In this document: positions 1-64,000 of the stretch, one piece after another
Numbering within the stretch: position 1 is the first letter of the stretch
How the letters are laid out: the number at the start of each line of letters is the position of its first letter
Origin: a virus
Lineage: Duplodnaviria; Caudoviricetes
Strand: one strand, 5' to 3'
DNA length: 64,000 nucleotides
IMG/VR virus record: IMGVR_UViG_3300021425_003554
Translations under genes and position numbers: made by a program
Notes under the pieces: model-generated
Seen by the model: only the letters and a program-made list of their open reading frames with translations
Told to the model about the DNA's origin: nothing
The model's database searches: none

Positions 1-1
1 T

Positions 2-490
2 GTACACAACGAGGGTAGTGAGACTCCGAATTCGGACTTCACACTGGCTGACATCAGATGTAACATCATTGAAGCGACAGCAACAACGGCTCAATACGCC
101 GACATCGCTGAAAGATTTGAAGCAGATGCAGAAATAGAAGCAGGCGCAGTAGTCATGTTGGGTGGTACAGCGGAAATCACAGAAACTAGTCAAGAATTAT
201 CAGACAGAGTTTTTGGTGTTATTTCAACTCAACCAGCATACATGATGAACAATGCGGCAGGTAGCAACGCAACTCACCCATTTGTGGCAATGACAGGTAG
301 AACTCCAGTGAGAGTTACAGGTCAAGTCAGCAAAGGTGACAGATTAGTAAGTTCATCTATCAAAGGTACTGCTAGAGCAGTAGTAGAAGGTGAAACAATC
401 AACCCATTCCACGTGATTGGTAGAGCTTTGGAAGACAAGTTCACTAATGAAATTGGTTTGGTAAATTGTGTTGTTAGAACAAACAACTAA
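2..490 (+). CDS. C-terminal part of a tail fibre/structural protein with peptidase-G2-like chaperone domain (5' end outside window)
   Basis: Frame is open from position 2; QYADIAERFEAD..GAVVMLGG..VFGVISTQPAYMMN..VAMTGRTPV..KGDRLVSS is the typical C-terminal module of T4-like fibre proteins. Confidence 0.75.
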   Translation, partial: VHNEGSETPNSDFTLADIRCNIIEATATTAQYADIAERFEADAEIEAGAVVMLGGTAEITETSQELSDRVFGVISTQPAYMMNNAAGSNATHPFVAMTGRTPVRVTGQVSKGDRLVSSSIKGTARAVVEGETINPFHVIGRALEDKFTNEIGLVNCVVRTNN

Positions 491-517
491 TAAGTAATAC
501 TAATTCCTAAGTAGTTT

Positions 518-545
518 AAAGGGCGGCCTTTGTGTCGCCCTTTTC
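518..545 (+). terminator. Rho-independent terminator
   Basis: aaagggcggc-ctttgt-gtcgcccttt hairpin followed by T tract, after the stop codon. Confidence 0.8.
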
Positions 546-644
546 ATTTATAATAACTAAATACACGTACAGTTTGGCCCACTATGTAATAGGGCTCTCG
601 AAACATATGTTTCGTGATATAAAATTATAAAAGGAGTACCTTGT

Positions 645-2825
645 ATGGCCATTGGTCGTATATCGGGGTCGGTACTGAAGTCAAACCTAACCAGGAATGG
701 CGTCGACCTTGCGTTTGAAACAAACCTATTATATCTCGACGTCACAAACAGTCGCGTAGGTATCGGTACTTCAGAACCCACAACAGCATTACAGGTAGCA
801 GGAACAATAACGTCGACGGGACTGACCGTTGACACAAACACCCTACACGTCGATTCAGCAAACAACAGGGTGGGAATCGGCACCACTTCTCCGGCATATC
901 AATTTGAAATAGAGAACACAGGATCTAATGCATTATTAGTTCTTGACAGGACTGACGGTGCGGCCTGTTTCATAGAAGGCCAGGCCACTCGTTCGGCATT
1001 TGGATCAGTGGGTGCCACGCCTCTGGCGTTGGCCTATAACAGTGCGGCGGTGGTCACGATCGGTGCCAATGGTGCCATCACAGTAAACCCAGACGGGGAT
1101 GGATATACATTTCCAACCACAGATGGTTCTGCTAATCAAGTATTGGGTACTGACGGCAATGGCAATTTATCCTTTATAAATGTTTCTTTAGATAGTCTAG
1201 ACTCGGGTGGTATACTCATAGACGATAACAAAATCACAGGACAGAGATCCAACGAGAACATCGAAATTGAAGCATCTGGAACGGGTGTGATCGAAGTCAA
1301 TTCGTCTATCGTTCCAAAAACAACATTATCAGTCAGTTTGGGATCACCCACGAAAAAATTCCAAGATGCCTACTTTGGGGCAGGCACAGTTTATATTGGT
1401 GATCAATCGATCACTTCCACTTCCAATGGACTGGTCTTTTCTAATGTGACCACAAATAGCACCACAGACGACGATACCGCTATTGTATTTTCAAAATCAG
1501 GTATACGAAGTTCGGCCAAAACGATTGATGCCTTTGATTCATCTTCATCAAACTCTGCCTTATACTTTACTGTTTACAGAGACGAGATAAATGATCAAAC
1601 TCAAATTCAAAAAATATCACTGGCACACGACAGTACCTATGCATACCATTCAACTGCTGGTGTGGTTGTTTCCGGATCAGCGGCCGGTCCAACTTTTACA
1701 TCTAATCTAAATGGCGGTTCTGTACAATTAAAAGCCACGGGAAGTTCAGAAGCCAACAGTATCACGGGATACAAAATTTCGTTGGGGACAGATTCATCTT
1801 CAGGAACTAGCGGTCATACTGCTATAATTAATGTGGGATCGGTCGTAGAATCTTTTGCTTCTATGATAGATTCGTGGTCCAATTCTTCTTACAGAGCGGC
1901 CAAATACTTTATTTCTGCAAGAAATATTGCAAACGATATAACCAACAACATAGAAGCAGTTGTGTTGCACGATGGTTCGAGTGCATATCTAAATGTTTAC
2001 AATGTTGTTAGAAGCGGCGATAATAACGACGATCTTATATCATTGTCTACTGCCATAAACGGCGGTAATGTTGAATTATCAGCACAATCAAATGCTAATG
2101 ACATCTATGTCACTATGCATAGAATTTTATTAAGCAGTGATGAAACAGCAGAAGAATATGCTAACGTTAATATTATAGACGAACAAACAATATCTTCGGC
2201 AAGTACTATCATTGACACATTTAATACGACTAAAATTACAGGTGCCTTGTACTTTGTGACGGCCAGCAACGACACGTCGGGTTATTATGCGGCCGGTGAG
2301 GCCTATGTGGTGAGTGACGGAACAGATGCTTACGTGGCGGTTGGTCCAAATCTTTCTTCGAACGATGCTTTTTCAGTAGAATACTCGGCAACACTTTCCG
2401 GAAACACTGTAAATTTCAAAGCATCGGCATCCATAGACTCGGCCACAAAGATCACTGCCTATAGGATTGGATTGTTAGAGACACAGGCCACAGGTGACTT
2501 TTCTCAAACTGTGACGCTGGATACAGCACAAAACATTACAGGCAACAAGACATTTGATAGTGCGATAAGTTTATCAGTCACCAATGATCCAACAGGAGCC
2601 ACAAATAAAGCACACATATACGCCAAAGACGAGTCAAGCAGTGCAGAAGTATTTGTGCGTGACGAAGCAGGAAACGTGACCAAGATATCTCCACACAACG
2701 AAGCGGGCGAATGGGAATATTATTCTCGAAATACAAAAACTGGTAAAGTAGTACGTGTCAATATGGAAGAAATGATACGAGATCTAGAGCAGTTAACTGG
2801 TAAAACTTACATCAAAAACGAATAG
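645..2825 (+). CDS. Tail fibre-like virion structural protein
   Basis: SD aaggag; VGIGT repeats; three IDxF/W..AxY repeats; Ser/Thr/Gly-rich. Confidence 0.7.
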   Translation: MAIGRISGSVLKSNLTRNGVDLAFETNLLYLDVTNSRVGIGTSEPTTALQVAGTITSTGLTVDTNTLHVDSANNRVGIGTTSPAYQFEIENTGSNALLVLDRTDGAACFIEGQATRSAFGSVGATPLALAYNSAAVVTIGANGAITVNPDGDGYTFPTTDGSANQVLGTDGNGNLSFINVSLDSLDSGGILIDDNKITGQRSNENIEIEASGTGVIEVNSSIVPKTTLSVSLGSPTKKFQDAYFGAGTVYIGDQSITSTSNGLVFSNVTTNSTTDDDTAIVFSKSGIRSSAKTIDAFDSSSSNSALYFTVYRDEINDQTQIQKISLAHDSTYAYHSTAGVVVSGSAAGPTFTSNLNGGSVQLKATGSSEANSITGYKISLGTDSSSGTSGHTAIINVGSVVESFASMIDSWSNSSYRAAKYFISARNIANDITNNIEAVVLHDGSSAYLNVYNVVRSGDNNDDLISLSTAINGGNVELSAQSNANDIYVTMHRILLSSDETAEEYANVNIIDEQTISSASTIIDTFNTTKITGALYFVTASNDTSGYYAAGEAYVVSDGTDAYVAVGPNLSSNDAFSVEYSATLSGNTVNFKASASIDSATKITAYRIGLLETQATGDFSQTVTLDTAQNITGNKTFDSAISLSVTNDPTGATNKAHIYAKDESSSAEVFVRDEAGNVTKISPHNEAGEWEYYSRNTKTGKVVRVNMEEMIRDLEQLTGKTYIKNE

Positions 2826-2826
2826 A

Positions 2827-2857
2827 TTGACAGATTTCCTTTTTCGTGTTATAAATA
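2827..2857 (+). promoter_or_regulatory. Composite sigma70 / T4-type late promoter
   Basis: TTGACA(2827)-17 nt-TGnTATAAA, overlapping TATAAATA(2850-2857). Confidence 0.7.
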
Positions 2858-2905
2858 TAATTGACACGACAATACACACACAAACACAAACAAAGGAGAA
2901 ATGTT

Positions 2906-3292
2906 ATGTCAACTAAAACAAGAAACGGCTATGAAATCAGAGCCGACCTATTAGGACTAGCCAAAGATATTGCTCAGTTCAACTATTCAATTAAACTTAA
3001 CGAATTTGAAATGTCATCTAAAAAAGATGGTGATCAAGTTGTGACTGAGTTTAAATTCCCAACTATCAGTGCGGAAGACATCATTGAAAACGCAAAGAAA
3101 TTCAATGAGTTCGTAACTAATGGTTCGTCTGTGGCAGAAAACACCCAGATGTTGATGGAAGGCGTGAAGAAGTTCAACGAAAACGTTCAGAATGCGTGGA
3201 AACCTGAAAATATCCAATCTAATTGGAAAAAGTACCAAGAGGATGTACAAAAACTTTCTAGTGCTTTTTTTAACGGAGTGTCTAACAAATAA
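2906..3292 (+). CDS. Hypothetical phage protein (NGYEIR motif)
   Basis: SD aaaggag precedes ATG 2906; hairpin follows the stop. Confidence 0.65.
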   Translation: MSTKTRNGYEIRADLLGLAKDIAQFNYSIKLNEFEMSSKKDGDQVVTEFKFPTISAEDIIENAKKFNEFVTNGSSVAENTQMLMEGVKKFNENVQNAWKPENIQSNWKKYQEDVQKLSSAFFNGVSNK

Positions 3293-3301
3293 TCAGTAAA
3301 A

Positions 3302-3326
3302 TACTGCTGGGTCCTGCCCAGCAGTA
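3302..3326. terminator. Hairpin terminator
   Basis: tactgctggg-tcctg-cccagcagta perfect 10-bp stem. Confidence 0.65.
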
Positions 3327-3339
3327 TACTTTTCATTTC

Positions 3340-3558
3340 ATGAAACAGTTTTTATTGATCGCGTTGTTTATAACCTTTGTAGGATGTACAGGAGTAAACG
3401 ACTGCCGAGTTTCTCCCACAGTTAGTATCGAACAAAAAAAAGAAGTATCTTCTGAACAATCAGATAAAGAAAAAACAAGTAATCAATCACCCACGGAACT
3501 AATAAAAGACAGTATTGAAAATGCTCAACCGGGCGGTCAATTGAAATGTTCTTTTTAG
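3340..3558 (+). CDS. Putative lipoprotein
   Basis: MK + hydrophobic stretch + FVGC lipobox-like motif. Confidence 0.55.
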   Translation: MKQFLLIALFITFVGCTGVNDCRVSPTVSIEQKKEVSSEQSDKEKTSNQSPTELIKDSIENAQPGGQLKCSF

Positions 3559-3986
3559 ACTCTTTTTCTATTTTCTAGATGTGCTTGTTCCACAAGCGAT
3601 TTATTTTGACCGTAATAAGGAACTGCGTGTCCCACATCACACATTAGTTGGTTGACTGATTTACCGTCACACCACACGTCGCCAAGTATTCGACCAAATT
3701 TACCTGTTTCAGAACTTTTGTAAGTTTTAATTGTAATTTTTTTTGCTTTTTTAATTTGTTCTTGTAAAAATTTTTTGGATTTTAAACCGTATTTCTTTTC
3801 TTCTTTGTCTCTGGTCCTTGATTCTGGAGTATCTATGCCAAATAGTCTAACTCTTTGAGCAAACAATATATCAAAACCCATGTCTAACACTACGTCAATA
3901 GTATCTCCGTCCACAACTTTTGTGACTCTTTTAACTCTGTAACTGAAATCTGTTGGATCTCCCAACTTTGGTGCTTTTGTTGGCAT
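3555..3986 (-). CDS. Staphylococcal nuclease (SNase/thermonuclease)-like protein
   Basis: VVDGDTIDV, VRLFGIDTPE and GKFGRILG motifs; start coupled to the upstream stop (TAATG). Confidence 0.85.
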   Translation of the reverse strand: MPTKAPKLGDPTDFSYRVKRVTKVVDGDTIDVVLDMGFDILFAQRVRLFGIDTPESRTRDKEEKKYGLKSKKFLQEQIKKAKKITIKTYKSSETGKFGRILGDVWCDGKSVNQLMCDVGHAVPYYGQNKSLVEQAHLENRKRV

Positions 3987-4129
3987 TATAAATTTCCTTC
4001 CCACTTGCCGTATCGAGTGCTTTTCTTTTTTTTCTTTTTCTTTTTCTTTTTATTAGAAGAACGATTATCCTCAAAACTCATGATATTTTGTACAGATCTA
4101 TCTAACATTTTTTTGATAAAATTAATCAT
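3986..4129 (-). CDS. Unannotated 47-aa basic protein with a run of 10 Lys
   Basis: MINFIKKMLDRSVQNIMSFEDNRSSNKKKKKKKKKKSTRYGKWEGNL*; TAAATA 6 nt upstream; stop overlaps the SNase ATG. Confidence 0.55.
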   Translation of the reverse strand: MINFIKKMLDRSVQNIMSFEDNRSSNKKKKKKKKKKSTRYGKWEGNL

Positions 4130-4146
4130 ACAATCTATTTATTGTT

Positions 4147-4575
4147 TTAAACAATAAGGTCTAAAATTGTTTGTAATTTACCTTTGATTGCTTTGTTGTT
4201 CAAGGTGTTTCTTAGACCCGCATGAAGATTCTTTGGCCAGTATTCAAAAGCACACCAGGCATAGGAGTTGTGTTCGTGATTAAGTTTTGGTAAAAACTCA
4301 TCTGCTATGGCTATCACGAATGTATTAAAGAAAAATTTCTGATCGTTCGAGGTGAATAATTCCAGGGGTATGACTTTTTTGAATTGAGGTAATGCTCCGA
4401 CTTCTTCCTCAATTTCTCTTTTTAACCCCTCAAAAACCATTTCATAAGATTTGGCTCTACCACCAACAAGTCCCCATTGTCCTTTGGTTTTACTATCGTT
4501 TCTTTGTAAAAATAAAAAACGTTTGGTGTTGACGGCATAAAATAATGCACCAGAACATACAATATTATCTTGCAT
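4147..4575 (-). CDS. NUDIX hydrolase
   Basis: Nudix box GGRAKSYEMVFEGLKREIEEEVG. Confidence 0.85.
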   Translation of the reverse strand: MQDNIVCSGALFYAVNTKRFLFLQRNDSKTKGQWGLVGGRAKSYEMVFEGLKREIEEEVGALPQFKKVIPLELFTSNDQKFFFNTFVIAIADEFLPKLNHEHNSYAWCAFEYWPKNLHAGLRNTLNNKAIKGKLQTILDLIV

Positions 4576-4583
4576 AATTTATA

Positions 4584-5963
4584 TTATAACACAATGGTCC
4601 ACTTGCCGCCAAGATAAATTCCTTCATAACTTTTTACCCAAGCAATACCATTGAATTTGTATTGTATGCCTGTGTTTAGATTGGTAACATATTCAACTGT
4701 GGAATCAAAAGCAGAAGCGTCCCATACAATAGACCATCTATCTGTGGCACTATCATATTGTATGATATCATTAACCGAGGCGTTGAGACCACCTTTCCAA
4801 TAATCGGTGCTGTCTCCGATCTCGTCTGTGATCAAATATCTTGTGCCATCTACCGGAGGATCTGTGGGATCAAAAGTTAATGGATTGATAATTTTGTTGA
4901 CCGATGGTATTGTGTTAGCAGGAATAGTATCTGTGTCGATATTAAAAATCAAGATGGTATCATCTAAAGACGATGTAGATATAGTACCACACACTTCATT
5001 ACCGTTTTCCTGAGTAAGTTTAATTTGTGTTATGCCATTTGTTATTTTTCCATATTGATTTAGCAAGACGTTCCAGTTAATTGCAGGACCAAATGTTGTA
5101 AAAGGATCTAACTCGTTTGCTCTTGCACCTGTATAAAATCCGTCGCCGCCCGATGATACGCTAGTACCTGTTGACCCAAGCAGACTCAATTGATTACCTC
5201 TCACCAATAGTTTAAAATTATTTGGGGTAATATAACTTTTTGTCAATAGTGTTCCGTCGATCAATCCTTTGTTGATTCCTCCGTTATCGTCATACATACT
5301 CATTATTATTTTTTGTACCACTCCTAATTTAGAAACTTTAACAGGAGGAGATAACCAAATTGGCATAGAAAATGTCATTTGTGCGACATCAATTTCTGAT
5401 TCCGTTCCAACTGGAATTGTTCTGGATGAAAAAGTAGTATTAACCAATTCCACATAACTCAAACTGGTCCAATCGATATAGTTGTCAGATTTTTGTATTT
5501 CAAAATCTGGATTGAACAGATATAAAATCTGTTCCATTATCTGTAATTTCATATCTGTGTTTGTGGTAAAAATATCAGCCGCTACATTCAGTCTAAAAGG
5601 CGAAGGCATCGCTTTATGAACAGTATATCCTTGGCCTAAAGTAGAGGTATAATTTCCATCTGCACCGATATCTCTTTCTTGTAGATGTTGTTTTTCGATA
5701 TGATAGGGATTCTGCATTCTTTCTCTGTCATATTCGAGTCCTGTGATGTACGCAGAAATTTTAGGTGCTGATACCAATGTGTTTTCCGAATTGTTTTTTA
5801 GAATATTTGCAACCTGTCTGGTGATGTCTCCATAAGACACAGGTACCTGTCTTAAAATTTGATTTCCGGCACCATCCTTGCCCATGTCAATTGAAAAATT
5901 ACTTAAAATTCTCACAAATTGAGTAAGAAATTTTCTTATCTGACCATCATAAAAATGTAACAT
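4584..5963 (-). CDS. Tail terminator / sheath stabiliser (T4 gp15-like) with C-terminal extension
   Basis: HFYDGQIRKFL..F, VPVSYG, QIMEQILYLFNP motifs; next to neck genes. Confidence 0.7.
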   Translation of the reverse strand: MLHFYDGQIRKFLTQFVRILSNFSIDMGKDGAGNQILRQVPVSYGDITRQVANILKNNSENTLVSAPKISAYITGLEYDRERMQNPYHIEKQHLQERDIGADGNYTSTLGQGYTVHKAMPSPFRLNVAADIFTTNTDMKLQIMEQILYLFNPDFEIQKSDNYIDWTSLSYVELVNTTFSSRTIPVGTESEIDVAQMTFSMPIWLSPPVKVSKLGVVQKIIMSMYDDNGGINKGLIDGTLLTKSYITPNNFKLLVRGNQLSLLGSTGTSVSSGGDGFYTGARANELDPFTTFGPAINWNVLLNQYGKITNGITQIKLTQENGNEVCGTISTSSLDDTILIFNIDTDTIPANTIPSVNKIINPLTFDPTDPPVDGTRYLITDEIGDSTDYWKGGLNASVNDIIQYDSATDRWSIVWDASAFDSTVEYVTNLNTGIQYKFNGIAWVKSYEGIYLGGKWTIVL

Positions 5964-5964
5964 C

Positions 5965-7404
5965 TTAATTGTCCGCCTGTGGTGTCAAAGCACCGGTTAA
6001 ACTTTGATTTTGTTTGACTCTGTTGTTATAAAGCCTAACACTCCATAAACCACTGTAAGATATTTTTTCTTGTACACTGTTTATCACCGGAAGACTAATT
6101 TTAACTTTTGTTGTGCTTGTCGAATCTATGTAACTAGAAAGCATTGACGTATATGTTGCTGTGGCATAGGGAATTTCTAAACCTTCATATCTTAAAACAA
6201 TATAATTGGCATTAGATGAATCAGAATCCCAATCTATATTTGTATAAATTGCGGTGTCGTCTTTGAGTAAGTTGACAAAATCAGAACCAACTCCTCGATT
6301 GTATGTATAAGCAGTGTTGTTTGCAAAGGCAGTTTTAAATGTGTTCCTTGCATTATTATTTGTAGTTGTCATACGCACACTGTCTTCTACTTTCACCCAT
6401 CTTGTGCCATCGAATCTAAATAATCTGTTAGGCAAATAGTCCAAACGTAAACAATAATCACCTTTTGCTACATTTTCAACTGGAAATTTAATACCACTTG
6501 TCATTTCAAATCCATTAGGCGGAACACCGTCGCCATTATAATAAAATCCATAGTGTCCGGATGCTGGAGTATCAATAACTGCATTTGTTGTTTTGTTGAC
6601 ATTGTTAACATTAGAAGAGGAATTGACGCTATCTGTTCTTATATTACCTCGTTCGTCTATCGGTGCAACATAATATTGTTTGTAGTTAAAGCCGGCCTTC
6701 GGAGCATCTGCCTCGGCCTGGGCGACCACCGCTTCATTGATTTCTAATTCTTTCTGATATGTACTCATGTATTTTGAGAGTTTGTTATCAGTACCTTCAA
6801 CTTTCTTGTCAAGTATTTCTTTGTATTCTTGCGAATCAACAATGGTTTTCAATTTTAATCTCAATAGATGAGGCCACCAAGTTTGCGAAAATCCTTCAGC
6901 GGCTCTATTAACATCTTCAATGACGTAAAATCTTTTAAGTGCGATCGCTATTTGATCTGCATATGAGTTATTTTGAAGTGGGAAATCGTCCTTCATATGA
7001 GGTAATTCTATAACATCACCTGCCATTGGTTTTCTTCCAATTCGTTCCACAATATCGTTGAGATGCACAGTCATAAAAACAGTGTCGTTTTGTAGGAACA
7101 TTCCAAATTGTGATAAGTTAAAATCAACGTCTTGTACATTGTAAATGCCTCTCACTATATAAACGTCTTCTGAATATTTTCTATTTCTGTTTTCTAAAAA
7201 TAGTAAGTCTTCAATATTGGTTTCACTCAAAACATCGTACTGTTTTACATCTGCAGTCGCATCGTTTTCTGTGGGATTTTTTGTACCTAGATATTTGTGT
7301 AGATATATGTCGGTACCTCCAACCGTAAACATTTCACGTATATTTCGGTCAAAAAACTTGTAATCGTTGCCTTTTTCTGGCTTGTATATAGATAGTCTCG
7401 GCAT
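5965..7404 (-). CDS. Neck / head-closure protein (gp14-like)
   Basis: MPRLSIYKPEKGNDYKFFD, EDLLFLENRNRKY, LSQFGMFLQND, PMAGDVIELPH motifs; context. Confidence 0.55.
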   Translation of the reverse strand: MPRLSIYKPEKGNDYKFFDRNIREMFTVGGTDIYLHKYLGTKNPTENDATADVKQYDVLSETNIEDLLFLENRNRKYSEDVYIVRGIYNVQDVDFNLSQFGMFLQNDTVFMTVHLNDIVERIGRKPMAGDVIELPHMKDDFPLQNNSYADQIAIALKRFYVIEDVNRAAEGFSQTWWPHLLRLKLKTIVDSQEYKEILDKKVEGTDNKLSKYMSTYQKELEINEAVVAQAEADAPKAGFNYKQYYVAPIDERGNIRTDSVNSSSNVNNVNKTTNAVIDTPASGHYGFYYNGDGVPPNGFEMTSGIKFPVENVAKGDYCLRLDYLPNRLFRFDGTRWVKVEDSVRMTTTNNNARNTFKTAFANNTAYTYNRGVGSDFVNLLKDDTAIYTNIDWDSDSSNANYIVLRYEGLEIPYATATYTSMLSSYIDSTSTTKVKISLPVINSVQEKISYSGLWSVRLYNNRVKQNQSLTGALTPQADN

Positions 7405-7412
7405 ATCATACA

Positions 7413-7443
7413 TATTTATTGTTTATTGACTCTACGGTAAATA
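7413..7443. promoter_or_regulatory. Back-to-back late promoters
   Basis: TATTTA (7413-7418, minus-strand TAAATA) and TAAATA (7438-7443) between divergent neck genes. Confidence 0.6.
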
Positions 7444-7448
7444 CGTAT

Positions 7449-8210
7449 ATGTCAGAACTACAAAACGGTCAACAAGAAATATTTGATTATGTCAAAACCT
7501 TATTAGGTGATGGCATGATTGAGGTGGAATTAGACCCAAAACACTATGAAATAGCACTCGAAAGAGCCATAAACAGGTATAGACAACGATCGTCAAATGC
7601 TGTGGAAGAATCTTATGCTTTTTTGACACTAAAAAAAGATCAAAACAAATATGTATTACCAGACGAAATTATTAATGTGAGACAGATCATGAGACGTTCG
7701 GTTGGATCTAGAACCGAGGGCGGTCAAGGTGGTACATTGTTCGAACCATTCAACCTTGCATACACAAACACATATCTTCTAAAGGCAGGAGCGGCCGGGG
7801 GACTTGCGACTTACTATGCCTTTGCGAGTTATCAAGAGTTAGTAGGAAAAATGTTTGGCTCATTTATTCAACATCATTATGATGTGGCAACAAAAACATT
7901 AACAATTACTCAAAGACCTAGAAACAACGACGAAACTGTTGCTCTGCACACAGATAATTATAGACCAGATATTACACTATTCAAAGATATCTATTCTAAA
8001 CCATGGATTAGAGATTATACATTGGCAATATGCAAGACCATGCTCGGAGAAGCAAGAGGTAAATTTAATACTATCGCAGGTCCACAAGGCGGAACAACTT
8101 TAAACGGTGACGCACTTAAACAAGAAGGTGTTGCTGAAATGGAAAAATTAGATCAAGAAATAAACAATTATCAAGAAGGTGGCTCACCTTATAGTTTTGT
8201 CATAGGCTAA
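7449..8210 (+). CDS. Neck protein (gp13-like)
   Basis: LLGDGMIEVELDPKHY..A..RYRQRSSNAVEE; WIRDYTLA..K..LGEARGKF..IAGPQGG. Confidence 0.75.
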   Translation: MSELQNGQQEIFDYVKTLLGDGMIEVELDPKHYEIALERAINRYRQRSSNAVEESYAFLTLKKDQNKYVLPDEIINVRQIMRRSVGSRTEGGQGGTLFEPFNLAYTNTYLLKAGAAGGLATYYAFASYQELVGKMFGSFIQHHYDVATKTLTITQRPRNNDETVALHTDNYRPDITLFKDIYSKPWIRDYTLAICKTMLGEARGKFNTIAGPQGGTTLNGDALKQEGVAEMEKLDQEINNYQEGGSPYSFVIG

Positions 8211-8281
8211 TATTATCAGATAATTTCTTTGTATCAACAGTTAAATACATTCAAATATCAGGCAAAGAAAGGCACATAATT

Positions 8282-8461
8282 ATGGCAAAAAATAAAAACT
8301 TTTCAAAACTATCATCATTGTCGTTCAGACAACTCAAACAACTTACTATTGGATTTGAAATCTTGTTAAAAGCAGGACCAAACTGGAAAATCACTCGTCA
8401 TATGTTATCAGCAGTGACAGAAATAAAAAAAGAACTTGAAAAAAGAATAAAAAACTGTTAA
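8282..8461 (+). CDS. Unannotated 59-aa hypothetical protein
   Basis: Open frame MAKNKNFSKLSSLSFRQLKQL...KRIKNC*, with purine-rich upstream aaagaaagg; fills the gap between genes. Confidence 0.55.
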   Translation: MAKNKNFSKLSSLSFRQLKQLTIGFEILLKAGPNWKITRHMLSAVTEIKKELEKRIKNC

Positions 8462-8471
8462 TATAGTTTTT

Positions 8472-9110
8472 ATGTTAATTGGTTTAGTCGGCCTAATAGG
8501 TTCTGGTAAAGATACAGTGGCAAATAGAATGGTCACTCATCACAATTTTGTGAGAGATTCTTTTGCAAAATCATTAAAAGATGCTGTTTCTAACATATTC
8601 GGGTGGGATAGAAAAATGCTCGAAGGAGATACAAAAGAATCTCGAGCATGGAGGGAGAAACCCGATCACTTTTGGAGTGAGAAATTTAACAAAGAAACAA
8701 CACCTAGAGAAATTTTACAATATTTTGGTACTGAAGTATGTAGAGGACATATGTTAGATACTATATGGGTCGATAGTTGTATGGCCAGATACAAAGGAAA
8801 TGCCACTGTTATTTCTGATACTAGATTCATTAATGAAATAAGAACAATCAAAAAAAACGGCGGAAAAATAATTTTAGTAAAAAGGGGAAAACTACCTACC
8901 AAGGAAGAAATGAAGTCTAACGGTATACATCGATCTGAGTGGGACTGGATTGACGAATCTTTTGATCATGTTATTGATAATTCCGGAACCCTAGAAGAAT
9001 TAAATGATAATGTGGATAATTTAATTAATAGCATTAATCGAAGGCAGGGAAGATTCACTATTAAAGAAATAGTAGATGCCACTAATGATCTACTTCGAGA
9101 TCACCGATAG
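8472..9110 (+). CDS. Deoxynucleoside monophosphate kinase (T4 gp1-like)
   Basis: IGLVGLIGSGKDTVA P-loop; TPREILQYFGTEVCR; ISDTRFINE. Confidence 0.9.
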   Translation: MLIGLVGLIGSGKDTVANRMVTHHNFVRDSFAKSLKDAVSNIFGWDRKMLEGDTKESRAWREKPDHFWSEKFNKETTPREILQYFGTEVCRGHMLDTIWVDSCMARYKGNATVISDTRFINEIRTIKKNGGKIILVKRGKLPTKEEMKSNGIHRSEWDWIDESFDHVIDNSGTLEELNDNVDNLINSINRRQGRFTIKEIVDATNDLLRDHR

Positions 9111-9432
9111 ACCATCCCAATTCTTGGGTACTCTTTAAACGCTGACAATTGGCACATATAGTCTTTAAATTGTACTCAGATACATTATTTAGGTTTCCGT
9201 CTACATGATACACATCAAGTTGCTCTTTAACTGATGCCTTAAATCCACATAACTCACACCTTCTTTTTTTAGTGTATCCTGCTAATTGCCACTTGGTAAA
9301 TTTATCAGTTGTTAAATTCTTTTTTTTACGTATACAACTATCACACTCAGATCTCCAATATATTTTAGTACCTTTTCTGTAGCCGTATGATCTGGGTTTG
9401 ATATTACAGGTTTTACAAAGTGGACGTTTCAT
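9082..9432 (-). CDS. HNH-like zinc-binding protein
   Basis: CxxC pairs; CELCGF..DVYHVDGN..N..NLKTICANC. Confidence 0.6.
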   Translation of the reverse strand: MKRPLCKTCNIKPRSYGYRKGTKIYWRSECDSCIRKKKNLTTDKFTKWQLAGYTKKRRCELCGFKASVKEQLDVYHVDGNLNNVSEYNLKTICANCQRLKSTQELGWSIGDLEVDH

Positions 9433-9541
9433 ATTGTATATTTACGTTCCCTATATAGGTACCTTTATTTCGTGTAGTTTTAAACGTTTTTAACTAAAAA
9501 CCAATAAATACATTCAGTTACACTTGCAAGGAGAACAAAAT

Positions 9542-12500
9542 ATGGCATTAACATCACCAGGAGTAGAAGTTTCAGTTATAAATGAAAGTTTTTACGTACC
9601 AGCAGATGCGGGTACAACTCCACTATTAATAGTAGCGACAGCACAAGACAAATTAAATGGAGCAGGAACTAGTACTGCGGTTGGAACACAAACTGCCAAC
9701 GCAAACACAGTTTACCTAGTATCGTCACAAAGAGAATTAACAGAAACATTTGGTGATCCAAAATTTTATAGTGATTCATCAGGAAATGCATTAAACGGTT
9801 ACGAAATAAATGAATACGGATTACAAGCCGCTTATTCATTTTTAGGAGTGGCCAACAGAGCATTTGTATTAAGAGCAAACGTAAATTTATCAGAACTTAT
9901 CGGTTCTGCAACAGCACCAACATCTAAACCAAACAACGGAACATATTGGTTCGACCTAACATCAAATGTCCCTGGTTTATTTGAGTGGAATAACACAAAC
10001 TCAACTTTTACAGCAATCTCTCCAATCTACATAACATCAGTTGATGATTTAGTTGGCGGAGTTTCAACAGGTGCACCAAAAACATCAATTGGTACAATCG
10101 GTTCTTATGCAATTAATACAACTCATGTAACTAACAAAACTTATTATAAAACATCCGGCAATGCTTGGGTGCAAATTGGATCTAGTGCTTGGAGCACAGC
10201 CATTGGTGCGAATGCATCATTTGTACAGTCTCCACACACATCTATTCCACAATGGAAAACAGCAGGTAACATTCCAACTGGTTCTGTTTGGTTTAAGACT
10301 ACCACTCCAAACTCTGGTGCTGACGTAAGTGTAAAACTTTACAACAGTGCATCAGATTCTTGGTCAGTAGTTGATGCTCCTCTTTATGCAAATAACCACG
10401 CGGCGATTTATGGACTTGATCCTATAAATGGCGGAACTGGCATTTCAGCAGGAACACTTTACACACAATACAATGTAGGCGAACAATCAACATTGGGTGC
10501 ATTTGATGTAACTCCAAAATTACAAGACTTCCAAATTTTTAGATACGAAGGTGGAGCAACAACAATTACTTCTAATAATACAACACCATCATTCACTAGC
10601 GGAAACACTTTTGCAATACAAGAATCAAGAAAAGCATCGGGTTCTCTAGCAGGCTGGGACGGTTCAACGGTGGTCAGTCTAGGTGGAACTAGTGCAGACG
10701 ATTTTGTTGCGGCGGTAAATGGTGCTGGATTAACTAACATTTCAGCAGAAAAACTTTCAACTGGTGCAATCAAAATGACACACGCACTTGGCGGCGAATT
10801 TAGAATGTGGCAAATAACAGGAACTGCTCTAGATGATGCAGGTTTTGGTGTTGCTAATGGACACGCATATGGAACATACACAGCAAATTCATCAACACTA
10901 GTTGATAATTTATACGATGCTCCGGCAGGTTACACTGAAGATTCAACACAACCAGCAATGGTGGTTGCTTCAAATTGGAAACGTTTATCATATGTTGCAT
11001 CAACATCGGCTCCGACAAACGAGCCAGCAGATGGTACATTATGGTACAACACAAACTTAGAAGCAGATATCATGGTTCACAACGGAACAACATGGGTTGG
11101 CTACTTGGACAGCACGTCTCCATATTACAATGCAGATGCGGCACAACAAACAGATCCAAATGGTCCGATCTTCTCAGCATCAGAACCAACTACACAATCA
11201 GATGCGACAGCATTAAAAATTGGTGATGTTTGGATTGATACTAGCGACTTAGAAAACTATCCAAGAATTTATAGATATCAATCAACAGCAGACGGAAATG
11301 CTTTTGTATTAATTGATAACACAGATCAAACTACTGGTGATGGTATAGTGTTTGCCGATGCCAGATCAAACACAGCGGCAACTAAATCAGACTCGTCATC
11401 AACAGGCGGTGCACCATCTGATAGTTCGATCAAAGATCTTTTAAGTGATAACTTCTTAGATCCAGATGCACCAAATCCATCATTATATCCTCAAGGTATC
11501 TTATTGTTTAACACAAGAAGATCTGGATACAATGTTAAAGAATACAAAAATAATCATATTACAACTGCAAAATATCCTGGATCAGGATCTTCGGGTAAAG
11601 GTAACATCAGATATAACAGCAACGAATCAGTTTCTGGTTATTTCAAAGACAGATGGGTTACTAAATCGACTAACAGTGCCAACGGTGCTGGAACATTTGG
11701 AAGAAAAGCAGTTAGAAAAGTAATTACTGAACAAATAAAATCAGAGATTAACACCAACCAAGCAATCAGAGAAGATCAAAGAGGATTCAATGTTATTGCT
11801 TGTCCGGGATATCCTGAAGTTATTTCAGAAATGATTAATCTAAATACTGACAGAAATAATACAGCATTTATCGTAGGTGATACTCCGATGAGATTAGCAG
11901 GAACATCAACTGCTATTTCAAATTGGGCTAACAACACAGCAGTAGCATCAGATAACGGTGAAGATGGTCTTGTATCAAGTTCGGATTATTTAGGAGTATT
12001 TTATCCTTCAGGAAGAACTACATCTAACAATGGATCATCAATCGTTGTACCACCATCTCATATGATTTTGAGAACATTGGCAAATAATGATAATGTTGCG
12101 TTTCCATGGTTTGCACCAGCAGGTACAAGACGTGGTATCATCGACAATGCAACAGCAGTAGGATACATTAACTCAGCATCGGGAGAATTTGAAACAATCT
12201 CGTTGACAGAATCTGTTAGAGATTCAATGTTTACTGCAAAAATTAATCCAATTACATTCTTTTCAGGAACAGGAATAGTAAACTTTGGTAATTTAACTAA
12301 AACATCTAGTTCGTCTGCTTTAGATAGAATTAACGTTTCTAGATTAACAGTTTATCTAAGATCACAACTTGATAAACTTGCCAAACCTTTCATTTTTGAA
12401 CCAAATGATGAATTGACTAGAAATGAAATTAAAGGATCGATCGAGTCTTTCTTATTAGAATTACTTGGACAAAGAGCACTATACGATTTCTTAGTAGTTT

Positions 12501-12646
12501 GTGACGAGACTAACAACACAGCAACTAGAATTGATAGAAATGAATTGTATGTGGATATTGCAATTGAACCAGTTAAATCGGTTGAATTTATTTACATACC
12601 TTTAAGAATCAAAAACACAGGGGAGATAGCAAACCTAGGTAACTAA
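9542..12646 (+). CDS. Tail sheath protein (gp18-like)
   Basis: MALTSPGVEV start; PWFAPAG, RINVSRL, FIFEPND and EFIYIPLR sheath motifs; SD aaggag. Confidence 0.95.
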   Translation: MALTSPGVEVSVINESFYVPADAGTTPLLIVATAQDKLNGAGTSTAVGTQTANANTVYLVSSQRELTETFGDPKFYSDSSGNALNGYEINEYGLQAAYSFLGVANRAFVLRANVNLSELIGSATAPTSKPNNGTYWFDLTSNVPGLFEWNNTNSTFTAISPIYITSVDDLVGGVSTGAPKTSIGTIGSYAINTTHVTNKTYYKTSGNAWVQIGSSAWSTAIGANASFVQSPHTSIPQWKTAGNIPTGSVWFKTTTPNSGADVSVKLYNSASDSWSVVDAPLYANNHAAIYGLDPINGGTGISAGTLYTQYNVGEQSTLGAFDVTPKLQDFQIFRYEGGATTITSNNTTPSFTSGNTFAIQESRKASGSLAGWDGSTVVSLGGTSADDFVAAVNGAGLTNISAEKLSTGAIKMTHALGGEFRMWQITGTALDDAGFGVANGHAYGTYTANSSTLVDNLYDAPAGYTEDSTQPAMVVASNWKRLSYVASTSAPTNEPADGTLWYNTNLEADIMVHNGTTWVGYLDSTSPYYNADAAQQTDPNGPIFSASEPTTQSDATALKIGDVWIDTSDLENYPRIYRYQSTADGNAFVLIDNTDQTTGDGIVFADARSNTAATKSDSSSTGGAPSDSSIKDLLSDNFLDPDAPNPSLYPQGILLFNTRRSGYNVKEYKNNHITTAKYPGSGSSGKGNIRYNSNESVSGYFKDRWVTKSTNSANGAGTFGRKAVRKVITEQIKSEINTNQAIREDQRGFNVIACPGYPEVISEMINLNTDRNNTAFIVGDTPMRLAGTSTAISNWANNTAVASDNGEDGLVSSSDYLGVFYPSGRTTSNNGSSIVVPPSHMILRTLANNDNVAFPWFAPAGTRRGIIDNATAVGYINSASGEFETISLTESVRDSMFTAKINPITFFSGTGIVNFGNLTKTSSSSALDRINVSRLTVYLRSQLDKLAKPFIFEPNDELTRNEIKGSIESFLLELLGQRALYDFLVVCDETNNTATRIDRNELYVDIAIEPVKSVEFIYIPLRIKNTGEIANLGN

Positions 12647-12669
12647 TCCTCGGTAAATAAAGGAGCAAT

Positions 12670-13296
12670 ATGGCAATTTCAACACTTTCAAAATTTACAG
12701 TACCATTATCAAACGACCAGAGTTCGTCAACTCAAGGTTTGTTGATGCCGAAACTTCAATATAGATTTAGAGTAATTCTCGAAAACTTTGGAGTTTCTAC
12801 ACCTAGATCAGAAATTACTAAACAAGTAATGGATGTTACAAGACCAAATTTAACATTTGAAAACACAACACTTGATGTATATAACTCAAAAGTATACATT
12901 GCTGGTAAACACACTTGGGAACCGATCACTCTTACAATGAGAGATGACGTTAATAACTCAGTGTCTAAACTAGTAGGTGAACAAATTCAGAAACAATTTG
13001 ATTTCTTTGAACAGGCTTCTGCCGCTTCAGGAATTGATTACAAATTCACAACTAGAATTGAAATGTTAGATGGTGGTAATGGAGCATCAACACCGGGTAT
13101 ATTAGAAACATTTGAGTTATATGGTTCATTTGTTGAATCAGTAAACTATAATAGTTTGGCTTATAATACTTCAGAACCGGCAACTATTACACTATCAATT
13201 AGATACGACAATGCAGTACAAACACCACAAGGTACTGGAATCGGAACAGCATTAACAAGAACTATCGGTACATTAACAACCGGTGGTGGAAGATAA
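12670..13296 (+). CDS. Tail tube protein (gp19-like)
   Basis: PKLQYRFRV, GKHTWEPIT..RDD, ITLSIRYDNA; follows the sheath gene. Confidence 0.9.
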   Translation: MAISTLSKFTVPLSNDQSSSTQGLLMPKLQYRFRVILENFGVSTPRSEITKQVMDVTRPNLTFENTTLDVYNSKVYIAGKHTWEPITLTMRDDVNNSVSKLVGEQIQKQFDFFEQASAASGIDYKFTTRIEMLDGGNGASTPGILETFELYGSFVESVNYNSLAYNTSEPATITLSIRYDNAVQTPQGTGIGTALTRTIGTLTTGGGR

Positions 13297-13327
13297 TAGT
13301 TAACAATTTTCGCAATTATAAAGTAAA

Positions 13328-13354
13328 GAAAGCGCCTTTAACGGCGCTTTTTTT
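13328..13354 (+). terminator. Rho-independent terminator
   Basis: aaagcgcc-tttaac-ggcgcttt followed by T tract. Confidence 0.85.
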
Positions 13355-13374
13355 ATGACCATAAATATACAAGT

Positions 13375-14772
13375 ATGCCTAGTATTAATAATTTTTTAGA
13401 AGGATTCTCAAATGGTCTTCCAGGAATGAAAGACTATCGCCACGCAACAAGATTATATCTTGATAATAACTTTAAATTAGCACCAAAACAAAAATTTTTA
13501 TTTCATGTTGTTTTTGATATAGACAATACTACTGTCGGGGGCCGACAATTTTCACAGGATGAAAAGTTTGCTCTCAATATGCTAGTTAAGACCTGTGAAT
13601 TGCCAAAATATGATATGAACCTAGAAGAAAAAATTCAATATAACAAAAAAGTTTATGTGGGTACTAGAATTGTTTACAGACCGGTCACTATAAATTTTCA
13701 CGATGACAATGCCGATACTGTTAATGCTTTTTGGAAAAGATACTACGAGTATAACATAGCAGATTCTCAAACAATACCGGTTGCGGGCCAATACACATAT
13801 ACCAAAGACGATTTTTACAAGACAAACAGAGTGGCAACACAGTACGGCATGGATAATGCTCAGCAGAGAGGAAAACCTTTGTTGAGAAGCATACAAATTT
13901 TTGCCATGCATCAAAAAAGATTTACTTCATTTTTATTAGTAAATCCTGTTATAGGATCTTTCAGTCATGATGATCTAGACAATGCAGACGGTGGCGGAAT
14001 AATGGCAAACTCTATGCAAGTGTTTTACGAAACTGTTTTGTATGGTGCAGGCACAGTTAAATCGCCGAACATGGCCACTGGGTTTGCTGATTTATATTAC
14101 GACCTTGAGCCATCTCCTTTAAGTGTGTTGGGAGGAGGCACAACTTCTATATTCGGAGAAGGCGGAATAGTCGACGGAATTGGTGGGGTTCTTGATAGTG
14201 TTCAAAATGGCGACGTGTTAGGAGCCATTATAAAAGCAAATAACACATATCAAAATGCTAAAAAAATAAAAGCCAAAGACGCTGTCAAAGAAGAACTCAA
14301 AGGAATAGTAAAAGAAACTGTGCAGGACGTTGCAAAAACTGCCGGAACAATTAACAATCCGATCGGAAACTTCAGTGTAGGAACAGCGGCGGTGGCGGCT
14401 ATCGGTACTGTTGCTTTGGCAAAAGGTAATACATCTACTACATCAAAAAATAGTGTTCAAACAGTTATTTCAAACCCTGTTATTGATACAACAAATTATC
14501 TGAGTTCAACGGAATCATTTAATCTATTACAAAACAACACGCAGGCACAGGATAAGGTTGCATCCTTTATCTATTATCAAAAAATAGGATCTGCTCAAAA
14601 TTTAACAATTGCTCAGAGTGATGTGATCTATAATGGGTTATCAGATGCACAAAAAAATGTATGGAGAAATAGAGCAATCAACGATATAACGAGACTGGTC
14701 ACTGAAGGATACATACAAATAAATAGGCAAACAAACGATATATCTGTGTCGGCTGAGAAAGTGAATTTATAA
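13375..14772 (+). CDS. Tail-tube-like / baseplate tube initiator protein
   Basis: N-half has tube-fold motifs (PK.KFLFHV, Y.PVTINFHDD, LVNPVIGSFSHD). Confidence 0.6.
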   Translation: MPSINNFLEGFSNGLPGMKDYRHATRLYLDNNFKLAPKQKFLFHVVFDIDNTTVGGRQFSQDEKFALNMLVKTCELPKYDMNLEEKIQYNKKVYVGTRIVYRPVTINFHDDNADTVNAFWKRYYEYNIADSQTIPVAGQYTYTKDDFYKTNRVATQYGMDNAQQRGKPLLRSIQIFAMHQKRFTSFLLVNPVIGSFSHDDLDNADGGGIMANSMQVFYETVLYGAGTVKSPNMATGFADLYYDLEPSPLSVLGGGTTSIFGEGGIVDGIGGVLDSVQNGDVLGAIIKANNTYQNAKKIKAKDAVKEELKGIVKETVQDVAKTAGTINNPIGNFSVGTAAVAAIGTVALAKGNTSTTSKNSVQTVISNPVIDTTNYLSSTESFNLLQNNTQAQDKVASFIYYQKIGSAQNLTIAQSDVIYNGLSDAQKNVWRNRAINDITRLVTEGYIQINRQTNDISVSAEKVNL

Positions 14773-15149
14773 TGTCATCTGTATATACAAATCTACCTCA
14801 AAAAGAAAAAGATAGTTTAGAAAAATCAATCAACGAATTAAAAGATAATCAATATGCTGAAAATTTTGAATTTAATGTAAACGATTACGATGCTACTGTT
14901 GGTTTTTTTGTAAAAAGAAATTTTTCTAGAAAATCCGCAGAGGACCTTGCCTATGTAATTTTACAACAAGCCAAAATTGATTCTGTACCGGTAATGGAAA
15001 TATTAGATGTGTTAAATAATTCATCTGATTTGACGTTAAGCGATGTTGTTTCAAGAATATTAAACACCAACAGATACAAATCTAGTAGCGTTGGAGTAAG
15101 AAATACAAAAGTTTCTAGAGATGTAGTTGCAAGAAATATAGTTGCATAA
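14772..15149 (+). CDS. Hypothetical protein in tail module
   Basis: Translationally coupled ORF (TAATG). Confidence 0.6.
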   Translation: MSSVYTNLPQKEKDSLEKSINELKDNQYAENFEFNVNDYDATVGFFVKRNFSRKSAEDLAYVILQQAKIDSVPVMEILDVLNNSSDLTLSDVVSRILNTNRYKSSSVGVRNTKVSRDVVARNIVA

Positions 15150-15592
15150 TGTCTTTACCAAAATTCGCAAGAGGAAAATTTATATTAAAGAATCCCAACA
15201 AATATGTTGGAACAAAAACACCAACATATAGATCAAGTTGGGAACACTCTTTTATGAGATTATGCGATGAACACCCTAATGTGTATCAATGGGCATCGGA
15301 GGCAATAAAAATTCCTTATAGACATCCTATAACAGGAAAATATACGATTTATGTTCCAGATTTCTTTATAGTTTATATAGATAAAAATGGCAAAAAACAC
15401 GCGGAAATAATCGAAGTAAAACCTATGAATCAGACCACTATGGAAAGAGCCGGTAAAAGTATGGGTCGTAAAACACAGGTAGTGATCAATCATGCCAAAT
15501 GGGAAGCGGCCAACGCCTATGCTCGACAACGTAAAATAACATTTAGAATTGTTTCAGAAGAACAATTATTCCATCAAGGTACACGTAAATAA
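15149..15592 (+). CDS. Head completion nuclease (T4 gp4-like, TnsA fold)
   Basis: NPNKYVG..PTYRSSWE, WASE..IPY, YVPDF, IEVKP, NHAKWEAA. Confidence 0.85.
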   Translation: MSLPKFARGKFILKNPNKYVGTKTPTYRSSWEHSFMRLCDEHPNVYQWASEAIKIPYRHPITGKYTIYVPDFFIVYIDKNGKKHAEIIEVKPMNQTTMERAGKSMGRKTQVVINHAKWEAANAYARQRKITFRIVSEEQLFHQGTRK

Positions 15593-15597
15593 AACAA

Positions 15598-16122
15598 ATG
15601 ACAAAAAAATTAGAAGACATACTTAATTTACCAAATGTCAAAGAAGCATTTGCCAATGTTGATAAAAAAGAGCAGGCCAGACAGAACAAAGATAAAACAA
15701 GAGAAGTGGCAAGCAATGTTGATCCAAAAACTGCCGCGGCACTAAAAGCCACATACGCAGAATTTGACAAAATAGAAAAAGCATTGCCACAAGTCAAAGG
15801 ACTTGGAGAATTATCTGACTTGGAACTTGATAAGTTGGCAGTGGAAGCGGAAGAAAGTTATAAAAATTTAATGGATCTGGGAATGAACGTTGATTCTAGA
15901 TATTCGGGACGTATTTTTGAAGTTGCTTCGGGTATGTTAAGAAATGCCATTGATGCTAAAAACAATAAAATTGCCAATAAATTAAAAATGGTTGAATTAC
16001 AATTGAAAAAAATGAAGTTAGATAAAGACGGCGCGGACGACACCGGGGGTGCTGTTGAGTCAGAAGGTCATATTATTTCGGATCGTAACGAATTAATGAA
16101 AAAACTACTAAAAAAGGATTAA
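15598..16122 (+). CDS. Probable terminase small subunit (gp16-like)
   Basis: Helical protein; LMDLGMNV..R..RIFEVA; ends ISDRNELMKKL; upstream of terL. Confidence 0.5.
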   Translation: MTKKLEDILNLPNVKEAFANVDKKEQARQNKDKTREVASNVDPKTAAALKATYAEFDKIEKALPQVKGLGELSDLELDKLAVEAEESYKNLMDLGMNVDSRYSGRIFEVASGMLRNAIDAKNNKIANKLKMVELQLKKMKLDKDGADDTGGAVESEGHIISDRNELMKKLLKKD

Positions 16123-16217
16123 TACTGTTACATATACACACAGTTTTAATGCTTAAAACACAATGGAACAATGAAAAACAAGGGTATGAATAAACAAATA
16201 AGGCTAAATATAACACT

Positions 16218-16838
16218 ATGAGTGAATTCTTAACATATTTGACAGAATCAACCAAAGAGTATGATTACAAAATTAAGGTTGCGGGAGAACTAGACGACAA
16301 TTTTGCCGGCAAATTAGAGACTGCTTGTCAAAAATTTGAGGTTAAAAAACTTTCATCAGGCAAAAAAACACCTATCCAAGAAATGCCTCTTGATTTTCCT
16401 TCATTGAAAAACATAGAAGTCACAATTTACGAATTAAAAACAGCATATCCAGTTTCAGCACACGAATTGAGAGAATATCTAGCACATTATCTTAATCTAG
16501 CAAAAAATCAAATAGTGGTTAAGAAACCAGGTGAACCCACAGAAGAATATCAAGAAGAAATGAAGGAACCATCACCATTTGTAGCAAAATTACAAGACAT
16601 TGAATACGGAGATGCTCCAAAAGTAAAAACAGAAGAACATTATGGAGACAAATATAATATGTCTCTGTTAAAAGAATTATTAAAAAATAGAAAAGAAATT
16701 ACTCACGCAGAGGAAGACACAAAAAACAAGGACGAAAAAAAATTACAAGACAGAGAAGAAAAAGGAACTGCTTCTCCCTTGAAGCCAGCACACAAAGGTC
16801 CGGTTAAAGGTAACCCACACCCAGCAAAAGGAAAATAA
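16218..16838 (+). CDS. Hypothetical protein
   Basis: 206-aa ORF preceded by TAAATA. Confidence 0.6.
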   Translation: MSEFLTYLTESTKEYDYKIKVAGELDDNFAGKLETACQKFEVKKLSSGKKTPIQEMPLDFPSLKNIEVTIYELKTAYPVSAHELREYLAHYLNLAKNQIVVKKPGEPTEEYQEEMKEPSPFVAKLQDIEYGDAPKVKTEEHYGDKYNMSLLKELLKNRKEITHAEEDTKNKDEKKLQDREEKGTASPLKPAHKGPVKGNPHPAKGK

Positions 16839-16840
16839 TT

Positions 16841-17500
16841 ATGGAAATGATCGACGTATTACAAAAATTAAAAGAAATTCAAGAATCGCAACCGGGTTTG
16901 GTTGATGATGCTGTTGCCAACGTTGAAAAAACAAATCCAAAAGTAGACGAAGGTGCATTAAAACAGGCGATGCATGGCGATGCTGAAAATATGTCTAGAG
17001 AAGAATTTGTTAAAAAATACGGACAGGGTTCAGGAGAATTTTGGGATAATATCAATGGAGTTGAAGAGTCTAAAAAAGAAACAGTGAAAGAAGCAATCCA
17101 AATGTCTGCGGACACACCGGAAGAAGCAAATGTATTGATGCAGATTTTAAAACTTGCTGGAGTACAACCAGTGACTCCAAACATGATCGGTGCTCAAGAA
17201 CCAGAGAAAGATCATATGTGTGGACCGGAATGTGCAGAACATGGATGTGGTTGTGAAAACGATAATGAAGAACCAACAGAAGAAAATTTTGCAAATGAAC
17301 CTAATGAAAAAGTACAAGACACAGACACTTTAGTGAATTTTCATTCAGGTGGATTGAACAGACAAAAGAAAACTTTTCCAAAAGTTGCGGGCGGAGATAA
17401 TCCAATGCAAAAAGCCACAGAAGATCTTGTTTCGTCGTTGAGAGAACAGTATAAAAATTTTAAAGAATCATATCAGAACGAAGCAAAAAAAGGTAAATAA
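16841..17500 (+). CDS. Acidic hypothetical (possibly head-associated) protein
   Basis: 219-aa Glu-rich ORF with SD ggaaaa. Confidence 0.55.
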   Translation: MEMIDVLQKLKEIQESQPGLVDDAVANVEKTNPKVDEGALKQAMHGDAENMSREEFVKKYGQGSGEFWDNINGVEESKKETVKEAIQMSADTPEEANVLMQILKLAGVQPVTPNMIGAQEPEKDHMCGPECAEHGCGCENDNEEPTEENFANEPNEKVQDTDTLVNFHSGGLNRQKKTFPKVAGGDNPMQKATEDLVSSLREQYKNFKESYQNEAKKGK

Positions 17501-17505
17501 CATAT

Positions 17506-17886
17506 ATGGCAACAGTTACTAGACTTTTTGAAAATAGAGTACAAACAACAGCGGGAACTATGTATTCTCCTAACTGTAATGCTTATCTTTTCTCAATCAA
17601 AGAAGGCGACGGAAGTGCTATTGACTTAAGAGCAGAAGATGATGCAGTTAATGAAGTAGTAGAACAAGTTGTTAAAGAATTCAATCCTTTGGCTTACTTC
17701 ATCACAAACGACGCTTCAGGAACTATGCATATAGTACTAGATAAAAATCAAAATACTGCTTCTGAATTACAAATTCAATTGAGAAGAATCGCTGGTTCTG
17801 TTGAAGACGGTTCAACAGTTGGTCCAAATGCTATCGATATTGCTGGCTCTACAGTTGTTGCGGCTTCTTCGATCACAGTAGCATAA
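17506..17886 (+). CDS. Hypothetical protein
   Basis: 126-aa ORF, TAAATA 6 nt upstream. Confidence 0.6.
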   Translation: MATVTRLFENRVQTTAGTMYSPNCNAYLFSIKEGDGSAIDLRAEDDAVNEVVEQVVKEFNPLAYFITNDASGTMHIVLDKNQNTASELQIQLRRIAGSVEDGSTVGPNAIDIAGSTVVAASSITVA

Positions 17887-17935
17887 TCATAATAAAAACA
17901 TTTATTATTAAGGTAAAAATGCCTTAAATACTGTT

Positions 17936-19528
17936 ATGGCATATGTATCATTAGATTCAGACCAAATAAAAAAAGCAAATAAGAAACACAAATACACCCA
18001 CGATCAAGTGTTGAAACTTGAAAAGTGTATGGATCCAAAAACAGGTCCTCTATATTTCATGAAAGAATTTATAAAAATACAACACCCTACCAAGGGATCA
18101 ATGCCTTTCAACCCTTATCCGTACCAGGAAAGATTGATCAACAGTTACAACGATCATAGATTTTCGATAGCAATGCTACCGCGGCAGACAGGAAAGACCA
18201 CCTGTGCGGCGGGTTACTTGATTTGGTATGCTATGTTTATACCAGATTCACAGATATTGATCGCGGCACACAAATATGCGGGTGCCTCAGACATCATGTC
18301 CAGGGTAAGATACGGTTATGAAATGTTGCCAAGTTGGATCAAAGCAGGAGTCACACAGTACAACAGGAACTCCATAGAATTTGATAACGGTTCCAAAATT
18401 ATGGCCACTACCACAACTGAGAACACAGGACGGGGTATGTCCTTGACAATGGTTTATTGTGATGAGTTTGCTTTCGTGCAACCACCCGAAAAGGCCAAAG
18501 AATTTTGGACATCACTGTCTCCGACTCTATCAACAGGAGGAAAATGTTTAATCACTTCAACGCCAAACTCCGACGAGGATCAGTTCGCTTTAATTTGGAA
18601 GGAAGCACTCAAAAGACATGACGAATTTGGTAACGACAATGTAGTAGGAACCAACGGATTTTATGCAATGAAGGCACACTGGTCTGAGCATCCTGACAGA
18701 GACGAATCATGGGCGGCGGCTGAAAAATCTAGAATAGGTGAGGAAAGATTTAGACGAGAACACGATTGTGAATTCTTGATTTACGACGAAACTTTGATCA
18801 ACAGTATCAAACTTGTAGAACTTGAAGGAAAAGATCCAATCTGGAACCAAGGACAGGTTAGATGGTATGCCAAACCAAAACCAAAACACACATACATGGT
18901 TGCACTGGATCCATCATTAGGTACCGGTGGGGATTTTTCTGCCATACAGGTATTTGAATTGCCAACATTTAAACAGGTTGCTGAATGGCATCATAATACC
19001 ACACCTGCCAATCAACAAATTAGAATACTACAAAGCATAACAAAATACATACACGACACAATAATAGAACAGGACTCTACTGCTACGCCTAGTATTTTTT
19101 ATTCCATGGAAAACAATACTTTGGGAGAAGCGGCGTTACAAAGAGTAATGGACATCGGCGAAGAAAATATCATGGGTCAATTCCTTTCGGAACCTATCAG
19201 AAAAGGACATCGTAGAAAATTCAGAAGAGGATTCAATACAACAGCCAAGCACAAGATAGATGCCTGTGCCAAATTTAAAGAACTAGTTGAAAATAATAAA
19301 ATGGAACTCAACTCTAAACCTTTAATATCAGAATTGAAAAATTTTGTGGCTTCCGGTGTATCATACAAGGGCAAACCCGGGGAACACGACGACTTGGTTT
19401 CGGCTTGTCTACTGACTACTAGGATGATGAAAGTGTTGGCAGACTTTGATCCTAAAATATTTGAGCAATGGACAAATAGAAGTTCGGAATGGACTGTTCC
19501 TATGCCAATTTTTGCAAATCTAAATTAG
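17936..19528 (+). CDS. terL: Terminase large subunit (gp17-like)
   Basis: PRQTGKTT Walker A, YCDEFAFV Walker B, ITSTPN, ALDPS.GTGGD, HDDLV. Confidence 0.97.
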   Translation: MAYVSLDSDQIKKANKKHKYTHDQVLKLEKCMDPKTGPLYFMKEFIKIQHPTKGSMPFNPYPYQERLINSYNDHRFSIAMLPRQTGKTTCAAGYLIWYAMFIPDSQILIAAHKYAGASDIMSRVRYGYEMLPSWIKAGVTQYNRNSIEFDNGSKIMATTTTENTGRGMSLTMVYCDEFAFVQPPEKAKEFWTSLSPTLSTGGKCLITSTPNSDEDQFALIWKEALKRHDEFGNDNVVGTNGFYAMKAHWSEHPDRDESWAAAEKSRIGEERFRREHDCEFLIYDETLINSIKLVELEGKDPIWNQGQVRWYAKPKPKHTYMVALDPSLGTGGDFSAIQVFELPTFKQVAEWHHNTTPANQQIRILQSITKYIHDTIIEQDSTATPSIFYSMENNTLGEAALQRVMDIGEENIMGQFLSEPIRKGHRRKFRRGFNTTAKHKIDACAKFKELVENNKMELNSKPLISELKNFVASGVSYKGKPGEHDDLVSACLLTTRMMKVLADFDPKIFEQWTNRSSEWTVPMPIFANLN

Positions 19529-19530
19529 CA

Positions 19531-20091
19531 ATGAAAAAAAATTTATATTATAAAGTTGGCAACGAAGGAAATGTAGACTTTAATAATAGATGGAACGATT
19601 TAGAAAAAATACTAGATTTAAAAAACACAGATACTGTATTAGATATTGGATGTGCTGAAGGATTAATATCTATTGAAGTTGCTAAAAAAGTTAAACACGT
19701 AGAAGCATTTGAATTAGAACTTCATAGAGTCAACGTGGCAAAAGAAAATGCTGAAAAAAACAAAGTAAAAAACATATTTTTTTCAGTTGCATCATTTTTG
19801 AATTTTAACTATCAAACATATAATAAAGTACTATGTTTAGGAGTGTATCACAAGATACGACAAGCCAATGCAAGAATTCCCGCATTAGAAAGAATGTTTC
19901 GTTCTTGCACAGATCAATTTTACATCAGAGTACCGGTATTAGACGGAACTGTGCCTATTGATAGGGGTATAGAGGAAAAAGAAATAATAGACACTGCGTT
20001 TAGATCTGGGTTTGATCTAGTTGTTAAGACCAAGCAAAGACCGAATCACGGTTCTATTTTTAAATTTGCAAAACGAATAAATACAGTATGA
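19531..20091 (+). CDS. Class I SAM-dependent methyltransferase
   Basis: VLDIGCAEG motif I; acidic residue ending beta-2 (EAFE). Confidence 0.8.
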   Translation: MKKNLYYKVGNEGNVDFNNRWNDLEKILDLKNTDTVLDIGCAEGLISIEVAKKVKHVEAFELELHRVNVAKENAEKNKVKNIFFSVASFLNFNYQTYNKVLCLGVYHKIRQANARIPALERMFRSCTDQFYIRVPVLDGTVPIDRGIEEKEIIDTAFRSGFDLVVKTKQRPNHGSIFKFAKRINTV

Positions 20092-22310
20092 TTTCATCAA
20101 AAACATCAAACGACCTATTCAATAAGATTAGAAGTAAATTTTCTAACATACAGCTCGGTAATGCTAACGGAGAAGTTACAGCAGATACCAACGAAGCAGT
20201 GTTTTTTGACTTTGAATTTTCCGAAGATTCTGATAATTTTGGTAGAGTTTCAGTAAGCATCGCAGATGGAGAAAACATGAAAGTGTTTTATAATAGAGAA
20301 CTTATTGACAAAATTGACGAAACACAAAGAGACGAATGGTATGCATTTTTAAAAGAGTTAAAAGACTTTGCTGTACAGCATCAAATAACGTTTGATGTGC
20401 GAGATATTACCAAAAGTAACCTCACAAAGCAAGATTATAAGAATATAGCAGACACGACTCAAACGGTAAATACAGACGGTATGTCAGAAGAACTAAACAG
20501 AATTACAAAATTAGCAGGAATAAGCGAAGGCTTAACAGGCACAAAAAAAAGCTCATTCGAAAATTTGGACAAAACAAGATTAATCATCCGACACTCAAAA
20601 ACAGTAGACGAGAACATACCCGGAGATAGAACAAGAAATATTAATAGTTTATACATTGAAAACGAAGACGGCGAAAGATTTAAGTATCCAATCATACATT
20701 TAGCAGGTGCCAGAGCAATGGCACGTCATGTAGCCAACGGCGGAAAACCACATGACGACTTTGGACAACACATAGTGGGTGTAAGCGAACAAATAGCACA
20801 ATTAAATTCATTTTCTAGATATACGGCAAACAAAGATCAATTGAACGATTCTGCAGGTGATATCATCGAAAAAGCAAAAATGAAATTAGAAACTATGAGA
20901 AAATATATTAAAGGATTAGCAAAACAAAAAAATTATGAATCAGTAAAAGAAACTTTTCAACCTGCAGAAATATCAGAGTTAGACGACGAAACCAAATCAG
21001 CATTAAGAGAAAAATTTACATTGAAACACATGGACGACAGAGTTGAATCTGCACTTCCATTAATTCACAGCATAATGAAAGAGTACGATGACGAGATAGC
21101 AGACCCGGAAATGGACAAACCACTATCAGACAAAGATGCTGAAATTCCTGCACCGGTTGATGCGGCACCGATGGTACAACAATATCTTGCTGATCCAGAA
21201 AATAAATTGGTATTAAGAAAAGATGATACTGCTGACGCTATGTTAAAAAGAACAAAATTTACAAATAAAAACACAATGTTAGGTTCTATCTTAAGTGACA
21301 TTGCATCTAGAATGTTAACTAAAACACCAGAACAAGATAGAGTGGCAAACTTTGCATCACACGTTGCTGATGAAATTTCTCAGGAAGGTGAACCATTTTT
21401 TAAACCATCAAAAGACTATATAAGAAATAAAAAAATTGCATTCCAATTGGCAAAAAGATATGTTGACGATTACAAAAAAATGCAAGGTGATCCAGAATAT
21501 CAAAATCAAGTCAGAATGGAACCAGCCGAATTTGGCAATCCAAAAAAAGATAGACAAGGTAAAGCAAAAGAAAATATTGAAGCACAGTTTGAATCATGGG
21601 CAGATAATATAACAGAACAAAAACCATATGTCAGTATGTACTCGGGAGATGACGGAAAAATGGTTTATGACGTTCTAGACAAGGACGGCGAATCTGCTTT
21701 TAAAAGTGCTGACTACGATTCTGCAAGAAAATATTTAAGTAGCAACTTTAATAAATTAGCAGGCAGAGCCGAAGAAGCAGTAAACGAAAATGACGAACCA
21801 ATGATCATAGACGGCAAAGAAGTTGATTCAGAAAGCATTGAATACGACATGCAAGATTACAGTGATGTTATTGCTCCGATCAATTCTGCTAAATTTATTG
21901 ATGGCACAGATTTAACTGATGATCAAATGGCAGACTTAGAATCATCTAGTGCTTATATCAACTGGGTAAGACAAGACTACGATGAAAGAGCGATGTCCAT
22001 GGCAGATGATGTCAACACTACGGAAGGCAACGAATTTGCTCTAGCAGTTCAAAAAGCCAAAGCGGCGGGCATGAAAGCAGGAGACAAGTTTAAAGTAGGC
22101 GACAAAGAGTACACGTTAAAAGATGCTGTTGAATTGGCAGGATTAAAACTAGAAGAATTTTTTAACGAAGAAGAATTAGCAGAAGCAAAACCAGATTTCC
22201 TAGATCTGGACAAAGATGGTAATAAATCTGAGCCCATGAAGAAAGCGGCCTCTGATGCCAAAAAAGAATCCTCTGAACTAGACTCTATCAAAAAACTCGC
22301 TGGTATTTAA
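20088..22310 (+). CDS. Large acidic hypothetical phage protein
   Basis: 740-aa ORF; GARAMARHV..GG.PHD and KPDFLDLDKDG motifs. Confidence 0.6.
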   Translation: MISSKTSNDLFNKIRSKFSNIQLGNANGEVTADTNEAVFFDFEFSEDSDNFGRVSVSIADGENMKVFYNRELIDKIDETQRDEWYAFLKELKDFAVQHQITFDVRDITKSNLTKQDYKNIADTTQTVNTDGMSEELNRITKLAGISEGLTGTKKSSFENLDKTRLIIRHSKTVDENIPGDRTRNINSLYIENEDGERFKYPIIHLAGARAMARHVANGGKPHDDFGQHIVGVSEQIAQLNSFSRYTANKDQLNDSAGDIIEKAKMKLETMRKYIKGLAKQKNYESVKETFQPAEISELDDETKSALREKFTLKHMDDRVESALPLIHSIMKEYDDEIADPEMDKPLSDKDAEIPAPVDAAPMVQQYLADPENKLVLRKDDTADAMLKRTKFTNKNTMLGSILSDIASRMLTKTPEQDRVANFASHVADEISQEGEPFFKPSKDYIRNKKIAFQLAKRYVDDYKKMQGDPEYQNQVRMEPAEFGNPKKDRQGKAKENIEAQFESWADNITEQKPYVSMYSGDDGKMVYDVLDKDGESAFKSADYDSARKYLSSNFNKLAGRAEEAVNENDEPMIIDGKEVDSESIEYDMQDYSDVIAPINSAKFIDGTDLTDDQMADLESSSAYINWVRQDYDERAMSMADDVNTTEGNEFALAVQKAKAAGMKAGDKFKVGDKEYTLKDAVELAGLKLEEFFNEEELAEAKPDFLDLDKDGNKSEPMKKAASDAKKESSELDSIKKLAGI

Positions 22311-22328
22311 ACGATATAAATAGATGTA

Positions 22329-22376
22329 ATGTCTGTCGAAACAGAAAAAATACTAGAAGGTGAATTCACTATGTAA
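22329..22376 (+). CDS. Candidate 15-aa peptide MSVETEKILEGEFTM
   Basis: TATAAATA (22315-22322) lies 6 nt before the ATG. Confidence 0.3.
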   Translation: MSVETEKILEGEFTM

Positions 22377-22393
22377 ACCTTGAGGCTCGTTCT

Positions 22394-23101
22394 GTGTCTA
22401 AACTTAAATTTTCAAATATCGTTGATAACGAACATTTTTGTATACACGTAGAAGATCTATTATCTGAAGAGAAACTGCAACACTTGGAAGAGTTGCATGA
22501 ACAACACAAAAACAAAATAAAAAAAAGTAATCATAATACAAATAAGTACAAAGTATCAGGAACTACTTGGGACTTCAATGCAGAAGCATATTCTTATAAT
22601 GACACAAATAATATTTTAAAAAAAGAAATACAAAACATTTGGTGGAATTTTTTACTTGAACATACTTTAGAAAAAAAATTAGAATTATTAAACACAATCA
22701 GATATGTAGAACAGAACGATCCTCAAGGTTTACATACCGATATTGATATCAATAAAGGTATAAGTTTTTTAATACCTTTAGATTCTGATATTAATAATAC
22801 TTTGTATACATTAATTTTTAAAAAAAATATATCCTACAATATTTTAAAAAATAATCCTTCAGCGATGAAGGATTATTTAAATAGTTTAAAAGACCGTACA
22901 CCTTCATTAGATAAGAAATATAATTTAAGACATATTACAAACAGAAATATAGAAAAAGCAGAGTTATTGTATGGATTTAGATATAAAAGAGGTGATGCTA
23001 TAATATTCAATAGACATTTATTACATACTTCAACTTTTTGGAAAAACAAAGATTACCAAAGAAAGGATTATTTCTTTGGACACGCAAATTTTTGCCAATA
23101 A
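22394..23101 (+). CDS. 2OG-Fe(II) oxygenase-like protein
   Basis: HTD..ISFLIPL..GDAIIFN..LLH facial triad; GAGG SD before the GTG; very AT-rich. Confidence 0.6.
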   Translation: MSKLKFSNIVDNEHFCIHVEDLLSEEKLQHLEELHEQHKNKIKKSNHNTNKYKVSGTTWDFNAEAYSYNDTNNILKKEIQNIWWNFLLEHTLEKKLELLNTIRYVEQNDPQGLHTDIDINKGISFLIPLDSDINNTLYTLIFKKNISYNILKNNPSAMKDYLNSLKDRTPSLDKKYNLRHITNRNIEKAELLYGFRYKRGDAIIFNRHLLHTSTFWKNKDYQRKDYFFGHANFCQ

Positions 23102-23119
23102 AATTACCAATTTATTTTC

Positions 23120-23148
23120 TTGACTTTTCATAAATAACTGCGTATATT
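23120..23148 (+). promoter_or_regulatory. sigma70-type promoter with nested TAAATA upstream of gp32
   Basis: TTGACT-17 nt-TATATT; TAAATA at 23131. Confidence 0.6.
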
Positions 23149-23220
23149 ATACGTTAAGTCTAATATACATTTAGGCAATATAAAAACAAACATAGGCAAA
23201 CAACAAAGGAGGCTTATATT

Positions 23221-24210
23221 ATGGCAACACTAGCAGAAATAAGAGCGAAACTAAAATCTCAAGAAGTTAATCGTTCTTCAACATCAACTGGCGGAGACAA
23301 CGCCATTTACCCACACTGGAACATACAAGAAGGACAAGAATCGGTAGTAAGATTTTTACCAGATAAAGATCCAAACAACACTTTCTTTTGGAGTGAGAGA
23401 GCAATGATCAAATTGCCTTTCGCGGGTATCAAAGGACAGGCAGATTCTAGACCTGTACAAGTACAGGTTCCGTGTATGGAAATGTACGGTAAAACTTGTC
23501 CGGTACTAACCGAAGTTAGACCATGGTTCAAAGACAAATCCATGGAAGACATGGGTAGAAAATACTGGAAAAAGAAAAGTTATATCTTCCAAGGTTTTGT
23601 AGTACAAAACCCATTGTCCGAAGATTCAACACCAGAAAATCCAATTAGAAGATTTATAATTGGACCACAAATCTTTAATATCATAAAATCAGCATTGATG
23701 GATCCAGAAATGGAAGAATTACCAACTGATTCTGTGAGAGGAGTGGACTTTAGAATAACTAAAACTTCTAAAGGTGGTTACGCTGATTACTCTACTTCTA
23801 AATGGTCAAGAAAAGAAAGAGCACTCGATGAAGCAGAAAGATCTGCAATTGAAAATTTCGGGTTGCATAATCTTAATGACTTTAGACCAAAAGAGCCAAC
23901 CGAAGCAGAAGTAAAAATAATTAAAGAATTATTTGAAAAATCTGTAGAAGGTGAGGCTTATGATCTGGAAAAATACGGACAATATTATAGACCTGCGGGA
24001 GTGGCATATACGGCTACATCAAATGGGTCTAGTCCAGTAACAGAAACTAAAACAGTAACAGAAAATGTTACTAGTACTGTTGAACCGGTTGAAAAACCAA
24101 TAAGTGAAGAATCTACAACACCGAGTGTATCTACAACACCATCAAATGGTGATAGTGCCAAACGAGCTGAAGACATTCTAAAACTTATTAGATCAAGACA
24201 AGCAAAGTAA
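23221..24210 (+). CDS. Single-stranded DNA-binding protein (gp32-like)
   Basis: VRFLPD, VPCMEMYG..CP, RRFIIGPQIF, KGGYADYSTS; acidic tail; SD aaggagg. Confidence 0.92.
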   Translation: MATLAEIRAKLKSQEVNRSSTSTGGDNAIYPHWNIQEGQESVVRFLPDKDPNNTFFWSERAMIKLPFAGIKGQADSRPVQVQVPCMEMYGKTCPVLTEVRPWFKDKSMEDMGRKYWKKKSYIFQGFVVQNPLSEDSTPENPIRRFIIGPQIFNIIKSALMDPEMEELPTDSVRGVDFRITKTSKGGYADYSTSKWSRKERALDEAERSAIENFGLHNLNDFRPKEPTEAEVKIIKELFEKSVEGEAYDLEKYGQYYRPAGVAYTATSNGSSPVTETKTVTENVTSTVEPVEKPISEESTTPSVSTTPSNGDSAKRAEDILKLIRSRQAK

Positions 24211-24246
24211 ACATAAATTACCATTGGCTTCAGTTCAGTTATCGTA

Positions 24247-24275
24247 TTGACACTGGAGCCAATCGGTAGTAATAT
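24247..24275 (+). promoter_or_regulatory. sigma70 promoter embedded in a long hairpin
   Basis: TTGACA-17 nt-TAATAT; the -35 lies inside the attggcttcagt...actggagccaat stem. Confidence 0.6.
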
Positions 24276-24281
24276 AATACT

Positions 24282-24386
24282 ATGGATATAAAAAGAAAAA
24301 TTAAAAAAGCAGTTGATTGGTTACTATATCAACAAATTCCTGCATGGATTGTTATAGTTGCTATCATTGTTTGGATAATATTATAG
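24282..24386 (+). CDS. Unannotated 34-aa membrane peptide
   Basis: MDIKRKIKKAVDWLLYQQIPAWIVIVAIIVWIIL*; basic N-terminus plus hydrophobic helix. Confidence 0.55.
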   Translation: MDIKRKIKKAVDWLLYQQIPAWIVIVAIIVWIIL

Positions 24387-24393
24387 GACACAC

Positions 24394-25482
24394 ATGACAA
24401 AACCATTTGATATAACAAAATTTAGAAAAAGTATAACAAAATCAATTCAAGGACTGGGTCTAGGATTTAGTGATCCAACAGATTGGATCTCAACAGGTAA
24501 TTTTGCATTAAATTATCTTATATCCGGAGACTTCAATAAAGGTATACCGTTAGGAAAAGTGTCAGTATTGGCAGGTGAATCTGGAGCAGGTAAATCTTAT
24601 ATTGCATCTGGAAACATTATTAAAAATGCTCAGGAACAAGGTATCTTTGTTATACTGATTGATTCGGAGAATGCATTAGATGAGGCATGGCTTAAAGCAC
24701 TTGGTGTAGATACTTCCGAAGAAAAATTATTAAAATTATCTTTATCTATGATCGATGATGTGGCTAAAACTATATCAGAGTTCATGAAGGGATATAGAGA
24801 AGAACACGCAGACAATAAAGAAAATGCACCTAAGATTTTATTTGTAATTGATTCTTTAGGTATGTTATTAACACCAACAGATGTAAATCAGTTCGAAGCA
24901 GGTGAAATGAAAGGTGATCTTGGTAGAAAACCCAAGGCCCTCACAGCACTTGTTAGAAATACAGTTAATATGTTCGGAAGTTGGAATGTAGGACTGATTG
25001 CAACCAATCACACATATGCATCACAAGATATGTTTGATCCAGATGATAAGATATCAGGCGGACAAGGATTTATCTATGCGTCAAGTATTGTTGTTGCAAT
25101 GAAGAAATTAAAACTCAAAGAAGATGAAGATGGCAATAAGGTGTCTGATGTTAGAGGTATAAGAGCGGCTTGTAAAGTTATGAAAACAAGATATGCCAAG
25201 CCATTTGAATCTGTACAAGTCAAAATTCCATACGACACAGGAATGGATCCGTATTCTGGTTTAGTAGATCTATTTGAGAAAAAAGGTTTATTGAAACAAA
25301 CAGGAAATCGTTTGAAATACGTAGACTCCAACGGTAAGGAAATCATAGAGTTTAGAAAAAACTGGACTGGTGATAAATTAGATATAGTTATGAAAGATTT
25401 TCATAACATAATAGATAAAGAAACCGAAACCGAAAAGGGTCTAAAAAAAGATGGAAAATCAGATGACAGCAAATCAGATTGA
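24394..25482 (+). CDS. uvsX: RecA-like recombinase
   Basis: STGNFALNYLISG, GESGAGKS, IDSENALD, VIDSLGML, SGGQGFIYASS. Confidence 0.95.
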   Translation: MTKPFDITKFRKSITKSIQGLGLGFSDPTDWISTGNFALNYLISGDFNKGIPLGKVSVLAGESGAGKSYIASGNIIKNAQEQGIFVILIDSENALDEAWLKALGVDTSEEKLLKLSLSMIDDVAKTISEFMKGYREEHADNKENAPKILFVIDSLGMLLTPTDVNQFEAGEMKGDLGRKPKALTALVRNTVNMFGSWNVGLIATNHTYASQDMFDPDDKISGGQGFIYASSIVVAMKKLKLKEDEDGNKVSDVRGIRAACKVMKTRYAKPFESVQVKIPYDTGMDPYSGLVDLFEKKGLLKQTGNRLKYVDSNGKEIIEFRKNWTGDKLDIVMKDFHNIIDKETETEKGLKKDGKSDDSKSD

Positions 25483-25690
25483 AGAAATTTGGATAGCAAT
25501 TAGTAATTACTTGCCTGAAAGAGTTAAATTAGATTGTGCTATCGATTATGTCAAAACATTAGTTGATATGGATATAGATTCTAAAGTCATTAAAGCCGCA
25601 GGTGAATATGATGAAAAATTGCAACAAGCAATAGAAACTGTGCTCGACGAAGAAATCGACGAAGAAGACAACTATTTTGAGGAAGAATGA
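25451..25690 (+). CDS. Small acidic hypothetical protein
   Basis: 79-aa ORF between uvsX and uvsY. Confidence 0.6.
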   Translation: MENQMTANQIEEIWIAISNYLPERVKLDCAIDYVKTLVDMDIDSKVIKAAGEYDEKLQQAIETVLDEEIDEEDNYFEEE

Positions 25691-26145
25691 GTTGGTATTC
25701 AAAAATAAGTCAAGATATTAGTAAAATACCCGAATGCATACTGTACTTTAATAATGAATTAACTTTGGCAAAAAAAGAAATAGGTATATGGGGCAATCTT
25801 GAAAAAAATAGTGCCGCAATGCCGGGACAAGTTGAACACCGATTTAATCAATTGCAGGAAATCGAGGCTATTCTAGAATATCTTAATATCGAAAAAAGAA
25901 GATTACGATCAACTGTATTTAAAAAATTCTTAGAAAACTATCAAAGAGCATTATCATCTAGAGACGTAGAAAAGTATGTCGACGGAGAAGCAGATGTGGT
26001 CGACATGGAAAAAATTGTAAATGAATTTGCATTAATCAGAAACAAGTGGCTGGGTTTAGTTAAAGGTCTAGACCAAAAACAATGGCAACTTACTAACATT
26101 GTCAAACTTAGAGTCGCTGGTATGGAAGATGCATCAATCAAATAA
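25687..26145 (+). CDS. uvsY: Recombination mediator
   Basis: YQRALSSRDVEKYVDGE..RNKWLGLVKGLDQK; context next to uvsX. Confidence 0.8.
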   Translation: MSWYSKISQDISKIPECILYFNNELTLAKKEIGIWGNLEKNSAAMPGQVEHRFNQLQEIEAILEYLNIEKRRLRSTVFKKFLENYQRALSSRDVEKYVDGEADVVDMEKIVNEFALIRNKWLGLVKGLDQKQWQLTNIVKLRVAGMEDASIK

Positions 26146-26716
26146 AATTATATTAACCGATGTTGACGGTGTTCTTCTCGAATGGGAAAAACATTTTAGA
26201 CAATGGATGATGTCCAGGGGATTCACACTAAGAAAAGGTGCTGAAAAAAAGTATTCCATGATTGAAAGATATGGAATAAAAAAAGAACTAAAGGAATCAC
26301 TCATTGAAGAATTTAATCGATCTGCATGGATGTCAATACAAGAGCCCATGCCCGATTCACAAACTTGGGTAAAACTATTGCACGCCGAAGGTTGGACATT
26401 TATACCAATAACATCACAAACTACCGATATACCTGCACAAGAATTAAGGAAAAAAAGACTGAAAGAATTATTTGGCGGTACTGTGTTTGAAAATTTTATT
26501 ATATTAGACACAGGAGCTCACAAAGATGCGGCCTTGGCCGAATTTCATGGAACGAATTTATGGTGGATAGAAGATAAATGGTCTAACGCAAAAAAAGGAT
26601 TAGAATTTGGATTAAGACCGTTGATCTATAATCATACATATAATCAAAAATTTTATGACAAAAAGATCACTAGAGTAAATAATTGGAAACACATTTATCA
26701 AATTATCAATAAATGA
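26129..26716 (+). CDS. HAD-family 5'(3')-deoxyribonucleotidase-like protein
   Basis: LTDVDGVLL DxDG motif; WIEDK. Confidence 0.75.
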   Translation: MHQSNKIILTDVDGVLLEWEKHFRQWMMSRGFTLRKGAEKKYSMIERYGIKKELKESLIEEFNRSAWMSIQEPMPDSQTWVKLLHAEGWTFIPITSQTTDIPAQELRKKRLKELFGGTVFENFIILDTGAHKDAALAEFHGTNLWWIEDKWSNAKKGLEFGLRPLIYNHTYNQKFYDKKITRVNNWKHIYQIINK

Positions 26717-26734
26717 AAATAAACTCTAGTAATA

Positions 26735-28000
26735 ATGTTTGAAAAAGAAAAAAAATATTTCCCAATAAAAACAAAAACGGCTTGCCAACTCAAGTGGAAT
26801 TGGTCTACAATTATTTTGACCGAAGGAACGACCAGTAGTTGTCACAGATGTCTCAAAGTACCTTTGGACAAAGACAATTTTGATAATTTTCATAACTTGC
26901 CACACAAGATAAAAGAACGCGAAATTATGTTACAAGGTAAATGGCCCACAAAAGAAAACGGTGGTTCGGGACATTGCACATACTGTAAAGATATTGAGGA
27001 CTCCGGAGGGTTGAGTGATAGACAGCATCATTTAAACATACCTAACCAAGTTCCGGAAGAATTAGAAAATGATACCACACTTACCAAAATAACTCCAAAG
27101 GTTTTAGAAATTTTTCTAAATAAAACGTGTAATCTTAAATGCACTTATTGTAATACAAGAAACAGTACACAATGGAATATTGAATCAAAAAAATTTGGTC
27201 CACTTAAAGACACAAACGGAAATGAATTTTCTGGATATACTTTCAGTGAAAGTGTGCCCGAACATCGACAACTTTTTGAAAAATCCATGGATTGGATTAA
27301 AAGAAACGGTAGTAAATTAACTAGACTACATTTACTGGGTGGGGAAACTTTTTATCAATCAGAACTACAAGAAGTAATTGATACATTATCGTCACTGAAA
27401 AATCCAAACCTAGAACTTAATATTGTTTCTAATTTAATGGTTAAAGAAAATACTTACAAAAACTATATAGAGCAAATCAAAAAACTTTGCATAGATAGAA
27501 ACATTGGTAGATTTGATCTCACTGTCAGCATAGATGGTTGGGGCAAGGAAGCCGAGCTCGCTAGATTTGGTTTGAAGTTGGATCATTGGGAAAAACTATT
27601 CCAATATACGGTCAATCAAAAATGGATTTTTTTGAATACCAATCAAGTCATTACTGCTTTAACCATGCGTACTATTCCGGATTTAATTAATATAATACAA
27701 AAATATAGAAAAATAAGAACTATAAACCAAGAAATTACATTTGTTGATGGAAGAGAATGGATGCATCCTAAAATTTTTGGGAAAAAATTTTGGGAAAACG
27801 ATATCAAAAAAATATTAGATATCATGCCAGAAGATAATGAAAATAATAAAAATGCCAAAAAATATATGGCAGGTTGTTTAAACTCTTTACCAGATGAACA
27901 AAATAAAAAGTTAATACAAGAATTAAAATATTTTTTAGATCAATTAGATCGTAGAAGAAACACAAACTGGAAAGAAGTCTATCCTTATTTAGATATATAA
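26735..28000 (+). CDS. Radical SAM protein with N-terminal SPASM/twitch-like Cys cluster
   Basis: CNLKCTYC; ACQLKW..SCHRC; LLGGETF; SIDGWG. Confidence 0.9.
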   Translation: MFEKEKKYFPIKTKTACQLKWNWSTIILTEGTTSSCHRCLKVPLDKDNFDNFHNLPHKIKEREIMLQGKWPTKENGGSGHCTYCKDIEDSGGLSDRQHHLNIPNQVPEELENDTTLTKITPKVLEIFLNKTCNLKCTYCNTRNSTQWNIESKKFGPLKDTNGNEFSGYTFSESVPEHRQLFEKSMDWIKRNGSKLTRLHLLGGETFYQSELQEVIDTLSSLKNPNLELNIVSNLMVKENTYKNYIEQIKKLCIDRNIGRFDLTVSIDGWGKEAELARFGLKLDHWEKLFQYTVNQKWIFLNTNQVITALTMRTIPDLINIIQKYRKIRTINQEITFVDGREWMHPKIFGKKFWENDIKKILDIMPEDNENNKNAKKYMAGCLNSLPDEQNKKLIQELKYFLDQLDRRRNTNWKEVYPYLDI

Positions 28001-28004
28001 TAGT

Positions 28005-28685
28005 ATGAGTTTAAAAGTATATGTGGGTTGGGATTCTCGAGAAGATATAGCATATCAGGTATGTGAGCATTCCATTAAAAGAAGAGATTCTTTGGCAGAA
28101 GTAATTCCTCTTAAACAAAATGAGATGAGAGCACAAGGAATTTACACCAGAGAAAAAGATAAACTTGCCTCTACAGAATTTACATTTACAAGATTTTTTG
28201 TACCTTACTTAAACGACTACAAGGGTTGGGCAGTATTTTGTGACTGTGATTTTGTATGGCGTGTATCTACAAAAGAACTAGAACAATACTGCGATGATTC
28301 AAAAGCGGTAGTGTGCGTACAACACGATTACCAACCAAAAGAAACAACAAAAATGGATGGACAGTTACAAACAGTGTATCCTAGAAAAAATTGGAGTTCT
28401 ATGGTATTATGGAATTGTGGTCATCCAAAAAATAAAATACTAACCACAGATTTTTTAAACGAACAAACTCCAAAATTCTTACACAGATTTAGTTGGTTGG
28501 AAGATTCAGAAATAGGCTCTTTACCACATCATTACAATTGGTTAGTTGGTTGGTACAAAGAACCCGAAGACGGCAAACCAAAAATATTACATTACACAGA
28601 AGGCGGGCCATGGTTTGATGGTTATCGAGAATGTGAATATGCCGATGTATGGAAGAAAGAAGTTATAAATCTTTTTTCAAATTAA
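28005..28685 (+). CDS. Glycosyltransferase (GT8-like)
   Basis: STEFTFTRF, FCDCDF (DxD), RKNWSS, HYTEGGPWF. Confidence 0.85.
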   Translation: MSLKVYVGWDSREDIAYQVCEHSIKRRDSLAEVIPLKQNEMRAQGIYTREKDKLASTEFTFTRFFVPYLNDYKGWAVFCDCDFVWRVSTKELEQYCDDSKAVVCVQHDYQPKETTKMDGQLQTVYPRKNWSSMVLWNCGHPKNKILTTDFLNEQTPKFLHRFSWLEDSEIGSLPHHYNWLVGWYKEPEDGKPKILHYTEGGPWFDGYRECEYADVWKKEVINLFSN

Positions 28686-29391
28686 AATCTTCAATAAATT
28701 TTTGTAGAGCAATCACATCATTTTCTAGATGTCGTGATTTCACTTTTTCCCAAACATATTGATCTCTGTTGGATATATTGAAATTTTTTCTTATTTGCTG
28801 TCCTGCATTGTCATCCAATATTTTTTTTGCTTTGAATTCAACTGTCGGCAAATAAAGACATCTGTTTAACTTACGTGCAACTTTTTGAGTGTAGGAATCG
28901 ACATGCCAATGCCAAAAATAAACAGGAGCAAGATACCCTAATGTGTTTGTCCAATTTTTATGAACAGCAAAATGTGCCGCTGGCAAAGGTTCGTCTCCCC
29001 ATAATTGTGTTTCATTACTTAATTGTTTTGTTCCTTTATTCCTGCCATCGTTTGGTACGACCATTAAAATTTTATCATCAAAATTATTAAATTGTTCTAT
29101 TATTAATTGATCCCAATCTTTAGTTTTAACTTGTACATCGTCTCCCATGAGCATCACAATGTCGTTGGTTGCTTTTTCACACATCAAATTCCAACTGTAA
29201 CACGTTGATTGGTTGGGACCTATCGTATAGTGTTTTTCATCAATGATATCACGATAATGCTCTAACTTTTCATCATCATCATTTAAATAAAAAAGAAATT
29301 CAGTTTCGTTTTTTTGATTAGCCGTTGCTGTATCAATTAAACGTTTGGCCAATTCGGGTCTTCCTCTAGAAGGACAACAAAACGAAATCAT
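28663..29391 (-). CDS. Glycosyltransferase (GT2/GT-A-like)
   Basis: CPSRGRP..LMGDDV..HWHVDSY. Confidence 0.7.
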   Translation of the reverse strand: MISFCCPSRGRPELAKRLIDTATANQKNETEFLFYLNDDDEKLEHYRDIIDEKHYTIGPNQSTCYSWNLMCEKATNDIVMLMGDDVQVKTKDWDQLIIEQFNNFDDKILMVVPNDGRNKGTKQLSNETQLWGDEPLPAAHFAVHKNWTNTLGYLAPVYFWHWHVDSYTQKVARKLNRCLYLPTVEFKAKKILDDNAGQQIRKNFNISNRDQYVWEKVKSRHLENDVIALQKFIEDFNLKKDL

Positions 29392-30392
29392 ATTAATTTA
29401 TTTTTCCAAGTATCGGGTGTGTGTTCATTAATAATTTCTAAAGGTAAATGATATTGAAATTTTTTTGTTCCTCTAGATCTGATATATTCTGCTGTTTTTT
29501 TAACAGACTGTCTCATATTTGTTGTTGTTTTATATCCTAGGAGTGTTCTAGCCTTGTCAGAAGAACACGTTGCTAATTTTACTTCTTTTGGTCTATCTTT
29601 ATGATGTATAGGATTTAGATTTACACCTGTTTCATTGGCACACGCTTCCGCCAATTGATTTATGGTAACAGGTTCTTCGTCGGGTCCTATGTTAACTACT
29701 TCACCTACTACATTATCATTAAATGCCAATGCATTTAAACAATACAAACAATCGTCGATATAACTAAAACATCTTTTCTGTTCGCCATCTCCGTATATGA
29801 TCGGCTGTTTGCCTTGCAACATCCTGTTCAACATTATACTCATTACATTTCTAAAAGGATCATCATATTTCTGTCGAGGTCCTACAATATTATGAGGCAC
29901 AGCAATAACATATTCCACACCGTGTGTTTCACATAGATTTTTTAAAACGTCTTCACCGGCTTTTTTTGCAATACCATATGGATCTTGTGGTCGACATTCG
30001 TAAGTTTCTTTATAAGGTAATTCGTCATGATGTCCATATCTTGCCATACTCGAGCAATATACAATCCTTTTGACATTATTTCTAATAGCCGCAGTAATTG
30101 TAGTTACAGAGGCTTCAAAAATATTTCTAGTAACTAAAACTGGAGAAAATACCGATAGACCTTCGTATGCCGTGGCCGCTGTATGATAGACAATATCGCA
30201 GTCTTTCATTGCTTTAGTCAAATTTTCTAAATCGCAACAATCTATTTGATGAAACTCCACATCTTGTGGTACATTATCAACATACCCACCAATCATGTTA
30301 TCATTACCAGCAACAGTGTGTCCGTTTGATAACATCAGGTCTGCTAAATGAGATCCAAGGAATCCTGCAACTCCAGTTATAAAAATTTTCAT
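29388..30392 (-). CDS. NAD-dependent nucleotide-sugar epimerase/dehydratase
   Basis: ITGVAGFLGSH; YGIAK (YxxxK); GDGEQKRCFSYIDD. Confidence 0.92.
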   Translation of the reverse strand: MKIFITGVAGFLGSHLADLMLSNGHTVAGNDNMIGGYVDNVPQDVEFHQIDCCDLENLTKAMKDCDIVYHTAATAYEGLSVFSPVLVTRNIFEASVTTITAAIRNNVKRIVYCSSMARYGHHDELPYKETYECRPQDPYGIAKKAGEDVLKNLCETHGVEYVIAVPHNIVGPRQKYDDPFRNVMSIMLNRMLQGKQPIIYGDGEQKRCFSYIDDCLYCLNALAFNDNVVGEVVNIGPDEEPVTINQLAEACANETGVNLNPIHHKDRPKEVKLATCSSDKARTLLGYKTTTNMRQSVKKTAEYIRSRGTKKFQYHLPLEIINEHTPDTWKNKLI

Positions 30393-31027
30393 ATACGATT
30401 ATTTACAAATACCTTATCCGGCCAAATATTAATTAGTGTTCTAAATCCTAGATCTTCTAGATATTTTTCAATCTCAATATTACTCGATTGATATTTTTTA
30501 GAATTATTATTCAATTCTATCATTAAAAATTTACATTTTTTTAAAGTTTTTTCACCACCTTTTAAAACTTTCATTTCAAAGCCTTCCACATCAATTTTGA
30601 TCAAATCAACATTATCAAAATTAAAATCGTCAATTGTTTGTAGTTGTATATTACCATTTTCGATTATTCTTTTGGCTTGTGTAAAATCATCATTAGATAG
30701 AGATACCATGTCATTACTATCACCTAACGCAATCATTTTTGGATCAACATTTACATATGGAGCAACGTTTCTGGTCAAACAAGTAAAATGAGTTTTATCT
30801 GGTTCGAAAGCATGAACCCGCTGACTATATTTGGCTATTGCTATTGACCACGTTCCACACCATGCTCCGATGTCTAACACAGTTCTAAAAGTTTGATGTT
30901 GAGACTTGCACCATTCAATAAAACTATTCAAACATTTATTTTGTGTGAAAGGTTGTCCGTTTTTCCATTGCTCGATATGTATATCATTAGATGGTACCCA
31001 TAAATTATTAACTTTCTCTATCTTCAT
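30389..31027 (-). CDS. FkbM-family methyltransferase
   Basis: LDIGAWCG, AFEP, IKIDVEGFE. Confidence 0.9.
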   Translation of the reverse strand: MKIEKVNNLWVPSNDIHIEQWKNGQPFTQNKCLNSFIEWCKSQHQTFRTVLDIGAWCGTWSIAIAKYSQRVHAFEPDKTHFTCLTRNVAPYVNVDPKMIALGDSNDMVSLSNDDFTQAKRIIENGNIQLQTIDDFNFDNVDLIKIDVEGFEMKVLKGGEKTLKKCKFLMIELNNNSKKYQSSNIEIEKYLEDLGFRTLINIWPDKVFVNNRI

Positions 31028-31839
31028 AATATTTTAAGATCCTGTAAAATCTTTACTGCAACACCATTGTCAAATTCTTCCGGAGTGAACTGTTGATAAC
31101 AAAGACTGTTGAACCAGTCCGTGGGGTCTTGCCAGTTGGGATTTTCGATATCTGCTAAATTCGTATTAGTAATTGGTGCCGCAAAACTACTAGGATGACA
31201 AAAAACCGGTATACCCATTGCTATTGCTTCAACGGCAACTGTGCTTACACTAGTCACAACTGCCCAAGCATTTTTAAGATCCTCGGACAATGGCACATCT
31301 GCTTCACTCGGACCACTGGTTCCTCTACCTCTAGGTTTTTCTCTCCATTTAAGCGGACGGTCTGTATACTGACTAAGTTCGTGCATAGTATTAACATGCC
31401 AATTATTTTCACCAAAACAATTTTGCATATTATAACTGCTCGGACATATCAGTATGTGCTCGCCTTTTTTTCTAATGTCATTTATCTTAACGTCAAATTT
31501 TTTAAAACGATCCGAAGGACAACCTTCAATCAAAGGAACGTGTATTCCGTTTTTTGAAATCCTCCACCAATGATTATCTGGTTTTAAATTCTTATTATTA
31601 AATCTTCCAAAGTATGGTGCATCTGTATACCACCAATCTTGTTTGCCATACATTTTTAGGTATTTGATCATGTCAAGATTATGATTTACCAATCCCCAAA
31701 ACATACACGGAGTATCAGGAGATTGCTCGACGCTGTTATCGGCCACAAATACCTTTGTTGGCCATGTTTTTTTAACACCGTTAAAGACTTCCCACGCCTT
31801 ACTCTTGGGATTACTAAACGGTGCGTAAATTGTTAACAT
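31024..31839 (-). CDS. Capsule-polysaccharide (KpsC/KpsS-like) GT-B protein, paralog 1
   Basis: LICPSS..REKP..AVVTSVS..A..GIPVF. Confidence 0.55.
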   Translation of the reverse strand: MLTIYAPFSNPKSKAWEVFNGVKKTWPTKVFVADNSVEQSPDTPCMFWGLVNHNLDMIKYLKMYGKQDWWYTDAPYFGRFNNKNLKPDNHWWRISKNGIHVPLIEGCPSDRFKKFDVKINDIRKKGEHILICPSSYNMQNCFGENNWHVNTMHELSQYTDRPLKWREKPRGRGTSGPSEADVPLSEDLKNAWAVVTSVSTVAVEAIAMGIPVFCHPSSFAAPITNTNLADIENPNWQDPTDWFNSLCYQQFTPEEFDNGVAVKILQDLKIL

Positions 31840-31869
31840 TAATTTAATCTTTTATTAAAAATATTATCT

Positions 31870-31897
31870 TGGACATTTGTATATTTTATAGTATAAT
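31870..31897 (+). promoter_or_regulatory. sigma70-like promoter
   Basis: TGGACA-16 nt-TATAAT, 13 nt before ATG 31911. Confidence 0.45.
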
Positions 31898-31910
31898 TAA
31901 CAGAAATACA

Positions 31911-32990
31911 ATGATTTATAAAAATATTACCAGCATAAAGTATTTTGAAGAACGATTTCAAAAATACGACTCGGCAATAAGTTACTCGGTAAACTATCAC
32001 GAACAAGCACCACAAACAGAGTTTGTTTCAAATCCAACATTTGTGGGGTCGTTTAATGACTGTGTTGTACATAGTTTGCCTTTTTTGATTACAAATGATA
32101 ACCATCTGATCACAAATCATGTATGGCCTTTATTAGATAAAGTAAGGAACAAACCAAATAAATCACATAATTTATGGACAAAATGGGGAGACAATGTTGA
32201 CATAGATCTTCCGTCAGTCTCAAAAGTTTTCAACGAAGAGCAAACCTATGTGTGGTTGCCTATCGACGAACCCAGTTCAGAAAATCCATGGCACATCTGG
32301 ATAGATATTGTATCTAAATTTAGATTGGTGTTAAATGTTTGTAACAAACCCTTAAAAGATTTTGTTTTCATTTTAAGTAATGAAAGCAAGTATTTTAATC
32401 GTGTTGTAAAAGAAATTTTTCCCAATATAAAATATCATGTGATGCCTAAACAATCAGTTTGGAAATTTAAACATTTGATAGTACCAACAATGAGCAATCA
32501 CAAAGACGGCATACTTGTGCCCGACATGGCGACCTGGATTAGAAAAAATATACAAATTAAAAGTAGTGCTAACAACAGAAAAATTTTTATATCGAGAGAT
32601 GATGCAGTTATTAGAAAATTAACAAATTCCGAGGAGTTGTTCATGTTCTTGAAAGGATGGGAAATAGTGACCTTATCAAAATTAACTATCAAAGAACAGA
32701 TGAAAGTATTCGCAGAGGCTTCACACGTAATGAGCACACATGGTGCCGGTTTGACAAATCTTTTATGGTGTCAACCCGGAACCAAAGTATACGAATTAAG
32801 TGTTCCAGAACAGATAACAAAAAAAGTTTATCCAGTATTAAGTTATTGCTTACATTTGAAGCATAAAGTAATATTAGGTGAATTAGTTAAACTTAATTTT
32901 GACAAAAAACCTTCTAATATAAAACGTTTGAGAAACGACGGAAATATTAGAATAAATGTAAAAGATGTATTAGAAAAAATAAATCAATGA
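31911..32990 (+). CDS. Glycosyltransferase family 61 (DUF563)
   Basis: IFISR..R.L.N..E; EQMKVF..A..V...HGAGLTN. Confidence 0.85.
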   Translation: MIYKNITSIKYFEERFQKYDSAISYSVNYHEQAPQTEFVSNPTFVGSFNDCVVHSLPFLITNDNHLITNHVWPLLDKVRNKPNKSHNLWTKWGDNVDIDLPSVSKVFNEEQTYVWLPIDEPSSENPWHIWIDIVSKFRLVLNVCNKPLKDFVFILSNESKYFNRVVKEIFPNIKYHVMPKQSVWKFKHLIVPTMSNHKDGILVPDMATWIRKNIQIKSSANNRKIFISRDDAVIRKLTNSEELFMFLKGWEIVTLSKLTIKEQMKVFAEASHVMSTHGAGLTNLLWCQPGTKVYELSVPEQITKKVYPVLSYCLHLKHKVILGELVKLNFDKKPSNIKRLRNDGNIRINVKDVLEKINQ

Positions 32991-33802
32991 TTTACTTGAG
33001 CAATACCAACCGGAAAGTTACTGAAAAGTATATTGAATTTTTTCATAAAGGAATAAAAGATTCCTTAATAATTCCAACCAACGAGATATCGTCAAAGAAA
33101 GATATTGACGCTATTTGTTTTTTTGGTATTTTAAGAGGAACAAATTTAATTTGGGAATTTTGTAAAAAGAATAAAATCAATTTCTTTTACATGGATAGAC
33201 CGTATTGGGGAGAAAGCAGAACATCACCTCACTGGCTAAGGATAGTAAAAAACAACCATGTTAAAAATATGTTAGAGCAAAGACCCGATGACCGTTTTAA
33301 ACAATCGTATAAAGGAGATATAAAACCTTATCATAAAAGCGGTAAAAAAATATTAGTTTGTCCGCCAACCGAATCAATTGGTATTTTTTTTAATTGTACG
33401 AACTGGCTAGATGATACGTTGAAAATTCTTAGACAGCATACCGATAGAGAAATTTTAATTAGAGATAAGCCTTACAACCCGTCAGCATTTTTAGGAAAAG
33501 ACGGAATAATACACACAGGAAAAAATACCACTATGACAGACAAGGAAAAGATCAACTGGAATGACATCCATGCTGTGGTAACTTTTAATAGTTCAATAAC
33601 ACTCAAGGCATTGGCTAATGGAGTTCCGGTATTTACAGATGAAAACAATTGTGCTTTTCCAATAGCAGAAAAAGACTTTTCAAAAATTGAAAAACCATTG
33701 TATCAAGATCCCAGGCCGTTGTTTTACAGTCTTGCTTATGGTCAGTTTAATGCAAATGAAATGTCGGATGGAACAGCATGGAGAACATTAAATGGATGTT
33801 GA
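32987..33802 (+). CDS. KpsC/KpsS-like GT-B protein, paralog 2
   Basis: LVCPPT..RDKP..AVVTFNSS..A..GVPVF. Confidence 0.55.
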   Translation: MIYLSNTNRKVTEKYIEFFHKGIKDSLIIPTNEISSKKDIDAICFFGILRGTNLIWEFCKKNKINFFYMDRPYWGESRTSPHWLRIVKNNHVKNMLEQRPDDRFKQSYKGDIKPYHKSGKKILVCPPTESIGIFFNCTNWLDDTLKILRQHTDREILIRDKPYNPSAFLGKDGIIHTGKNTTMTDKEKINWNDIHAVVTFNSSITLKALANGVPVFTDENNCAFPIAEKDFSKIEKPLYQDPRPLFYSLAYGQFNANEMSDGTAWRTLNGC

Positions 33803-34775
33803 AATTTTTAGAAGAACAGTAAAAGATAGGAAAAGAGGAGCCAGTTGGAAATTACTAGAAGACATGGCCGACGGAATTCGTGCTTGTGGAGATAATCCAA
33901 TTATTATAAACAAAAATAAAGAAGGACCCACAGAACCGGGAGAAATGGTTCCAACCACAAAAATCTGTTGTATGTTTGGCTATGGTGGCACAAATCAAAA
34001 ACATCACACAAAAGGAAGACGTCTCGAACTTGTTAATAATGCAAAATCTAAAGGATCTTATGTTATAACATTCGATGGAGGAATTCTTTCTAGTTTTGGA
34101 AATACTATAACACACCCCGAACATCATTGGCGAGTATCTTTATTCAGTCCAATGAATAATGGAAATTTTTTATCGGATAATTCACCAAAGGACAGATGGG
34201 AAAATATGTGTAAAATTTGGAATGTCAAATACGAACCATGGAGAAAATCTAATACAAACGATCCAATATTGTTTGTTCTTCAGCCACAAGACAACTGGTC
34301 GATGAACGAATTAGATCCTATTAAATGGCTTAATGACGTGTATAATAAAATCAGACCGTTAACAAATCGACCGTTGATGGCTAGGCCACATCCAAATCAT
34401 ATGGCACAAATGATCAAAAGAAAAAACGAACTACCTAAAGATGTAGAACTATTAAGTGGACCGACTAGTTGGTCTGGGGATAATAAAAAATATTATAGAT
34501 TTAATTTTCAAGACGTAATTGCAAACTGTCATGCAGTAATAAGTCATAACTCAACTGCAACTGTTGATAGTTGTATTAGAGGAATTCCAACATTCTGTAC
34601 TTCGGATTTAGCATTATGTTGGCCTGTAGCAAATAAAGATCTAACAATGATAGAAACCCCAGAACTTCCTGATCGAACGCAATGGGTATATGATATAGGC
34701 TATAAGATGTGGAGTACTGAAGAAATCAAAAGTGGAAAAGTTTTTAAAAGATTCAAGGAAAAATTAGGATTATGA
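33792..34775 (+). CDS. KpsC/KpsS-like GT-B protein, paralog 3
   Basis: RPHP..AVISHNST..S..GIPTF. Confidence 0.55.
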   Translation: MDVEIFRRTVKDRKRGASWKLLEDMADGIRACGDNPIIINKNKEGPTEPGEMVPTTKICCMFGYGGTNQKHHTKGRRLELVNNAKSKGSYVITFDGGILSSFGNTITHPEHHWRVSLFSPMNNGNFLSDNSPKDRWENMCKIWNVKYEPWRKSNTNDPILFVLQPQDNWSMNELDPIKWLNDVYNKIRPLTNRPLMARPHPNHMAQMIKRKNELPKDVELLSGPTSWSGDNKKYYRFNFQDVIANCHAVISHNSTATVDSCIRGIPTFCTSDLALCWPVANKDLTMIETPELPDRTQWVYDIGYKMWSTEEIKSGKVFKRFKEKLGL

Positions 34776-35551
34776 AATTTGCTAGATTCACTAGAATAGA
34801 ACAGGAATTAGAAAGTTGTGCTTTCTTAATTTTAAGTTTTCCTCGTTGTGGAAGAACATGGATGAAACATTTACTTGGTTATTATATTGAAAAAAAATAC
34901 GAAGTCCCTTTTACTAAATGGTTAGATAGACCTAGGAAAGGAATACCTCGTATTAGTTTTCGACACGATTTTATGAGCACCACAGGACATATCCCATGGG
35001 ACGTGTATTTTGAAATACAAGATAATAAAAAATTTATTTTTACGGACAGCATGAAACATAATAAAATTGTTTATCTTTTTAGAGATCCGTTGGATGTGTT
35101 ATTCAGTTATTGGCCTTACTTGCAAAGTATTCCATATAAAAATTTTACACCACCACAATATGAAAATATTTTAGACTTCGCACACGATAAAAAATGGGGT
35201 TTGAATATCATAATAAATTTTATGAATATGCAAGTTGAACACTATAAACAAAATACCAATAATAAACTTGTTATCAATTACGAAAATATGAAAAACAAAG
35301 ACACCGAATGGGAAAAATTAATCACTTTTATTTTTGGGGATTTTGATAAAAATATATTTCTTTATGCCAACGAACAAACGAAATTTTCTAAAATGCAAGA
35401 AAAAAATGATAAAAATAAGCCAGAAGATATAAGATTTTATAGACGCGGAGGTTCAAACTATATTAATGAATTACCAATATCACAACAAGAAATTTTAAAA
35501 AGTTGGCCGGGACTAAATCAAATTAAAAATAATATAAAAAATATAAGTTAA
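34772..35551 (+). CDS. Sulfotransferase-domain protein
   Basis: SFPRCGRTW (5'-PSB loop) and RDPLDVLFS (3'-PB). Confidence 0.8.
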   Translation: MKFARFTRIEQELESCAFLILSFPRCGRTWMKHLLGYYIEKKYEVPFTKWLDRPRKGIPRISFRHDFMSTTGHIPWDVYFEIQDNKKFIFTDSMKHNKIVYLFRDPLDVLFSYWPYLQSIPYKNFTPPQYENILDFAHDKKWGLNIIINFMNMQVEHYKQNTNNKLVINYENMKNKDTEWEKLITFIFGDFDKNIFLYANEQTKFSKMQEKNDKNKPEDIRFYRRGGSNYINELPISQQEILKSWPGLNQIKNNIKNIS

Positions 35552-35565
35552 ATATAAAAATCATA

Positions 35566-36474
35566 ATGAAAATTAAAGTAATAACATCGTACAAACCGGG
35601 TACCTGGGAACAATATTCTCGTAAAGGAATTGAAAGTATGGCTCATAATTTCCCGGCAGACGTTGATATAGTAGTATATGCAGAAGAACCAAAGCCTCAA
35701 TGCAGTTATGAAAGAATAAAATGGATTGATTTAAACTCCGCCGAACCAGAATTATTTAATTTTAAAAACAAACACAAACACGATCCTGTCGCCAACGGAG
35801 AACTTCAAGAGATACCAGGCGGTGTAAGAAGACCAATTGAGCTGAAAGACAAAGGTGGAAAAGATGCTACCAAAGGATCATTTTTATGGGCGGCTGTTCG
35901 ATTTGCTAACAAAGTGTTCTGTGTTATTAACGGTGTAAGAAATTCTAAAGATTACGATTATGTCATATGGGTCGATGCAGATACTTTTACATTTAGACCT
36001 GTACCAAAAAACTTTTTTGAATCTTTATTACCAGAAAACACCATGGTCACTTACCTAGGAAGAGAAAATCCCAATTTAAAGGATGGCGGAAAATATCCGG
36101 AATGTGGTTTTGTTGGTTATAATTTAAAACATCATGAGATACAAAATTTCGTAAACGAATGGGAACAACTTTATGTGACCGACGAAGTATTTAAATTATT
36201 GGAATGGCATGATTCATATGTGTTTTGGCATCTTGTAAAAAAATATCAAAAAGAAAAACATATAGCAGTCAACGATATAGGATACTGGAAAGGCATAAAA
36301 GGTCATCATGTTTTTGTTAATAGCGAACTTGGACTTTACATGGATCACATGAAAGGAAAAAGAAAAAAATTAGGGAGCAGTGCCAAAAATGATTTTAGAC
36401 AACAAAAATTAACAGATGTAAAAAACTTAACAGAAATAGAATACTGGACAAAAGTTCCACCAACATTAAAATGA
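35566..36474 (+). CDS. Glycosyltransferase (GT-A fold)
   Basis: AVRFANKVF, WVDAD (DxD), ECGFVGYN, EWHDSYVF. Confidence 0.75.
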   Translation: MKIKVITSYKPGTWEQYSRKGIESMAHNFPADVDIVVYAEEPKPQCSYERIKWIDLNSAEPELFNFKNKHKHDPVANGELQEIPGGVRRPIELKDKGGKDATKGSFLWAAVRFANKVFCVINGVRNSKDYDYVIWVDADTFTFRPVPKNFFESLLPENTMVTYLGRENPNLKDGGKYPECGFVGYNLKHHEIQNFVNEWEQLYVTDEVFKLLEWHDSYVFWHLVKKYQKEKHIAVNDIGYWKGIKGHHVFVNSELGLYMDHMKGKRKKLGSSAKNDFRQQKLTDVKNLTEIEYWTKVPPTLK

Positions 36475-37346
36475 AAATAGCAATCTTTCCAGAATACGGT
36501 AGTTTAAATTCAAAGCCTGTGTTTGATGCATTCATAAAACATCTACAAGAAAAAAATGAAAAGATTATGATTAACAAGTACGATAACACTTGTGATATTG
36601 CTGTTATATGGAGTGTGCTTTGGCGGGGAAGAATGGAAAAAAACAAGGAAGTTTGGGATTTTTTTAAAAAACATAATAAGCCAATAGTAGTATTAGAAGT
36701 GGGTGGAATCAAAAGAAATGTCACATGGAAAATGGGAATAAACGGAATTAATAGAGACGCCGATTTTGCCAATCATGTTTTTGATGACAAGAGATGGCCA
36801 AAATTTAATATAGAAATGAAACCATGGAAGAAAACTGGAAATGTCATTGTAATATGTGGACAACACGATACTAGTAACCAATGGGTAGGGCAACCCAAAA
36901 TGAATGTGTGGGTTGAACAACAAATAAAAGAAATAAGAAAATATACACAACGCCCGATCTTGGTTAGACCGCATCCTAGAAATCCTTTTGAATTAAAAAA
37001 TAAAACATGGCCCGCTGTAAGAATCAAACGTCCTATAAGAGATTTATCAACATACGACGATACAGATTTTAAAAAAACATTGACATCCACGTGGGCAGTT
37101 ATTAATCATTCTTCTAATCCTGCCATGGAATCTGTATTCAATGGTATACCTGTGTTTGTATCGGAATCTAGTTTATGTTATGACGTAGGAAATAGTTCAA
37201 TCACAGATATAGAACATCCGGCTATGCCAAACAGACAACAATGGGCAAATAAATTAGCATATACAGAATGGACAACTGACGAAATTAGAGACGGTATACC
37301 ATGGAGAAGAATTAGAGAAAGGTTGTTAGAAAAATACATTAAATAA
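36471..37346 (+). CDS. KpsC/KpsS-like GT-B protein, paralog 4
   Basis: ICGQ..RPHP..AVINHSSN..S..GIPVF. Confidence 0.55.
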   Translation: MKIAIFPEYGSLNSKPVFDAFIKHLQEKNEKIMINKYDNTCDIAVIWSVLWRGRMEKNKEVWDFFKKHNKPIVVLEVGGIKRNVTWKMGINGINRDADFANHVFDDKRWPKFNIEMKPWKKTGNVIVICGQHDTSNQWVGQPKMNVWVEQQIKEIRKYTQRPILVRPHPRNPFELKNKTWPAVRIKRPIRDLSTYDDTDFKKTLTSTWAVINHSSNPAMESVFNGIPVFVSESSLCYDVGNSSITDIEHPAMPNRQQWANKLAYTEWTTDEIRDGIPWRRIRERLLEKYIK

Positions 37347-37350
37347 AATT

Positions 37351-38094
37351 ATGAAAATAGTACATGATAAAAGAAAAGGTGTTATTGATCCGATTGAATG
37401 GGAACCTTATACAGGTGAAACAGTTATTGTGAGGACCGTGATAAAAGGTGGAAAGAAAACTCAAGAAACTGCTTTTTTTGAGGACAAAGTCAAAGCGGTT
37501 CCAACGGGAAATGCTTATTGTATCGGTAACGGACCAAGTCGTAAAAATTTTGATTTAACCTTATTAAAATCTACCGGACAAACGTATGGGTGTAATGCAT
37601 TATATAGAGATTTTACTCCAGACTATTTGTTTACAGTTGATAGACAAATGACAAAAGAAATTGTAGAAAATGAAGTTGATAAAAAAACTGTGTGTTATGC
37701 TCCTAGTTTGGAAGTAAATGCATATCCAGAAGCAAAATTAAATCTTATCCCGTACAACCAACACTATACCAGTGGTAATCAAGCCATATGGACAGCGGCC
37801 ATACACGGTCATAAAAATATCTACCTAATTGGATTTGATTTTAGAGAATACGGTAAGGGAGAACTAAACAACATTTATCAAGATTCAAAAAACTATGGAG
37901 AAAGAAATAGTGATATGATCTTTACCGAATGGTACAGCACTTTTCGAAAAATAATTAAACAACGACCTTATTGTAATTTTATAATTGTTCATGACAATCC
38001 TCCAAACTACTTGTACAATACTCAAACAGGAACAGATCTAGGCAATACTAAATTAATAACTTATAGAGAATTTACAGAGTCAATCCTAAATTAA
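37351..38094 (+). CDS. MptE/Maf-like or sialyltransferase-like nucleotide-binding protein
   Basis: CIGNGPSR, YGCNALYR..PDY, SG..A..A..G..IYLIGFD. Confidence 0.55.
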   Translation: MKIVHDKRKGVIDPIEWEPYTGETVIVRTVIKGGKKTQETAFFEDKVKAVPTGNAYCIGNGPSRKNFDLTLLKSTGQTYGCNALYRDFTPDYLFTVDRQMTKEIVENEVDKKTVCYAPSLEVNAYPEAKLNLIPYNQHYTSGNQAIWTAAIHGHKNIYLIGFDFREYGKGELNNIYQDSKNYGERNSDMIFTEWYSTFRKIIKQRPYCNFIIVHDNPPNYLYNTQTGTDLGNTKLITYREFTESILN

Positions 38095-38548
38095 GTTTTT
38101 GTAGTTTGCTACGCCAACTGTAAAAGGATTTATTATGATTTGCTGTCTTGTCTTTTTTTATGGTCATTTGCCATAAATGAATCATTTCGTGTGCTAGTGT
38201 TTCAACAAAATCTTTCCAGGTAGGATACTTATAATTCATGTCTATATAATACTCGATAGAATGATGTTCTATATGAGGTATGTTTCCTTCCGGTACTTTT
38301 ACTACCCGAGCGTCCCAGGCACAGATACACTGCCCCCAGCAATCCTTTAATCTTCTTATGTAAAAAGGAGGCATTTTTAATGAGTTCTCAAATAGTCCTT
38401 TGTTTAATATATTGAACCAACTCTGACATTGTGCCACTGTTGGTCTATGATCCGTTACTTTGGCTCTTTTTTCTAGAGCATTTTTTACCTGATATCGCAC
38501 TTTTTTGAGTGCTAATTTTGATACTTTTTTTTGTTTTTTTAACTTCAT
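38072..38548 (-). CDS. SprT-like zinc metalloprotease
   Basis: TLAHEMIHLWQ (HExxH) and ANHNKSF. Confidence 0.75.
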   Translation of the reverse strand: MKLKKQKKVSKLALKKVRYQVKNALEKRAKVTDHRPTVAQCQSWFNILNKGLFENSLKMPPFYIRRLKDCWGQCICAWDARVVKVPEGNIPHIEHHSIEYYIDMNYKYPTWKDFVETLAHEMIHLWQMTIKKDKTANHNKSFYSWRSKLQKLNLGLTL

Positions 38549-38572
38549 ATAAAGTACGCACATAATGGGTGG

Positions 38573-38600
38573 TTGACTTTATTACCATATGTGCTATAAT
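38573..38600 (+). promoter_or_regulatory. Strong sigma70 promoter
   Basis: TTGACT-16 nt with TGn-TATAAT. Confidence 0.7.
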
Positions 38601-38619
38601 ATAATTATCAAAAATTACC

Positions 38620-39945
38620 ATGCGTAAAACAACTAACATTTCTATATCAACAATTGAAGCCGCTATACGTGTTTTAGCGTATAATGAGTATTTTTGGGAA
38701 GGATTTCAACCTCATCATAAAGACAAAAAAACGGTGATAAGTTTAGCCGACTCGCCTTATACTTGGACAGAGAAACAGGCAAAACTGGCTTTGGCAATAC
38801 TAAAAAGATATCACACACTTTTTCAAAAATACCAAATTGACCTTTCTGACTTATTAAACAATCCCATATACGAAAATCCTTTTAGAATAATTGACTTTGT
38901 TAAATCAGTTGATGTTTATGTCGATGAAGAATTAAAGAAAGAAATTATTGAATTAAAATTTCCGTACGATGAAAAGATTATTAGACTGATAAGGTGCTTA
39001 AAAAATCATAAAACAGAAAGTCTATTACCAATGAGTTACGACGGAGAATCAAAAAAATGGATCATACCTTACACCGAAGTTACTTGTTATTATGTAACAT
39101 TGATAGCAGTGAGATATGACTTCAAAATTTTGAATACTGTTTTACTAGACGATTACGAGGAAATAAAAAAAGAAAAAATTTTATATAAAACTCCTTGTAT
39201 TAAATTTGAAAATAAAGAATTATCTATAGTAAACGGTAATGAAAATTTAGTAGACTGGTGGAACGAATATCAAAAGAAAAATATTTTACATCAATTTGAC
39301 GTAATAAAAAACTTACAAATTGATTCCTTAATACCTAAAATTGATTTAACCAATAACAAATTATCAGAAAAAATTGCTTTATCGATGAAAACAGATTTGT
39401 GGATAGATAGAACAAAATATTCAAAAGTAGATTTTTTAAAAGCATTAGAAGAATTAGATATGTTTCCAGCAATAGCACCCATGAGCGGACTTCTTGAAAA
39501 TTTTAAACAAGTAACCGAATTTGAAGAATGGTATGAAGCATTTTATAAAATGAACTATGATGTAAATCAAATAGCCTGGGGAGTAACACTAGAAGATCCG
39601 CCAGATGTTTATAATTCACAAAGAGAAAAAGATTTTGTGTATGCTGGAGACCCAGATTACATTTATGGTAAAGATACATCATTGAGCGATAGAATGTTGA
39701 TGCAGGATAGGTGGTTTAATATAGTGTTAGAATCTAAAGCATCAAAATACATAGACAAAAATACCAAAATTATAATTATTCGAAACAGAATACCAAGAAC
39801 ATTAATCAAATCAAAAGTAAAAATAAAATGTAGTTTTGCTTTACAAGATACCGTATTTTGGCCAACATCGTCGGAATCTATTAAGAGAATGGTTGATAAC
39901 CTTCCAAAAAGATTGTATTATATTAGTACAAAACCAAGTTTTTAA
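38620..39945 (+). CDS. Hypothetical protein
   Basis: 441-aa ORF after a strong promoter. Confidence 0.65.
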   Translation: MRKTTNISISTIEAAIRVLAYNEYFWEGFQPHHKDKKTVISLADSPYTWTEKQAKLALAILKRYHTLFQKYQIDLSDLLNNPIYENPFRIIDFVKSVDVYVDEELKKEIIELKFPYDEKIIRLIRCLKNHKTESLLPMSYDGESKKWIIPYTEVTCYYVTLIAVRYDFKILNTVLLDDYEEIKKEKILYKTPCIKFENKELSIVNGNENLVDWWNEYQKKNILHQFDVIKNLQIDSLIPKIDLTNNKLSEKIALSMKTDLWIDRTKYSKVDFLKALEELDMFPAIAPMSGLLENFKQVTEFEEWYEAFYKMNYDVNQIAWGVTLEDPPDVYNSQREKDFVYAGDPDYIYGKDTSLSDRMLMQDRWFNIVLESKASKYIDKNTKIIIIRNRIPRTLIKSKVKIKCSFALQDTVFWPTSSESIKRMVDNLPKRLYYISTKPSF

Positions 39946-39963
39946 AACTGATATAAAACAATT

Positions 39964-41433
39964 ATGAGTTCATGTAAATTAGTAATTAAGGATGAAGTGA
40001 ATGTTAAATTTGAAAATTTATCATTAGAGTTTCGTAAAAAATTACACAATAAATTTAAATTTGAGATTCCATATGCCCGTCATCTACCAGCAGTGAAATT
40101 AGGAAGATGGGATGGAAAAGTTAGTTTTTTTGGTTTGGGAGGTACCAGTTATCTAGCATTAGTGCCTCAAATTTTACCAATACTTGAAGAACATAATGTT
40201 TATGTCGACCTTAACGACGAGCGTGAAAATCATAATTTTGAATTTAAACTGATAGACAAAAATTATTTAAGTGATATTACTTGGCCCACAAATCATCCGT
40301 GTGGAGGACAACCGATAGAATTACGAGACTATCAAGTCGAAATAATTAATAAATTTTTAGAAAATCCTCAGTGTATACAAGAAGTTGCCACCGGTGCAGG
40401 TAAAACAATTATCACTGCCGCACTATGTAAACTAGTCGAAGATTACGGAAGAACATTAACAATAGTTCCAAATAAAAGTTTAGTAACACAAACCGAGGAC
40501 GATTTTCTTGCTTGTAATTTAGATGTGGGAGTTTATTATGGAGATCGCAAAGAACTAGGAAGACAAAACACAATAGCCACTTGGCAATCTCTTAATGTGC
40601 TAGAAAAAAGAAGTAAAGACGATCACTCTACTGAATTTTTAGAAGCAATACAAAATGTCAATACAATTATAGTTGACGAGGTACATATGGCCAAGGCCGA
40701 TGTTTTAAAAAGAATGTTGACGGGACCATTTGCTCATTGTGGTATACGTTGGGGTCTCACAGGAACAGTGCCTAAAGCAGATTTTGAATTTTATGGATTA
40801 AAATGTTCAATTGGTGAAGTTGTAAATAAAATACCCGCTAAAGAATTACAAGATAAAGGAGTGTTAGCAAAATGTGATGTAAATATTTTACAAACACAAG
40901 ATCATCCTGCATTTAAAAATTATCAAGAAGAATTAAAATGGCTGACAACAGATGAAACACGAATGGAATGGATTGCTAAAACTGTTGACAGTATAGCAAG
41001 TTCAGGTAATACATTAATTTTAGTTGATAGAATATCTGCTGGAGAGATTTTAGAAAAAAAATTGAAAGGATCAACTTTTATTTCGGGAGCAACAAAAAAT
41101 ATAGATAGAAAGGAACACTATGATGAAGTATCTACTGCAACAAATAAAATTATTATTGCCACATATGGAGTTGCCAGTGTTGGCATTAATATCCCTCGTA
41201 TTTTTAATTTGGTTCTTATAGAACCTGGTAAATCGTTTGTCAGAGTAATACAATCGATAGGACGAGGAATAAGAAAAGCCGAAGATAAAGATTCAGTACA
41301 AATCTGGGATATAACCAGTTCGTGTAAATTTGCAAAAAGACATTTAACTGAAAGAAAAAAGTTTTACAAAGAGGCAAATTACCCTTATAATATAGATAAA
41401 ATAAATTATGAAAATCCTTACATTAGAAAATAG
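39964..41433 (+). CDS. uvsW: Superfamily 2 DNA helicase
   Basis: LRDYQ, VATGAGKT, VDEVH, GLTGT, QSIGRGIR. Confidence 0.93.
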   Translation: MSSCKLVIKDEVNVKFENLSLEFRKKLHNKFKFEIPYARHLPAVKLGRWDGKVSFFGLGGTSYLALVPQILPILEEHNVYVDLNDERENHNFEFKLIDKNYLSDITWPTNHPCGGQPIELRDYQVEIINKFLENPQCIQEVATGAGKTIITAALCKLVEDYGRTLTIVPNKSLVTQTEDDFLACNLDVGVYYGDRKELGRQNTIATWQSLNVLEKRSKDDHSTEFLEAIQNVNTIIVDEVHMAKADVLKRMLTGPFAHCGIRWGLTGTVPKADFEFYGLKCSIGEVVNKIPAKELQDKGVLAKCDVNILQTQDHPAFKNYQEELKWLTTDETRMEWIAKTVDSIASSGNTLILVDRISAGEILEKKLKGSTFISGATKNIDRKEHYDEVSTATNKIIIATYGVASVGINIPRIFNLVLIEPGKSFVRVIQSIGRGIRKAEDKDSVQIWDITSSCKFAKRHLTERKKFYKEANYPYNIDKINYENPYIRK

Positions 41434-41911
41434 AACATATACCTTAGAAAAAATACCAGAGTATGTTGACGATAATTTGAGATTTGCAGTTTTAGATAAT
41501 AGCAATCCTGCTGATCCAGATTATTTTTATGTGCCTTTAATTTTTTTAGAATCTTTTAATGCTCCGGCGGCTGTTTTGTCTATCGGAAACTACAAGATCA
41601 AAATGCCGTTAGATTGGAAAATGATTGTAGGTGATCCAGAGGAAGGCGAATTATTTGTTATGCCTATCACTAGTTTAAATGATAGAGGCTTTGAAGCATT
41701 TGTGTTTAATCCCATGACTAGTGCCAAACCCGAGTTTATGCTAGTTGATATAGAAGATATCTATCAAGAAGTAAAATGGTACTTTCCAAAGTTAAAATCA
41801 GGACAGATATTAGCAGTTCCGTTGGAGGACGGCAAGGATCCCAAGTGTGCTTATTTTGTTAAAGATATATCAAGACAGTCTGAACAACTGGATTATGGAT
41901 CGGTATGGTAA
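41408..41911 (+). CDS. Hypothetical protein
   Basis: 167-aa ORF overlapping the uvsW end. Confidence 0.6.
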   Translation: MKILTLENRTYTLEKIPEYVDDNLRFAVLDNSNPADPDYFYVPLIFLESFNAPAAVLSIGNYKIKMPLDWKMIVGDPEEGELFVMPITSLNDRGFEAFVFNPMTSAKPEFMLVDIEDIYQEVKWYFPKLKSGQILAVPLEDGKDPKCAYFVKDISRQSEQLDYGSVW

Positions 41912-42357
41912 AAGAAAAAAATAGAAAATTTTTTGAGCTCAGGAATGGCATGAAAGCCGTTGATTTTCGTAATAAGGATTATTATGATCGTATCGATGAT
42001 AAAGAAAAAAGTTTATATTCTCCATATATGATCATGAGATATGCTAGTTCTGTATCCGGCGATAAATTTTATCAAGAACACTATGTTGAGATGATTAACG
42101 AGTGTGTTAACAAACATCTTTTTACGTTGTCCAGCAAACACAAAAAACTCTGCTGGATATTGACTGCCATGTGCGGTGGATTAAAACAACAGTTTCATCC
42201 ATGGGTCAAACCAATGAAGAAGACAGTTAATAAAAGTATGCAACAACTATTAGAAATATATCCTCATATGAAGGAAGACGATATTGAAACTCTTGACAAG
42301 ATATTAACCGATGCCGAGCTCGAAGAAATATTAGAATCATATGGAAAACAATCTTAA
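41905..42357 (+). CDS. Possible clamp-loader small subunit (gp62-like)
   Basis: YSPYMIMRYAS..NKHLF..K..QFHPW pattern; replication context. Confidence 0.4.
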   Translation: MVKEKNRKFFELRNGMKAVDFRNKDYYDRIDDKEKSLYSPYMIMRYASSVSGDKFYQEHYVEMINECVNKHLFTLSSKHKKLCWILTAMCGGLKQQFHPWVKPMKKTVNKSMQQLLEIYPHMKEDDIETLDKILTDAELEEILESYGKQS

Positions 42358-43027
42358 TACTTGTACATACTGTAATAAAACTTTTCAAAAAGAAAGAACA
42401 TTACAAGTTCATGTATGCGAACCCAAAAGAAGACATTTGCAAAAGGACGAAAAATGGGTTAAAAATGGATTCCTTGTTTTTCAAAAATTTTATGAAGTTC
42501 ATCAAAATACCGGAAAGCCAAAAACATATAAACAATTTTGTGACTCGTCCTATTATAATGCATTTGTAAAATTTGGTAGGTATCTTATGTACATCAATCC
42601 TTTATATCCAGACAAATATATAGATTTTATTGTAAGATCAAAAGTTAAATTAGATCATTGGGCAAGAGATGAACTATATGAATCTTACTTGATTGAAACT
42701 TTAAAAACAGAACCTTTAGAATCTGCTCTACAAAGATCTATTAAAACAATGATGGAATGGGCCGACGAACAAAAAGTACAATGGGCAGATTATTTTCGTT
42801 TAGTTAGTACCAATAGAGCAGTTTCACATATACAAAAAGGCAGTATATCTCCATGGTTGATCCTCGGATGTCCTGCGGGTAAAAAAATGTTGAAATCTTT
42901 TTCGGATGAACAATTACAAATGGTACAACGATTTATAAATCCCGAATTTTGGTCTAACAAATTTAGATCAAATCCGGCCGATGCAATTTTTGTAAACGAA
43001 ACAGCCAAGGAGGCAAGAATTGAGTAA
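42341..43027 (+). CDS. Zinc-finger hypothetical protein
   Basis: CTYC..F....L..H.C N-terminus. Confidence 0.55.
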   Translation: MENNLNTCTYCNKTFQKERTLQVHVCEPKRRHLQKDEKWVKNGFLVFQKFYEVHQNTGKPKTYKQFCDSSYYNAFVKFGRYLMYINPLYPDKYIDFIVRSKVKLDHWARDELYESYLIETLKTEPLESALQRSIKTMMEWADEQKVQWADYFRLVSTNRAVSHIQKGSISPWLILGCPAGKKMLKSFSDEQLQMVQRFINPEFWSNKFRSNPADAIFVNETAKEARIE

Positions 43028-43244
43028 AGTAGATATTGCTATTGATGATCATTTAGATATTGAAGCGGGCGACAGTGTTGTTGTAATAAAAGCCGACGGG
43101 TCGGTAGGCAAAGTAATTTTACCCGAAATGAATCAAGAAACTCAATACAGCAAAGGTTATAAAAAAATGTTACAAGTTTTAGACTTACTTAAACCCGGGA
43201 TCAAAGAAAAGTTTAACGATTATAATAAAGGAAAATTACACTAA
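43020..43244 (+). CDS. Small hypothetical protein
   Basis: 74-aa coupled ORF. Confidence 0.5.
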   Translation: MSKVDIAIDDHLDIEAGDSVVVIKADGSVGKVILPEMNQETQYSKGYKKMLQVLDLLKPGIKEKFNDYNKGKLH

Positions 43245-43843
43245 TGCCTGATGTAGATATAGATTTTTTTGATAGAGAAAATGCGTTGAAGTTATTCAAA
43301 CATATTCCGGCTTCTATAATAAAAAAAGAAAATGCCGAGAAACATAAAACAGGAATATATTTTCACGATGCTCCGGTTGACCCATTGAGAGGTTTTTGTA
43401 GTTTAGATTATAAAAGAGCAGAAGATAGAAAATATTTTAAGATTGATTGTTTAAATGTTAGTGTTTACGAAAAAGTTAAATCCGAAGAACACTTAATTGA
43501 ATTAATGTTGACAGAGCCCGACTGGAATATGTTATTAGATATAAATGTTGTAAATCAATTGTTCCATTTGAACGGACATTTTGACATTGTCTCAAAACTT
43601 GAGCCTAAAAATATTGAACAACTTGCGGCTGTATTGGCAATTATAAGACCAGCAAAAAGAGGATTGATGTATAAAGACTGGAACACGATATTAACCGAGG
43701 TCTGGACACGTCCAACAGACGGTAGTTATTTTTTTAAAAAATCTCATGCGATTGCTTATGCCCAGTTGATAGTTGTGCAGATGAATCTAATTTCAAATGA
43801 TAAATACATTTTTGATGCACCATCAAAAAAAGAAAAAACTTAA
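43244..43843 (+). CDS. dnaE: Miniature DNA polymerase III alpha-like (C-family) catalytic fragment
   Basis: PDVDIDF; H.TG; KIDCLNV; LAAVLAIIRPA; FKKSHAIAYA, all in DnaE order within 199 aa. Confidence 0.75.
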   Translation: MPDVDIDFFDRENALKLFKHIPASIIKKENAEKHKTGIYFHDAPVDPLRGFCSLDYKRAEDRKYFKIDCLNVSVYEKVKSEEHLIELMLTEPDWNMLLDINVVNQLFHLNGHFDIVSKLEPKNIEQLAAVLAIIRPAKRGLMYKDWNTILTEVWTRPTDGSYFFKKSHAIAYAQLIVVQMNLISNDKYIFDAPSKKEKT

Positions 43844-43952
43844 AAAATCAAAAAAAAGAAATCAACAAACATCAATAGAGTATAGTTCGTATCAGCCAAA
43901 TAATCCACTGACTATATATTACTTGAAATACATTGAGAAAAAACCTAACTAG
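43797..43952 (+). CDS. Unannotated small basic protein (45-51 aa)
   Basis: MINTFLMHHQKKKKLKKSKKRNQQTSIEYSSYQPNNPLTIYYLKYIEKKPN*. Confidence 0.35.
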   Translation: MINTFLMHHQKKKKLKKSKKRNQQTSIEYSSYQPNNPLTIYYLKYIEKKPN

Positions 43953-44328
43953 GTCTTCTCATTAATTGAATTGTTCTTCTTTTAATTCGTTTTTTAGATA
44001 TCTCATCGAGCCTAAGCACAGGACCGTGTACAACTTCGATATCTTTAGTGGTAAGTGTTACCAGTGTAGATCTAAAGTATTGGAAATCTTTTTTTAAAAA
44101 TATGTTAATAGGTATTTTTCTATTTGATTCCCACCACCATATTTCACCATATTTCAAAAAATCCATTTTATCTTCTGGAGACATGATTCTACCATAATCA
44201 TAAAAACTTGTCACTTGATTATCTTGGTTTTGCACGATCCCCACAAACTCCATATCTCCCTTTCGTATAAGAGATAAAAATGGAAATTTCTTTCTTAATG
44301 TTTCAAAAATTTCATTCATATGTTTCAA
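43945..44328 (-). CDS. Hypothetical protein
   Basis: FPFLS..WWWESNRKIPINIFL ORF. Confidence 0.65.
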   Translation of the reverse strand: MKHMNEIFETLRKKFPFLSLIRKGDMEFVGIVQNQDNQVTSFYDYGRIMSPEDKMDFLKYGEIWWWESNRKIPINIFLKKDFQYFRSTLVTLTTKDIEVVHGPVLRLDEISKKRIKRRTIQLMRRPS

Positions 44329-44350
44329 TAAATACTGTTAAATATGTGTT

Positions 44351-45166
44351 ATGCAAACAGTTACAAGGTATTTAATAAACAATGTGGTAATAGCCTACAT
44401 TAATGGTTATAATGGAAGGAACTCAAAAGTGTACGATAGACGTCTAAAAGTGTATAAAGGTGTATCAAATCCAATAACATTTGTATTCAAAAACGAAGAT
44501 CAAGCAGTACAAAGCATTACGACCAAAGAATTTGAATTTGATCTGATCGACACAAAAAACGACAGATCGGTCATTAAAAAAACATTAACACTTGTAGACG
44601 ACGGGTCAACTGTTAGCACGAGAGGAAAAGCAACAGTAACATTAACCGACGGAGATTTATTAGATCTAGAGCCGGGATTTTACAATTACAGTATTAGAGA
44701 AATTGCAATAGGAGATGATTCTACTGTGACTTATACTGTGACCTATGCTAATACCTCATATAATTCTGAAGGGACACTTGAGATACTAGACGGTGCATTT
44801 CCAAAATTTGTGCCTAGCAATGAAACAATCACATGGCCTGTAACAACAGGACCATATTCAAAAACATCTGCTTACATCGACGGTAAGTCTAGTCAAAATG
44901 GTAATAACTCTTTGCACACGATCGCTGTTTATACCAACGGATTTACTGGAACATTTAAGATACAGGGCACATTGGTCACAACAGCAGTACAAGACTCGGA
45001 CTTCGCAGACATCACAGCAACTGATCAAACCAACCCAATTACATTTACCAATTCAACTGGAGTCAAATACTTTAATTTCATTGGAGTTTGGGAAAACATC
45101 AGATTCAGTTGGCAAAACACCGGCAGTAACAACGGTGTGATTGACAAAATCTTATATAGACAGTAA
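44351..45166 (+). CDS. Probable virion structural protein
   Basis: Thr/Gly-rich beta protein, late promoter TAAATA. Confidence 0.5.
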   Translation: MQTVTRYLINNVVIAYINGYNGRNSKVYDRRLKVYKGVSNPITFVFKNEDQAVQSITTKEFEFDLIDTKNDRSVIKKTLTLVDDGSTVSTRGKATVTLTDGDLLDLEPGFYNYSIREIAIGDDSTVTYTVTYANTSYNSEGTLEILDGAFPKFVPSNETITWPVTTGPYSKTSAYIDGKSSQNGNNSLHTIAVYTNGFTGTFKIQGTLVTTAVQDSDFADITATDQTNPITFTNSTGVKYFNFIGVWENIRFSWQNTGSNNGVIDKILYRQ

Positions 45167-45169
45167 AAT
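45141..45169 (+). promoter_or_regulatory. sigma70 promoter for primase, inside the upstream gene's 3' end
   Basis: TTGACA-17 nt-TAAAAT; ATG 8 nt downstream with no SD. Confidence 0.7.
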
Positions 45170-45176
45170 ATAGAAT

Positions 45177-46193
45177 ATGAATTTAATTCAGTCTACTATT
45201 CTGAATTCTCTTCCTAGCGGAAAGAAAAAAACACCCTCTGGTTGGTTATCTTTTAATGCTCCGTGTTGTATACACAACGGCACAGGTGCTGATAAAAGAA
45301 AACGTGGAGGCATCATGACTTCTGCCGACGGTACTTTAAGTTATCATTGTTTTAATTGTGGTTATAAAACTTCGTATGTTGTTGGAAGAAAACTCAATGC
45401 GAAAACAAGACAACTCATGAGCTGGTTAGGAATTAGTGAAGAAACTATAAGAAAATTATCAATAGAGGCCATGCGTTATGAAGAATCCGGCAATACATTT
45501 GAAACAAAAAAAAATATAAATTTTGCTATCAAGACGTTGCCAAAAAATTCACACACACTAGATTATTGGTTGGAAAAATATATTGCAAAAGATCTAACAG
45601 AAGTTCAATATAAAAAAATTGATCAATTATTAAACTACTTAAAAAAAAGAGGTATTTCTCCCGATTGGTATAAATTTTATTATAGTCCGGATCAAACAGG
45701 AGATTTCCATAGAAGAGTAATTGTGCCTTTTTATTGGAAAAATAATATAGTAGGACACACAGGAAGAATTTTTGATACAAGAAACAAGGAAGTTAAATAT
45801 TGGACAGAAACACAACCGGGTTATGTGTTTAACATAGATGTCCAGGATTGGAAAAGAAAGTTTGTGATTGTGACCGAAGGTCCTTTTGATGCTATCACTG
45901 TTTCGGGTGTGAGCATTTTAGGTTCAGAGGTCAATGATACGCAGAAAGATATTATAAACAGTTTGAATAGACAGGTAATTGTAGTGCCGGATCAAGACAA
46001 AGCCGGAGAAAAACTAATAGACCAAGCAATAGAGTTTGGGTGGTCTGTATCTTTTCCAGAATGGCAAAAAGGAGTTGATGATGTGGCCGAATCTGTGTTA
46101 CAATATGGAAGATTATATACAATACAGTCGATACTAAAAGGAACAGAAACTAATAAACTTAAGATCGATTTAAAAAGAAAAATAAATGGCTGA
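45177..46193 (+). CDS. DNA primase (gp61-like)
   Basis: Zn finger APCC..H..YHCFNC; TOPRIM VTEGPFDA, VPDQD, DVAE. Confidence 0.9.
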   Translation: MNLIQSTILNSLPSGKKKTPSGWLSFNAPCCIHNGTGADKRKRGGIMTSADGTLSYHCFNCGYKTSYVVGRKLNAKTRQLMSWLGISEETIRKLSIEAMRYEESGNTFETKKNINFAIKTLPKNSHTLDYWLEKYIAKDLTEVQYKKIDQLLNYLKKRGISPDWYKFYYSPDQTGDFHRRVIVPFYWKNNIVGHTGRIFDTRNKEVKYWTETQPGYVFNIDVQDWKRKFVIVTEGPFDAITVSGVSILGSEVNDTQKDIINSLNRQVIVVPDQDKAGEKLIDQAIEFGWSVSFPEWQKGVDDVAESVLQYGRLYTIQSILKGTETNKLKIDLKRKING

Positions 46194-47616
46194 ATATACA
46201 TTTGACGTACAAAAACTTTATTTAGAAATGCTAATGGCAGATGCTGAATCATTTGCTAGGGCACAAAATATTTTTGAACCTGCAAATTTTGACAGGAAAC
46301 TACAACCAATTGCAAAATTTGTTAAGGATTATGTCGATGAATATAAAGTCATGCCCGACGTTGAACAAATTAATGCTGTACATGATACAAAATTAAAAAC
46401 TGCAAAGGATCTAGATCCGGCACATTTTAATTGGCTACTAGATGAATTTGAAACATTTTCTAGGCACAAATCAATGGAGAGAGCAATATTGGAGTCTGCA
46501 GATTTGCTCGAAAAAGGAGATTATAATCCAGTAGAAGACAAGATCAAAGCGGCTGTTAGTATAAGTCTTACTAAAGATCTAGGAACAAACTATTTTGAAA
46601 ACCCTAAAAAAAGATTAGAGGATCTTAAGAGTGCCAACGGACAGGTTAGCACAGGATGGATAAACGTAGATAAAAAATTGTTTGGTGGATTTAATAAAGG
46701 AGAATTAAACATTTTTGCTGGAGGATCGGGTGCAGGTAAATCTATTTTCCTACAGAATCTTGCTGTGAATTGGGCAACTGCCGGGTTGAATACTTGCTAT
46801 CTTTCATTTGAATTAAGTGAATCATTGGTGGCAATGAGACTCGATGCCATGATGTCTGGCATAGCAACAAGAAGAATATTTCCAGAAATTGACAACGTGG
46901 AAATGAAAGTAAAAATGATTGAGAAAAAATCCGGTGCTTTACAGATAAAATATCTACCAAGTGGCAGTAACGTAAATGACATTAAAGCGTATCTCAAAGA
47001 ACTTGAATTGAAAAATAAAAAGAAATTTGATTGTATATTGATTGATTATTTGGATCTGATGATGCCTAAAAGTAAACGTATCAGTCCTGCAGATCTTTTT
47101 ATAAAAGACAAATATGTATCGGAAGAACTTAGAAATTTCGCAACTGAATCTCAGATGATCATGGTAACGGCATCACAATTGAATAGAGCATCGGTTGAAG
47201 AAATCGAGTTTGACCATTCACATATTTCGGGCGGGTTGAGTAAGATTCAAACAGCAGATAACGTGATTGGTATCTTTACAAGTCGTGCAATGAAAGAGCG
47301 TGGACGTTATCAAATACAGTTTATGAAAACAAGAAGTTCAAGCGGTGTGGGACAAAAAGTGGATTTAGAATTTGATTTAGATACTCTTAGAATAAAAGAT
47401 TTACTCGAAGAGGAAGGCGATCATTCACAATTTAAAAAACCAGCAACAGCAATGTACGATTCTTTAAAACAAAAAAGTAAAATTATTAATGATAGTAACA
47501 AAAATATTACTATCGATCCTACAAAAGGAAACGATATAGGTAAAGTTAAAGCCACAGTTGAAGGGGCCAAATTGAGACAATTATTAAATGATTTACACTC
47601 AGATGAAGAGCAATAA
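46186..47616 (+). CDS. Replicative DnaB-like helicase (gp41-like)
   Basis: GGSGAGKS, LIDYLDL, TASQLNR, TADNVIG. Confidence 0.93.
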   Translation: MAEYTFDVQKLYLEMLMADAESFARAQNIFEPANFDRKLQPIAKFVKDYVDEYKVMPDVEQINAVHDTKLKTAKDLDPAHFNWLLDEFETFSRHKSMERAILESADLLEKGDYNPVEDKIKAAVSISLTKDLGTNYFENPKKRLEDLKSANGQVSTGWINVDKKLFGGFNKGELNIFAGGSGAGKSIFLQNLAVNWATAGLNTCYLSFELSESLVAMRLDAMMSGIATRRIFPEIDNVEMKVKMIEKKSGALQIKYLPSGSNVNDIKAYLKELELKNKKKFDCILIDYLDLMMPKSKRISPADLFIKDKYVSEELRNFATESQMIMVTASQLNRASVEEIEFDHSHISGGLSKIQTADNVIGIFTSRAMKERGRYQIQFMKTRSSSGVGQKVDLEFDLDTLRIKDLLEEEGDHSQFKKPATAMYDSLKQKSKIINDSNKNITIDPTKGNDIGKVKATVEGAKLRQLLNDLHSDEEQ

Positions 47617-47767
47617 TAGACATAGTTTATGATAAATAGTGTCTGTAAAAAAAATGAAAAAACAACATTTCATAAAAGTTACCATATAGAAAAAATCAAT
47701 TAAAATTCCCAGAAGTTTAAAGAATTTGTGAATGGCTTTACAGCCACACAAAAATAAGGAGAAAACT

Positions 47768-48706
47768 ATGAAAATAACAAAGAAAAAAATAGGCCTAGGT
47801 GTAGCGATTATTATTGCACTTGGCATATTATGGTCGGTTTTAAAACCGGCTCCAGCAGAAGCGGCTGATATGAAAGTTTATGGTTCATTAAACTATATGC
47901 TTTCTAATAACGAGGACGCTAACGGCGTGGCGACATCGAAAGCGGAGAACAACGGTTCTTCTATCGGTGTTGATTTCTCGAGCAACCTATCAGAAGGTAT
48001 CGACGGCTTTGCCAAATTAGAAGTGGACATCGATGCAGATGATTCTGGCTCAACACCATTTGATTCAAAACTAGCATATGCTGGTGTTGACATGGGCGAT
48101 GCAGGTATGCTGTCAGCAGGTAGACAAAACTCTGTATTCAAAGGTGCAGTAACATCTAAAACAGATGTGTTCCCAGAATATGGTAATAGTGCATCACAAA
48201 AACTGTTCAGTAGAGATTCACACACAGTAATCTACTCTAACACATTTGGTGCAATACAGTTGGATAACTTGATCAAAGTTGACGGAACAACTGGTAAATC
48301 AGGTGTTGATGTTTATGAAACTGCGGCTTCTATGGATGTAAGTGATGAACTAAACGTAGGTATTGCTTACTCAGATGACAAAGTAAATTCGATCGAGTAC
48401 AAAGGTGCGGGTTTAAATTTTGATTTGAACGATGCTGTTACAATTGGTTACAATTATACAATTAAATCAGTTGAGTCAACATCATTAGACACTACTGCGA
48501 ATGAACTAGTTGGTTCATACACCATTGGACAAACAACATTTTCAGCAGGTTACGGTGAGATCGAAGATGGTAACAAGTATCATACGTATGGTGCCGAGAA
48601 AAAAATTGGTAGCAACTTTAGTATGTACGCCGGTTACGAAATCACTGACGTACCATCAGGTACAGACACAAACGACATGGCAGTAGGAATGAAATTTACA
48701 TTCTAA
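47768..48706 (+). CDS. Gram-negative outer-membrane porin
   Basis: Signal peptide ending AEA-A; VYG, S.IG, KLE, YAG, LSAGRQ; amphipathic strands; C-terminal Phe. Confidence 0.85.
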   Translation: MKITKKKIGLGVAIIIALGILWSVLKPAPAEAADMKVYGSLNYMLSNNEDANGVATSKAENNGSSIGVDFSSNLSEGIDGFAKLEVDIDADDSGSTPFDSKLAYAGVDMGDAGMLSAGRQNSVFKGAVTSKTDVFPEYGNSASQKLFSRDSHTVIYSNTFGAIQLDNLIKVDGTTGKSGVDVYETAASMDVSDELNVGIAYSDDKVNSIEYKGAGLNFDLNDAVTIGYNYTIKSVESTSLDTTANELVGSYTIGQTTFSAGYGEIEDGNKYHTYGAEKKIGSNFSMYAGYEITDVPSGTDTNDMAVGMKFTF

Positions 48707-48720
48707 TTGTTATTTTTTAT

Positions 48721-48745
48721 GTTTGCCTGTGTAATGCAGGCAAAC
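48721..48745. terminator. Bidirectional terminator hairpin
   Basis: gtttgcctg-tgtaatg-caggcaaac between convergent genes. Confidence 0.7.
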
Positions 48746-48748
48746 ATA

Positions 48749-50305
48749 TTATAAGAATTTTTCTTTTACTTTCTTAATATAATCATCCAAAAAAACTTTT
48801 TTATAATTCTTATACTCATCTGACAGTAGATCTGTATGATATTTTGTCAATGCTTCTTTATACGATATACCATAATTTAAAATCGAAGCCATACGCCAAG
48901 CATCTAATTTAGATTTATTATTTGTTCTAGCGTATTCGTTCCATTGTCTACTTAACCTGTCTGTCATAAAACTGTCCCAGTGTTCGTTCTTCCAAGCATC
49001 TCCGTTTCTACCGGGCATATTATTTTCAAATACATCGTAACCGTAATCTTTGTAATTCCTATCAAACTCACTTGAAAAACTTCTGGACTTACCTCTGTTT
49101 CTGACTATGCTTAGGCTATGCCATGTATAACTGTCTAATCCTATTGTACCATCCAACAATTCTTTATTATTTTGTTCAATGGTGTCTATTGTTTCATGAG
49201 GTAATCCCACAACAAAATTTCCGTGTAGGTGTATGTCATTGTGCCATTCTTTCTTCATGAGAGACAACGCTTTTATTGTTTTTTCTTTACCCAAACCTTT
49301 TCCGATTGCTTTAGATGAGGGATCGTGTAAACTTTCTATTCCAAAATTGGCGAAACGTAATCCAACCTTTTTTAACAACGGTATTTGTTTTTCTTGATGT
49401 GCATGAACTAGATCTAATCTAATATATGCAGTCAAATTTAATTCAAGTTTGAGATCGTCAACAACATCTGCAAGTGTTTGTAATTTTTCAGTTGTTTCAT
49501 TAAAAGTATCACACAAGACAAAATAATTAGTAACTCCCCATGTGTCGTAATTAAATTTAAGTTCTTCCTTAATACTATTTTTACTTCTTAGATATCTATG
49601 TTCTTTTGGATTTTTTCCTAACAGAGGATATGAACAAAATTTACATTTGAATCTACAACCTCTGCTTAATTCTAAAGGTAATGTTTCGTTTGGAAGTATT
49701 ACATCGTTTTTTGAAAACATGGGTGGACAATTATGAAAATCATATAATAAACCTAAAGGATCTCCGGGTAATATTTTTTCAACAGGATTTGATTTATTTG
49801 ATTTACAATTATTTAAAAATTGAATCATAGAACTTTCACCAAAACCTTTTATCCAGTAATCAATAAAGTTAAAAGGCAAATTTCCAAAAATGTTATAAAT
49901 GGCGACAGACCCGGAACTGTGTCCTCCTAACAATATTTTTAGATTTGGATGATTTTTTTTGATGTATGTAAAAAGTTTATAAAAACAATTGAACCATTTG
50001 GCATCTGAATATTGTCCGGTACCTTCATATGTGATGCTATCATTTATTGTGACTTTTTTGTGATCAAAGTCTAAACTAGAAAACCAAGTTCCGCTAATTG
50101 CTAAAGCATAAGTTTCTTTGGTAATTTGCTTGGATAAGATATTGAAAAAAGATACCGGGTCTTTATCTACAAAATAACTGAAATGATCTAAAACATTTAC
50201 AGAGTGTCCGTGCTGTCTGCAAGATGAGGCTATCCTATATGCACCAGCAGTTTTTGATGGTACATCGTAAGTTGGTAAATCATTTAAAATTATAAGATTT
50301 GTCAT
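48749..50305 (-). CDS. Cobalamin-dependent (class B-like) radical SAM enzyme
   Basis: N-terminal B12-binding-like region (GAYRIAS, ILLGG); SRGCRFKCKFC; FGIESL; NFVVGLP.E. Confidence 0.85.
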   Translation of the reverse strand: MTNLIILNDLPTYDVPSKTAGAYRIASSCRQHGHSVNVLDHFSYFVDKDPVSFFNILSKQITKETYALAISGTWFSSLDFDHKKVTINDSITYEGTGQYSDAKWFNCFYKLFTYIKKNHPNLKILLGGHSSGSVAIYNIFGNLPFNFIDYWIKGFGESSMIQFLNNCKSNKSNPVEKILPGDPLGLLYDFHNCPPMFSKNDVILPNETLPLELSRGCRFKCKFCSYPLLGKNPKEHRYLRSKNSIKEELKFNYDTWGVTNYFVLCDTFNETTEKLQTLADVVDDLKLELNLTAYIRLDLVHAHQEKQIPLLKKVGLRFANFGIESLHDPSSKAIGKGLGKEKTIKALSLMKKEWHNDIHLHGNFVVGLPHETIDTIEQNNKELLDGTIGLDSYTWHSLSIVRNRGKSRSFSSEFDRNYKDYGYDVFENNMPGRNGDAWKNEHWDSFMTDRLSRQWNEYARTNNKSKLDAWRMASILNYGISYKEALTKYHTDLLSDEYKNYKKVFLDDYIKKVKEKFL

Positions 50306-50419
50306 TGATTATCTTTTTACTTATTGCGTAAAATTTACAAAAAATTATTTTAGCGAAGCGTAAATTAGCGTAAGATTTATTTGACCTTTATGTTTTTACC
50401 ATTAAATATATCTATCAAG

Positions 50420-51706
50420 ATGAATCAAAATCAGCACAGACGCGAACTAAACATCTCTTCGAAGCCAGGAAAACTTTGCGAGTTGCCATGGTCGGGTCTC
50501 ACGATCAACCCGGACGGAAATTTGGTTGTGTGCTGTTCTTCCGTAAATCCTATAATCAAACATATTAGCAAGGTCGACGACTTACAAAAGTTTTTTACTA
50601 ACTCCATCGAGTATAATAGTATGAGACAGAAATTTAAAAACAACGTATTTCCTGAATATTGTTTCACATGTGAATTTAAAAAAAGTAGAGGACTTTCTGC
50701 ACCCATTGATACCTGGACTGCGGACGTTGTTCCAAACAACAATCCTCCCAAAAACTTATCTAACAAAGATATGCCAATACTGTATTTAGATCTTTCGTTA
50801 TCAAATGTTTGCAATCAAACTTGTATCATGTGTGGTCCTCTTTATAGTTCAAAATGGTATGATCTAGAAAAAAAGATACAAAAGGAACAAACAGAAATAG
50901 AAACCATGGAAGGCAGAGAAGGAAGACTGATCGAGGGAAAGAGATTGTTCATGAACAAATTGTCCGAAGAAGATTTCCAAAAAATTTTAAAAGTGTTGCC
51001 TACTGTGGAAGTAATACAATTGAAAGGTGGAGAACCGTTGGTAGAAAAAAGAAACTTTATAGTGATGTCCGAAGCGGCCAGGCAAAAAAGACCACCTCGT
51101 ATAGTCATGACCACAAACCTCAGTTTGATATCAAAGGATGCATGGAAAGCCGTTGAAGAATATCCTCGAGGAAAGTTAGGAATCAACATCAGCCTAGACG
51201 GTATAGGTAAGCAATATGAATGGATCAGGGGCGGTGATTATTCTAATACTATGAAAAACATAGAAAGGTTGTGTAAGAGTGGACACAGTATATGTGTACG
51301 TACATCCTTGACGTTACACTCGTCTTTTAACGTTCCGGAACAGATACAAGTAATACATGACAACACAGACATAAGAGAAATGGATATAGGACTTGTGACG
51401 TCGCCCACGTATACTTCTAATCGTTTGATACCTCAACCCATGTTAGAGGAACAAAAATCTCGCACCGCGGATGCAGTAAATCATTATACCCAAAAAGGAA
51501 TGAAGTTTCACGAATTGGAAAATTTTTACAACGTTAGATGTGTTAACACACTGGCGGATGTACTTAAAATGACACAAGGAGAAACGGAAATTTTCTATCA
51601 ACAAAAATTACACCAAGCCAAACTGTGGACTGATTTTTTTAACAAACAACGTGGTATTGCAATACAAGATCATGTTCCGGAATTAAAACGGTTGTTTAAT
51701 TATTAA
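50420..51706 (+). CDS. Radical SAM protein with SPASM/twitch N-terminus
   Basis: CELPW..NPDG..VCC; CNQTCIMC; LKGGEP; SLDG. Confidence 0.9.
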   Translation: MNQNQHRRELNISSKPGKLCELPWSGLTINPDGNLVVCCSSVNPIIKHISKVDDLQKFFTNSIEYNSMRQKFKNNVFPEYCFTCEFKKSRGLSAPIDTWTADVVPNNNPPKNLSNKDMPILYLDLSLSNVCNQTCIMCGPLYSSKWYDLEKKIQKEQTEIETMEGREGRLIEGKRLFMNKLSEEDFQKILKVLPTVEVIQLKGGEPLVEKRNFIVMSEAARQKRPPRIVMTTNLSLISKDAWKAVEEYPRGKLGINISLDGIGKQYEWIRGGDYSNTMKNIERLCKSGHSICVRTSLTLHSSFNVPEQIQVIHDNTDIREMDIGLVTSPTYTSNRLIPQPMLEEQKSRTADAVNHYTQKGMKFHELENFYNVRCVNTLADVLKMTQGETEIFYQQKLHQAKLWTDFFNKQRGIAIQDHVPELKRLFNY

Positions 51707-51725
51707 AAATATTATATAATGAATT

Positions 51726-52271
51726 ATGAAAACAATTAAAACATTTAAAAGAATAGTAACAGGAATCAACGAACAAGGCAAATCAACAGTAATGTCAAAC
51801 GATATTGCCAAGGGAGTTTTAGATTTTGGCGACGACCGACCGTTCCATACGCACACGTATCTCTGGAAAACCAAAAACGAAAAACAAGATTTCACAGGAT
51901 TCAACGATCCAATTGATTCTAATTTCAAAACCTTTCCGGCACCGGGAGGTACAACTTTTTTGGTTGTACAGTTTGATCCACAAGACGACGAAGTACTGAA
52001 AAAATTAAATCCCCAGGACGGTTTTAAAAAAATGAATGCCTTAGAAAATCTTAAGCCTAGCAAGAGACATCCTTATATGCACACAACACCAACTGTTGAT
52101 TATGGATATGTTATTTCTGGAAAAATAAAACTACTGCTCGACGAAGGAGACGAAGAAGTTGAATTATCACAGGGAGATGTTTTAGTACAGCGAGGAGCTC
52201 GCCATGCCTGGTATAATCCTTTTAATGAACCTTGTGTGATAGCATTCACACTAGTCGACGGACAGCAATAA
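51726..52271 (+). CDS. Cupin-2 domain protein
   Basis: MHTTPTVDYGYVISG..GDVLVQRG..HAW.N. Confidence 0.85.
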   Translation: MKTIKTFKRIVTGINEQGKSTVMSNDIAKGVLDFGDDRPFHTHTYLWKTKNEKQDFTGFNDPIDSNFKTFPAPGGTTFLVVQFDPQDDEVLKKLNPQDGFKKMNALENLKPSKRHPYMHTTPTVDYGYVISGKIKLLLDEGDEEVELSQGDVLVQRGARHAWYNPFNEPCVIAFTLVDGQQ

Positions 52272-52276
52272 TTTTT

Positions 52277-53101
52277 TTAGGCAAGTGTGTGTCTGGCATT
52301 CAAACGCCAGAGTAATCGTTCGTGTTTTGGGTCTAGGCTATCTACTGTTCCTCTAGCCGAATGTAGTAAAGAAATATTATCCCACATTAAAAAATCTTTT
52401 TCTTCCCAATGGTGCTCATAAACATAATTTTCGTTTATTGCGTGTTCTTGTAACGTCTTCATGAGTGCATCACTTTTGTCTTGTTCCATTCCCAATATTT
52501 TTCTAATATGACCAAACACAGAAAATAAACAATTTTCACCTGTCGTCCAGTGTGGCATAACCAGTGGATGATATACAGGTTCTCCCCCACCAATTCCTTT
52601 TAGTTCATCCGGATTGGGTACAGCCGCTAGATGATAGTCAGTAGCGTGTTCGTGTACACAAACTTTTCCTGTAATTTTCTTTTTTAAATCTAGGGGAAGA
52701 TCTCTATACACAGCCGATTGATCAGAGAACACAGTTGTTCCACCTTCCTGAGCCACTTTTAATGAATATAAAAAACTATGCGTAGGAGGATTTTGTAAAA
52801 ATGATTGATCGATATGCCAAATCTCTGGACTCAATTGTCCTTTGGTTTTGTCATTTGTGAGCACATATATTTCTGGATGACTCTGCAATGCATTGGTTCT
52901 CCATTTTGCATGTCTGACTGGCTCACCCACTTTTTTTATAATCGATACCAGTTGATCTGCTGAAAGATCAATGTTCTTAAAAATAAGTAATTTATACTGA
53001 TCTTGCAGTTGAACTATCTCGTCAAAGTTCTCGATCATCTCATCATATGATGTTTTAATTTTTACACCGTAACTACTGTTTTCTAAATTTTCAATTTCCA
53101 T
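52277..53101 (-). CDS. TauD/TfdA-family 2OG-Fe(II) dioxygenase
   Basis: WHIDQSF (HxD), GGTTVF, WDN..LLHSAR. Confidence 0.9.
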   Translation of the reverse strand: MEIENLENSSYGVKIKTSYDEMIENFDEIVQLQDQYKLLIFKNIDLSADQLVSIIKKVGEPVRHAKWRTNALQSHPEIYVLTNDKTKGQLSPEIWHIDQSFLQNPPTHSFLYSLKVAQEGGTTVFSDQSAVYRDLPLDLKKKITGKVCVHEHATDYHLAAVPNPDELKGIGGGEPVYHPLVMPHWTTGENCLFSVFGHIRKILGMEQDKSDALMKTLQEHAINENYVYEHHWEEKDFLMWDNISLLHSARGTVDSLDPKHERLLWRLNARHTLA

Positions 53102-53152
53102 ACTCTTATTTAATTACAAAAATAAATGGCTATTAATTTTGTGACTAATTAA

Positions 53153-54157
53153 ATGTGCATCATGATAAATCAACGTTTATTTGACTGGTATAACATAGAT
53201 ACAAGCAAAGATCTTAAGTTTAACTCTTACTGTACTAGACCTTTTGATACTGTTTTAATTGATAAAAACGGTTCCTGTTATCTTTGCGAATGCCAGGCCT
53301 GGTTACCACAGAGTGTTGGTAATATACAAGTACAACCTTTGGAAAAAATTATTACTTCAAACACAGCAAAAATACTTCAGGAATCTATTGCGGACGGATC
53401 GTACCGTTACTGCAATAATCATCAATGCACATTTTTGTTAAAAGACAGAGACCTAGGATGGCCGGAAACAGTACCAAATGTGAAAATAAAAAATATTAGA
53501 TTGGCCATTGATGAAAGTTGTAATTTATTTTGTCCAAGTTGTAGGAACAAACAGATATTTTACAAATCCGGACCCGAACTCAAAAAAAGAATGTCTATAG
53601 CAGATAAGATTATAGATTATTTGAAAAAACAACAGACTAATACAAATGTACACATCGGTAGTGACGGCGATCCTTTCGCAAGTTTGGTCTATAGATATTT
53701 TATAAAAAACACCAAACACCTTGAGCATCTGAAATTTAGCCTTCAAACTAACGGACTGCTTGTTAAAAAAATGTATATAAAAAACAAAGAGATGTTTGAT
53801 AGATTGACTGTGCTAGGCATCAGCATCGATGGTGCCACTAAAAATACATACGAAAAACTTCGACTGGGAGGCAACTTTGAAAAAATTCTAGAGAACCTCG
53901 AATTTATCAAGCACATCAAAGACAAATTTATTTTTAATTTGCACATGGTCGTACAAAAAGACAACTGGCACGAAATGCCTTTGATGTTAGATATCGCTCA
54001 TAGATATGATGTTGATAAAGTTTATTTTAACAAAATACAAAACTGGAACACCGCTCTAAATTTTTCTGAACAACAATTTACAGACATGGAAGAGTTTAAA
54101 AAAATATATTCTAAAATAAAGAAAGATACCAAAAGCCGTTTGTGGGCATTGACCTAA
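53153..54157 (+). CDS. Radical SAM protein with SPASM/twitch N-terminus
   Basis: CTRPF..G.CYLCEC; CNLFCPSC; GDPF; ISIDGA. Confidence 0.9.
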   Translation: MCIMINQRLFDWYNIDTSKDLKFNSYCTRPFDTVLIDKNGSCYLCECQAWLPQSVGNIQVQPLEKIITSNTAKILQESIADGSYRYCNNHQCTFLLKDRDLGWPETVPNVKIKNIRLAIDESCNLFCPSCRNKQIFYKSGPELKKRMSIADKIIDYLKKQQTNTNVHIGSDGDPFASLVYRYFIKNTKHLEHLKFSLQTNGLLVKKMYIKNKEMFDRLTVLGISIDGATKNTYEKLRLGGNFEKILENLEFIKHIKDKFIFNLHMVVQKDNWHEMPLMLDIAHRYDVDKVYFNKIQNWNTALNFSEQQFTDMEEFKKIYSKIKKDTKSRLWALT

Positions 54158-54159
54158 AA

Positions 54160-54873
54160 TTATTTTATTTTACTACTAAAACGATTATAGATATTCTCAG
54201 CAAATGTACGGTGATGTTTTGTGCCATAGTGTATTCCATCCCTGGCCAGATCTGGTTTTTCTTCAATGGTTCTCCTAGCATCGGCACCATGGTGATTGTC
54301 CCACACAGGCCAACAAGATCTCAATGAACTGTCGTTGAGGACATATCTAGTATCGGGTATCATGTAGATATCTTGAGCAAAACAATGAAACACAACAGCA
54401 TTATTATATTCGGCAAATTTCTCAACCTGAAACACACACTTTAAAAAATTGTTTTGATCTGTGACACTGGTTTCATATTTCAGGGAATTGTCATCGCTTG
54501 TTATAGAAATTGGATATATGTCTAAACGTTCTCTTCTGCTCCATGCTGGCCAACACACTATAATAATTTTAGGAAACAACACTTTTTCAGATGCATACAA
54601 CATCCTTACACACATATCGGGAGATGCTCCGGGTTGTGCCAGATTCCAAAATCTTAACCTTTTATTATTCAATAATTTTTCTAACTGTGAGATCCAAATT
54701 TCGGGTTGTTCCAGACCTTCGCCGAAAGTATGAGAACATCCTAGAACTGCTATATTTTTTCCTCCGTCCGGCAGAGGAGAAAATTCTGGACATCTAAAAC
54801 CGTGTGAATTTGTTTTGTAATCTTTGTGATTAAATGTCGGAAATTGATTATCTGAATAATGTCCGTATTTCAT
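54160..54873 (-). CDS. SGNH-hydrolase-like protein
   Basis: GCSHTFGEG, WNLAQPGAS, DGIHYG (DxxH). Confidence 0.6.
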   Translation of the reverse strand: MKYGHYSDNQFPTFNHKDYKTNSHGFRCPEFSPLPDGGKNIAVLGCSHTFGEGLEQPEIWISQLEKLLNNKRLRFWNLAQPGASPDMCVRMLYASEKVLFPKIIIVCWPAWSRRERLDIYPISITSDDNSLKYETSVTDQNNFLKCVFQVEKFAEYNNAVVFHCFAQDIYMIPDTRYVLNDSSLRSCWPVWDNHHGADARRTIEEKPDLARDGIHYGTKHHRTFAENIYNRFSSKIK

Positions 54874-54888
54874 GTTTGTATTTAATGT

Positions 54889-54963
54889 TGGCGGTCCCTA
54901 GGGGAATCGAACCCCTCTTTCGAGGATGAAAACCACGTGTCCTAACCGATAGACGAAGGGACC
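54889..54963 (-). tRNA. tRNA-Glu(TTC)
   Basis: GGTCCCT acceptor stem, TTC anticodon, GTTCGATTC T-loop, encoded CCA; one U:U in the anticodon stem. Confidence 0.9.
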
Positions 54964-54966
54964 GTT

Positions 54967-55042
54967 TGGTGGAGGTAGAGGGATTCGAACCCACGACCCC
55001 TTGAATGCAAATCAAGTGCTCTCCCAACTGAGCTATACCCCC
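54967..55042 (-). tRNA. tRNA-Ala(TGC)
   Basis: Cloverleaf, TGC anticodon, G3:U70 identity pair, encoded CCA. Confidence 0.95.
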
Positions 55043-55051
55043 ACATCGATG

Positions 55052-55127
55052 TGGTGCCCCAAGTCCGATTCGAACAGACGACCTACTGATTACAAATCAG
55101 TTGCTCTACCAACTGAGCTATTGGGGC
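55052..55127 (-). tRNA. tRNA-Thr(TGT)
   Basis: GCCCCAA/TTGGGGC acceptor, ACTGA-TTTGTAA-TCAGT anticodon arm, encoded CCA. Confidence 0.95.
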
Positions 55128-55723
55128 CAAATACCGTATTCAATTATTTCTGAAATACCTGTATATAGAAAGTATACAGCAAGTATGCTAAAAATCCAAC
55201 GACTAATTTTAAAAATATTTTTGATGGGTAATTTTGTTATTTGATTATAGATTATTTTTGATACAGTCACCAATATTACCAAACCAGCCAAAATACCCAA
55301 ATATACCATTTGAATGTCCTGACTATCGATGATTATGCCTGTAAGAAATATAACCACTTCGACCCCTTCTCGAAACATTATACCAAAAACAGCAAGTCCT
55401 AATAACAAAGAGTTTCCAAAAGGTAAGGCTTTAACGTGCTGGCTGGCACTATGGCAGAACCATGCCACCCAGGCTAGTACAACACCCGTAATGACCCCTA
55501 TAAACCCTTCAAATCGCTCTGTATTTGCGTGATTGCCTAATAACTGGGCAGTTGTAGTGCCCAAAGCAATAGTGGCCAAAATAGACCCTAAAACTGCCCA
55601 TATAATGACTTTTATATGTTTGGGATTGTTGTTGGCCGCTGTGATGGCCAGCACCGCTATCAGCCATGCTTCAAGTCCTTCTCTGGCTATTACAAACGTG
55701 GTTGCTAGTAGAGTGGTAATCAT
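55118..55723 (-). CDS. FTR1-family high-affinity iron permease
   Basis: Two RExxE motifs (REGLE, REGVE); multiple transmembrane helices. Confidence 0.88.
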   Translation of the reverse strand: MITTLLATTFVIAREGLEAWLIAVLAITAANNNPKHIKVIIWAVLGSILATIALGTTTAQLLGNHANTERFEGFIGVITGVVLAWVAWFCHSASQHVKALPFGNSLLLGLAVFGIMFREGVEVVIFLTGIIIDSQDIQMVYLGILAGLVILVTVSKIIYNQITKLPIKNIFKISRWIFSILAVYFLYTGISEIIEYGIWPQ

Positions 55724-55735
55724 AATTTTATTAGT

Positions 55736-55756
55736 TGCGAATAGTTATTATTTGCA
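55736..55756. promoter_or_regulatory. Fur-box-like inverted repeat upstream of FTR1
   Basis: TGCGAATAGTTATTATTTGCA 21-bp dyad between the promoter (-10 at 55771-55776) and ATG 55723. Confidence 0.55.
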
Positions 55757-55770
55757 TTTACTTATATCAC

Positions 55771-55799
55771 ACTATACACTATCAAACAAATTCGGTCAA
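55771..55799 (-). promoter_or_regulatory. sigma70 promoter for the FTR1-tRNA unit
   Basis: Minus strand TTGACC-17 nt-TATAGT. Confidence 0.6.
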
Positions 55800-55807
55800 C
55801 GATCAAC

Positions 55808-55836
55808 TTGACTTTTTTTGTTTTGGGTTGTAATAT
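55808..55836 (+). promoter_or_regulatory. Divergent sigma70 promoter
   Basis: TTGACT-17 nt-TAATAT. Confidence 0.55.
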
Positions 55837-55878
55837 AAACATAGGTGATATGTGCTATTTGCATATAAATACTGAACC

Positions 55879-55924
55879 ATCCACATGGACATAAAGTGGC
55901 TGATCCACATCAGTTAAAAGTGGC
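55879..55924 (+). repeat. Tandem 24-nt-period repeat with hairpin potential
   Basis: atccacat-N7-aagtggc twice, just after TATAAATA(55864). Confidence 0.55.
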
Positions 55925-55951
55925 CAACTTAAAGAAAAAAGGAGGTTACTT

Positions 55952-56152
55952 ATGTACACCAAAGATAGACACACTTATATGATGTCCTCATATTACAAAA
56001 AAAAAGACATCGAGCACAAAGAGAATGCTATGAAAAGAGCAGTTCAATCCGTTGACACATACGGAAACGGAACAACTGGCTACATGATCAAGCATGGATC
56101 AAATGCTGGCAAAATATTAAAACACATCAAAGTAGATCCGTCCAACTTCTAA
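55952..56152 (+). CDS. Small hypothetical protein
   Basis: Strong SD aaggagg; 66 aa; followed by a hairpin. Confidence 0.7.
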   Translation: MYTKDRHTYMMSSYYKKKDIEHKENAMKRAVQSVDTYGNGTTGYMIKHGSNAGKILKHIKVDPSNF

Positions 56153-56170
56153 ATTATTTGTGTATGGTAA

Positions 56171-56200
56171 CAACCGGTGAGCAGATTTGTTCACCGGTTG
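56171..56200 (+). terminator. Long hairpin terminator
   Basis: caaccggtga..tcaccggttg 10-bp perfect stem. Confidence 0.65.
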
Positions 56201-56208
56201 AAATTGTA

Positions 56209-56239
56209 TTGACATATCGATATCAATCTATTATAAATA
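56209..56239 (+). promoter_or_regulatory. Composite sigma70 / late promoter
   Basis: TTGACA-17 nt-TATAAA(TA). Confidence 0.65.
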
Positions 56240-56249
56240 TGGCGTAATT

Positions 56250-56498
56250 ATGAAATTTTTAAAAATTCAAAAAATATTGATATTATTTTTATTCGCCATT
56301 CTTTTGACAAGTTGTGCGTCTAAAAACAAAGACGTAGCAAGTAACAAAGAGCCGAACATATATGACGGATCTATTGGATTGGTCCTAGGTTGTATGTTCA
56401 ACCCGGCTGAATGTAACAAATTCAAGCAACAGGTTGAACAAGACGAGATAACCAAAGATTTTGAAGAGGTTGACAAAGCAACAAGCTCATCAAAATAA
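56250..56498 (+). CDS. Putative lipoprotein
   Basis: LLTSC lipobox. Confidence 0.6.
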   Translation: MKFLKIQKILILFLFAILLTSCASKNKDVASNKEPNIYDGSIGLVLGCMFNPAECNKFKQQVEQDEITKDFEEVDKATSSSK

Positions 56499-56503
56499 TA
56501 GTA

Positions 56504-56704
56504 TTACTTCTTTTTTTCTATCAATTTACAATCTTCGGTGTTGGCCGGCAAACCAGAATTTTTGTCATATATCCATACATATGAATACGTGACCTTATCT
56601 GTAGACGCCAAACATTTTTTACCAAAAGAAACTTTTGGTGAAGTCGGCATAGCCGTGCATGACACGAGCATTACCGCGGTTGCTATCATTATCAAATGTT
56701 TCAT
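56504..56704 (-). CDS. Putative lipoprotein
   Basis: MLVSC lipobox. Confidence 0.6.
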   Translation of the reverse strand: MKHLIMIATAVMLVSCTAMPTSPKVSFGKKCLASTDKVTYSYVWIYDKNSGLPANTEDCKLIEKKK

Positions 56705-56718
56705 GTAAATACTTTCCT

Positions 56719-56994
56719 ATGCGTTATTTTTTTGTTATTATTATAACTGCTATTATATATATGTCGATCGGACACACCGATCATAAAAAATTTGAATTAG
56801 AATTTGAGGAGTTTCTGGCACGAGAGGAACTCATGACTTTTCAAATGAACTTGTGGGAGTTATTACAACAACTGGAATACACACACGGGGAACAACGTTC
56901 GGTTGTGAAGGATGAAATAACTGTGATGCGAGAAAATATTAATAAACAAATTATCAAGATATTAGAATTAGATTTTAAACATCATAAAGATTAA
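56719..56994 (+). CDS. Small membrane-anchored hypothetical protein
   Basis: TAAATA 7 nt before MRYFFVIII...; hydrophobic N-terminus plus coiled coil. Confidence 0.55.
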   Translation: MRYFFVIIITAIIYMSIGHTDHKKFELEFEEFLAREELMTFQMNLWELLQQLEYTHGEQRSVVKDEITVMRENINKQIIKILELDFKHHKD

Positions 56995-57632
56995 ATTTTT
57001 TCTTCAAATATCTTTTTCCATGGTTCTACATTCCAATCAACAAAGATACTGACAATAATTCTTTCTTCTTTGCTGTCATTAATGACCGAATGTATATACT
57101 CTCCGGAATTTATAATTTTTGGTTTAAGATCAGAAAAGTCTACTAATCCGTTTTTGTAAATTTTAAAATAACAACCACGTGGCCAATTCAACGGAAAATA
57201 TATTTTGTGTGCAACAAAATTTGAATCTTTGTGTGGATATATGAATCCACCCGGACTCATTTTACTCATAGTTATAAGTAGAACACCGCCTAATAATTTT
57301 ATGTTTTTTAAAAAATTATTCCATTCAGGATATGATTCTGTATTGAAACACACCTCTTCTTTTTCGTCATGCTTCTGCTGTACAATAGGAATACCTATGA
57401 TATTACTTTCTGATTTAGATTTGTATAATAGAATGCGATCAATTTTTTCTAAACTCTTTGTTTTTCCAGGCCCGATCCAATCAAAACTAGATGCTTCTTC
57501 ATAAAGTTTAGATAGATCATAATCAAACGGGAAGTTTAAATTTTTGAAACTATTCGATGGTCCAAAATTGTTATCATAACGGAATAAATCCCGAATGATC
57601 TTTGGATATTTGTCTGAAAGATGAATTGTCAT
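56991..57632 (-). CDS. Asp/Asn beta-hydroxylase-like 2OG-Fe(II) oxygenase
   Basis: MSPGGFIYPHKD (HxD) ... HSVIN.S.EERI. Confidence 0.7.
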   Translation of the reverse strand: MTIHLSDKYPKIIRDLFRYDNNFGPSNSFKNLNFPFDYDLSKLYEEASSFDWIGPGKTKSLEKIDRILLYKSKSESNIIGIPIVQQKHDEKEEVCFNTESYPEWNNFLKNIKLLGGVLLITMSKMSPGGFIYPHKDSNFVAHKIYFPLNWPRGCYFKIYKNGLVDFSDLKPKIINSGEYIHSVINDSKEERIIVSIFVDWNVEPWKKIFEEKI

Positions 57633-57960
57633 TGTTTATCCAATCTATATACCATTTCCATATGGGTGTATAAAAATAAAATTTTACGAAAATAGAATCT
57701 GCATTTCCTCTATTTTTATTACTAGTGAATCCATGATGAATAAAATAACGAGTGTCTATACCATCAAGTTCCAAACGATTTACTACAACGTTACCTTTTA
57801 TAGTTATTGAATTAAATTTATGTTTGATTGCATGAACGTCAAATTTATTAACCTTAACATCTGATGTTATGTCTTCGAATAGTTTTTTTTCATTAAACAA
57901 TATACTGTATTTAGAATTTTGTTGTGCATCTATTTCTAGAACAACTGGAATACTATCCAT
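57574..57960 (-). CDS. Hypothetical protein
   Basis: 128-aa ORF between clpP and the oxygenase. Confidence 0.5.
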   Translation of the reverse strand: MDSIPVVLEIDAQQNSKYSILFNEKKLFEDITSDVKVNKFDVHAIKHKFNSITIKGNVVVNRLELDGIDTRYFIHHGFTSNKNRGNADSIFVKFYFYTPIWKWYIDWINNDNSSFRQISKDHSGFIPL

Positions 57961-57972
57961 AAATCAAAATTT

Positions 57973-58578
57973 TTAAATTGTTTCTGGACTTGGTCTCTTT
58001 GTTACTATTTCGTCGGCAAGTCCGTATTCTACTGATTGTTCGGGAGTCATAAAATTATCTCTTTCCATGTCCGCGGCCAACATTTCATAAGTTTTATTTT
58101 TGGTGTTGTGCTTAACATAGATTTCAGTAAGATACTTTTTCATTCTAGATATTTCATTGATGTGTATCTGTAGATCTGTGACTTGTCCTCTTGCTCCGCC
58201 TAATGGTTGATGTATCATGTGTCTTGCGTGTGGCAGAATAAAACGTTTACCGGCCGTGCCTGCTTGGGCTAACAATGATCCCATGGAACAGGCCTGTCCT
58301 AAAACCACAGTTCTTATATCACATCTGATGTATTGCATGGTATCATAAATTGCCATACCGGCTGTAACTGATCCTCCGGGAGAATTGATATACAGTGTAA
58401 TATCTTTGTCTGCTGATTGTGACTCTAGAAATAAAAGTTGTGCTGTTAGCACCGATGCTAGTCTTTCATCAACTACATCGTCCAGCATTATAATTCTATC
58501 TTTTAAAAGACGAGAAAAAATATCATAACTTCTTTCGCCTTTTGATGTTTGTTCAATAACAATTGGTGTAAGTGGCAT
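57973..58578 (-). CDS. clpP: ATP-dependent Clp protease proteolytic subunit
   Basis: [18 protein letters not shown] (Ser), MIHQP (His), ERDNFM (Asp). Confidence 0.97.
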
Positions 58579-58587
58579 AATACTCTA

Positions 58588-58616
58588 ATTGTAACATTTT
58601 TTTTCTCACCTGTCAA
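58588..58616 (-). promoter_or_regulatory. sigma70 promoter for clpP
   Basis: Minus strand TTGACA-17 nt with TGn-TACAAT; ATG only 10 nt downstream. Confidence 0.7.
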
Positions 58617-58640
58617 CACACAACTTAAATATAACTACTA

Positions 58641-59492
58641 ATGAAAACAATTATAACCTGTGCTGTAACTGGTGGTAAAACTGATCCAAACTCCACACCA
58701 TACTTGCCAATAACACCGGAACAAATTGCACAATCCTCGTTGGATGCCGCGGCGGCGGGTGCTTCCATAGTACACATACACGTTCGAAATCCAGATAACG
58801 GTAAACCGTCTATGGACAAAGATCTTTACCAAAAAACTGTTGACTTGATAAGAAACAAGAACGAAAATCTTATTATTAATCTCACAACAGGCCCGGGTGC
58901 TGTGTATAAGCCATTAACAAATGATAATTCTGGATTAATGGATGCTCAAACAAGAGTGGAACACATAGATAGTATACGTCCTGATATATGTAGTCTAGAC
59001 TTTAACACCATGATGCAAGATGACGACGGTGTTAGGATAAACTCTATTCCTGTCGTTGCTGAGATGCTTTTGAAAATACAGTCATATGGCACACTTCCGG
59101 AATTTGAAATTTTTGACAGCGGTGATCTCAGAATTGCAAAAAAACTCATTAGTGACGGACTTACGAGCAGACAACCCATATGGCAAATAGTGACGGGAGT
59201 CAAATACGGATGGGAGTCTTCCATCAACACAATTGATTATGCGTTAAAAATTTTACCGGAAGACTCAATTTGGTGTGCTCTGGGAGTAGGCAAGATGTCT
59301 TTGCCTATAGCAGAATATGTTCATCAAAAAGGTGGCCATGTTAGGGTTGGCATGGAAGATAACATCTACCTCGAAAAAAATGTGCTCGCGAAATCAAATG
59401 CAGAGCTAGTAGAACAATGCGTATCTTCGATAGAAAAAACAAATGGCTCTGTGGCTTCCGTCTCTGAAGCAAGAACAATATTAAAAATTTAG
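58641..59492 (+). CDS. Beta-keto acid cleavage enzyme (BKACE / 3-keto-5-aminohexanoate cleavage family, DUF849)
   Basis: IITCAVTG, P.TPEQIA, GASIVHIHVR, LTTG, PEFEIFD, RVGMEDN. Confidence 0.92.
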   Translation: MKTIITCAVTGGKTDPNSTPYLPITPEQIAQSSLDAAAAGASIVHIHVRNPDNGKPSMDKDLYQKTVDLIRNKNENLIINLTTGPGAVYKPLTNDNSGLMDAQTRVEHIDSIRPDICSLDFNTMMQDDDGVRINSIPVVAEMLLKIQSYGTLPEFEIFDSGDLRIAKKLISDGLTSRQPIWQIVTGVKYGWESSINTIDYALKILPEDSIWCALGVGKMSLPIAEYVHQKGGHVRVGMEDNIYLEKNVLAKSNAELVEQCVSSIEKTNGSVASVSEARTILKI

Positions 59493-59497
59493 TCAAA

Positions 59498-59526
59498 AAA
59501 AAAGGGCCGCCGAAGCGACCCTTTTT
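59498..59526. terminator. Bidirectional terminator
   Basis: A-tract + agggccgc-cgaa-gcgaccct + T-tract between convergent genes. Confidence 0.8.
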
Positions 59527-59546
59527 AAAAGTTGATTTAAAACTAA

Positions 59547-60035
59547 CTAGGCTTTCTTGATTCTATCAAGTAATCCAGGTGAAAATGTTGGTTCGAACTT
59601 TTCGTACACCGTTTTAGTCTTTTCCTTGAACTCTGCTGTTTCTTCCGGGGTAAGCTCGTGAACGTTAACACCCTCTGATTTCAATCTAGCCTTGGCTTCT
59701 TCTCCATCAGCGATCGTTGTTTCACGTTCTTTTCTTCCGGCATCAATTGCGGCCGCTTTTAAAACAGCCTTGACTTCTGGAGATAATTTCTCATAGAAAT
59801 CATTACGCATGATCATGGTTGTTAAGAACAAACTGTGTTTCGTATCAATAACCGATTTGGTCACTTCGTTCTGGTCCAAAGGGTAAACTCTAGAGTAAAC
59901 TCCTTCTCCGCCTTCACATTTTCCTTCTTCGATTGCACCTTTTAGATCTTCTATTTCACAAACGTGTCTATCTGTGACACCTAGTGCTTTGAAGGTTTCT
60001 TGGGCAACCGGGTTTCTGTTAGTTCTAAGTTTCAT
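59547..60035 (-). CDS. dctP: TRAP solute-binding protein-like, C-terminal half
   Basis: MKLRT (conserved Arg), TKHSLF, FYEKLSPEVKAVL..AA, G..VHELTPEE. Confidence 0.8.
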   Translation of the reverse strand: MKLRTNRNPVAQETFKALGVTDRHVCEIEDLKGAIEEGKCEGGEGVYSRVYPLDQNEVTKSVIDTKHSLFLTTMIMRNDFYEKLSPEVKAVLKAAAIDAGRKERETTIADGEEAKARLKSEGVNVHELTPEETAEFKEKTKTVYEKFEPTFSPGLLDRIKKA

Positions 60036-60038
60036 TTA

Positions 60039-60509
60039 TTACGCAGTTAAGTCACCTAGTTTGCTAACTTTTTTGTTAGAAACTACGTTTCTGAAACCAC
60101 CTGAGTAAGTAAATGCCATACCTCTAACGTTAGATTTTTCAGTGATTTTATTTAATAATTCTTCACCTACTTCACCTTCTAACACTCTAGTTGCATGATC
60201 ATGATCTGCAAATATGAAAGGCATTTCTAATGCTAACATATCTTGTTCATAATGCTCTGCTAACCATGTAGTGTACATTTGAGACATTTCAATTTTACCT
60301 TGTTCCATCAAGTCTAATAAGTCGTGTTTAGTAACTAATACACCGTTGTTGTATTTGTCACTGTACTCTCTTAATGTCATGATTTCAACTTCGATTTTTT
60401 CTGCAGTCTGAGCTCTGTTCACGAAATCTTGGAAATCTTTAGCCGCTCTTACGAATAAAGATAAAGGCTCGTGTGCAATAACCCATCTGATTTTAGTTGT
60501 TTTTGTCAT
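60039..60509 (-). CDS. dctP: TRAP solute-binding protein-like, N-terminal half, no signal peptide
   Basis: LEMPFIFADHDHA..VLEGEVG, SGGFR; SD aaggaag; ends in TAA TAA in frame with the C-half ATG. Confidence 0.8.
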   Translation of the reverse strand: MTKTTKIRWVIAHEPLSLFVRAAKDFQDFVNRAQTAEKIEVEIMTLREYSDKYNNGVLVTKHDLLDLMEQGKIEMSQMYTTWLAEHYEQDMLALEMPFIFADHDHATRVLEGEVGEELLNKITEKSNVRGMAFTYSGGFRNVVSNKKVSKLGDLTA

Positions 60510-60637
60510 TGTGTTTCTTCCTTTTTATTTAACGTTAAATCAAGGCTGTGTTTACATTCTTGACTTACTGATATTTACCAATTAAATCAATGATAATATG
60601 TGTTTTCTGGCTAGTTTTAAATAATATACGCATATAA

Positions 60638-61903
60638 CTATCCTTTGTACTCGCTCAGCATTTTATCATAAAAATTATCAACATCATGATTTGGTTGCCA
60701 ATATTGATCAAATAAGAGGTCCGGTTGTGTTATTTTTAATGCCGGTTGTTGTCCAGCAATCTTATTTTTATACTTGTAATACTCGGTCATCTTAGAATAG
60801 TCGAAAATATATTTTTTAACCAAAGATTTGTGTTTGGTCATGTCTGCTGTTGGAATAAGTGACTTTAAATTAGTATAGGACCACTGCTGGAACTTGTCTG
60901 TGTTGAAAAAAGTATTTTTAGAGAAAAATTTTTGTTTTTCAAAAGATATATGTTCTCCGCTGTTATTGTATAAAAACGGTCGTTGGCAACTGAACTCCCA
61001 TTTGAAATTGAAATATGTCCACCAATACCAATCTGCTATACTAGTGAGATAATCATTGTGTTTGTTTTCAATAATATTATTCGAGAGTTTTTCACAAAAC
61101 CAATCAACGCAGTTTTTTGAAAACTCCGAGATATGCTTGTCAGAAAGATAGTTTTCTGGCAAACTTATTTTATAAAAATTGGTTTTGTTTTCTAGAATTT
61201 GTATCAATGGTTTTTTTATTAGATCCATATTTTTTTGCCAGGATTCGTGGTGAACTCCTTGACGTATAGCCATTTTCATTCTGCTTATGCTGGGACCAAA
61301 CAAGCAGTCGGCTGGGTCTCCGTGTAATAGAATGTACTGATCTAGAAACTCGTTTGTGACTAAAAAGAAAACAGAACTTCGAATTGCTAGTTTTCTGTAA
61401 ATAAATTTCATAAAAAATTCTGGATGTTCAAAAATAGAATCGGTATTACAAATGACCTCTATCATGTCGTGTTCGTTGTTGGGTATGTTTTTCAACAACG
61501 AAACCAATACTGATGTGGAATCAATTCCACCACTCCACATCACTGCCAGTTTCTTGTTGGAGTTCTTGGCCTCGTTGTACAACTCCATGGCTCGTGAATC
61601 ATAAATGTCCTCTAATTTATCATCGATGAATTTCAATTCGGGCATGGCATACAGTGGATTGCTGGGTGCGTTCCATGGATTATTAAAAGTACCCGATCGG
61701 GCTCGCCAGTCTGAAATACCTTGCATTAATTTATAAATCTGACCCCAGTACATACCATAAGGATTTTCTGGATACACAGACCTACTCAAAGGAAGATCAT
61801 ATCCCATGCTTAAAAAATTTGATACTGTATTAGATTTTGCAAATTTGTCTTTGACAGATTTGGGTAATGGAGAATTTTGGAACTTAACGATCTGTAATTT
61901 CAT
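60638..61903 (-). CDS. Asparagine-synthetase-fold ATP pyrophosphatase, paralog A
   Basis: VMWSGGIDST PP-loop; HGDPADCLFGP resembles the SGEGADELFGG motif; no glutaminase domain. Confidence 0.7.
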   Translation of the reverse strand: MKLQIVKFQNSPLPKSVKDKFAKSNTVSNFLSMGYDLPLSRSVYPENPYGMYWGQIYKLMQGISDWRARSGTFNNPWNAPSNPLYAMPELKFIDDKLEDIYDSRAMELYNEAKNSNKKLAVMWSGGIDSTSVLVSLLKNIPNNEHDMIEVICNTDSIFEHPEFFMKFIYRKLAIRSSVFFLVTNEFLDQYILLHGDPADCLFGPSISRMKMAIRQGVHHESWQKNMDLIKKPLIQILENKTNFYKISLPENYLSDKHISEFSKNCVDWFCEKLSNNIIENKHNDYLTSIADWYWWTYFNFKWEFSCQRPFLYNNSGEHISFEKQKFFSKNTFFNTDKFQQWSYTNLKSLIPTADMTKHKSLVKKYIFDYSKMTEYYKYKNKIAGQQPALKITQPDLLFDQYWQPNHDVDNFYDKMLSEYKG

Positions 61904-63808
61904 TTAATTTCTTGCTCAAAAAAAATCTTATATGTTCTATCATGCTGTGCTCTTGGATTAAGTCTTTATATAGATTTGGATTTTTTTGAAAAGAACTCAA
62001 ATTGTCAAATCCGTCTTCTAATAAAAAATATCGATAACGCGGACTCGTTGTGTTTTTTGTTTTTGATGTTTTATCTATCATGTCGTTAATAAAGTCTAGA
62101 ACACAGTCGTTGTTTGATATGTCTATTTTATTAAAAGAGTCGATTAATGATTTTGTAACATATTTTTGGTATTCGTGTAAATCTGCACTATGTCTATCGT
62201 TTAAATTTAGCTCTTGTTCAAATATTTTTTTTAATTCCTCACTATGATCTGGTGTGTCCACTAATAGTTTTAAAAAATTAAAAAATTCTTTTATTCCATT
62301 ATCTTTATCTCTAGTTGAATCTATTTTAAAATTTTTTATTGAATCTAACTGTATTTGAACAATTTCAAAAATTTCTAATATTATTTCTAATACGTCTTTC
62401 AATTTATAGGAAATATCTATGTCAGTTGGTGAAATCATGATACCGGATTCTTTGGCATTATGCAGTGACACTGTTTGCTCTAGACTTTGAATCATGGTAG
62501 TGTTGGCACCATATTTTACACAATTGGTATTGTCTATGTTATCTAATATTATATCTCTATACTCAGTATTATATTTTTTTTGGTAATCTATTGTTTGGGT
62601 TATGTTTAATACCGGATAGAAATATTTTTGCATTATGACAAATTGTACTTGTTTAATAGCAGAAAAATTTGTTGACACCACAACAAATTTATTAGCGGCC
62701 GGGTCTATTAATCCATATAACTCGTTTGACATAATGTTAATTATTACCCTTTATAACGATCCAGAAGCAATCTGGAAGTTTTAGCGACCCTATGATCGTC
62801 TTCATTCCAGGCGTGTCCTACCCACTCGTCGTCATAATAAAAAGGATTTATCGTGCCGTCACTATTCACATTCACAGTTCTCAAAACATTTACCGGAGTT
62901 TTGGTTCCTACTTTTGTTTTTGTACTGAAGTAAATTTCATTGTGATCAAACTCGTACACATATTTTTTTAAATCTATTTTGTGTTGTGATACATCTTTAG
63001 GTATCAAATTTTTTAAATTGGTGTAGGACCATTGCTGGAACTTGTCTGTGTTGAAGAATGTGTTCTTGGCAAATTGCTCTTGATGTCCGTGTGGTATCGA
63101 TTTCTTGTGCATGGGTATTCTTTTGCTATCTTGCTGTAAAGATCTCATATAAAAGAATGGACGTTGGCAACTGAATTCCCACTTGAAGTTGAAGTATTGC
63201 CACCACCAGAAATCTGCAACAGTTGATACATAATCAGATTGTCCGGCCTGTTGTATTGTTTGATTTATCTTGTCATAGTACCATTGATTGAAATCAAAAC
63301 CTAATTGATATGTTGACAGCAAAGGGTGTTTGATGTTTATTTTATGTATGCTGTGTGGTTTTAAATGGATGCCCGATGACTCATAATTTTTAACAGTTTG
63401 ATTATTGCTCGACGGCATATTGGGACCAAACAAGCAGTCGGCTGGGTCTCCGTGTAATAGAATGTACTGATCTAGGAAATCAACATCTAGTTTTATGTCT
63501 ATGTAATTTTTTTGTTTTAACTTGTTACTGATGTGTTTAAAATAAAAATTAACATTCTCATATATCGAGGAAGTTGTCATGATGACCTCTATCATGTCGT
63601 GTTCGTTGTTGGGTATGTTTTTCAACAACGAAACCAATACCGCAGTGGAATCAATTCCACCACTCCACATCACTGCCAGTTTCTTGTTGGAGTTCTTGGC
63701 CTCGTTGTACAACTCCGTGGCTCTCTCGTCCAGCAAGTCACTCATTTTGTCGTTGATGAATTTCAATTCGGGCATGGCATACAGTGGATTGCTGGGTGCG
63801 TTCCATGG
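61291..63808. repeat. Identical DNA blocks shared by the two paralogs, offset 2130 nt
   Basis: 61291-61345=63421-63475; 61452-61510=63582-63640; 61515-61586=63645-63716; 61625-61678=63755-63808. Confidence 0.9.
61884..62732 (-). CDS. Hypothetical protein
   Basis: 282-aa AT-rich ORF between the two paralogs. Confidence 0.6.
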   Translation of the reverse strand: MSNELYGLIDPAANKFVVVSTNFSAIKQVQFVIMQKYFYPVLNITQTIDYQKKYNTEYRDIILDNIDNTNCVKYGANTTMIQSLEQTVSLHNAKESGIMISPTDIDISYKLKDVLEIILEIFEIVQIQLDSIKNFKIDSTRDKDNGIKEFFNFLKLLVDTPDHSEELKKIFEQELNLNDRHSADLHEYQKYVTKSLIDSFNKIDISNNDCVLDFINDMIDKTSKTKNTTSPRYRYFLLEDGFDNLSSFQKNPNLYKDLIQEHSMIEHIRFFLSKKLNEITDR

Positions 63809-64000
63809 CGTGCTGAACGTGCCTCTGCGAGGACGAGTGTCATGAATTCCTAGCAATATCCTCGGAATAAGAATCCAAGCAACGGCAAAATTGTTTTTTT
63901 TCATTTCATTTAGGTATTGTTGGACCTCCCAGTTATCGACCATTCGAGATGATTTAATTTTTTTCACATGATCAACTGGATATTTTTTGCTGTGATAGTT
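62744..64000 (-). CDS. Asparagine-synthetase-fold ATP pyrophosphatase, paralog B (start probably beyond the window)
   Basis: Same SGGIDS and HGDPADCLFGP motifs; frame stays open to the window edge upstream of GTG 63967. Confidence 0.7.
   Translation of the reverse strand, partial: NYHSKKYPVDHVKKIKSSRMVDNWEVQQYLNEMKKNNFAVAWILIPRILLGIHDTRPRRGTFSTPWNAPSNPLYAMPELKFINDKMSDLLDERATELYNEAKNSNKKLAVMWSGGIDSTAVLVSLLKNIPNNEHDMIEVIMTTSSIYENVNFYFKHISNKLKQKNYIDIKLDVDFLDQYILLHGDPADCLFGPNMPSSNNQTVKNYESSGIHLKPHSIHKINIKHPLLSTYQLGFDFNQWYYDKINQTIQQAGQSDYVSTVADFWWWQYFNFKWEFSCQRPFFYMRSLQQDSKRIPMHKKSIPHGHQEQFAKNTFFNTDKFQQWSYTNLKNLIPKDVSQHKIDLKKYVYEFDHNEIYFSTKTKVGTKTPVNVLRTVNVNSDGTINPFYYDDEWVGHAWNEDDHRVAKTSRLLLDRYKG

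Follow-up and report, generated by a model that had tools for sequence, protein, structure and literature searches.

Complete absence of GCWGC from a clade of uncultured T4-like jumbo phages, probably through avoidance of a restriction site

The window and its genes

The window, by which we mean the whole stretch of 64,000 nucleotides analysed here, is part of the genome of an uncultured coastal jumbo T4-like myophage. Pfam searches recognised a tail sheath gene (9524..12646, plus strand; Phage_sheath_1C), a marker of T4-like myophages that belongs to a sheath-to-terminase block syntenic with that of Pseudomonas phage PA5oct, and a T4-type large terminase gene (TerL; 17936..19528, plus strand; Terminase_6N/6C), which served as the marker for relatives and for the tree; the original assignment of the window to a phage is thereby upheld. 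PA5oct is the closest cultured relative, with a TerL that is 56% identical; the record nearest to the window (G001) comprises only 37.5 kb, which match positions 27537–64000 at 99% identity. The phage occurs in marine, salt-marsh and estuary metagenomes. The full genome is estimated at several hundred kb, and CheckV places the completeness of the relatives' 17–75 kb fragments at 5–17%.

Searches with Pfam, PHROGs and PADLOC identified one nuclease in the window, a non-specific SNase homologue (3555–4004). A SAM methyltransferase gene adjoins TerL (19489–20091), with matches to generic small-molecule or RNA methyltransferases, and a weak match to a QueC-like PHROG lies at 62744–63967.

Absence of GCWGC and its synonymous recoding

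GCWGC (GCAGC or GCTGC) does not occur on either strand of the window (1..64000). The complete absence noted in the original prediction was thus confirmed by exact count, and it holds against the Markov and codon-shuffled null models that had been proposed as a check: 32.8 sites (sd 5.6) are expected after dinucleotide shuffling, 44.7 under a maximal-order Markov model and 45.4 (sd 4.0; minimum of 31 in 500 runs) when synonymous codons are shuffled, with codon usage kept, across 73 ORFs that make up 94.5% of the window. The Poisson probability of finding no site is ~2e-20. In the window, 1013 positions sit one point mutation away from GCWGC. These results show that a known restriction-enzyme recognition word is far under both composition-aware and codon-aware expectation.

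The spelling of alanine pairs reflects this ban. In the 57 Ala-Ala pairs of the window, the first codon is GCG in 45 and GCC in 12 and is never GCA or GCT, whereas GCA and GCT make up 72% of the Ala codons outside that position. The pairs themselves are not depleted (57 observed, 58.3 expected), and since all of them are spelled GCG/GCC-GCN, GCSGC is in excess (64 sites against 15.7 expected). Both the preference for GCG or GCC and the commonness of GCSGC had been noticed originally, and the examples given at 14386, 15733, 18713 and 58746–58752 are all in our list of GCSGC sites. The first belongs to an Ala-rich run beginning GCG GCG (14386..14399, plus strand), with GCSGC at 14386 and 14395 in agreement with the Ala-Ala codon table; the last lies at the start of a BKACE-family gene, where the forced spelling of an Ala run (GCC GCG GCG GC) creates three overlapping GCSGC sites (58746..58756, plus strand). 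The avoidance had also been called specific to W. This stands as a description, since GCSGC is retained while GCWGC is at zero, but by itself it does not prove a W-specific enzyme, because a ban on GCWGC leaves GCSGC as the sole spelling of Ala-Ala and because GCGGC/GCCGC contains GGC, a context open to shielding by a guanine modification known from phages (PMC10484667).

Comparison of orthologous TerL codons revealed that GCWGC is removed synonymously in all three frames. At codon columns 80, 110, 181, 335, 399 and 482, unpurged relatives (those with normal GCWGC counts) carry the site and purged ones carry synonymous spellings. Where unpurged genomes read ATG CTG CCA, GCA GCA or GGG CAG CAT at conserved residues, the purged genomes always use an alternative spelling for the same amino acids, and the replacements at the site centre are W to S. 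Every potential site is erased by synonymous codon choice: Ala-Ala is written GCG/GCC-GCN, CTG and CAG are shunned between a codon ending in G and one starting with C, and AGC and TGC are shunned after NGC.

Distribution of the purge among relatives

Relatives were collected by TerL from IMG/VR (598) and from metagenomes (568; longest JGI contig, 88 kb). For 111 related contigs the expected number of GCWGC sites is 5 or more; of these, 82 lack the site altogether, 29 have normal counts (O/E 0.65–1.28) and none is intermediate. Pooling of the 62 purged IMG/VR loci (837 kb) gave 0 sites where 829 were expected, another 70 loci from metagenomes gave 0 against 325, and whole purged records of 51–64 kb have 0 each against 50–74. 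In the TerL tree the purged contigs fall into a single clade, within which one nested lineage has reverted. Counts are normal in a basal clade that is partly freshwater, in every cultured relative tested and in sister lineages whose proteins are the same and whose composition is similar. A sequencing or assembly artefact was rejected, because dozens of independent samples yielded contigs with the zero and because the proteins are left intact by the recoding.

The purge is uniform over a clade that spans 33–46% GC and many samples. Four-fold sites differ by 50–63% between purged TerL genes, which amounts to synonymous saturation, and the zero must therefore be actively maintained rather than inherited. 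Together with the recoding in three frames and the lack of any excess of deamination products, this strongly supports the proposal that the absence reflects long-term selection. Two candidate methylases were considered and rejected: the SAM methyltransferase beside TerL, as a protective enzyme, occurs in only 4 of 61 purged loci, and a C5 DNA methylase (PF00145), which could have explained the normal counts of unpurged records, was found in none of five fragments.

AGCT and GCGC are purged from the window as well, unless preceded by a G. The 18 AGCT sites that survive are without exception GAGCT or AGCTC, including one inside a tRNA gene (55031..55034), and all 4 surviving GCGC sites are GGCGC or GCGCC; codon shuffling predicts 94.6 HAGCTD and 17.3 HGCGCD, and neither occurs. 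In purged-clade genomes, AGCT avoidance is graded and patchy, and the degree to which AGCT and GCGC are purged varies by subclade. The GCGC half of this rule is weak, because GCGC is enriched for flanking G (59–77%) in unrelated phages too. A flanking G never spares GCWGC (0 G-flanked sites against roughly 250 expected), which sets the agent acting on GCWGC apart from those acting on AGCT and GCGC. For the latter two words the G-flank rule suggests modified DNA, a feature that would be legible in the bare sequence.

Candidate agents of the purge

On balance, and with moderate confidence, we attribute the purge to avoidance of an endonuclease that targets GCWGC (or GCAGC) and that probably belongs to host restriction, as had been proposed originally. 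Selection against GCWGC in this lineage is strong and still acting. A double-strand endonuclease for GCWGC (TseI/ApeKI type) or GCAGC (BbvI type) would kill any site-bearing genome, and a Type II restriction-modification system met often enough in the host population could make even a single site costly. The two types are not separable from sequence because GCAGC and GCTGC are reverse complements. We infer both the nuclease as the agent and the host as its owner, the latter purely so, and the analysis turned up no restriction system for GCWGC. The varying purge of AGCT and GCGC, which are classic Type II targets, is as expected for host restriction that varies. In contrast, the purge of GCWGC is strictly all-or-none and clade-constant, whereas restriction systems are usually strain-variable, so that this constancy is matched at least as well by an agent carried along with the phage. 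A SAR11 host would make host restriction unlikely, because few SAR11 bacteria have restriction systems (PMC7029224), SAR11 methylomes show GAWTC only (PMC8919816) and GCWGC counts are normal in the SAR11 phages HTVC008M and HTVC010P. These two phages, like cyanophage P-SSM2, whose count is also normal, may not share the host of the window phage.

A nuclease of the phage's own is the alternative that we weigh most seriously, although we hold it only as a tentative possibility. On this view, the purged phages would encode a lone GCWGC-specific nuclease, with no methylase partner; it would shred host or competing phage DNA for nucleotides and shut-off, and their site-free genomes would be immune to it. 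Such an agent would account for a strict distribution without intermediates, for a TerL tree with a single gain and a single nested loss, for constancy across 33–46% GC and across many habitats, in contrast to the variable AGCT avoidance, and for zero tolerance even of G-flanked GCWGC; a genome of several hundred kb also needs many nucleotides. However, no sequence-specific nuclease or DNA methylase was detected in the window with Pfam, PHROGs or PADLOC, and no gene is common to the purged and missing from the unpurged TerL-centred records of 37–75 kb, which represent about one sixth of the genome at most. Likewise, nothing tracked the purge in a gene-content association over 81 TerL loci and seven whole records (fragments of at most about 17% of the genome). 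A GIY-YIG nuclease (T4 EndoII-like) was rejected as the agent, as its sole match among five records is in an unpurged one, and neither the window nor the relatives' records contain a homologue of the restriction-endonuclease-like protein of Vibrio phage 2.275.O. We know of little published precedent for self-avoidance without a methylase. That the site-free genome serves to discriminate self from host DNA in the presence of the clade's own methylase-less GCWGC endonuclease is rather unlikely in our estimate, yet such an enzyme would explain a purge that is all-or-none, clade-constant and independent of context.

Two further explanations appear weaker. In one, which we consider improbable, the enzyme would recognise GCNGC (Fnu4HI/Bsp6I type) and a guanine modification at GA/GGC would shield GCGGC/GCCGC, so that only the W form must go. 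The G-flanked AGCT and GCGC survivors and the complete loss of HAGCTD and HGCGCD fit this proposal, GGC is present on one strand of every GCSGC, and the DpdA of phage CAjan, which inserts dPreQ0, targets exactly GA and GGC (PMC10484667). Yet no TGT/DpdA homologue (PF01702) was detected among the ORFs of the window or in the fragments of 19 relatives, which cover a small part of the genome, and no preQ0 pathway genes were recognised in the window, where the only related match is the weak QueC-like one. Moreover, GGCWGC is never tolerated even though its flanking G would be modified as in GGCGC, the G-flank enrichment of GCGC extends to unrelated phages, and GCSGC needs no shield, because it is unavoidable without losing Ala-Ala. 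The other explanation dispenses with a nuclease and invokes codon-pair or mutational bias, such as deamination at methylated GCWGC, or mimicry of a signal for regulation or replication. Codon-pair bias can produce gaps in the set of short words, but nothing specific points this way, and we regard it as highly improbable: the codon shuffle still expects 45 sites, sister lineages have normal counts, avoidance extends to three frames and both strands, replacements run from W to S and not from C to T, and the deamination products GTWGC and GCWAC are not in excess in the window (O/E 1.01).

Comparison with known systems

Restriction-site avoidance is itself textbook and not new, one classic case being the GATC-free Staphylococcus phage K. 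Avoidance has been documented across non-temperate dsDNA phages (Rusinov et al. 2018, PMC6286503), and the window resembles those cases in that a Type II word is missing beyond chance and removed synonymously, with AGCT and GCGC depleted too. Unlike the surveyed cases, the purge of the window's clade is absolute and all-or-none (0 sites against >1100 expected in >1.1 Mb of relatives), has outlasted synonymous saturation and is absent from cultured relatives. Among the papers searched, none links GCWGC avoidance to marine phages.

The word missing here coincides with the target of BbvI (GCAGC 8/12). It is likewise the recognition sequence of the Type II enzyme TseI (PMC3643589) and the ApeKI system (PMC8557920), both G^CWGC, and of M.AbaBS3I, an orphan GCWGC m4C methylase from freshwater Chloroflexi (PMC6329791). 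The source organisms of these enzymes (thermophiles, Chloroflexi) include no plausible host. The 7-deazaguanine modification of CAjan by DpdA at GA and GGC (PMC10484667, PMC6884629) offers a parallel for the AGCT and GCGC survivors of the window, which are likewise found only behind G; unlike in that system, no DpdA was found in the window or the 19 relatives' fragments, and GCWGC is spared in no context.

For a phage-borne enzyme the model is provided by chloroviruses, which encode restriction-modification systems that degrade host DNA and protect themselves with a partner methylase. The proposal of a solitary nuclease shares with them a virus-borne site-specific nuclease directed at host DNA but replaces the methylase by absence of the site, and no such genes were seen in the window. 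If the nuclease is phage-borne, the purge would represent a little-documented way to tell unmodified phage DNA from host DNA. What the present case adds is scale and sharpness: a switch between zero and normal across an abundant, uncultured, aquatic clade of phages of several hundred kb, with the zero state held through complete synonymous turnover and one nested lineage reverted. The purged and unpurged members constitute a natural experiment in which the responsible gene, of host or phage, could be traced by association.

The purge had been proposed originally as a signature for host prediction, for which it is not usable yet. The host-like genes of the window, BKACE and a porin, have no clear donor. 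The porin family is phage-only, with no bacterial relatives found, and the window porin is 40% identical to that of SAR11 phage HTVC008M; for BKACE, the identity to Burkholderiales is only ~50%.

Absence of GCWGC in the window and its relatives

The window contains no GCWGC (GCAGC or GCTGC) on either strand, whereas 32.8 ± 5.6 sites were expected from dinucleotide shuffles, 44.7 from a Markov model and 45.4 ± 4.0 (minimum 31) from 500 runs in which the codons of each amino acid were shuffled among its positions. The total absence claimed in the original prediction is therefore fully confirmed and lies far beyond chance; under the Markov model, no other 5-mer of such expectation is completely missing. 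The Ala-Ala frame is the source of 39 of the 45 expected sites. Ala-Ala pairs occur at expectation (57 vs 58.3), and every pair opens with GCG (45) or GCC (12), although GCA and GCT together make up 72% of the Ala codons elsewhere in the window. GCSGC (GCGGC or GCCGC) is present 64 times compared to 15.7 expected, an excess that is a by-product of this forced spelling, which accounts for 57 of the 62 in-gene GCSGC sites.

The same pattern was observed in relatives collected with the large terminase, TerL (17936–19528, + strand). Among 80 IMG/VR loci around TerL (82–100% protein identity), the GCWGC count was zero in ~60 and normal in ~20. The pool of purged sequences, comprising 61 IMG/VR loci and the window (62 sequences, 837 kb), held 0 sites against 829 expected, and the unpurged pool (19 loci) held 558, near expectation. 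Similarly, 70 of 80 JGI metagenome loci had zero sites (325 expected), with normal counts in the other 10. Purged whole records of 51–64 kb had 0 sites compared to 74, 50 and 55 expected, while the observed/expected counts of unpurged whole records were 131/179, 131/170 and 95/104. Zero counts in many independent samples exclude an assembly artefact. Across the 111 loci with at least 5 expected sites, the observed/expected ratio was zero in 82, between 0 and 0.6 in none, and 0.65–1.28 in 29. In a TerL tree rooted with Pseudomonas phage PA5oct, all purged rows fall into a single clade (63 rows), within which one unpurged row is nested; the unpurged rows otherwise lie at the base, and the trait requires 2 changes compared to 17.7 with shuffled labels. 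The GCWGC purge is an all-or-none trait of a clade.

The nested exception, IMG/VR contig L080 (11987 bp), has L067 as its sister row and carries 15 sites (17.7 expected) spread along its whole length. Its lineage is a natural revertant within the purged clade that regained a normal GCWGC count and, given longer contigs, could point to the gene responsible. Five unpurged contigs came from freshwater Lake Tanganyika (IMG ids in 10.1101/834861). The purge is missing from every cultured relative tested (PA5oct, Phosso, Atu_ph07 and Vibrio phage 2.275.O), and these phages therefore supply no host for which such an enzyme is known.

Maintenance of the purge

Purged TerL genes differ from one another at 50–63% of four-fold degenerate sites, even in the closest pairs compared; the zero count is therefore not inherited sequence identity but is maintained by selection during synonymous-site turnover. 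In the window, 1013 positions lie one mutation away from GCWGC. Where TerL residues are conserved, GCWGC occurs in each of the three frames in unpurged relatives, as in ATG CTG CCA (Met-Leu-Pro), GCA GCA (Ala-Ala) and GGG CAG CAT (Gly-Gln-His); for these amino acids purged genes use other codons, in no case the GCWGC spelling. Sites were removed by replacement of the central W with S or by a swap of the neighbouring codon. This recoding pattern excludes a simple codon-usage effect, and the W-to-S replacement, together with no excess of the deamination products GTWGC/GCWAC (observed/expected 1.01), excludes decay by methyl-cytosine deamination.

Possible agents of selection

The original prediction attributed the absence to selection by a host restriction system. 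Selection is strongly supported by the recoding and the clade-wide zero, and a nuclease is probable: across all readings considered, an endonuclease recognising GCWGC or GCAGC very probably exerts the pressure. Host restriction is taken as the default reading on two grounds: it is the documented cause of such purges in phages (PMC6286503), and AGCT and GCGC, classic targets, are likewise depleted; we favour it with modest confidence as the driver, and host ownership of the enzyme is unproven. A nuclease travelling with the phage itself seems rather unlikely, although three features fit such an agent at least as well as they fit host restriction. The purge is strictly all-or-none in its distribution; it is constant over a clade of 33–46% GC from many habitats, unlike AGCT avoidance, which varies from none to total among these genomes; and it tolerates GCWGC in no sequence context.

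Searches with Pfam, PHROGs and PADLOC recognised no DNA methyltransferase or sequence-specific nuclease in the window. The sole nuclease recognised is a non-specific SNase (staphylococcal-nuclease) homologue (3555–4004, − strand) adjoining a NUDIX hydrolase gene (4147–4575, − strand), a pair that probably serves non-specific nucleic-acid scavenging. A small class I SAM methyltransferase of generic type (19489–20091, + strand), which overlaps the 3' end of terL, represents an optional insertion: only 4 of 61 purged loci have it. Across 81 loci and seven whole records of 37–75 kb, no gene was common to purged and missing from unpurged sequences, a weak negative because the fragments cover no more than ~1/6 of the genome. 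Among five records, only an unpurged one had a match to a GIY-YIG nuclease, and five unpurged fragments contained no recognisable C5 methylase.

All 18 AGCT sites in the window (e.g. 424, 20152, 26515, 55031 and 62209) are G-flanked, as GAGCT or AGCTC (~32% by chance), as are all four GCGC sites (144, 13332, 13344 and 16031), as GGCGC or GCGCC. HAGCTD and HGCGCD are absent (94.6 and 17.3 expected by codon shuffle), and G-flanked AGCT occurs 16 times compared to 38 expected. Among relatives, AGCT is absent, G-flanked only or little depleted. A guanine modification that shields the G-flanked sites is an attractive idea, because GA and GGC are the motifs that the dPreQ0-inserting DpdA of phage CAjan is known to target (PMC10484667); however, neither the window nor fragments of 19 relatives yielded a TGT/DpdA. 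Such a shield combined with a GCNGC enzyme could also yield a W-only purge, since every GCSGC contains GGC, but GGCWGC is never spared and we consider this improbable.

Among cultured marine phages of SAR11 and Prochlorococcus, AGCT is depleted in the SAR11 myophage HTVC008M and cyanophage P-SSM2 (53 vs 141 in the latter), and GCGC in these two and HTVC010P (0 vs 11.8 in P-SSM2). Marine phages thus commonly show both avoidances, unlike that of GCWGC, whose counts are normal in all three. Separately, TAAATA/TATTTA is under-represented in the window (65 vs 108.6, Markov model), possibly reflecting avoidance of T4-type late-promoter-like words within genes, and CTWAG is depleted (24 vs 60.5).

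A phage-encoded Gram-negative porin (47732–48706, + strand) is 40% identical to that of HTVC008M (E = 3e-55), which mildly supports SAR11 as a possible host; all the Atlas clusters closest to this porin are viral. SAR11 methylomes show GAWTC only (PMC8919816), and restriction systems are reported to be rare or strain-specific in SAR11 (PMC7029224; 10.64898/2026.04.03.716430). A BKACE enzyme with ~50% identity to Burkholderiales points vaguely to that order. The purge, proposed earlier as a host-prediction signature, is not yet useful for that purpose, but is an unusually clean example of a known phenomenon, restriction-site purging in phages.

Identity and gene content of the phage

The assumption of a virus with a host is borne out by phage genes, likeness to PA5oct and habitat matches. 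The window is 94.5% coding and encodes, besides the large terminase, T4-type tail genes (tail sheath, gp15 sheath stabiliser and tail tube), replication and recombination genes (gp32, UvsX, UvsY, primase, DnaB-type helicase and UvsW-like helicase), many tailoring enzymes (radical SAM/SPASM, glycosyl-, sulfo- and methyltransferases, and TauD), ClpP, BKACE, the porin and three tRNAs. The nearest cultured phage is PA5oct (287 kb; TerL 55.6% identical), with which the terminase-region gene order agrees, followed by the rhizobial phages Phosso and Atu_ph07 (470–490 kb). Related TerL genes occur on >598 IMG/VR and >568 JGI metagenome contigs. CheckV completeness of 17–75 kb fragments was 5–17%, which puts the genomes at several hundred kb. 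Window DNA was detected in marine, seawater, salt-marsh and estuary metagenomes (17 studies).

A 235-aa ORF (22394–23101, + strand) between a 740-aa head protein and gp32 matched nothing in Pfam, PHROGs or PADLOC, and none of 80 related loci contains a counterpart. The gene for a TRAP-type solute-binding protein of the DctP family (59547–60509, − strand) is interrupted by a tandem TAA TAA with ATG immediately after it, which leaves two in-frame ORFs; either it is a pseudogene or the split is deliberate.

Follow-up and report, generated by a model that had tools for sequence, protein, structure and literature searches.

The window, that is, the whole 64-kb stretch of DNA analysed here, belongs to a marine jumbo myophage; its genes include those for a tail sheath of 1040 aa, a large terminase, helicases and tRNAs. 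On its minus strand, two adjacent cistrons encode the N-terminal and C-terminal parts (N-half and C-half) of a protein of the DctP family of TRAP solute-binding proteins (Table 1). The minus-strand junction between them reads GGT GAC TTA ACT GCG TAA TAA ATG AAA CTT AGA ACT, and both ORFs share one reading frame in the window; the preliminary description of this locus, which reported two intact same-frame halves joined by TAA-TAA-ATG, is therefore confirmed by direct reading of the strand. The Shine-Dalgarno sequence and the two upstream TAAATA elements that it listed are all present 5' of the N-half as well. The locus gave zero blastn matches against 50,697 GenBank phage records.

Table 1. Coordinates of the two cistrons, their flanking elements and selected neighbouring genes in the window
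Feature	Position	Strand	Evidence or remark
Gram-negative porin	47732-48706	+	PF13609, E 6.6e-19; PF00267, E 2e-9
FTR1-family iron-permease-like membrane protein	55118-55723	-	PF03239, E 2.7e-12
BKACE (beta-keto acid cleavage enzyme) gene, convergent to C-half	58641..59492	+	PF05853, E 1e-84
Intrinsic-terminator-like hairpin, 12-pair stem and T-run	59499..59526	-	21 nt past C-half stop
C-half cistron, 162 aa and TAG stop, starts M-K-L-R	59547..60035	-	ORF, PF03480, dN/dS
Second in-frame TAA, forming the 3-nt inter-cistron spacer	60036..60038	-	identical in L023-L026 and library contigs
N-half cistron, 156 aa and TAA stop, starts MTKTTKIRW	60039..60509	-	ORF, PF03480, dN/dS
Shine-Dalgarno-like AGGAAG, 7 nt ahead of N-half ATG	60517..60522	-	read directly
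Second TAAATA, 17 nt 5' of N-half ATG	60526..60531	-	read directly
Upstream TAAATA, late-promoter-like	60572..60577	-	read directly from sequence
PP-loop (SGGIDS) ATP-pyrophosphatase-like gene, upstream	60638..61903	-	motif, weak fold matches, synteny
Second PP-loop (SGGIDS) paralogue	62744..63967	-	same cluster 3; weak QueC-like PHROG match

The two cistrons may share one transcript, which would run from a promoter 5' of position 60509 as far as the terminator (59526..59499), and ribosomes halting at TAA-TAA would then restart at the ATG 3 nt further on. Because no strong Shine-Dalgarno sequence precedes the C-half ATG in the window, translational coupling of the C-half is treated here as an assumption. 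The terminator-like hairpin is common to the C-half and the convergent BKACE gene, and one RNA-library contig (X16) ends within it, at 59522. Two RNA-library contig ends, at 60549 and 60555, lie just downstream of the late-promoter-like TAAATA, and hint only weakly that a transcript starts at this place. In addition, one RNA-library contig corresponds exactly to 59522-60549, from the terminator to ~40 nt upstream of the N-half ATG, with a depth of 298 versus 2 in the flank; this fits a bicistronic unit, with the reservation that a contig cannot prove one transcript and that RNA libraries may contain DNA.

The two ORFs are two parts of one DctP domain, as the N-half matches positions 13-134 of the 286 positions of Pfam PF03480 (E 5e-17, 62.5 bits) and the C-half positions 138-284 (E 2.5e-25, 89.8 bits; cut-off 23.4 bits in both cases), in agreement with the earlier statement that the halves jointly span a complete DctP. 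The protein read through both stops scores 131 bits against NCBIfam TRAP_S1 NF037995 (cut-off 50) and 115 bits against TIGR00787, under the cut-off of 175. Its nearest counterparts are the single-ORF, signal-less DctP-like proteins of related jumbo phages (PHROG 31178, annotated as of unknown function) and of Bdellovibrionota MAGs, which carry the same motifs (WV[IL]AHEP, DHxHA and TYSGG), show 44-78% identity in the N-half and also have PP-loop neighbours; they differ in being one chain rather than two. The closest cellular relatives are mostly found in MAGs of Bdellovibrionota, Elusimicrobia and Polyangia.

The junction recurs in independent assemblies. Twenty public runs, which belong to 17 studies of marine and salt-marsh metagenomes and include six RNA libraries, contain the stretch, and TAA-TAA-ATG was found in four IMG/VR contigs from four different metagenomes; a fifth IMG/VR contig has just the C-half, identical in sequence, at its end. 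The IMG/VR record G001 retains TAA-TAA-ATG at 98.9% identity to the window over 3.9 kb, with six differences within the split gene (five synonymous and one K-to-R), and the loci L025 and L026 have diverged enough from the window to represent distinct strains with an unchanged junction. One DNA contig and two RNA-library contigs cross 60036-60041 without an indel or any other letter, so that the check over the junction proposed in the preliminary description left the two stops in place. A sequencing or assembly artefact in a truly continuous gene, for which only the prior odds of error in a single metagenomic assembly speak, therefore has next to no chance of being correct: the junction is identical in four assemblies from different samples, including the two distinct strains, the DNA and RNA-library contigs are independent, and in more distant relatives the two halves stand in other frames.

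Scanning IMG/VR with each half separately yielded ~80 loci. Among the 77 with both parts, the gene is continuous in 52 and split in 25, and the N- and C-halves are adjacent in every one of the 25 split loci. A maximum-likelihood tree of the concatenated N and C parts places every one of the 21 distinct split genes in a single clade (SH-aLRT 97) that is nested within the continuous ones, which fits one fission event followed by retention. The split thus recurs among phage DctP homologues, and the close relatives of the window gene are split rather than continuous. Taken together, the recurrence of the junction in independent assemblies and RNA-library contigs, the monophyly of the split genes and the purifying selection described below strongly support the earlier proposal that the split has evolved and is not a miscall.

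Within the split clade, there are at least five junction layouts with three frame relations (offsets 0, 1 and 2). In the first, found in the window and in L023-L026, TAA-TAA-ATG connects the halves in the same frame with a 3-nt spacer; in the second (GATGAAGATCAGAACTAA), the C-half starts 17 nt ahead of the N-half stop, which gives a 17-nt overlap in the +1 frame; the third has a 4-nt ATGA overlap in the +2 frame; the fourth has a 19-nt spacer; and the fifth has an 81-nt spacer with a GC-rich hairpin and a T-run. The 19-nt and 81-nt spacers part the halves in L044, L068 and L027, and in L068 and L027 the halves have a terminator-like hairpin between them. In every layout, ATG or GTG stands at one and the same codon, in the context M/V-K-(I/L/V)-R-T/A-N, and the C-half has, across all junction types, a conserved start of its own that is placed for coupled translation. 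Continuous relatives have G-E-K-L-R or G-T-P-V-R at that codon, with no start codon there. At the split site, the closest continuous genes read ACT GGT GAA AAA CTA CGT, with ACT G GTG AAG ATC AGA at this place in the split genes L047 and L050. A comparison of these sequences makes a 2-nt loss in the A-run a likely and plausible origin of the fission: the loss would have brought a resident GTG into frame with K-I-R, and the upstream frame would have stopped 17 nt further on. In later variants, GTG may have been improved to ATG and the junction tidied, TAA-TAA-ATG being one endpoint of this process.

The same layouts bear on whether the gene could be decoded into a single chain, by read-through or reassignment of TAA in the window and by frameshifting in the relatives. 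The shared frame of the window halves would allow this, and some jumbo phages have suppressor tRNAs or altered codes. However, TAA ends 39 of the 58 long ORFs in the window, and TAA reassignment was rejected on this count; moreover, two TAA codons stand here in tandem. For the relatives, offsets of 1, 2 and 0 would require a +1 shift, a -1 shift and read-through, respectively, the longer spacers (the 81-nt one with its hairpin) part the halves altogether, and each variant has its own start at the codon where continuous relatives have none. A programmed recoding site, with one conserved frame and a slippery or read-through context, was not found at the junctions. Because TAA is the main stop in the window and three frame relations would call for three mechanisms, we regard recoding as highly improbable.

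Split genes are known from other phages. The large subunit of the T4 topoisomerase is encoded by a split gene as gp39 and gp60, and nrdA of phage Aeh1 is split by mobE. As in these systems, in which the products reassemble, one ancestral gene is here present as two adjacent cistrons. In contrast to them, no mobile endonuclease or intron was seen at the window junction, and the product has a ligand-binding clamshell fold and is not an enzyme.

Selection on the two halves was estimated as NG86 (Nei-Gojobori) dN/dS; in the split clade the values are 0.086 (N-half) and 0.107 (C-half), compared with 0.081 and 0.157 for the N and C parts in the nearest continuous clades. Both halves are thus under purifying selection and neither evolves neutrally, as the preliminary description expected of a functional split. 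In the TAA-TAA-ATG subclade, changes are mostly synonymous: the window differs from L025 by 29 synonymous-type and 4 amino-acid-changing differences in the C-half, and from L026 by 17 and 2, respectively, in the N-half. Among 5.8 billion proteins searched, the C-half matched at least 293 clusters (90% identity); the clusters listed, 120 in number, all represent stand-alone proteins of 153-165 aa. Stops inside domains typically mark pseudogenes, and the double stop could be taken for a lesion in a recently inactivated gene whose halves are decaying. Such recent inactivation is extremely improbable, as both halves are intact in 21 of the 21 distinct split genes with dN/dS of ~0.1, the start codon is kept at one position across five junction types, stand-alone C-halves recur among these clusters, and the C-half has been duplicated, with both copies kept, in two lineages.

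To obtain a structural model, both TAA codons were read as Gly and an alignment of 30 family members was supplied to AlphaFold2. The resulting read-through model (pLDDT 95.8, pTM 0.91) matched the solved TRAP binding proteins 4xfe, 8t9t, 4p47 and SiaP over its full length in Foldseek (TM 0.83-0.89) and shows the two-domain type II binding-protein fold, with long hinge strands and a spanning helix. The break lies past the long hinge strand E128-144 and the short helix H153-156, just before strand 161-163. The earlier placement of the split at the start of domain II needs a small correction here, since hinge strand and helix both precede the break, which is not at the immediate entry to that domain. 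Strand 161-163 carries Arg-162 of the read-through protein, which is Arg-4 of the C-half. This residue is invariant in the 34 sequences of alignment A3, and we take it to be the equivalent of Arg-147 of SiaP; the Arg of the GGFR motif in the N-half is presumably the equivalent of SiaP Arg-127. If the latter assignment is correct, the binding site would be built from both chains, each giving one of the two arginines. When aligned via the closest continuous relative, Arg-4 of the C-half falls on the R of GLKIRT (KxR) in 4p47. The conserved Arg of DctP proteins is a carboxylate-binding selectivity filter and is present in 96.8% of the family (PMC4646407).

Modelled as two chains, the halves form a complex with an ipSAE of 0.92, versus 0.00 for the best control; among 80 solved complexes, 58 attain this mark, as do 2 of 110 mismatched pairs. 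Contact agreement between runs was at least 94%, with a partner pLDDT of at least 92. The heterodimer prediction suggested in the preliminary description therefore returned a confident model, although this pass may reflect likeness and not binding, because single-chain DctP structures are solved. The modelled interface comprises ~350 contacts, in which C-half segments touch N-half residues 13-39, 68-114 and 126-156, and neither half by itself makes a closed domain in the model. As the C-half contributes to both domains, the halves would not be separate lobes and would have to assemble interwoven. The two chains would accordingly fold into one DctP-type clamshell, to which the N-half would give the first part of domain I, the hinge strand and the GGFR Arg, and the C-half the conserved carboxylate-binding Arg strand, the rest of domain II and segments returning to domain I.

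That the halves act independently, or that only one of them is functional, with no reassembly into one fold, is suggested by the terminator-like hairpin between N and C in L068 and L027 and by the fact that the C-half can be duplicated without the N-half. We consider this very unlikely in view of the adjacency of the halves in all 25 split loci, the extensive modelled interface with C-half segments packing into both domains, the failure of either half alone to make up a closed domain of the fold, and the equally strong selection on both. Reassembly into a single two-chain protein remains the preferred reading.

The duplications take the form of one N-half followed by two diverged C-halves (N-C1-C2) and were found in L027 (6001-7542), L068 (6001-7539) and L033 (5998-7442). 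L027 and L068 represent a sister lineage of that of the window, and the N-C1-C2 array of L033 is independent. A 567-nt gap in L027 that had been considered as a mobile element was rejected as such, as it is the second C-half copy. Between L027 and L068, orthologous C copies are 90% identical and paralogues 78-83%; because orthologues are closer than paralogues, both C copies predate the divergence of these two phages. Among the 18 fixed differences between C1 and C2 in L027 and L068, 16 are confined to C-half residues 18-48, a segment that comes after the Arg strand and its helix in domain II. These arrays suggest that fission lets one chain be exchanged, a simple route by which ligand specificity could be swapped. 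At L035 (6001-8655), two split N-C pairs stand in tandem and are followed by a third, distant DctP-like gene of 350 aa, and many other phage contigs have two to three tandem DctP-like paralogues.

The preliminary description had also noted that the N-half has no signal peptide. In-frame stops lie 5 and 9 codons 5' of its ATG and strand 1 of the model starts at residue 4, which together make a signal peptide impossible, and none was found in ~80 phage copies of the signal-less DctP-like gene. Many related phages have TctC-like genes (PF03401) beside the DctP-like gene, and these carry classic signal peptides, so that such phages do supply leaders to proteins that are to be exported. The earlier finding that the window lacks DctQ and DctM holds too: tblastn with one bacterial DctQ/DctM pair gave zero matches in the 64-kb window or in 78 phage loci, and DctM (PF06808) is missing in all of five large records of related phages, which include ones rated 100%, 99% and 91% complete. 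Neither a dctQM pair nor an export signal on the DctP-like gene was thus found in the window or in related phage genomes. DctM was likewise not shown by four of the five bacterial genomes that hold the subfamily. Many Bdellovibrionota chromosomal copies, located on large bacterial contigs, have a signal peptide. The Bdellovibrionota MAG contigs L117-L143 contain such signal-bearing members with the WV[IL]AHEP and TYSGG motifs in predatory bacteria whose genomes are mostly without DctM, and the neighbouring genes there encode methylmalonyl-CoA mutase/MeaB, an acyl-CoA-synthetase-like protein, MBOAT and an NMT1-type ABC system.

The split protein is therefore a TRAP binding-protein homologue that lacks two functional features of the class, export and a DctQM partner. 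With DctP-family TRAP binding proteins such as SiaP, DctP and IseP it shares the full-length fold, the Pfam and NCBIfam TRAP_S1 assignments and the conserved carboxylate-binding Arg; it differs from them as a phage protein without a signal peptide that consists of two polypeptides, has PP-loop neighbours and lacks a DctQ/DctM partner in related complete phage genomes. The orphan TctC/Bug binding proteins resemble it in having no cognate membrane unit, and related phages pair a TctC-like with a DctP-like gene. Unlike the split DctP, however, proteins of the TctC/Bug family undergo export, and signal peptides are retained in the TctC-like genes of the phages.

The fold and the conserved Arg are those of transporter binding proteins, and the protein might still act outside the cytoplasm, being released at lysis or exported otherwise to feed or block a TRAP (DctQM) transporter of the host. 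Genes for a porin and an FTR1-like permease in the same phage, and the signal peptides of the Bdellovibrionota homologues, point the same way. Nevertheless, such a role is unlikely, because the signal peptide is missing from all ~80 phage copies while the neighbouring TctC-like genes keep theirs, DctM does not show in most of the bacterial genomes with the subfamily, and two leaderless chains would each need export. The missing signal peptide, as set against the TctC-like neighbours, and the heterodimer model fit the earlier proposal of a cytoplasmic two-chain binder, whose product would remain in the cytoplasm of the infected cell without a TRAP membrane unit.

The preliminary description had suggested that the product could be a metabolite sponge or sensor, or a substrate carrier for the adjacent ATP-pyrophosphatase-like enzymes, and the link to these enzymes gains support from synteny: of 70 distinct phage loci, 59 have an SGGxDS PP-loop gene at most three genes away from the DctP-like gene. 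In the subclade of the window, two to three PP-loop paralogues of ~420 aa lie upstream on the same strand. These enzymes are so diverged that they can be placed just by their motif and by weak fold matches: Pfam, NCBIfam and PDB gave no sequence match for the PP-loop neighbour, and the Atlas yielded nothing beyond leads to Asn_synthase/QueC families. Its model (pLDDT 80) has weak Foldseek matches throughout (best E 0.011), almost all of them to PP-loop enzymes, namely TsnB9, LarE, NAD synthetase, AsnB and beta-lactam synthetase. On the basis of this gene order, the nearest PP-loop gene is a likely functional partner of the split DctP. Between G001 and the window, this gene (60638-61903) has 28 differences, about half of them amino-acid-changing; compared with the six in the split DctP, this indicates that the PP-loop genes evolve much faster.

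Related gene orders occur elsewhere. On the MAG contigs L111 and L113 (243 and 504 kb), genes for an SDR, a BKACE, an unknown protein of 254 aa, a PP-loop protein and a signal-less DctP-like protein lie in one direction; in L111 the set spans 1339-6061, and L113 has the same order. In L039 (3761-5870) and many phage loci, a PP-loop-motif gene (~394 aa) is followed by a signal-bearing TctC-like and then a signal-less DctP-like gene, and an AhpC/TSA peroxiredoxin gene and a CMD/AhpD-like gene often lie upstream of this order.

We therefore favour, as the probable reading of the locus, an evolved fission that has given rise to a coupled, obligate two-chain, cytoplasmic DctP-fold binder of an organic acid, tied by synteny to very diverged PP-loop enzymes. 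Under this reading, a signal-less DctP-family gene of the jumbo myophage would have been cut into two adjacent cistrons, and the product would most likely bind an organic acid and serve as the substrate-binding or substrate-holding subunit for the neighbouring PP-loop enzymes, which appear to be of the carboxylate-adenylating type. A further step, in which the fission itself was adaptive and a constant N-chain is combined with alternative C-chains that retune the pocket, in a cytoplasmic substrate-holding subunit of a phage pathway based on very diverged PP-loop ligases (together with BKACE here), is a tentative and rather doubtful extension.

TRAP-type binding proteins are textbook transporter components of the periplasm, and the gene described here belongs to a large phage-borne branch without an export signal or a transporter. 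A literature search for phage DctP-like, cytoplasmic DctP or naturally split binding proteins found none, the term 'DctP' mostly retrieving the nucleotide dCTP. If the chains assemble as modelled, they would constitute a natural split binding protein, for which no literature case was found in this fold, and the break would offer a ready-made, evolution-tested split site for building two-part biosensors from binding proteins. Service as a substrate-holding subunit of a PP-loop pathway would, if confirmed, be new for proteins of the TRAP binding type, for which no such role has been described. The gene orders also point to an uncharacterised metabolic module of marine and lake jumbo phages that comprises a PP-loop enzyme, DctP-like and TctC-like proteins and BKACE. 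The wider island of the window contains three radical SAM genes, genes for a cupin and TauD, and an AspH-like gene in addition to the FTR1-like permease and porin genes, and the FTR1-like gene adjoins a tRNA-Glu/Ala/Thr cluster (54889-55127).

Follow-up and report, generated by a model that had tools for sequence, protein, structure and literature searches.

What do two stand-alone enzymes of the asparagine synthetase type do beside a split transporter-binding protein in a phage genome? The question is raised by positions 60,638–64,000 of the window analysed here, a 64,000-nt stretch of a Caudoviricetes virus (IMG/VR record IMGVR_UViG_3300021425_003554). An initial annotation had described two paralogs of ~420 aa flanking a hypothetical ORF upstream of dctP, and had proposed a module that binds a carboxylate through DctP and ligates it to an amine. 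The ORF coordinates bear out this arrangement, with all of the genes on the minus strand:

62744..64000, minus strand: PPL-B (P0003), stand-alone Asn-synthetase-type PP-loop enzyme, 418 aa, frame open at the window end
63647-63664, minus strand: SGGIDS of PPL-B
63422-63454, minus strand: HGDPADCLFGP of PPL-B
61884..62732, minus strand: PARTNER (P0002), fast-evolving putative helper, 282 aa
60638..61903, minus strand: PPL-C (P0001), stand-alone Asn-synthetase-type PP-loop enzyme, 421 aa
61517-61534, minus strand: SGGIDS of PPL-C
61292-61324, minus strand: HGDPADCLFGP of PPL-C
60974-61015, minus strand: aromatic motif of PPL-C
60039..60509, minus strand: DctP-like N half (P0004), 156 aa, PF03480 E = 5e−17
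59547..60035, minus strand: DctP-like C half (P0005), 162 aa, PF03480 E = 2.5e−25
59526-59499, minus strand: terminator-like hairpin 3′ of dctP-C, 12-bp stem followed by a T run

The start of PPL-B lies ~6 nt past the window (about two codons are missing), and judging by the near-identical relative L010 the complete protein has 420 aa. PARTNER and the start of PPL-C share 20 nt, and the dctP halves are split by TAA TAA ATG, the C half beginning 3 nt past the TAA TAA double stop. The hairpin after dctP-C is the sole terminator-like hairpin of the minus strand, none being found between PPL-C and dctP-N, and we count this as support for a PPL-PARTNER-PPL-dctP operon. Thus, PPL-B, PARTNER, PPL-C and the split dctP appear to form one transcription unit. 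In close relatives (L010–L012 and G001) a third paralog (PPL-A, 407 aa) is located just past the position of the window end; the tandem pair of the initial annotation is therefore accurate for the window, which holds two copies, but incomplete for the operon. The genes listed above make up the 3′ two-thirds of an operon of a marine jumbo phage, [PPL-A]-PPL-B-PARTNER-PPL-C-DctP-N-DctP-C. A cupin encoded elsewhere in the window (51726-52271) matches generic barrels only and was not counted as a component of the system.

PPL-B and PPL-C are 49% identical (BLASTP E = 2e−114) and have in common SGGIDS, HGDPADCLFGP and the aromatic motif YFNFKWEFSCQRPF, all of which had been noticed initially and could be located. 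In an alignment of 41 PPL sequences W-SGG-x-DST, G195, P197 and G203 are invariant and the aromatic residues W268, W295, Y297, W302 and W341 are conserved; the SGGIDS PP-loop is also invariant in a second alignment of 11 diverse members. Both window copies carry the SGGxDS(T) signature that in the PP-loop superfamily follows the first strand of a Rossmann-like core, and it is exactly on this loop that sequence matches of PPL to PDB and Pfam entries fall. The second motif in distant members is SGEGxDxLFG (e.g. SGEGCDQLFG), aligning to positions 109–145 of the Asn_synthase profile, and HGDPADCLFGP of the window is an AsnB-like G(D/E)xxDxLFG. Its equivalent in AsnB and its relatives, SGEGSDE(v)FGGY, is the second nucleotide/Mg motif, and by analogy with AsnB its residues would have the same roles in PPL. 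No Pfam, NCBIfam or PHROG model matched PPL at threshold, the matches being confined to the PP-loop. For PF00733 (Asn_synthase, threshold 21 bits), the copies of G001 reached 10.9 bits and a distant member 14.5 bits, and sub-threshold matches were found in 11 of the 41 members (best E = 0.0024). Since the sequence models stay below threshold, AsnB-type membership rests on predicted structure together with the motifs. The cassette matched none of the defence-system models of PADLOC.

To the AF2 model of PPL-C (pLDDT 88), the top four solved matches in VIA-align are all AsnB-type synthetase domains, namely, TsnB9 (Z 11.2, rmsd 5.1, 265 residues aligned), human ASNS (Z 10.1, rmsd 4.6, 219 aligned), beta-lactam synthetase (Z 9.9, rmsd 3.6, 184 aligned) and carbapenam synthetase CarA (Z 8.9, rmsd 4.9, 221 aligned). 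Generic PP-loop enzymes (GMPS, NadE, TilS and LarE) score below them, at Z ≤ 8.3. The query, itself a predicted model, shows the AsnB synthetase-domain fold together with the helical C-terminal subdomain. Clusters of 'Asparagine synthetase domain-containing proteins' in the AlphaFold DB also match (E = 5.9e−16, TM 0.74/0.81), and the named atlas neighbours of PPL are PF00733 families. These results uphold the Asn-synthetase fold put forward in the initial annotation. The AlphaFold DB proteins (e.g. A0A1F3TQ24) are stand-alone bacterial and archaeal sequences of 335–400 aa, glutaminase-less like PPL and ~20% identical to it, and some of them are probably true members of the PPL family, the cassette being present in CPR, Bacteroidota and other genomes. 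Because a function is known for none of them, they name the fold rather than explain it.

Compared with the C-terminal synthetase domain of AsnB and its relatives (beta-lactam synthetase, carbapenam synthetase, TsnB9 and McjC), PPL proteins share the predicted fold (mostly ~220–265 residues aligned, Z 8.9–11.2) at 10–13% identity and stay below the PF00733 threshold. Unlike these enzymes, they are phage-borne and tandemly multiplied, have a conserved N-terminal segment (R69, G71, P76 and P88) and the aromatic-rich motif, are coupled to an obligate-looking partner gene, and lack the N-terminal Ntn (glutaminase or pseudo-glutaminase) domain. The absence of a glutaminase domain, claimed from the outset, and of its Cys1 is evident from the length of the proteins (364–432 aa), from the PPL-C model, which aligns from residue ~25 onto TsnB9 residue 162 onward, and from the N termini, which read MKLQ... 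and M(E)NYH.... No GATase match was found among the neighbour genes tested. As far as the models and motifs indicate, PPL is a glutaminase-less member of the AsnB synthetase-domain branch of PP-loop ATP pyrophosphatases.

The ORF between the two enzymes, passed over initially as merely hypothetical, is in fact conserved: a recognised PARTNER is encoded directly upstream of 75 of the 108 PPL genes, often overlapping, and is duplicated along with its enzyme. Its predicted layout is a small N-terminal alpha/beta domain followed by a long helical bundle. Fold searches returned only noise from helical bundles, with Z 7.7 at best, and hypothetical viral proteins, with no nameable family, although absence of matches does not make the predicted fold a new one. 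Only L8, K27 and Q30 are near-invariant, and there is no conserved Cys/His/Asp triad. PARTNER was also considered as the missing glutaminase and rejected, as its N terminus lacks a Cys and its fold matched nothing Ntn-like, bearing in mind that a missing match is not proof. The predicted complex of PPL-C with PARTNER scored 0.23 against a mark of 0.32 and was given no weight in either direction. In other PPL clades and in CPR bacteria the same role is taken by a second family, P2. Profile–profile comparison detected no significant similarity of PARTNER to P2, to the N-terminal 230 aa of a 568-aa fused form, to the 247-aa ORF upstream of PPL-A or to the bacterial 127-aa and 164-aa upstream ORFs; the sole significant match among the partners identifies CPR family f4 as P2 (probability 97%). 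Partner families without mutual similarity leave a common origin of all "partners" unproven.

A search of 1.84 billion representative proteins showed that the PPL family comprises 1,924 clusters at 50% identity, and in IMG/VR at least ~550 stretches were confirmed as homologous, a recurrence far above chance. The family is very large and unnamed, and neither Pfam nor NCBIfam nor the functional PHROG models cover it. It is mostly viral. Among 50,697 GenBank phage records there was no PPL match in DNA or protein; literature searches for the family, or for phage DctP with Asn synthetase, returned nothing, and the pelagimyophage paper is silent on the subject. In the largest clade the cassette immediately precedes a DsbA-like gene and the gene of a family-B DNA polymerase, other clades lie in tail/adaptor gene clusters (gp15, SU10 adaptor), and bacterial cassettes sit in unrelated, variable flanks. 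The partner-plus-ligase cassette was confirmed in CPR and Bacteroidota genomes, P2-type partners accompanying PPL in Kaiserbacteria, Saccharibacteria and Paceibacterota.

The DctP-like protein linked to the ligases matches solved TRAP binders (E = 3.5e−34), and a full-length relative scores 64 bits against NF037995 (cut-off 50). The N half retains the arginine of YSGGFR, and this 'SGGyR' arginine aligns with that of 4xfe and 4p47. With PF03480/NF037995 matches and the arginine that binds the ligand carboxylate at the same position as in DctP, SiaP and the pyroglutamate-binding DctP6/7, it belongs to the TRAP DctP family. It differs from those binders in being split into two genes, in having an enzyme instead of a permease as neighbour, and in lacking a signal peptide, the N termini coinciding with the point at which solved binders begin in their mature form. 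None of the neighbour genes analysed was recognisable as DctQ or DctM; what recurs instead is a small membrane protein with DUF2061. Reciprocally, a PPL gene is found in the flank of 35 of the 80 viral signal-less DctP-like loci, within three genes in 32 and adjacent in 15, in many gene orders. DctP-linked PPLs are spread over the PPL tree, in at least 8 separate places and with at least 8–11 changes; single-linkage clustering of DctP at 45% identity gave one cluster, and lineage counts were not used. In comparative terms the DctP–ligase link is real, but it does not extend to the whole family: most PPL members have no DctP nearby, and in about three-quarters of PPL lineages the 8 kb around the ligase contain neither DctP nor a TTT gene. 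DctP is thus accessory to the PPL system rather than one of its defining components, its linkage being recurrent and reciprocal, not universal. Still, neither was this linkage found to be unconserved nor did the best structural match prove to be a known enzyme of simple function, the two outcomes that would have spoken against the initial proposal. Other lineages have TctC/TctA, a 3-His cupin or DUF2061 beside the ligase. Across the family, and in bacteria too, the third component is most often a cupin rather than a binding protein, and a D-glutamate cyclase is linked in the lineage of the window and in the next one. It should be noted that genes gathered in accessory islands can look more closely linked in function than they are.

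The reading we favour, with slightly less than even confidence, is that of an ATP-dependent carboxylate-adenylating amidoligase system acting on a small organic or amino acid. By analogy with the AsnB relatives, where an acyl-adenylate followed by an amide is likewise the expected chemistry, a catalytically competent PPL would bind its ATP through the SGGIDS loop and use it to adenylate a carboxylate, giving acyl-AMP and PPi; the acyl-AMP would then be attacked by a nitrogen nucleophile, which could be free ammonia or an amine, either separate or within the same molecule, with no glutaminase domain or subunit to supply it. Each PPL presumably binds the rapidly diverging, non-catalytic partner encoded just upstream, which may serve as adaptor or specificity subunit. 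In the lineage of the window, the substrate would most likely be a small organic or amino acid, as the DctP, TctC/TctA and D-glutamate cyclase neighbours and the retained DctP arginine suggest. The DctP-like binder, with its two chains and no signal peptide, would capture this acid in the cytoplasm and hand it over to the enzyme. The polymerase-side and tail/adaptor clades are also compatible with a macromolecular target. A more elaborate version, on the whole doubtful, envisages widespread, phage-centred, binding-protein-fed cytoplasmic amidoligases: a DctP-like binder without export signal, sometimes with DUF2061, or TctC/TctA for uptake, would feed a host carboxylate to the partner-coupled AsnB-type ligase, and the resulting amide or ring compound would help the phage as a new metabolite, nutrient trap, signalling or anti-defence molecule, with tandem gene-converting paralogs diversifying specificity.

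A protein or peptide could be the substrate instead. Enzymes of this type might adenylate a carboxylate at the C terminus or in a side chain and join it through an amide or isopeptide bond, as in lasso-cyclase- or diphthamide-like modification, on virion or host targets, with PARTNER as substrate, scaffold or recognition element. Among Swiss-Prot models, the lasso cyclase McjC ranks with the best matches (E = 3e−3, TM 0.36), some clades have the tail/adaptor context, and PARTNER evolves fast without catalytic-looking conservation, is duplicated together with its enzyme and has in Lys27 a residue that could be an acceptor. However, a lasso system pairs its C cyclase with a transglutaminase-like cysteine protease (B protein), an RRE and a precursor peptide, and here no protease or RRE gene was recognised; PARTNER has neither triad nor fold match, and the 88-aa downstream gene is DsbA-like. 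Mutually unalignable partner families would be odd for a conserved substrate, and the recurrent binding-protein, transporter and cupin neighbours indicate small molecules. We consider this alternative unlikely, if worth keeping in mind. Activation of a carbonyl or carboxyl group of a base, be it in a (deoxy)nucleotide, in tRNA or in DNA, in the manner of GMP synthetase, TilS or QueC and in the service of phage DNA or tRNA modification, is less probable again. It accords with the polymerase-side location of the largest clade, where a dCMP-deaminase/HD fusion is also nearby, with matches of GMP synthetase, TilS and NAD synthetase to the PPL core at Z 7–8, with a weak QueC-like PHROG match on the PP-loop and with the many conserved aromatics. 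Yet the best whole-length structural matches are AsnB-type rather than TilS, QueC or GMPS, PPL has no Zn or Fe−S cysteine motif, and the same cassette occurs in bacteria in other surroundings. Moreover, the polymerase context is limited to one derived clade, and on this ground a tie of the cassette to DNA replication was also rejected.

Comparably improbable, or marginally more so, is tailoring of sugars or glycans, in which PPL would act like the PseA/WbpG/LfnA-type 'N-acetyl sugar amidotransferases' and furnish nonulosonic or uronic acids with acetamidino or amide groups, with DctP as a SiaP-like acidic-sugar binder and the cupin as a sugar isomerase or epimerase. SiaP-type sialic-acid binders are indeed among the solved relatives of phage DctP (E about 1e−21 to 1e−27), some PPL loci encode a GT4-like glycosyltransferase, and cupins are common sugar-nucleotide isomerases; but no nucleotide-sugar pathway genes were recognised beside the cassette, no NCBIfam model of such amidotransferases matched PPL, and the 3-His metal site of the linked cupin is typical of oxygenases or lyases. 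That the paralogs are degenerate, either decaying duplicates or structural proteins keeping only the ancestral fold, is very improbable indeed. The presence of three copies, whose patchwork of identity suggests that recombination continues, might be read this way, but the PP-loop and second motif are invariant in the 41 and the 11 diverse members, every frame is intact and orthologs of each copy are retained in related phages.

The recurring anatomy of ligase, private partner and cupin or signal-less binder suggests a self-contained small pathway exchanged among phages, CPR bacteria and Bacteroidota. Solving it would add a new reaction to AsnB/beta-lactam-synthetase chemistry, explain why phages retain cytoplasmic transporter binding proteins and supply annotations for thousands of genes that marine and freshwater viromes list as "hypothetical". 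A cassette of cupin, small ORF and ligase is carried by cultured bacteria such as Aquimarina longa, Neolewinella persica and Comamonas phosphati, which puts it within experimental reach.

Between 59.5 and 64.0 kb the minus strand carries five contiguous ORFs. They encode two paralogous stand-alone Asn-synthetase-type PP-loop proteins (PPL-B and PPL-C), an intervening ORF (PARTNER) and both halves of a split, signal-less DctP-like binding protein. Flanking features and those beyond the window end, the latter taken from the related locus L010, are included below.

62744-64000, minus strand: PPL-B, open at the window end
61884-62732, minus strand: PARTNER, 282-aa ORF overlapping PPL-C by 20 nt
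60638-61903, minus strand: PPL-C, 421 aa
60039-60509, minus strand: N-terminal half of DctP (DctP-N), PF03480 positions 13-134
59547-60035, minus strand: C-terminal half of DctP (DctP-C), PF03480 positions 138-284
59526-59499, minus strand: terminator-like hairpin 3' of dctP-C, the sole one on the strand
L010:4659-5882, beyond the window end: PPL-A, preceded by an unrelated 247-aa ORF
L010:3058-3828, opposite strand to PPL-A and before it: D-glutamate cyclase gene (PF07286)

The DctP halves are separated by TAA TAA ATG. The PARTNER/PPL-C overlap and the single hairpin after dctP-C suggest, at the level of sequence pattern, that PPL-B to dctP-C is likely one transcription unit. At 49% identity (E = 2e-114), PPL-B and PPL-C have SGGIDS, HGDPADCLFGP and YFNFKWEFSCQRPF in common. 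The initial annotation, which described tandem paralogs with the first two motifs flanking an ORF upstream of dctP on the same strand, is thus confirmed and extended by relatives (L010-L012 and record G001), where a third paralog, PPL-A (407 aa), lies directly upstream of PPL-B.

The window is a fragment of a T4-like jumbo myophage; it codes for gp15, sheath, TerL, gp32, a UvsX-like protein and DnaB, and its terminase is closest to that of Pseudomonas phage PA5oct (56% identity). Accessory genes adjoining the operon encode an FTR1-type iron permease, ClpP and a beta-keto acid cleavage enzyme (BKACE) (55118-55723, 57973-58578 and 58641-59492), the last (E = 1e-84) being convergent with dctP. 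A cluster at 48749-54157 comprises four radical-SAM genes, of which two encode an N-terminal SPASM-like domain, and a generic cupin (51726-52271) lies among them.

No model in Pfam, NCBIfam, PADLOC or functional PHROG reached threshold for the PPL proteins, the PP-loop alone being matched; PF00733 scored 10.9-14.5 bits (cut-off 21). Using 41 homologs, we obtained a confident AlphaFold2 model (pLDDT 88, pTM 0.89) and compared it with 48,161 solved chains. The four top matches were all AsnB-type synthetase domains, namely, TsnB9 (Z 11.2, rmsd 5.1, 265 residues), human ASNS (Z 10.1, rmsd 4.6, 219 residues), beta-lactam synthetase (Z 9.9, rmsd 3.6, 184 residues) and carbapenam synthetase (Z 8.9, rmsd 4.9, 221 residues), whereas generic PP-loop enzymes matched the core only (Z ≤ 8.3). 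AlphaFold DB clusters labelled "Asparagine synthetase domain-containing protein" align over residues 10-412 (E = 5.9e-16, TM 0.74/0.81), and Swiss-Prot model matches (chyE, McjC, AsnB) and the Atlas are consistent with this fold. Distant family members have SGEGxDxLFG, the canonical second motif of AsnB, which HMMER places at positions 109-145 of the Asn_synthase profile. On account of these structural matches and this motif, rather than sequence-model membership, we file the PPLs as a predicted divergent branch of the AsnB synthetase-domain fold, in keeping with the fold originally proposed. The branch lacks the Ntn glutaminase domain, as had also been claimed, because the TsnB9 alignment starts only at TsnB9 residue 162 and the PPL proteins begin with MKLQ... 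or M(E)NYH....

The ORF between the paralogs, initially regarded as hypothetical, is present but belongs to a conserved partner family. Defined by clustering the neighbours of 78 loci, this family (179-301 aa) lies directly upstream of 75 of the 108 PPL genes not touching a contig edge, frequently overlapping the PPL start. In one large clade the PARTNER-PPL pair occurs in two to three tandem copies at positions orthologous across genomes. PARTNER is fast-evolving, with a mean column identity of 19% and only L8, K27 and Q30 near-invariant. In its model (pLDDT 87) a long helical bundle comes after a small alpha/beta domain, and structural searches gave no convincing relative of the protein. The upstream partner in other clades, CPR bacteria among them, is of a different family (P2), and Bacteroidota have upstream ORFs of 127 or 164 aa; comparisons detected no homology among PARTNER, P2 and these ORFs. 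A longer ligase (560-576 aa) in L112-L144 (e.g. L116:7260-8963) has about 200 extra N-terminal residues and invariably follows a cupin; its surroundings are a cluster of podovirus-like structural genes that includes an SU10-type adaptor. A fused partner may account for the extension, but comparison detected no similarity between the two.

Stretches of 54, 72, 59, 55 and 23 nt are exactly identical between PPL-B and PPL-C (60885-61678 and 63033-63808), those of 54-72 nt covering the conserved motifs, and the two genes use the same codon at 130 of 190 identical residues. The segments in between are unalignable or less than 40% identical, and PPL-A behaves likewise. This patchwork is consistent with gene conversion among the tandem copies that is restricted to the catalytic blocks and spares variable segments, which possibly determine specificity.

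Our preferred reading, held tentatively at somewhat under even odds, is an ATP-dependent carboxylate-adenylating ligase. As predicted from fold and motifs, the PPL would adenylate a carboxylate, which a nitrogen nucleophile would then attack. Since there is no glutaminase, this nucleophile would be either ammonia or an amine, the latter separate or within the same molecule. PARTNER would most simply be an adaptor or specificity subunit, and binding of the acid would fall to the cytoplasmic two-chain DctP-like protein. Modification of a protein or peptide is a rather unlikely alternative; modification of a nucleotide or nucleic acid is less probable again, tailoring of acidic sugars is slightly less probable still, and we consider it very improbable that the PPLs are non-enzymatic remnants.

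The association of the candidate ligase with DctP was assessed from both sides. Among 50 PPL lineages (60% identity), 10 have a TRAP or TctC/TctA-type (TTT) component within 8 kb (DctP-like, TctC (PF03401), or TctA (PF01970) plus a secreted binder); a 3-His cupin is present in 14, a recognised partner in 24 and a DNA polymerase plus DsbA-like context in about 14. Conversely, 35 of 80 viral loci with signal-less DctP-like proteins have a PPL gene, within three genes in 32 and immediately adjacent in 15, where random expectation for three genes is a few percent (200-300 genes, 1-3 PPL copies; an inferred estimate, not a computed null). Gene orders vary (DUF2061-DctP-PPL, PPL-DUF2061-DctP, DctP-PPL, PPL-PPL-x-PPL-DctP, PPL-DctP-TctC, divergent). 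On a FastTree phylogeny of 108 PPL representatives, which is informative on spread and not frequency because one locus set was picked via DctP, DctP linkage requires at least 11 state changes, at least eight forced by well-supported branches, and extends to the deepest clade; the polymerase context amounts to essentially one derived clade. PPL-A, PPL-B and PPL-C group with L013 and L014/L034 in a clade linked to DctP. Thus, co-occurrence holds for many DctP loci but for only a minority of PPL lineages, and DctP recurs as an accessory of the ligase without defining the system. A "carboxylic acid" theme for the family emerges from DctP taken together with TctC/TctA.

The phage DctP-like proteins match solved TRAP binders (E = 3.5e-34), keep the "SGGyR" strand arginine and start at the mature N terminus, so the signal peptide is absent. 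Both the window's lineage and the next have D-glutamate cyclase (PF07286, E = 9.5e-56) and an approximately 270-aa family linked to the array. In the sister lineage L014/L034 (= L163/L162), DctP genes bracket the ligase array, with a full-length DctP upstream and, downstream, a single N half together with two C halves, an arrangement indicating that the split is old and the C half duplicated. A small DUF2061 membrane protein (77-87 aa) lies next to signal-less DctP, or one gene away, in 23 of the 80 loci (L165, L181, L187, L193, L203, L217, L226, L233 and others). TctA permeases and secreted TctC-like binders, at times duplicated, occur in phage contigs L015, L061, L068, L081, L178 and L180 and resemble complete portions of systems for tripartite tricarboxylate uptake.

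Searching 1.84 billion representatives with a profile retrieved 1,924 PPL clusters at E ≤ 1e-3 and 946 at E ≤ 1e-30. IMG/VR holds at least about 500-550 confirmed stretches, and none of 50,697 GenBank phage records matches. The 104 relatives in 185,579 prokaryotes (one genome per species) come from CPR bacteria, where the P2-type partner is confirmed as well, Bacteroidota (Aquimarina, Tenacibaculum, Lewinella and relatives), some Proteobacteria, Acidobacteriota, Chloroflexota and Bdellovibrio, among others. The enzyme class is already known, and unnamed relatives in UniProt bear an automatic "asparagine synthetase domain" label. Novelty lies in the family itself, in the partners private to it, in its multiplication as tandem copies in phages and in the way it is repeatedly coupled with a cupin, DUF2061 and transporter binding proteins that lack a signal peptide; our literature search found no publication on the family or the partner-plus-ligase cassette. 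Bacterial loci L252-L314, from cultured Bacteroidota and others, contain a compact three-gene cassette (cupin - 127-aa ORF - ligase or 164-aa ORF - ligase - cupin). Since the cupin adjoins the ligase in 44 of 76 bacterial loci and the flanks are unrelated, the cassette is suggested to be a mobile unit.
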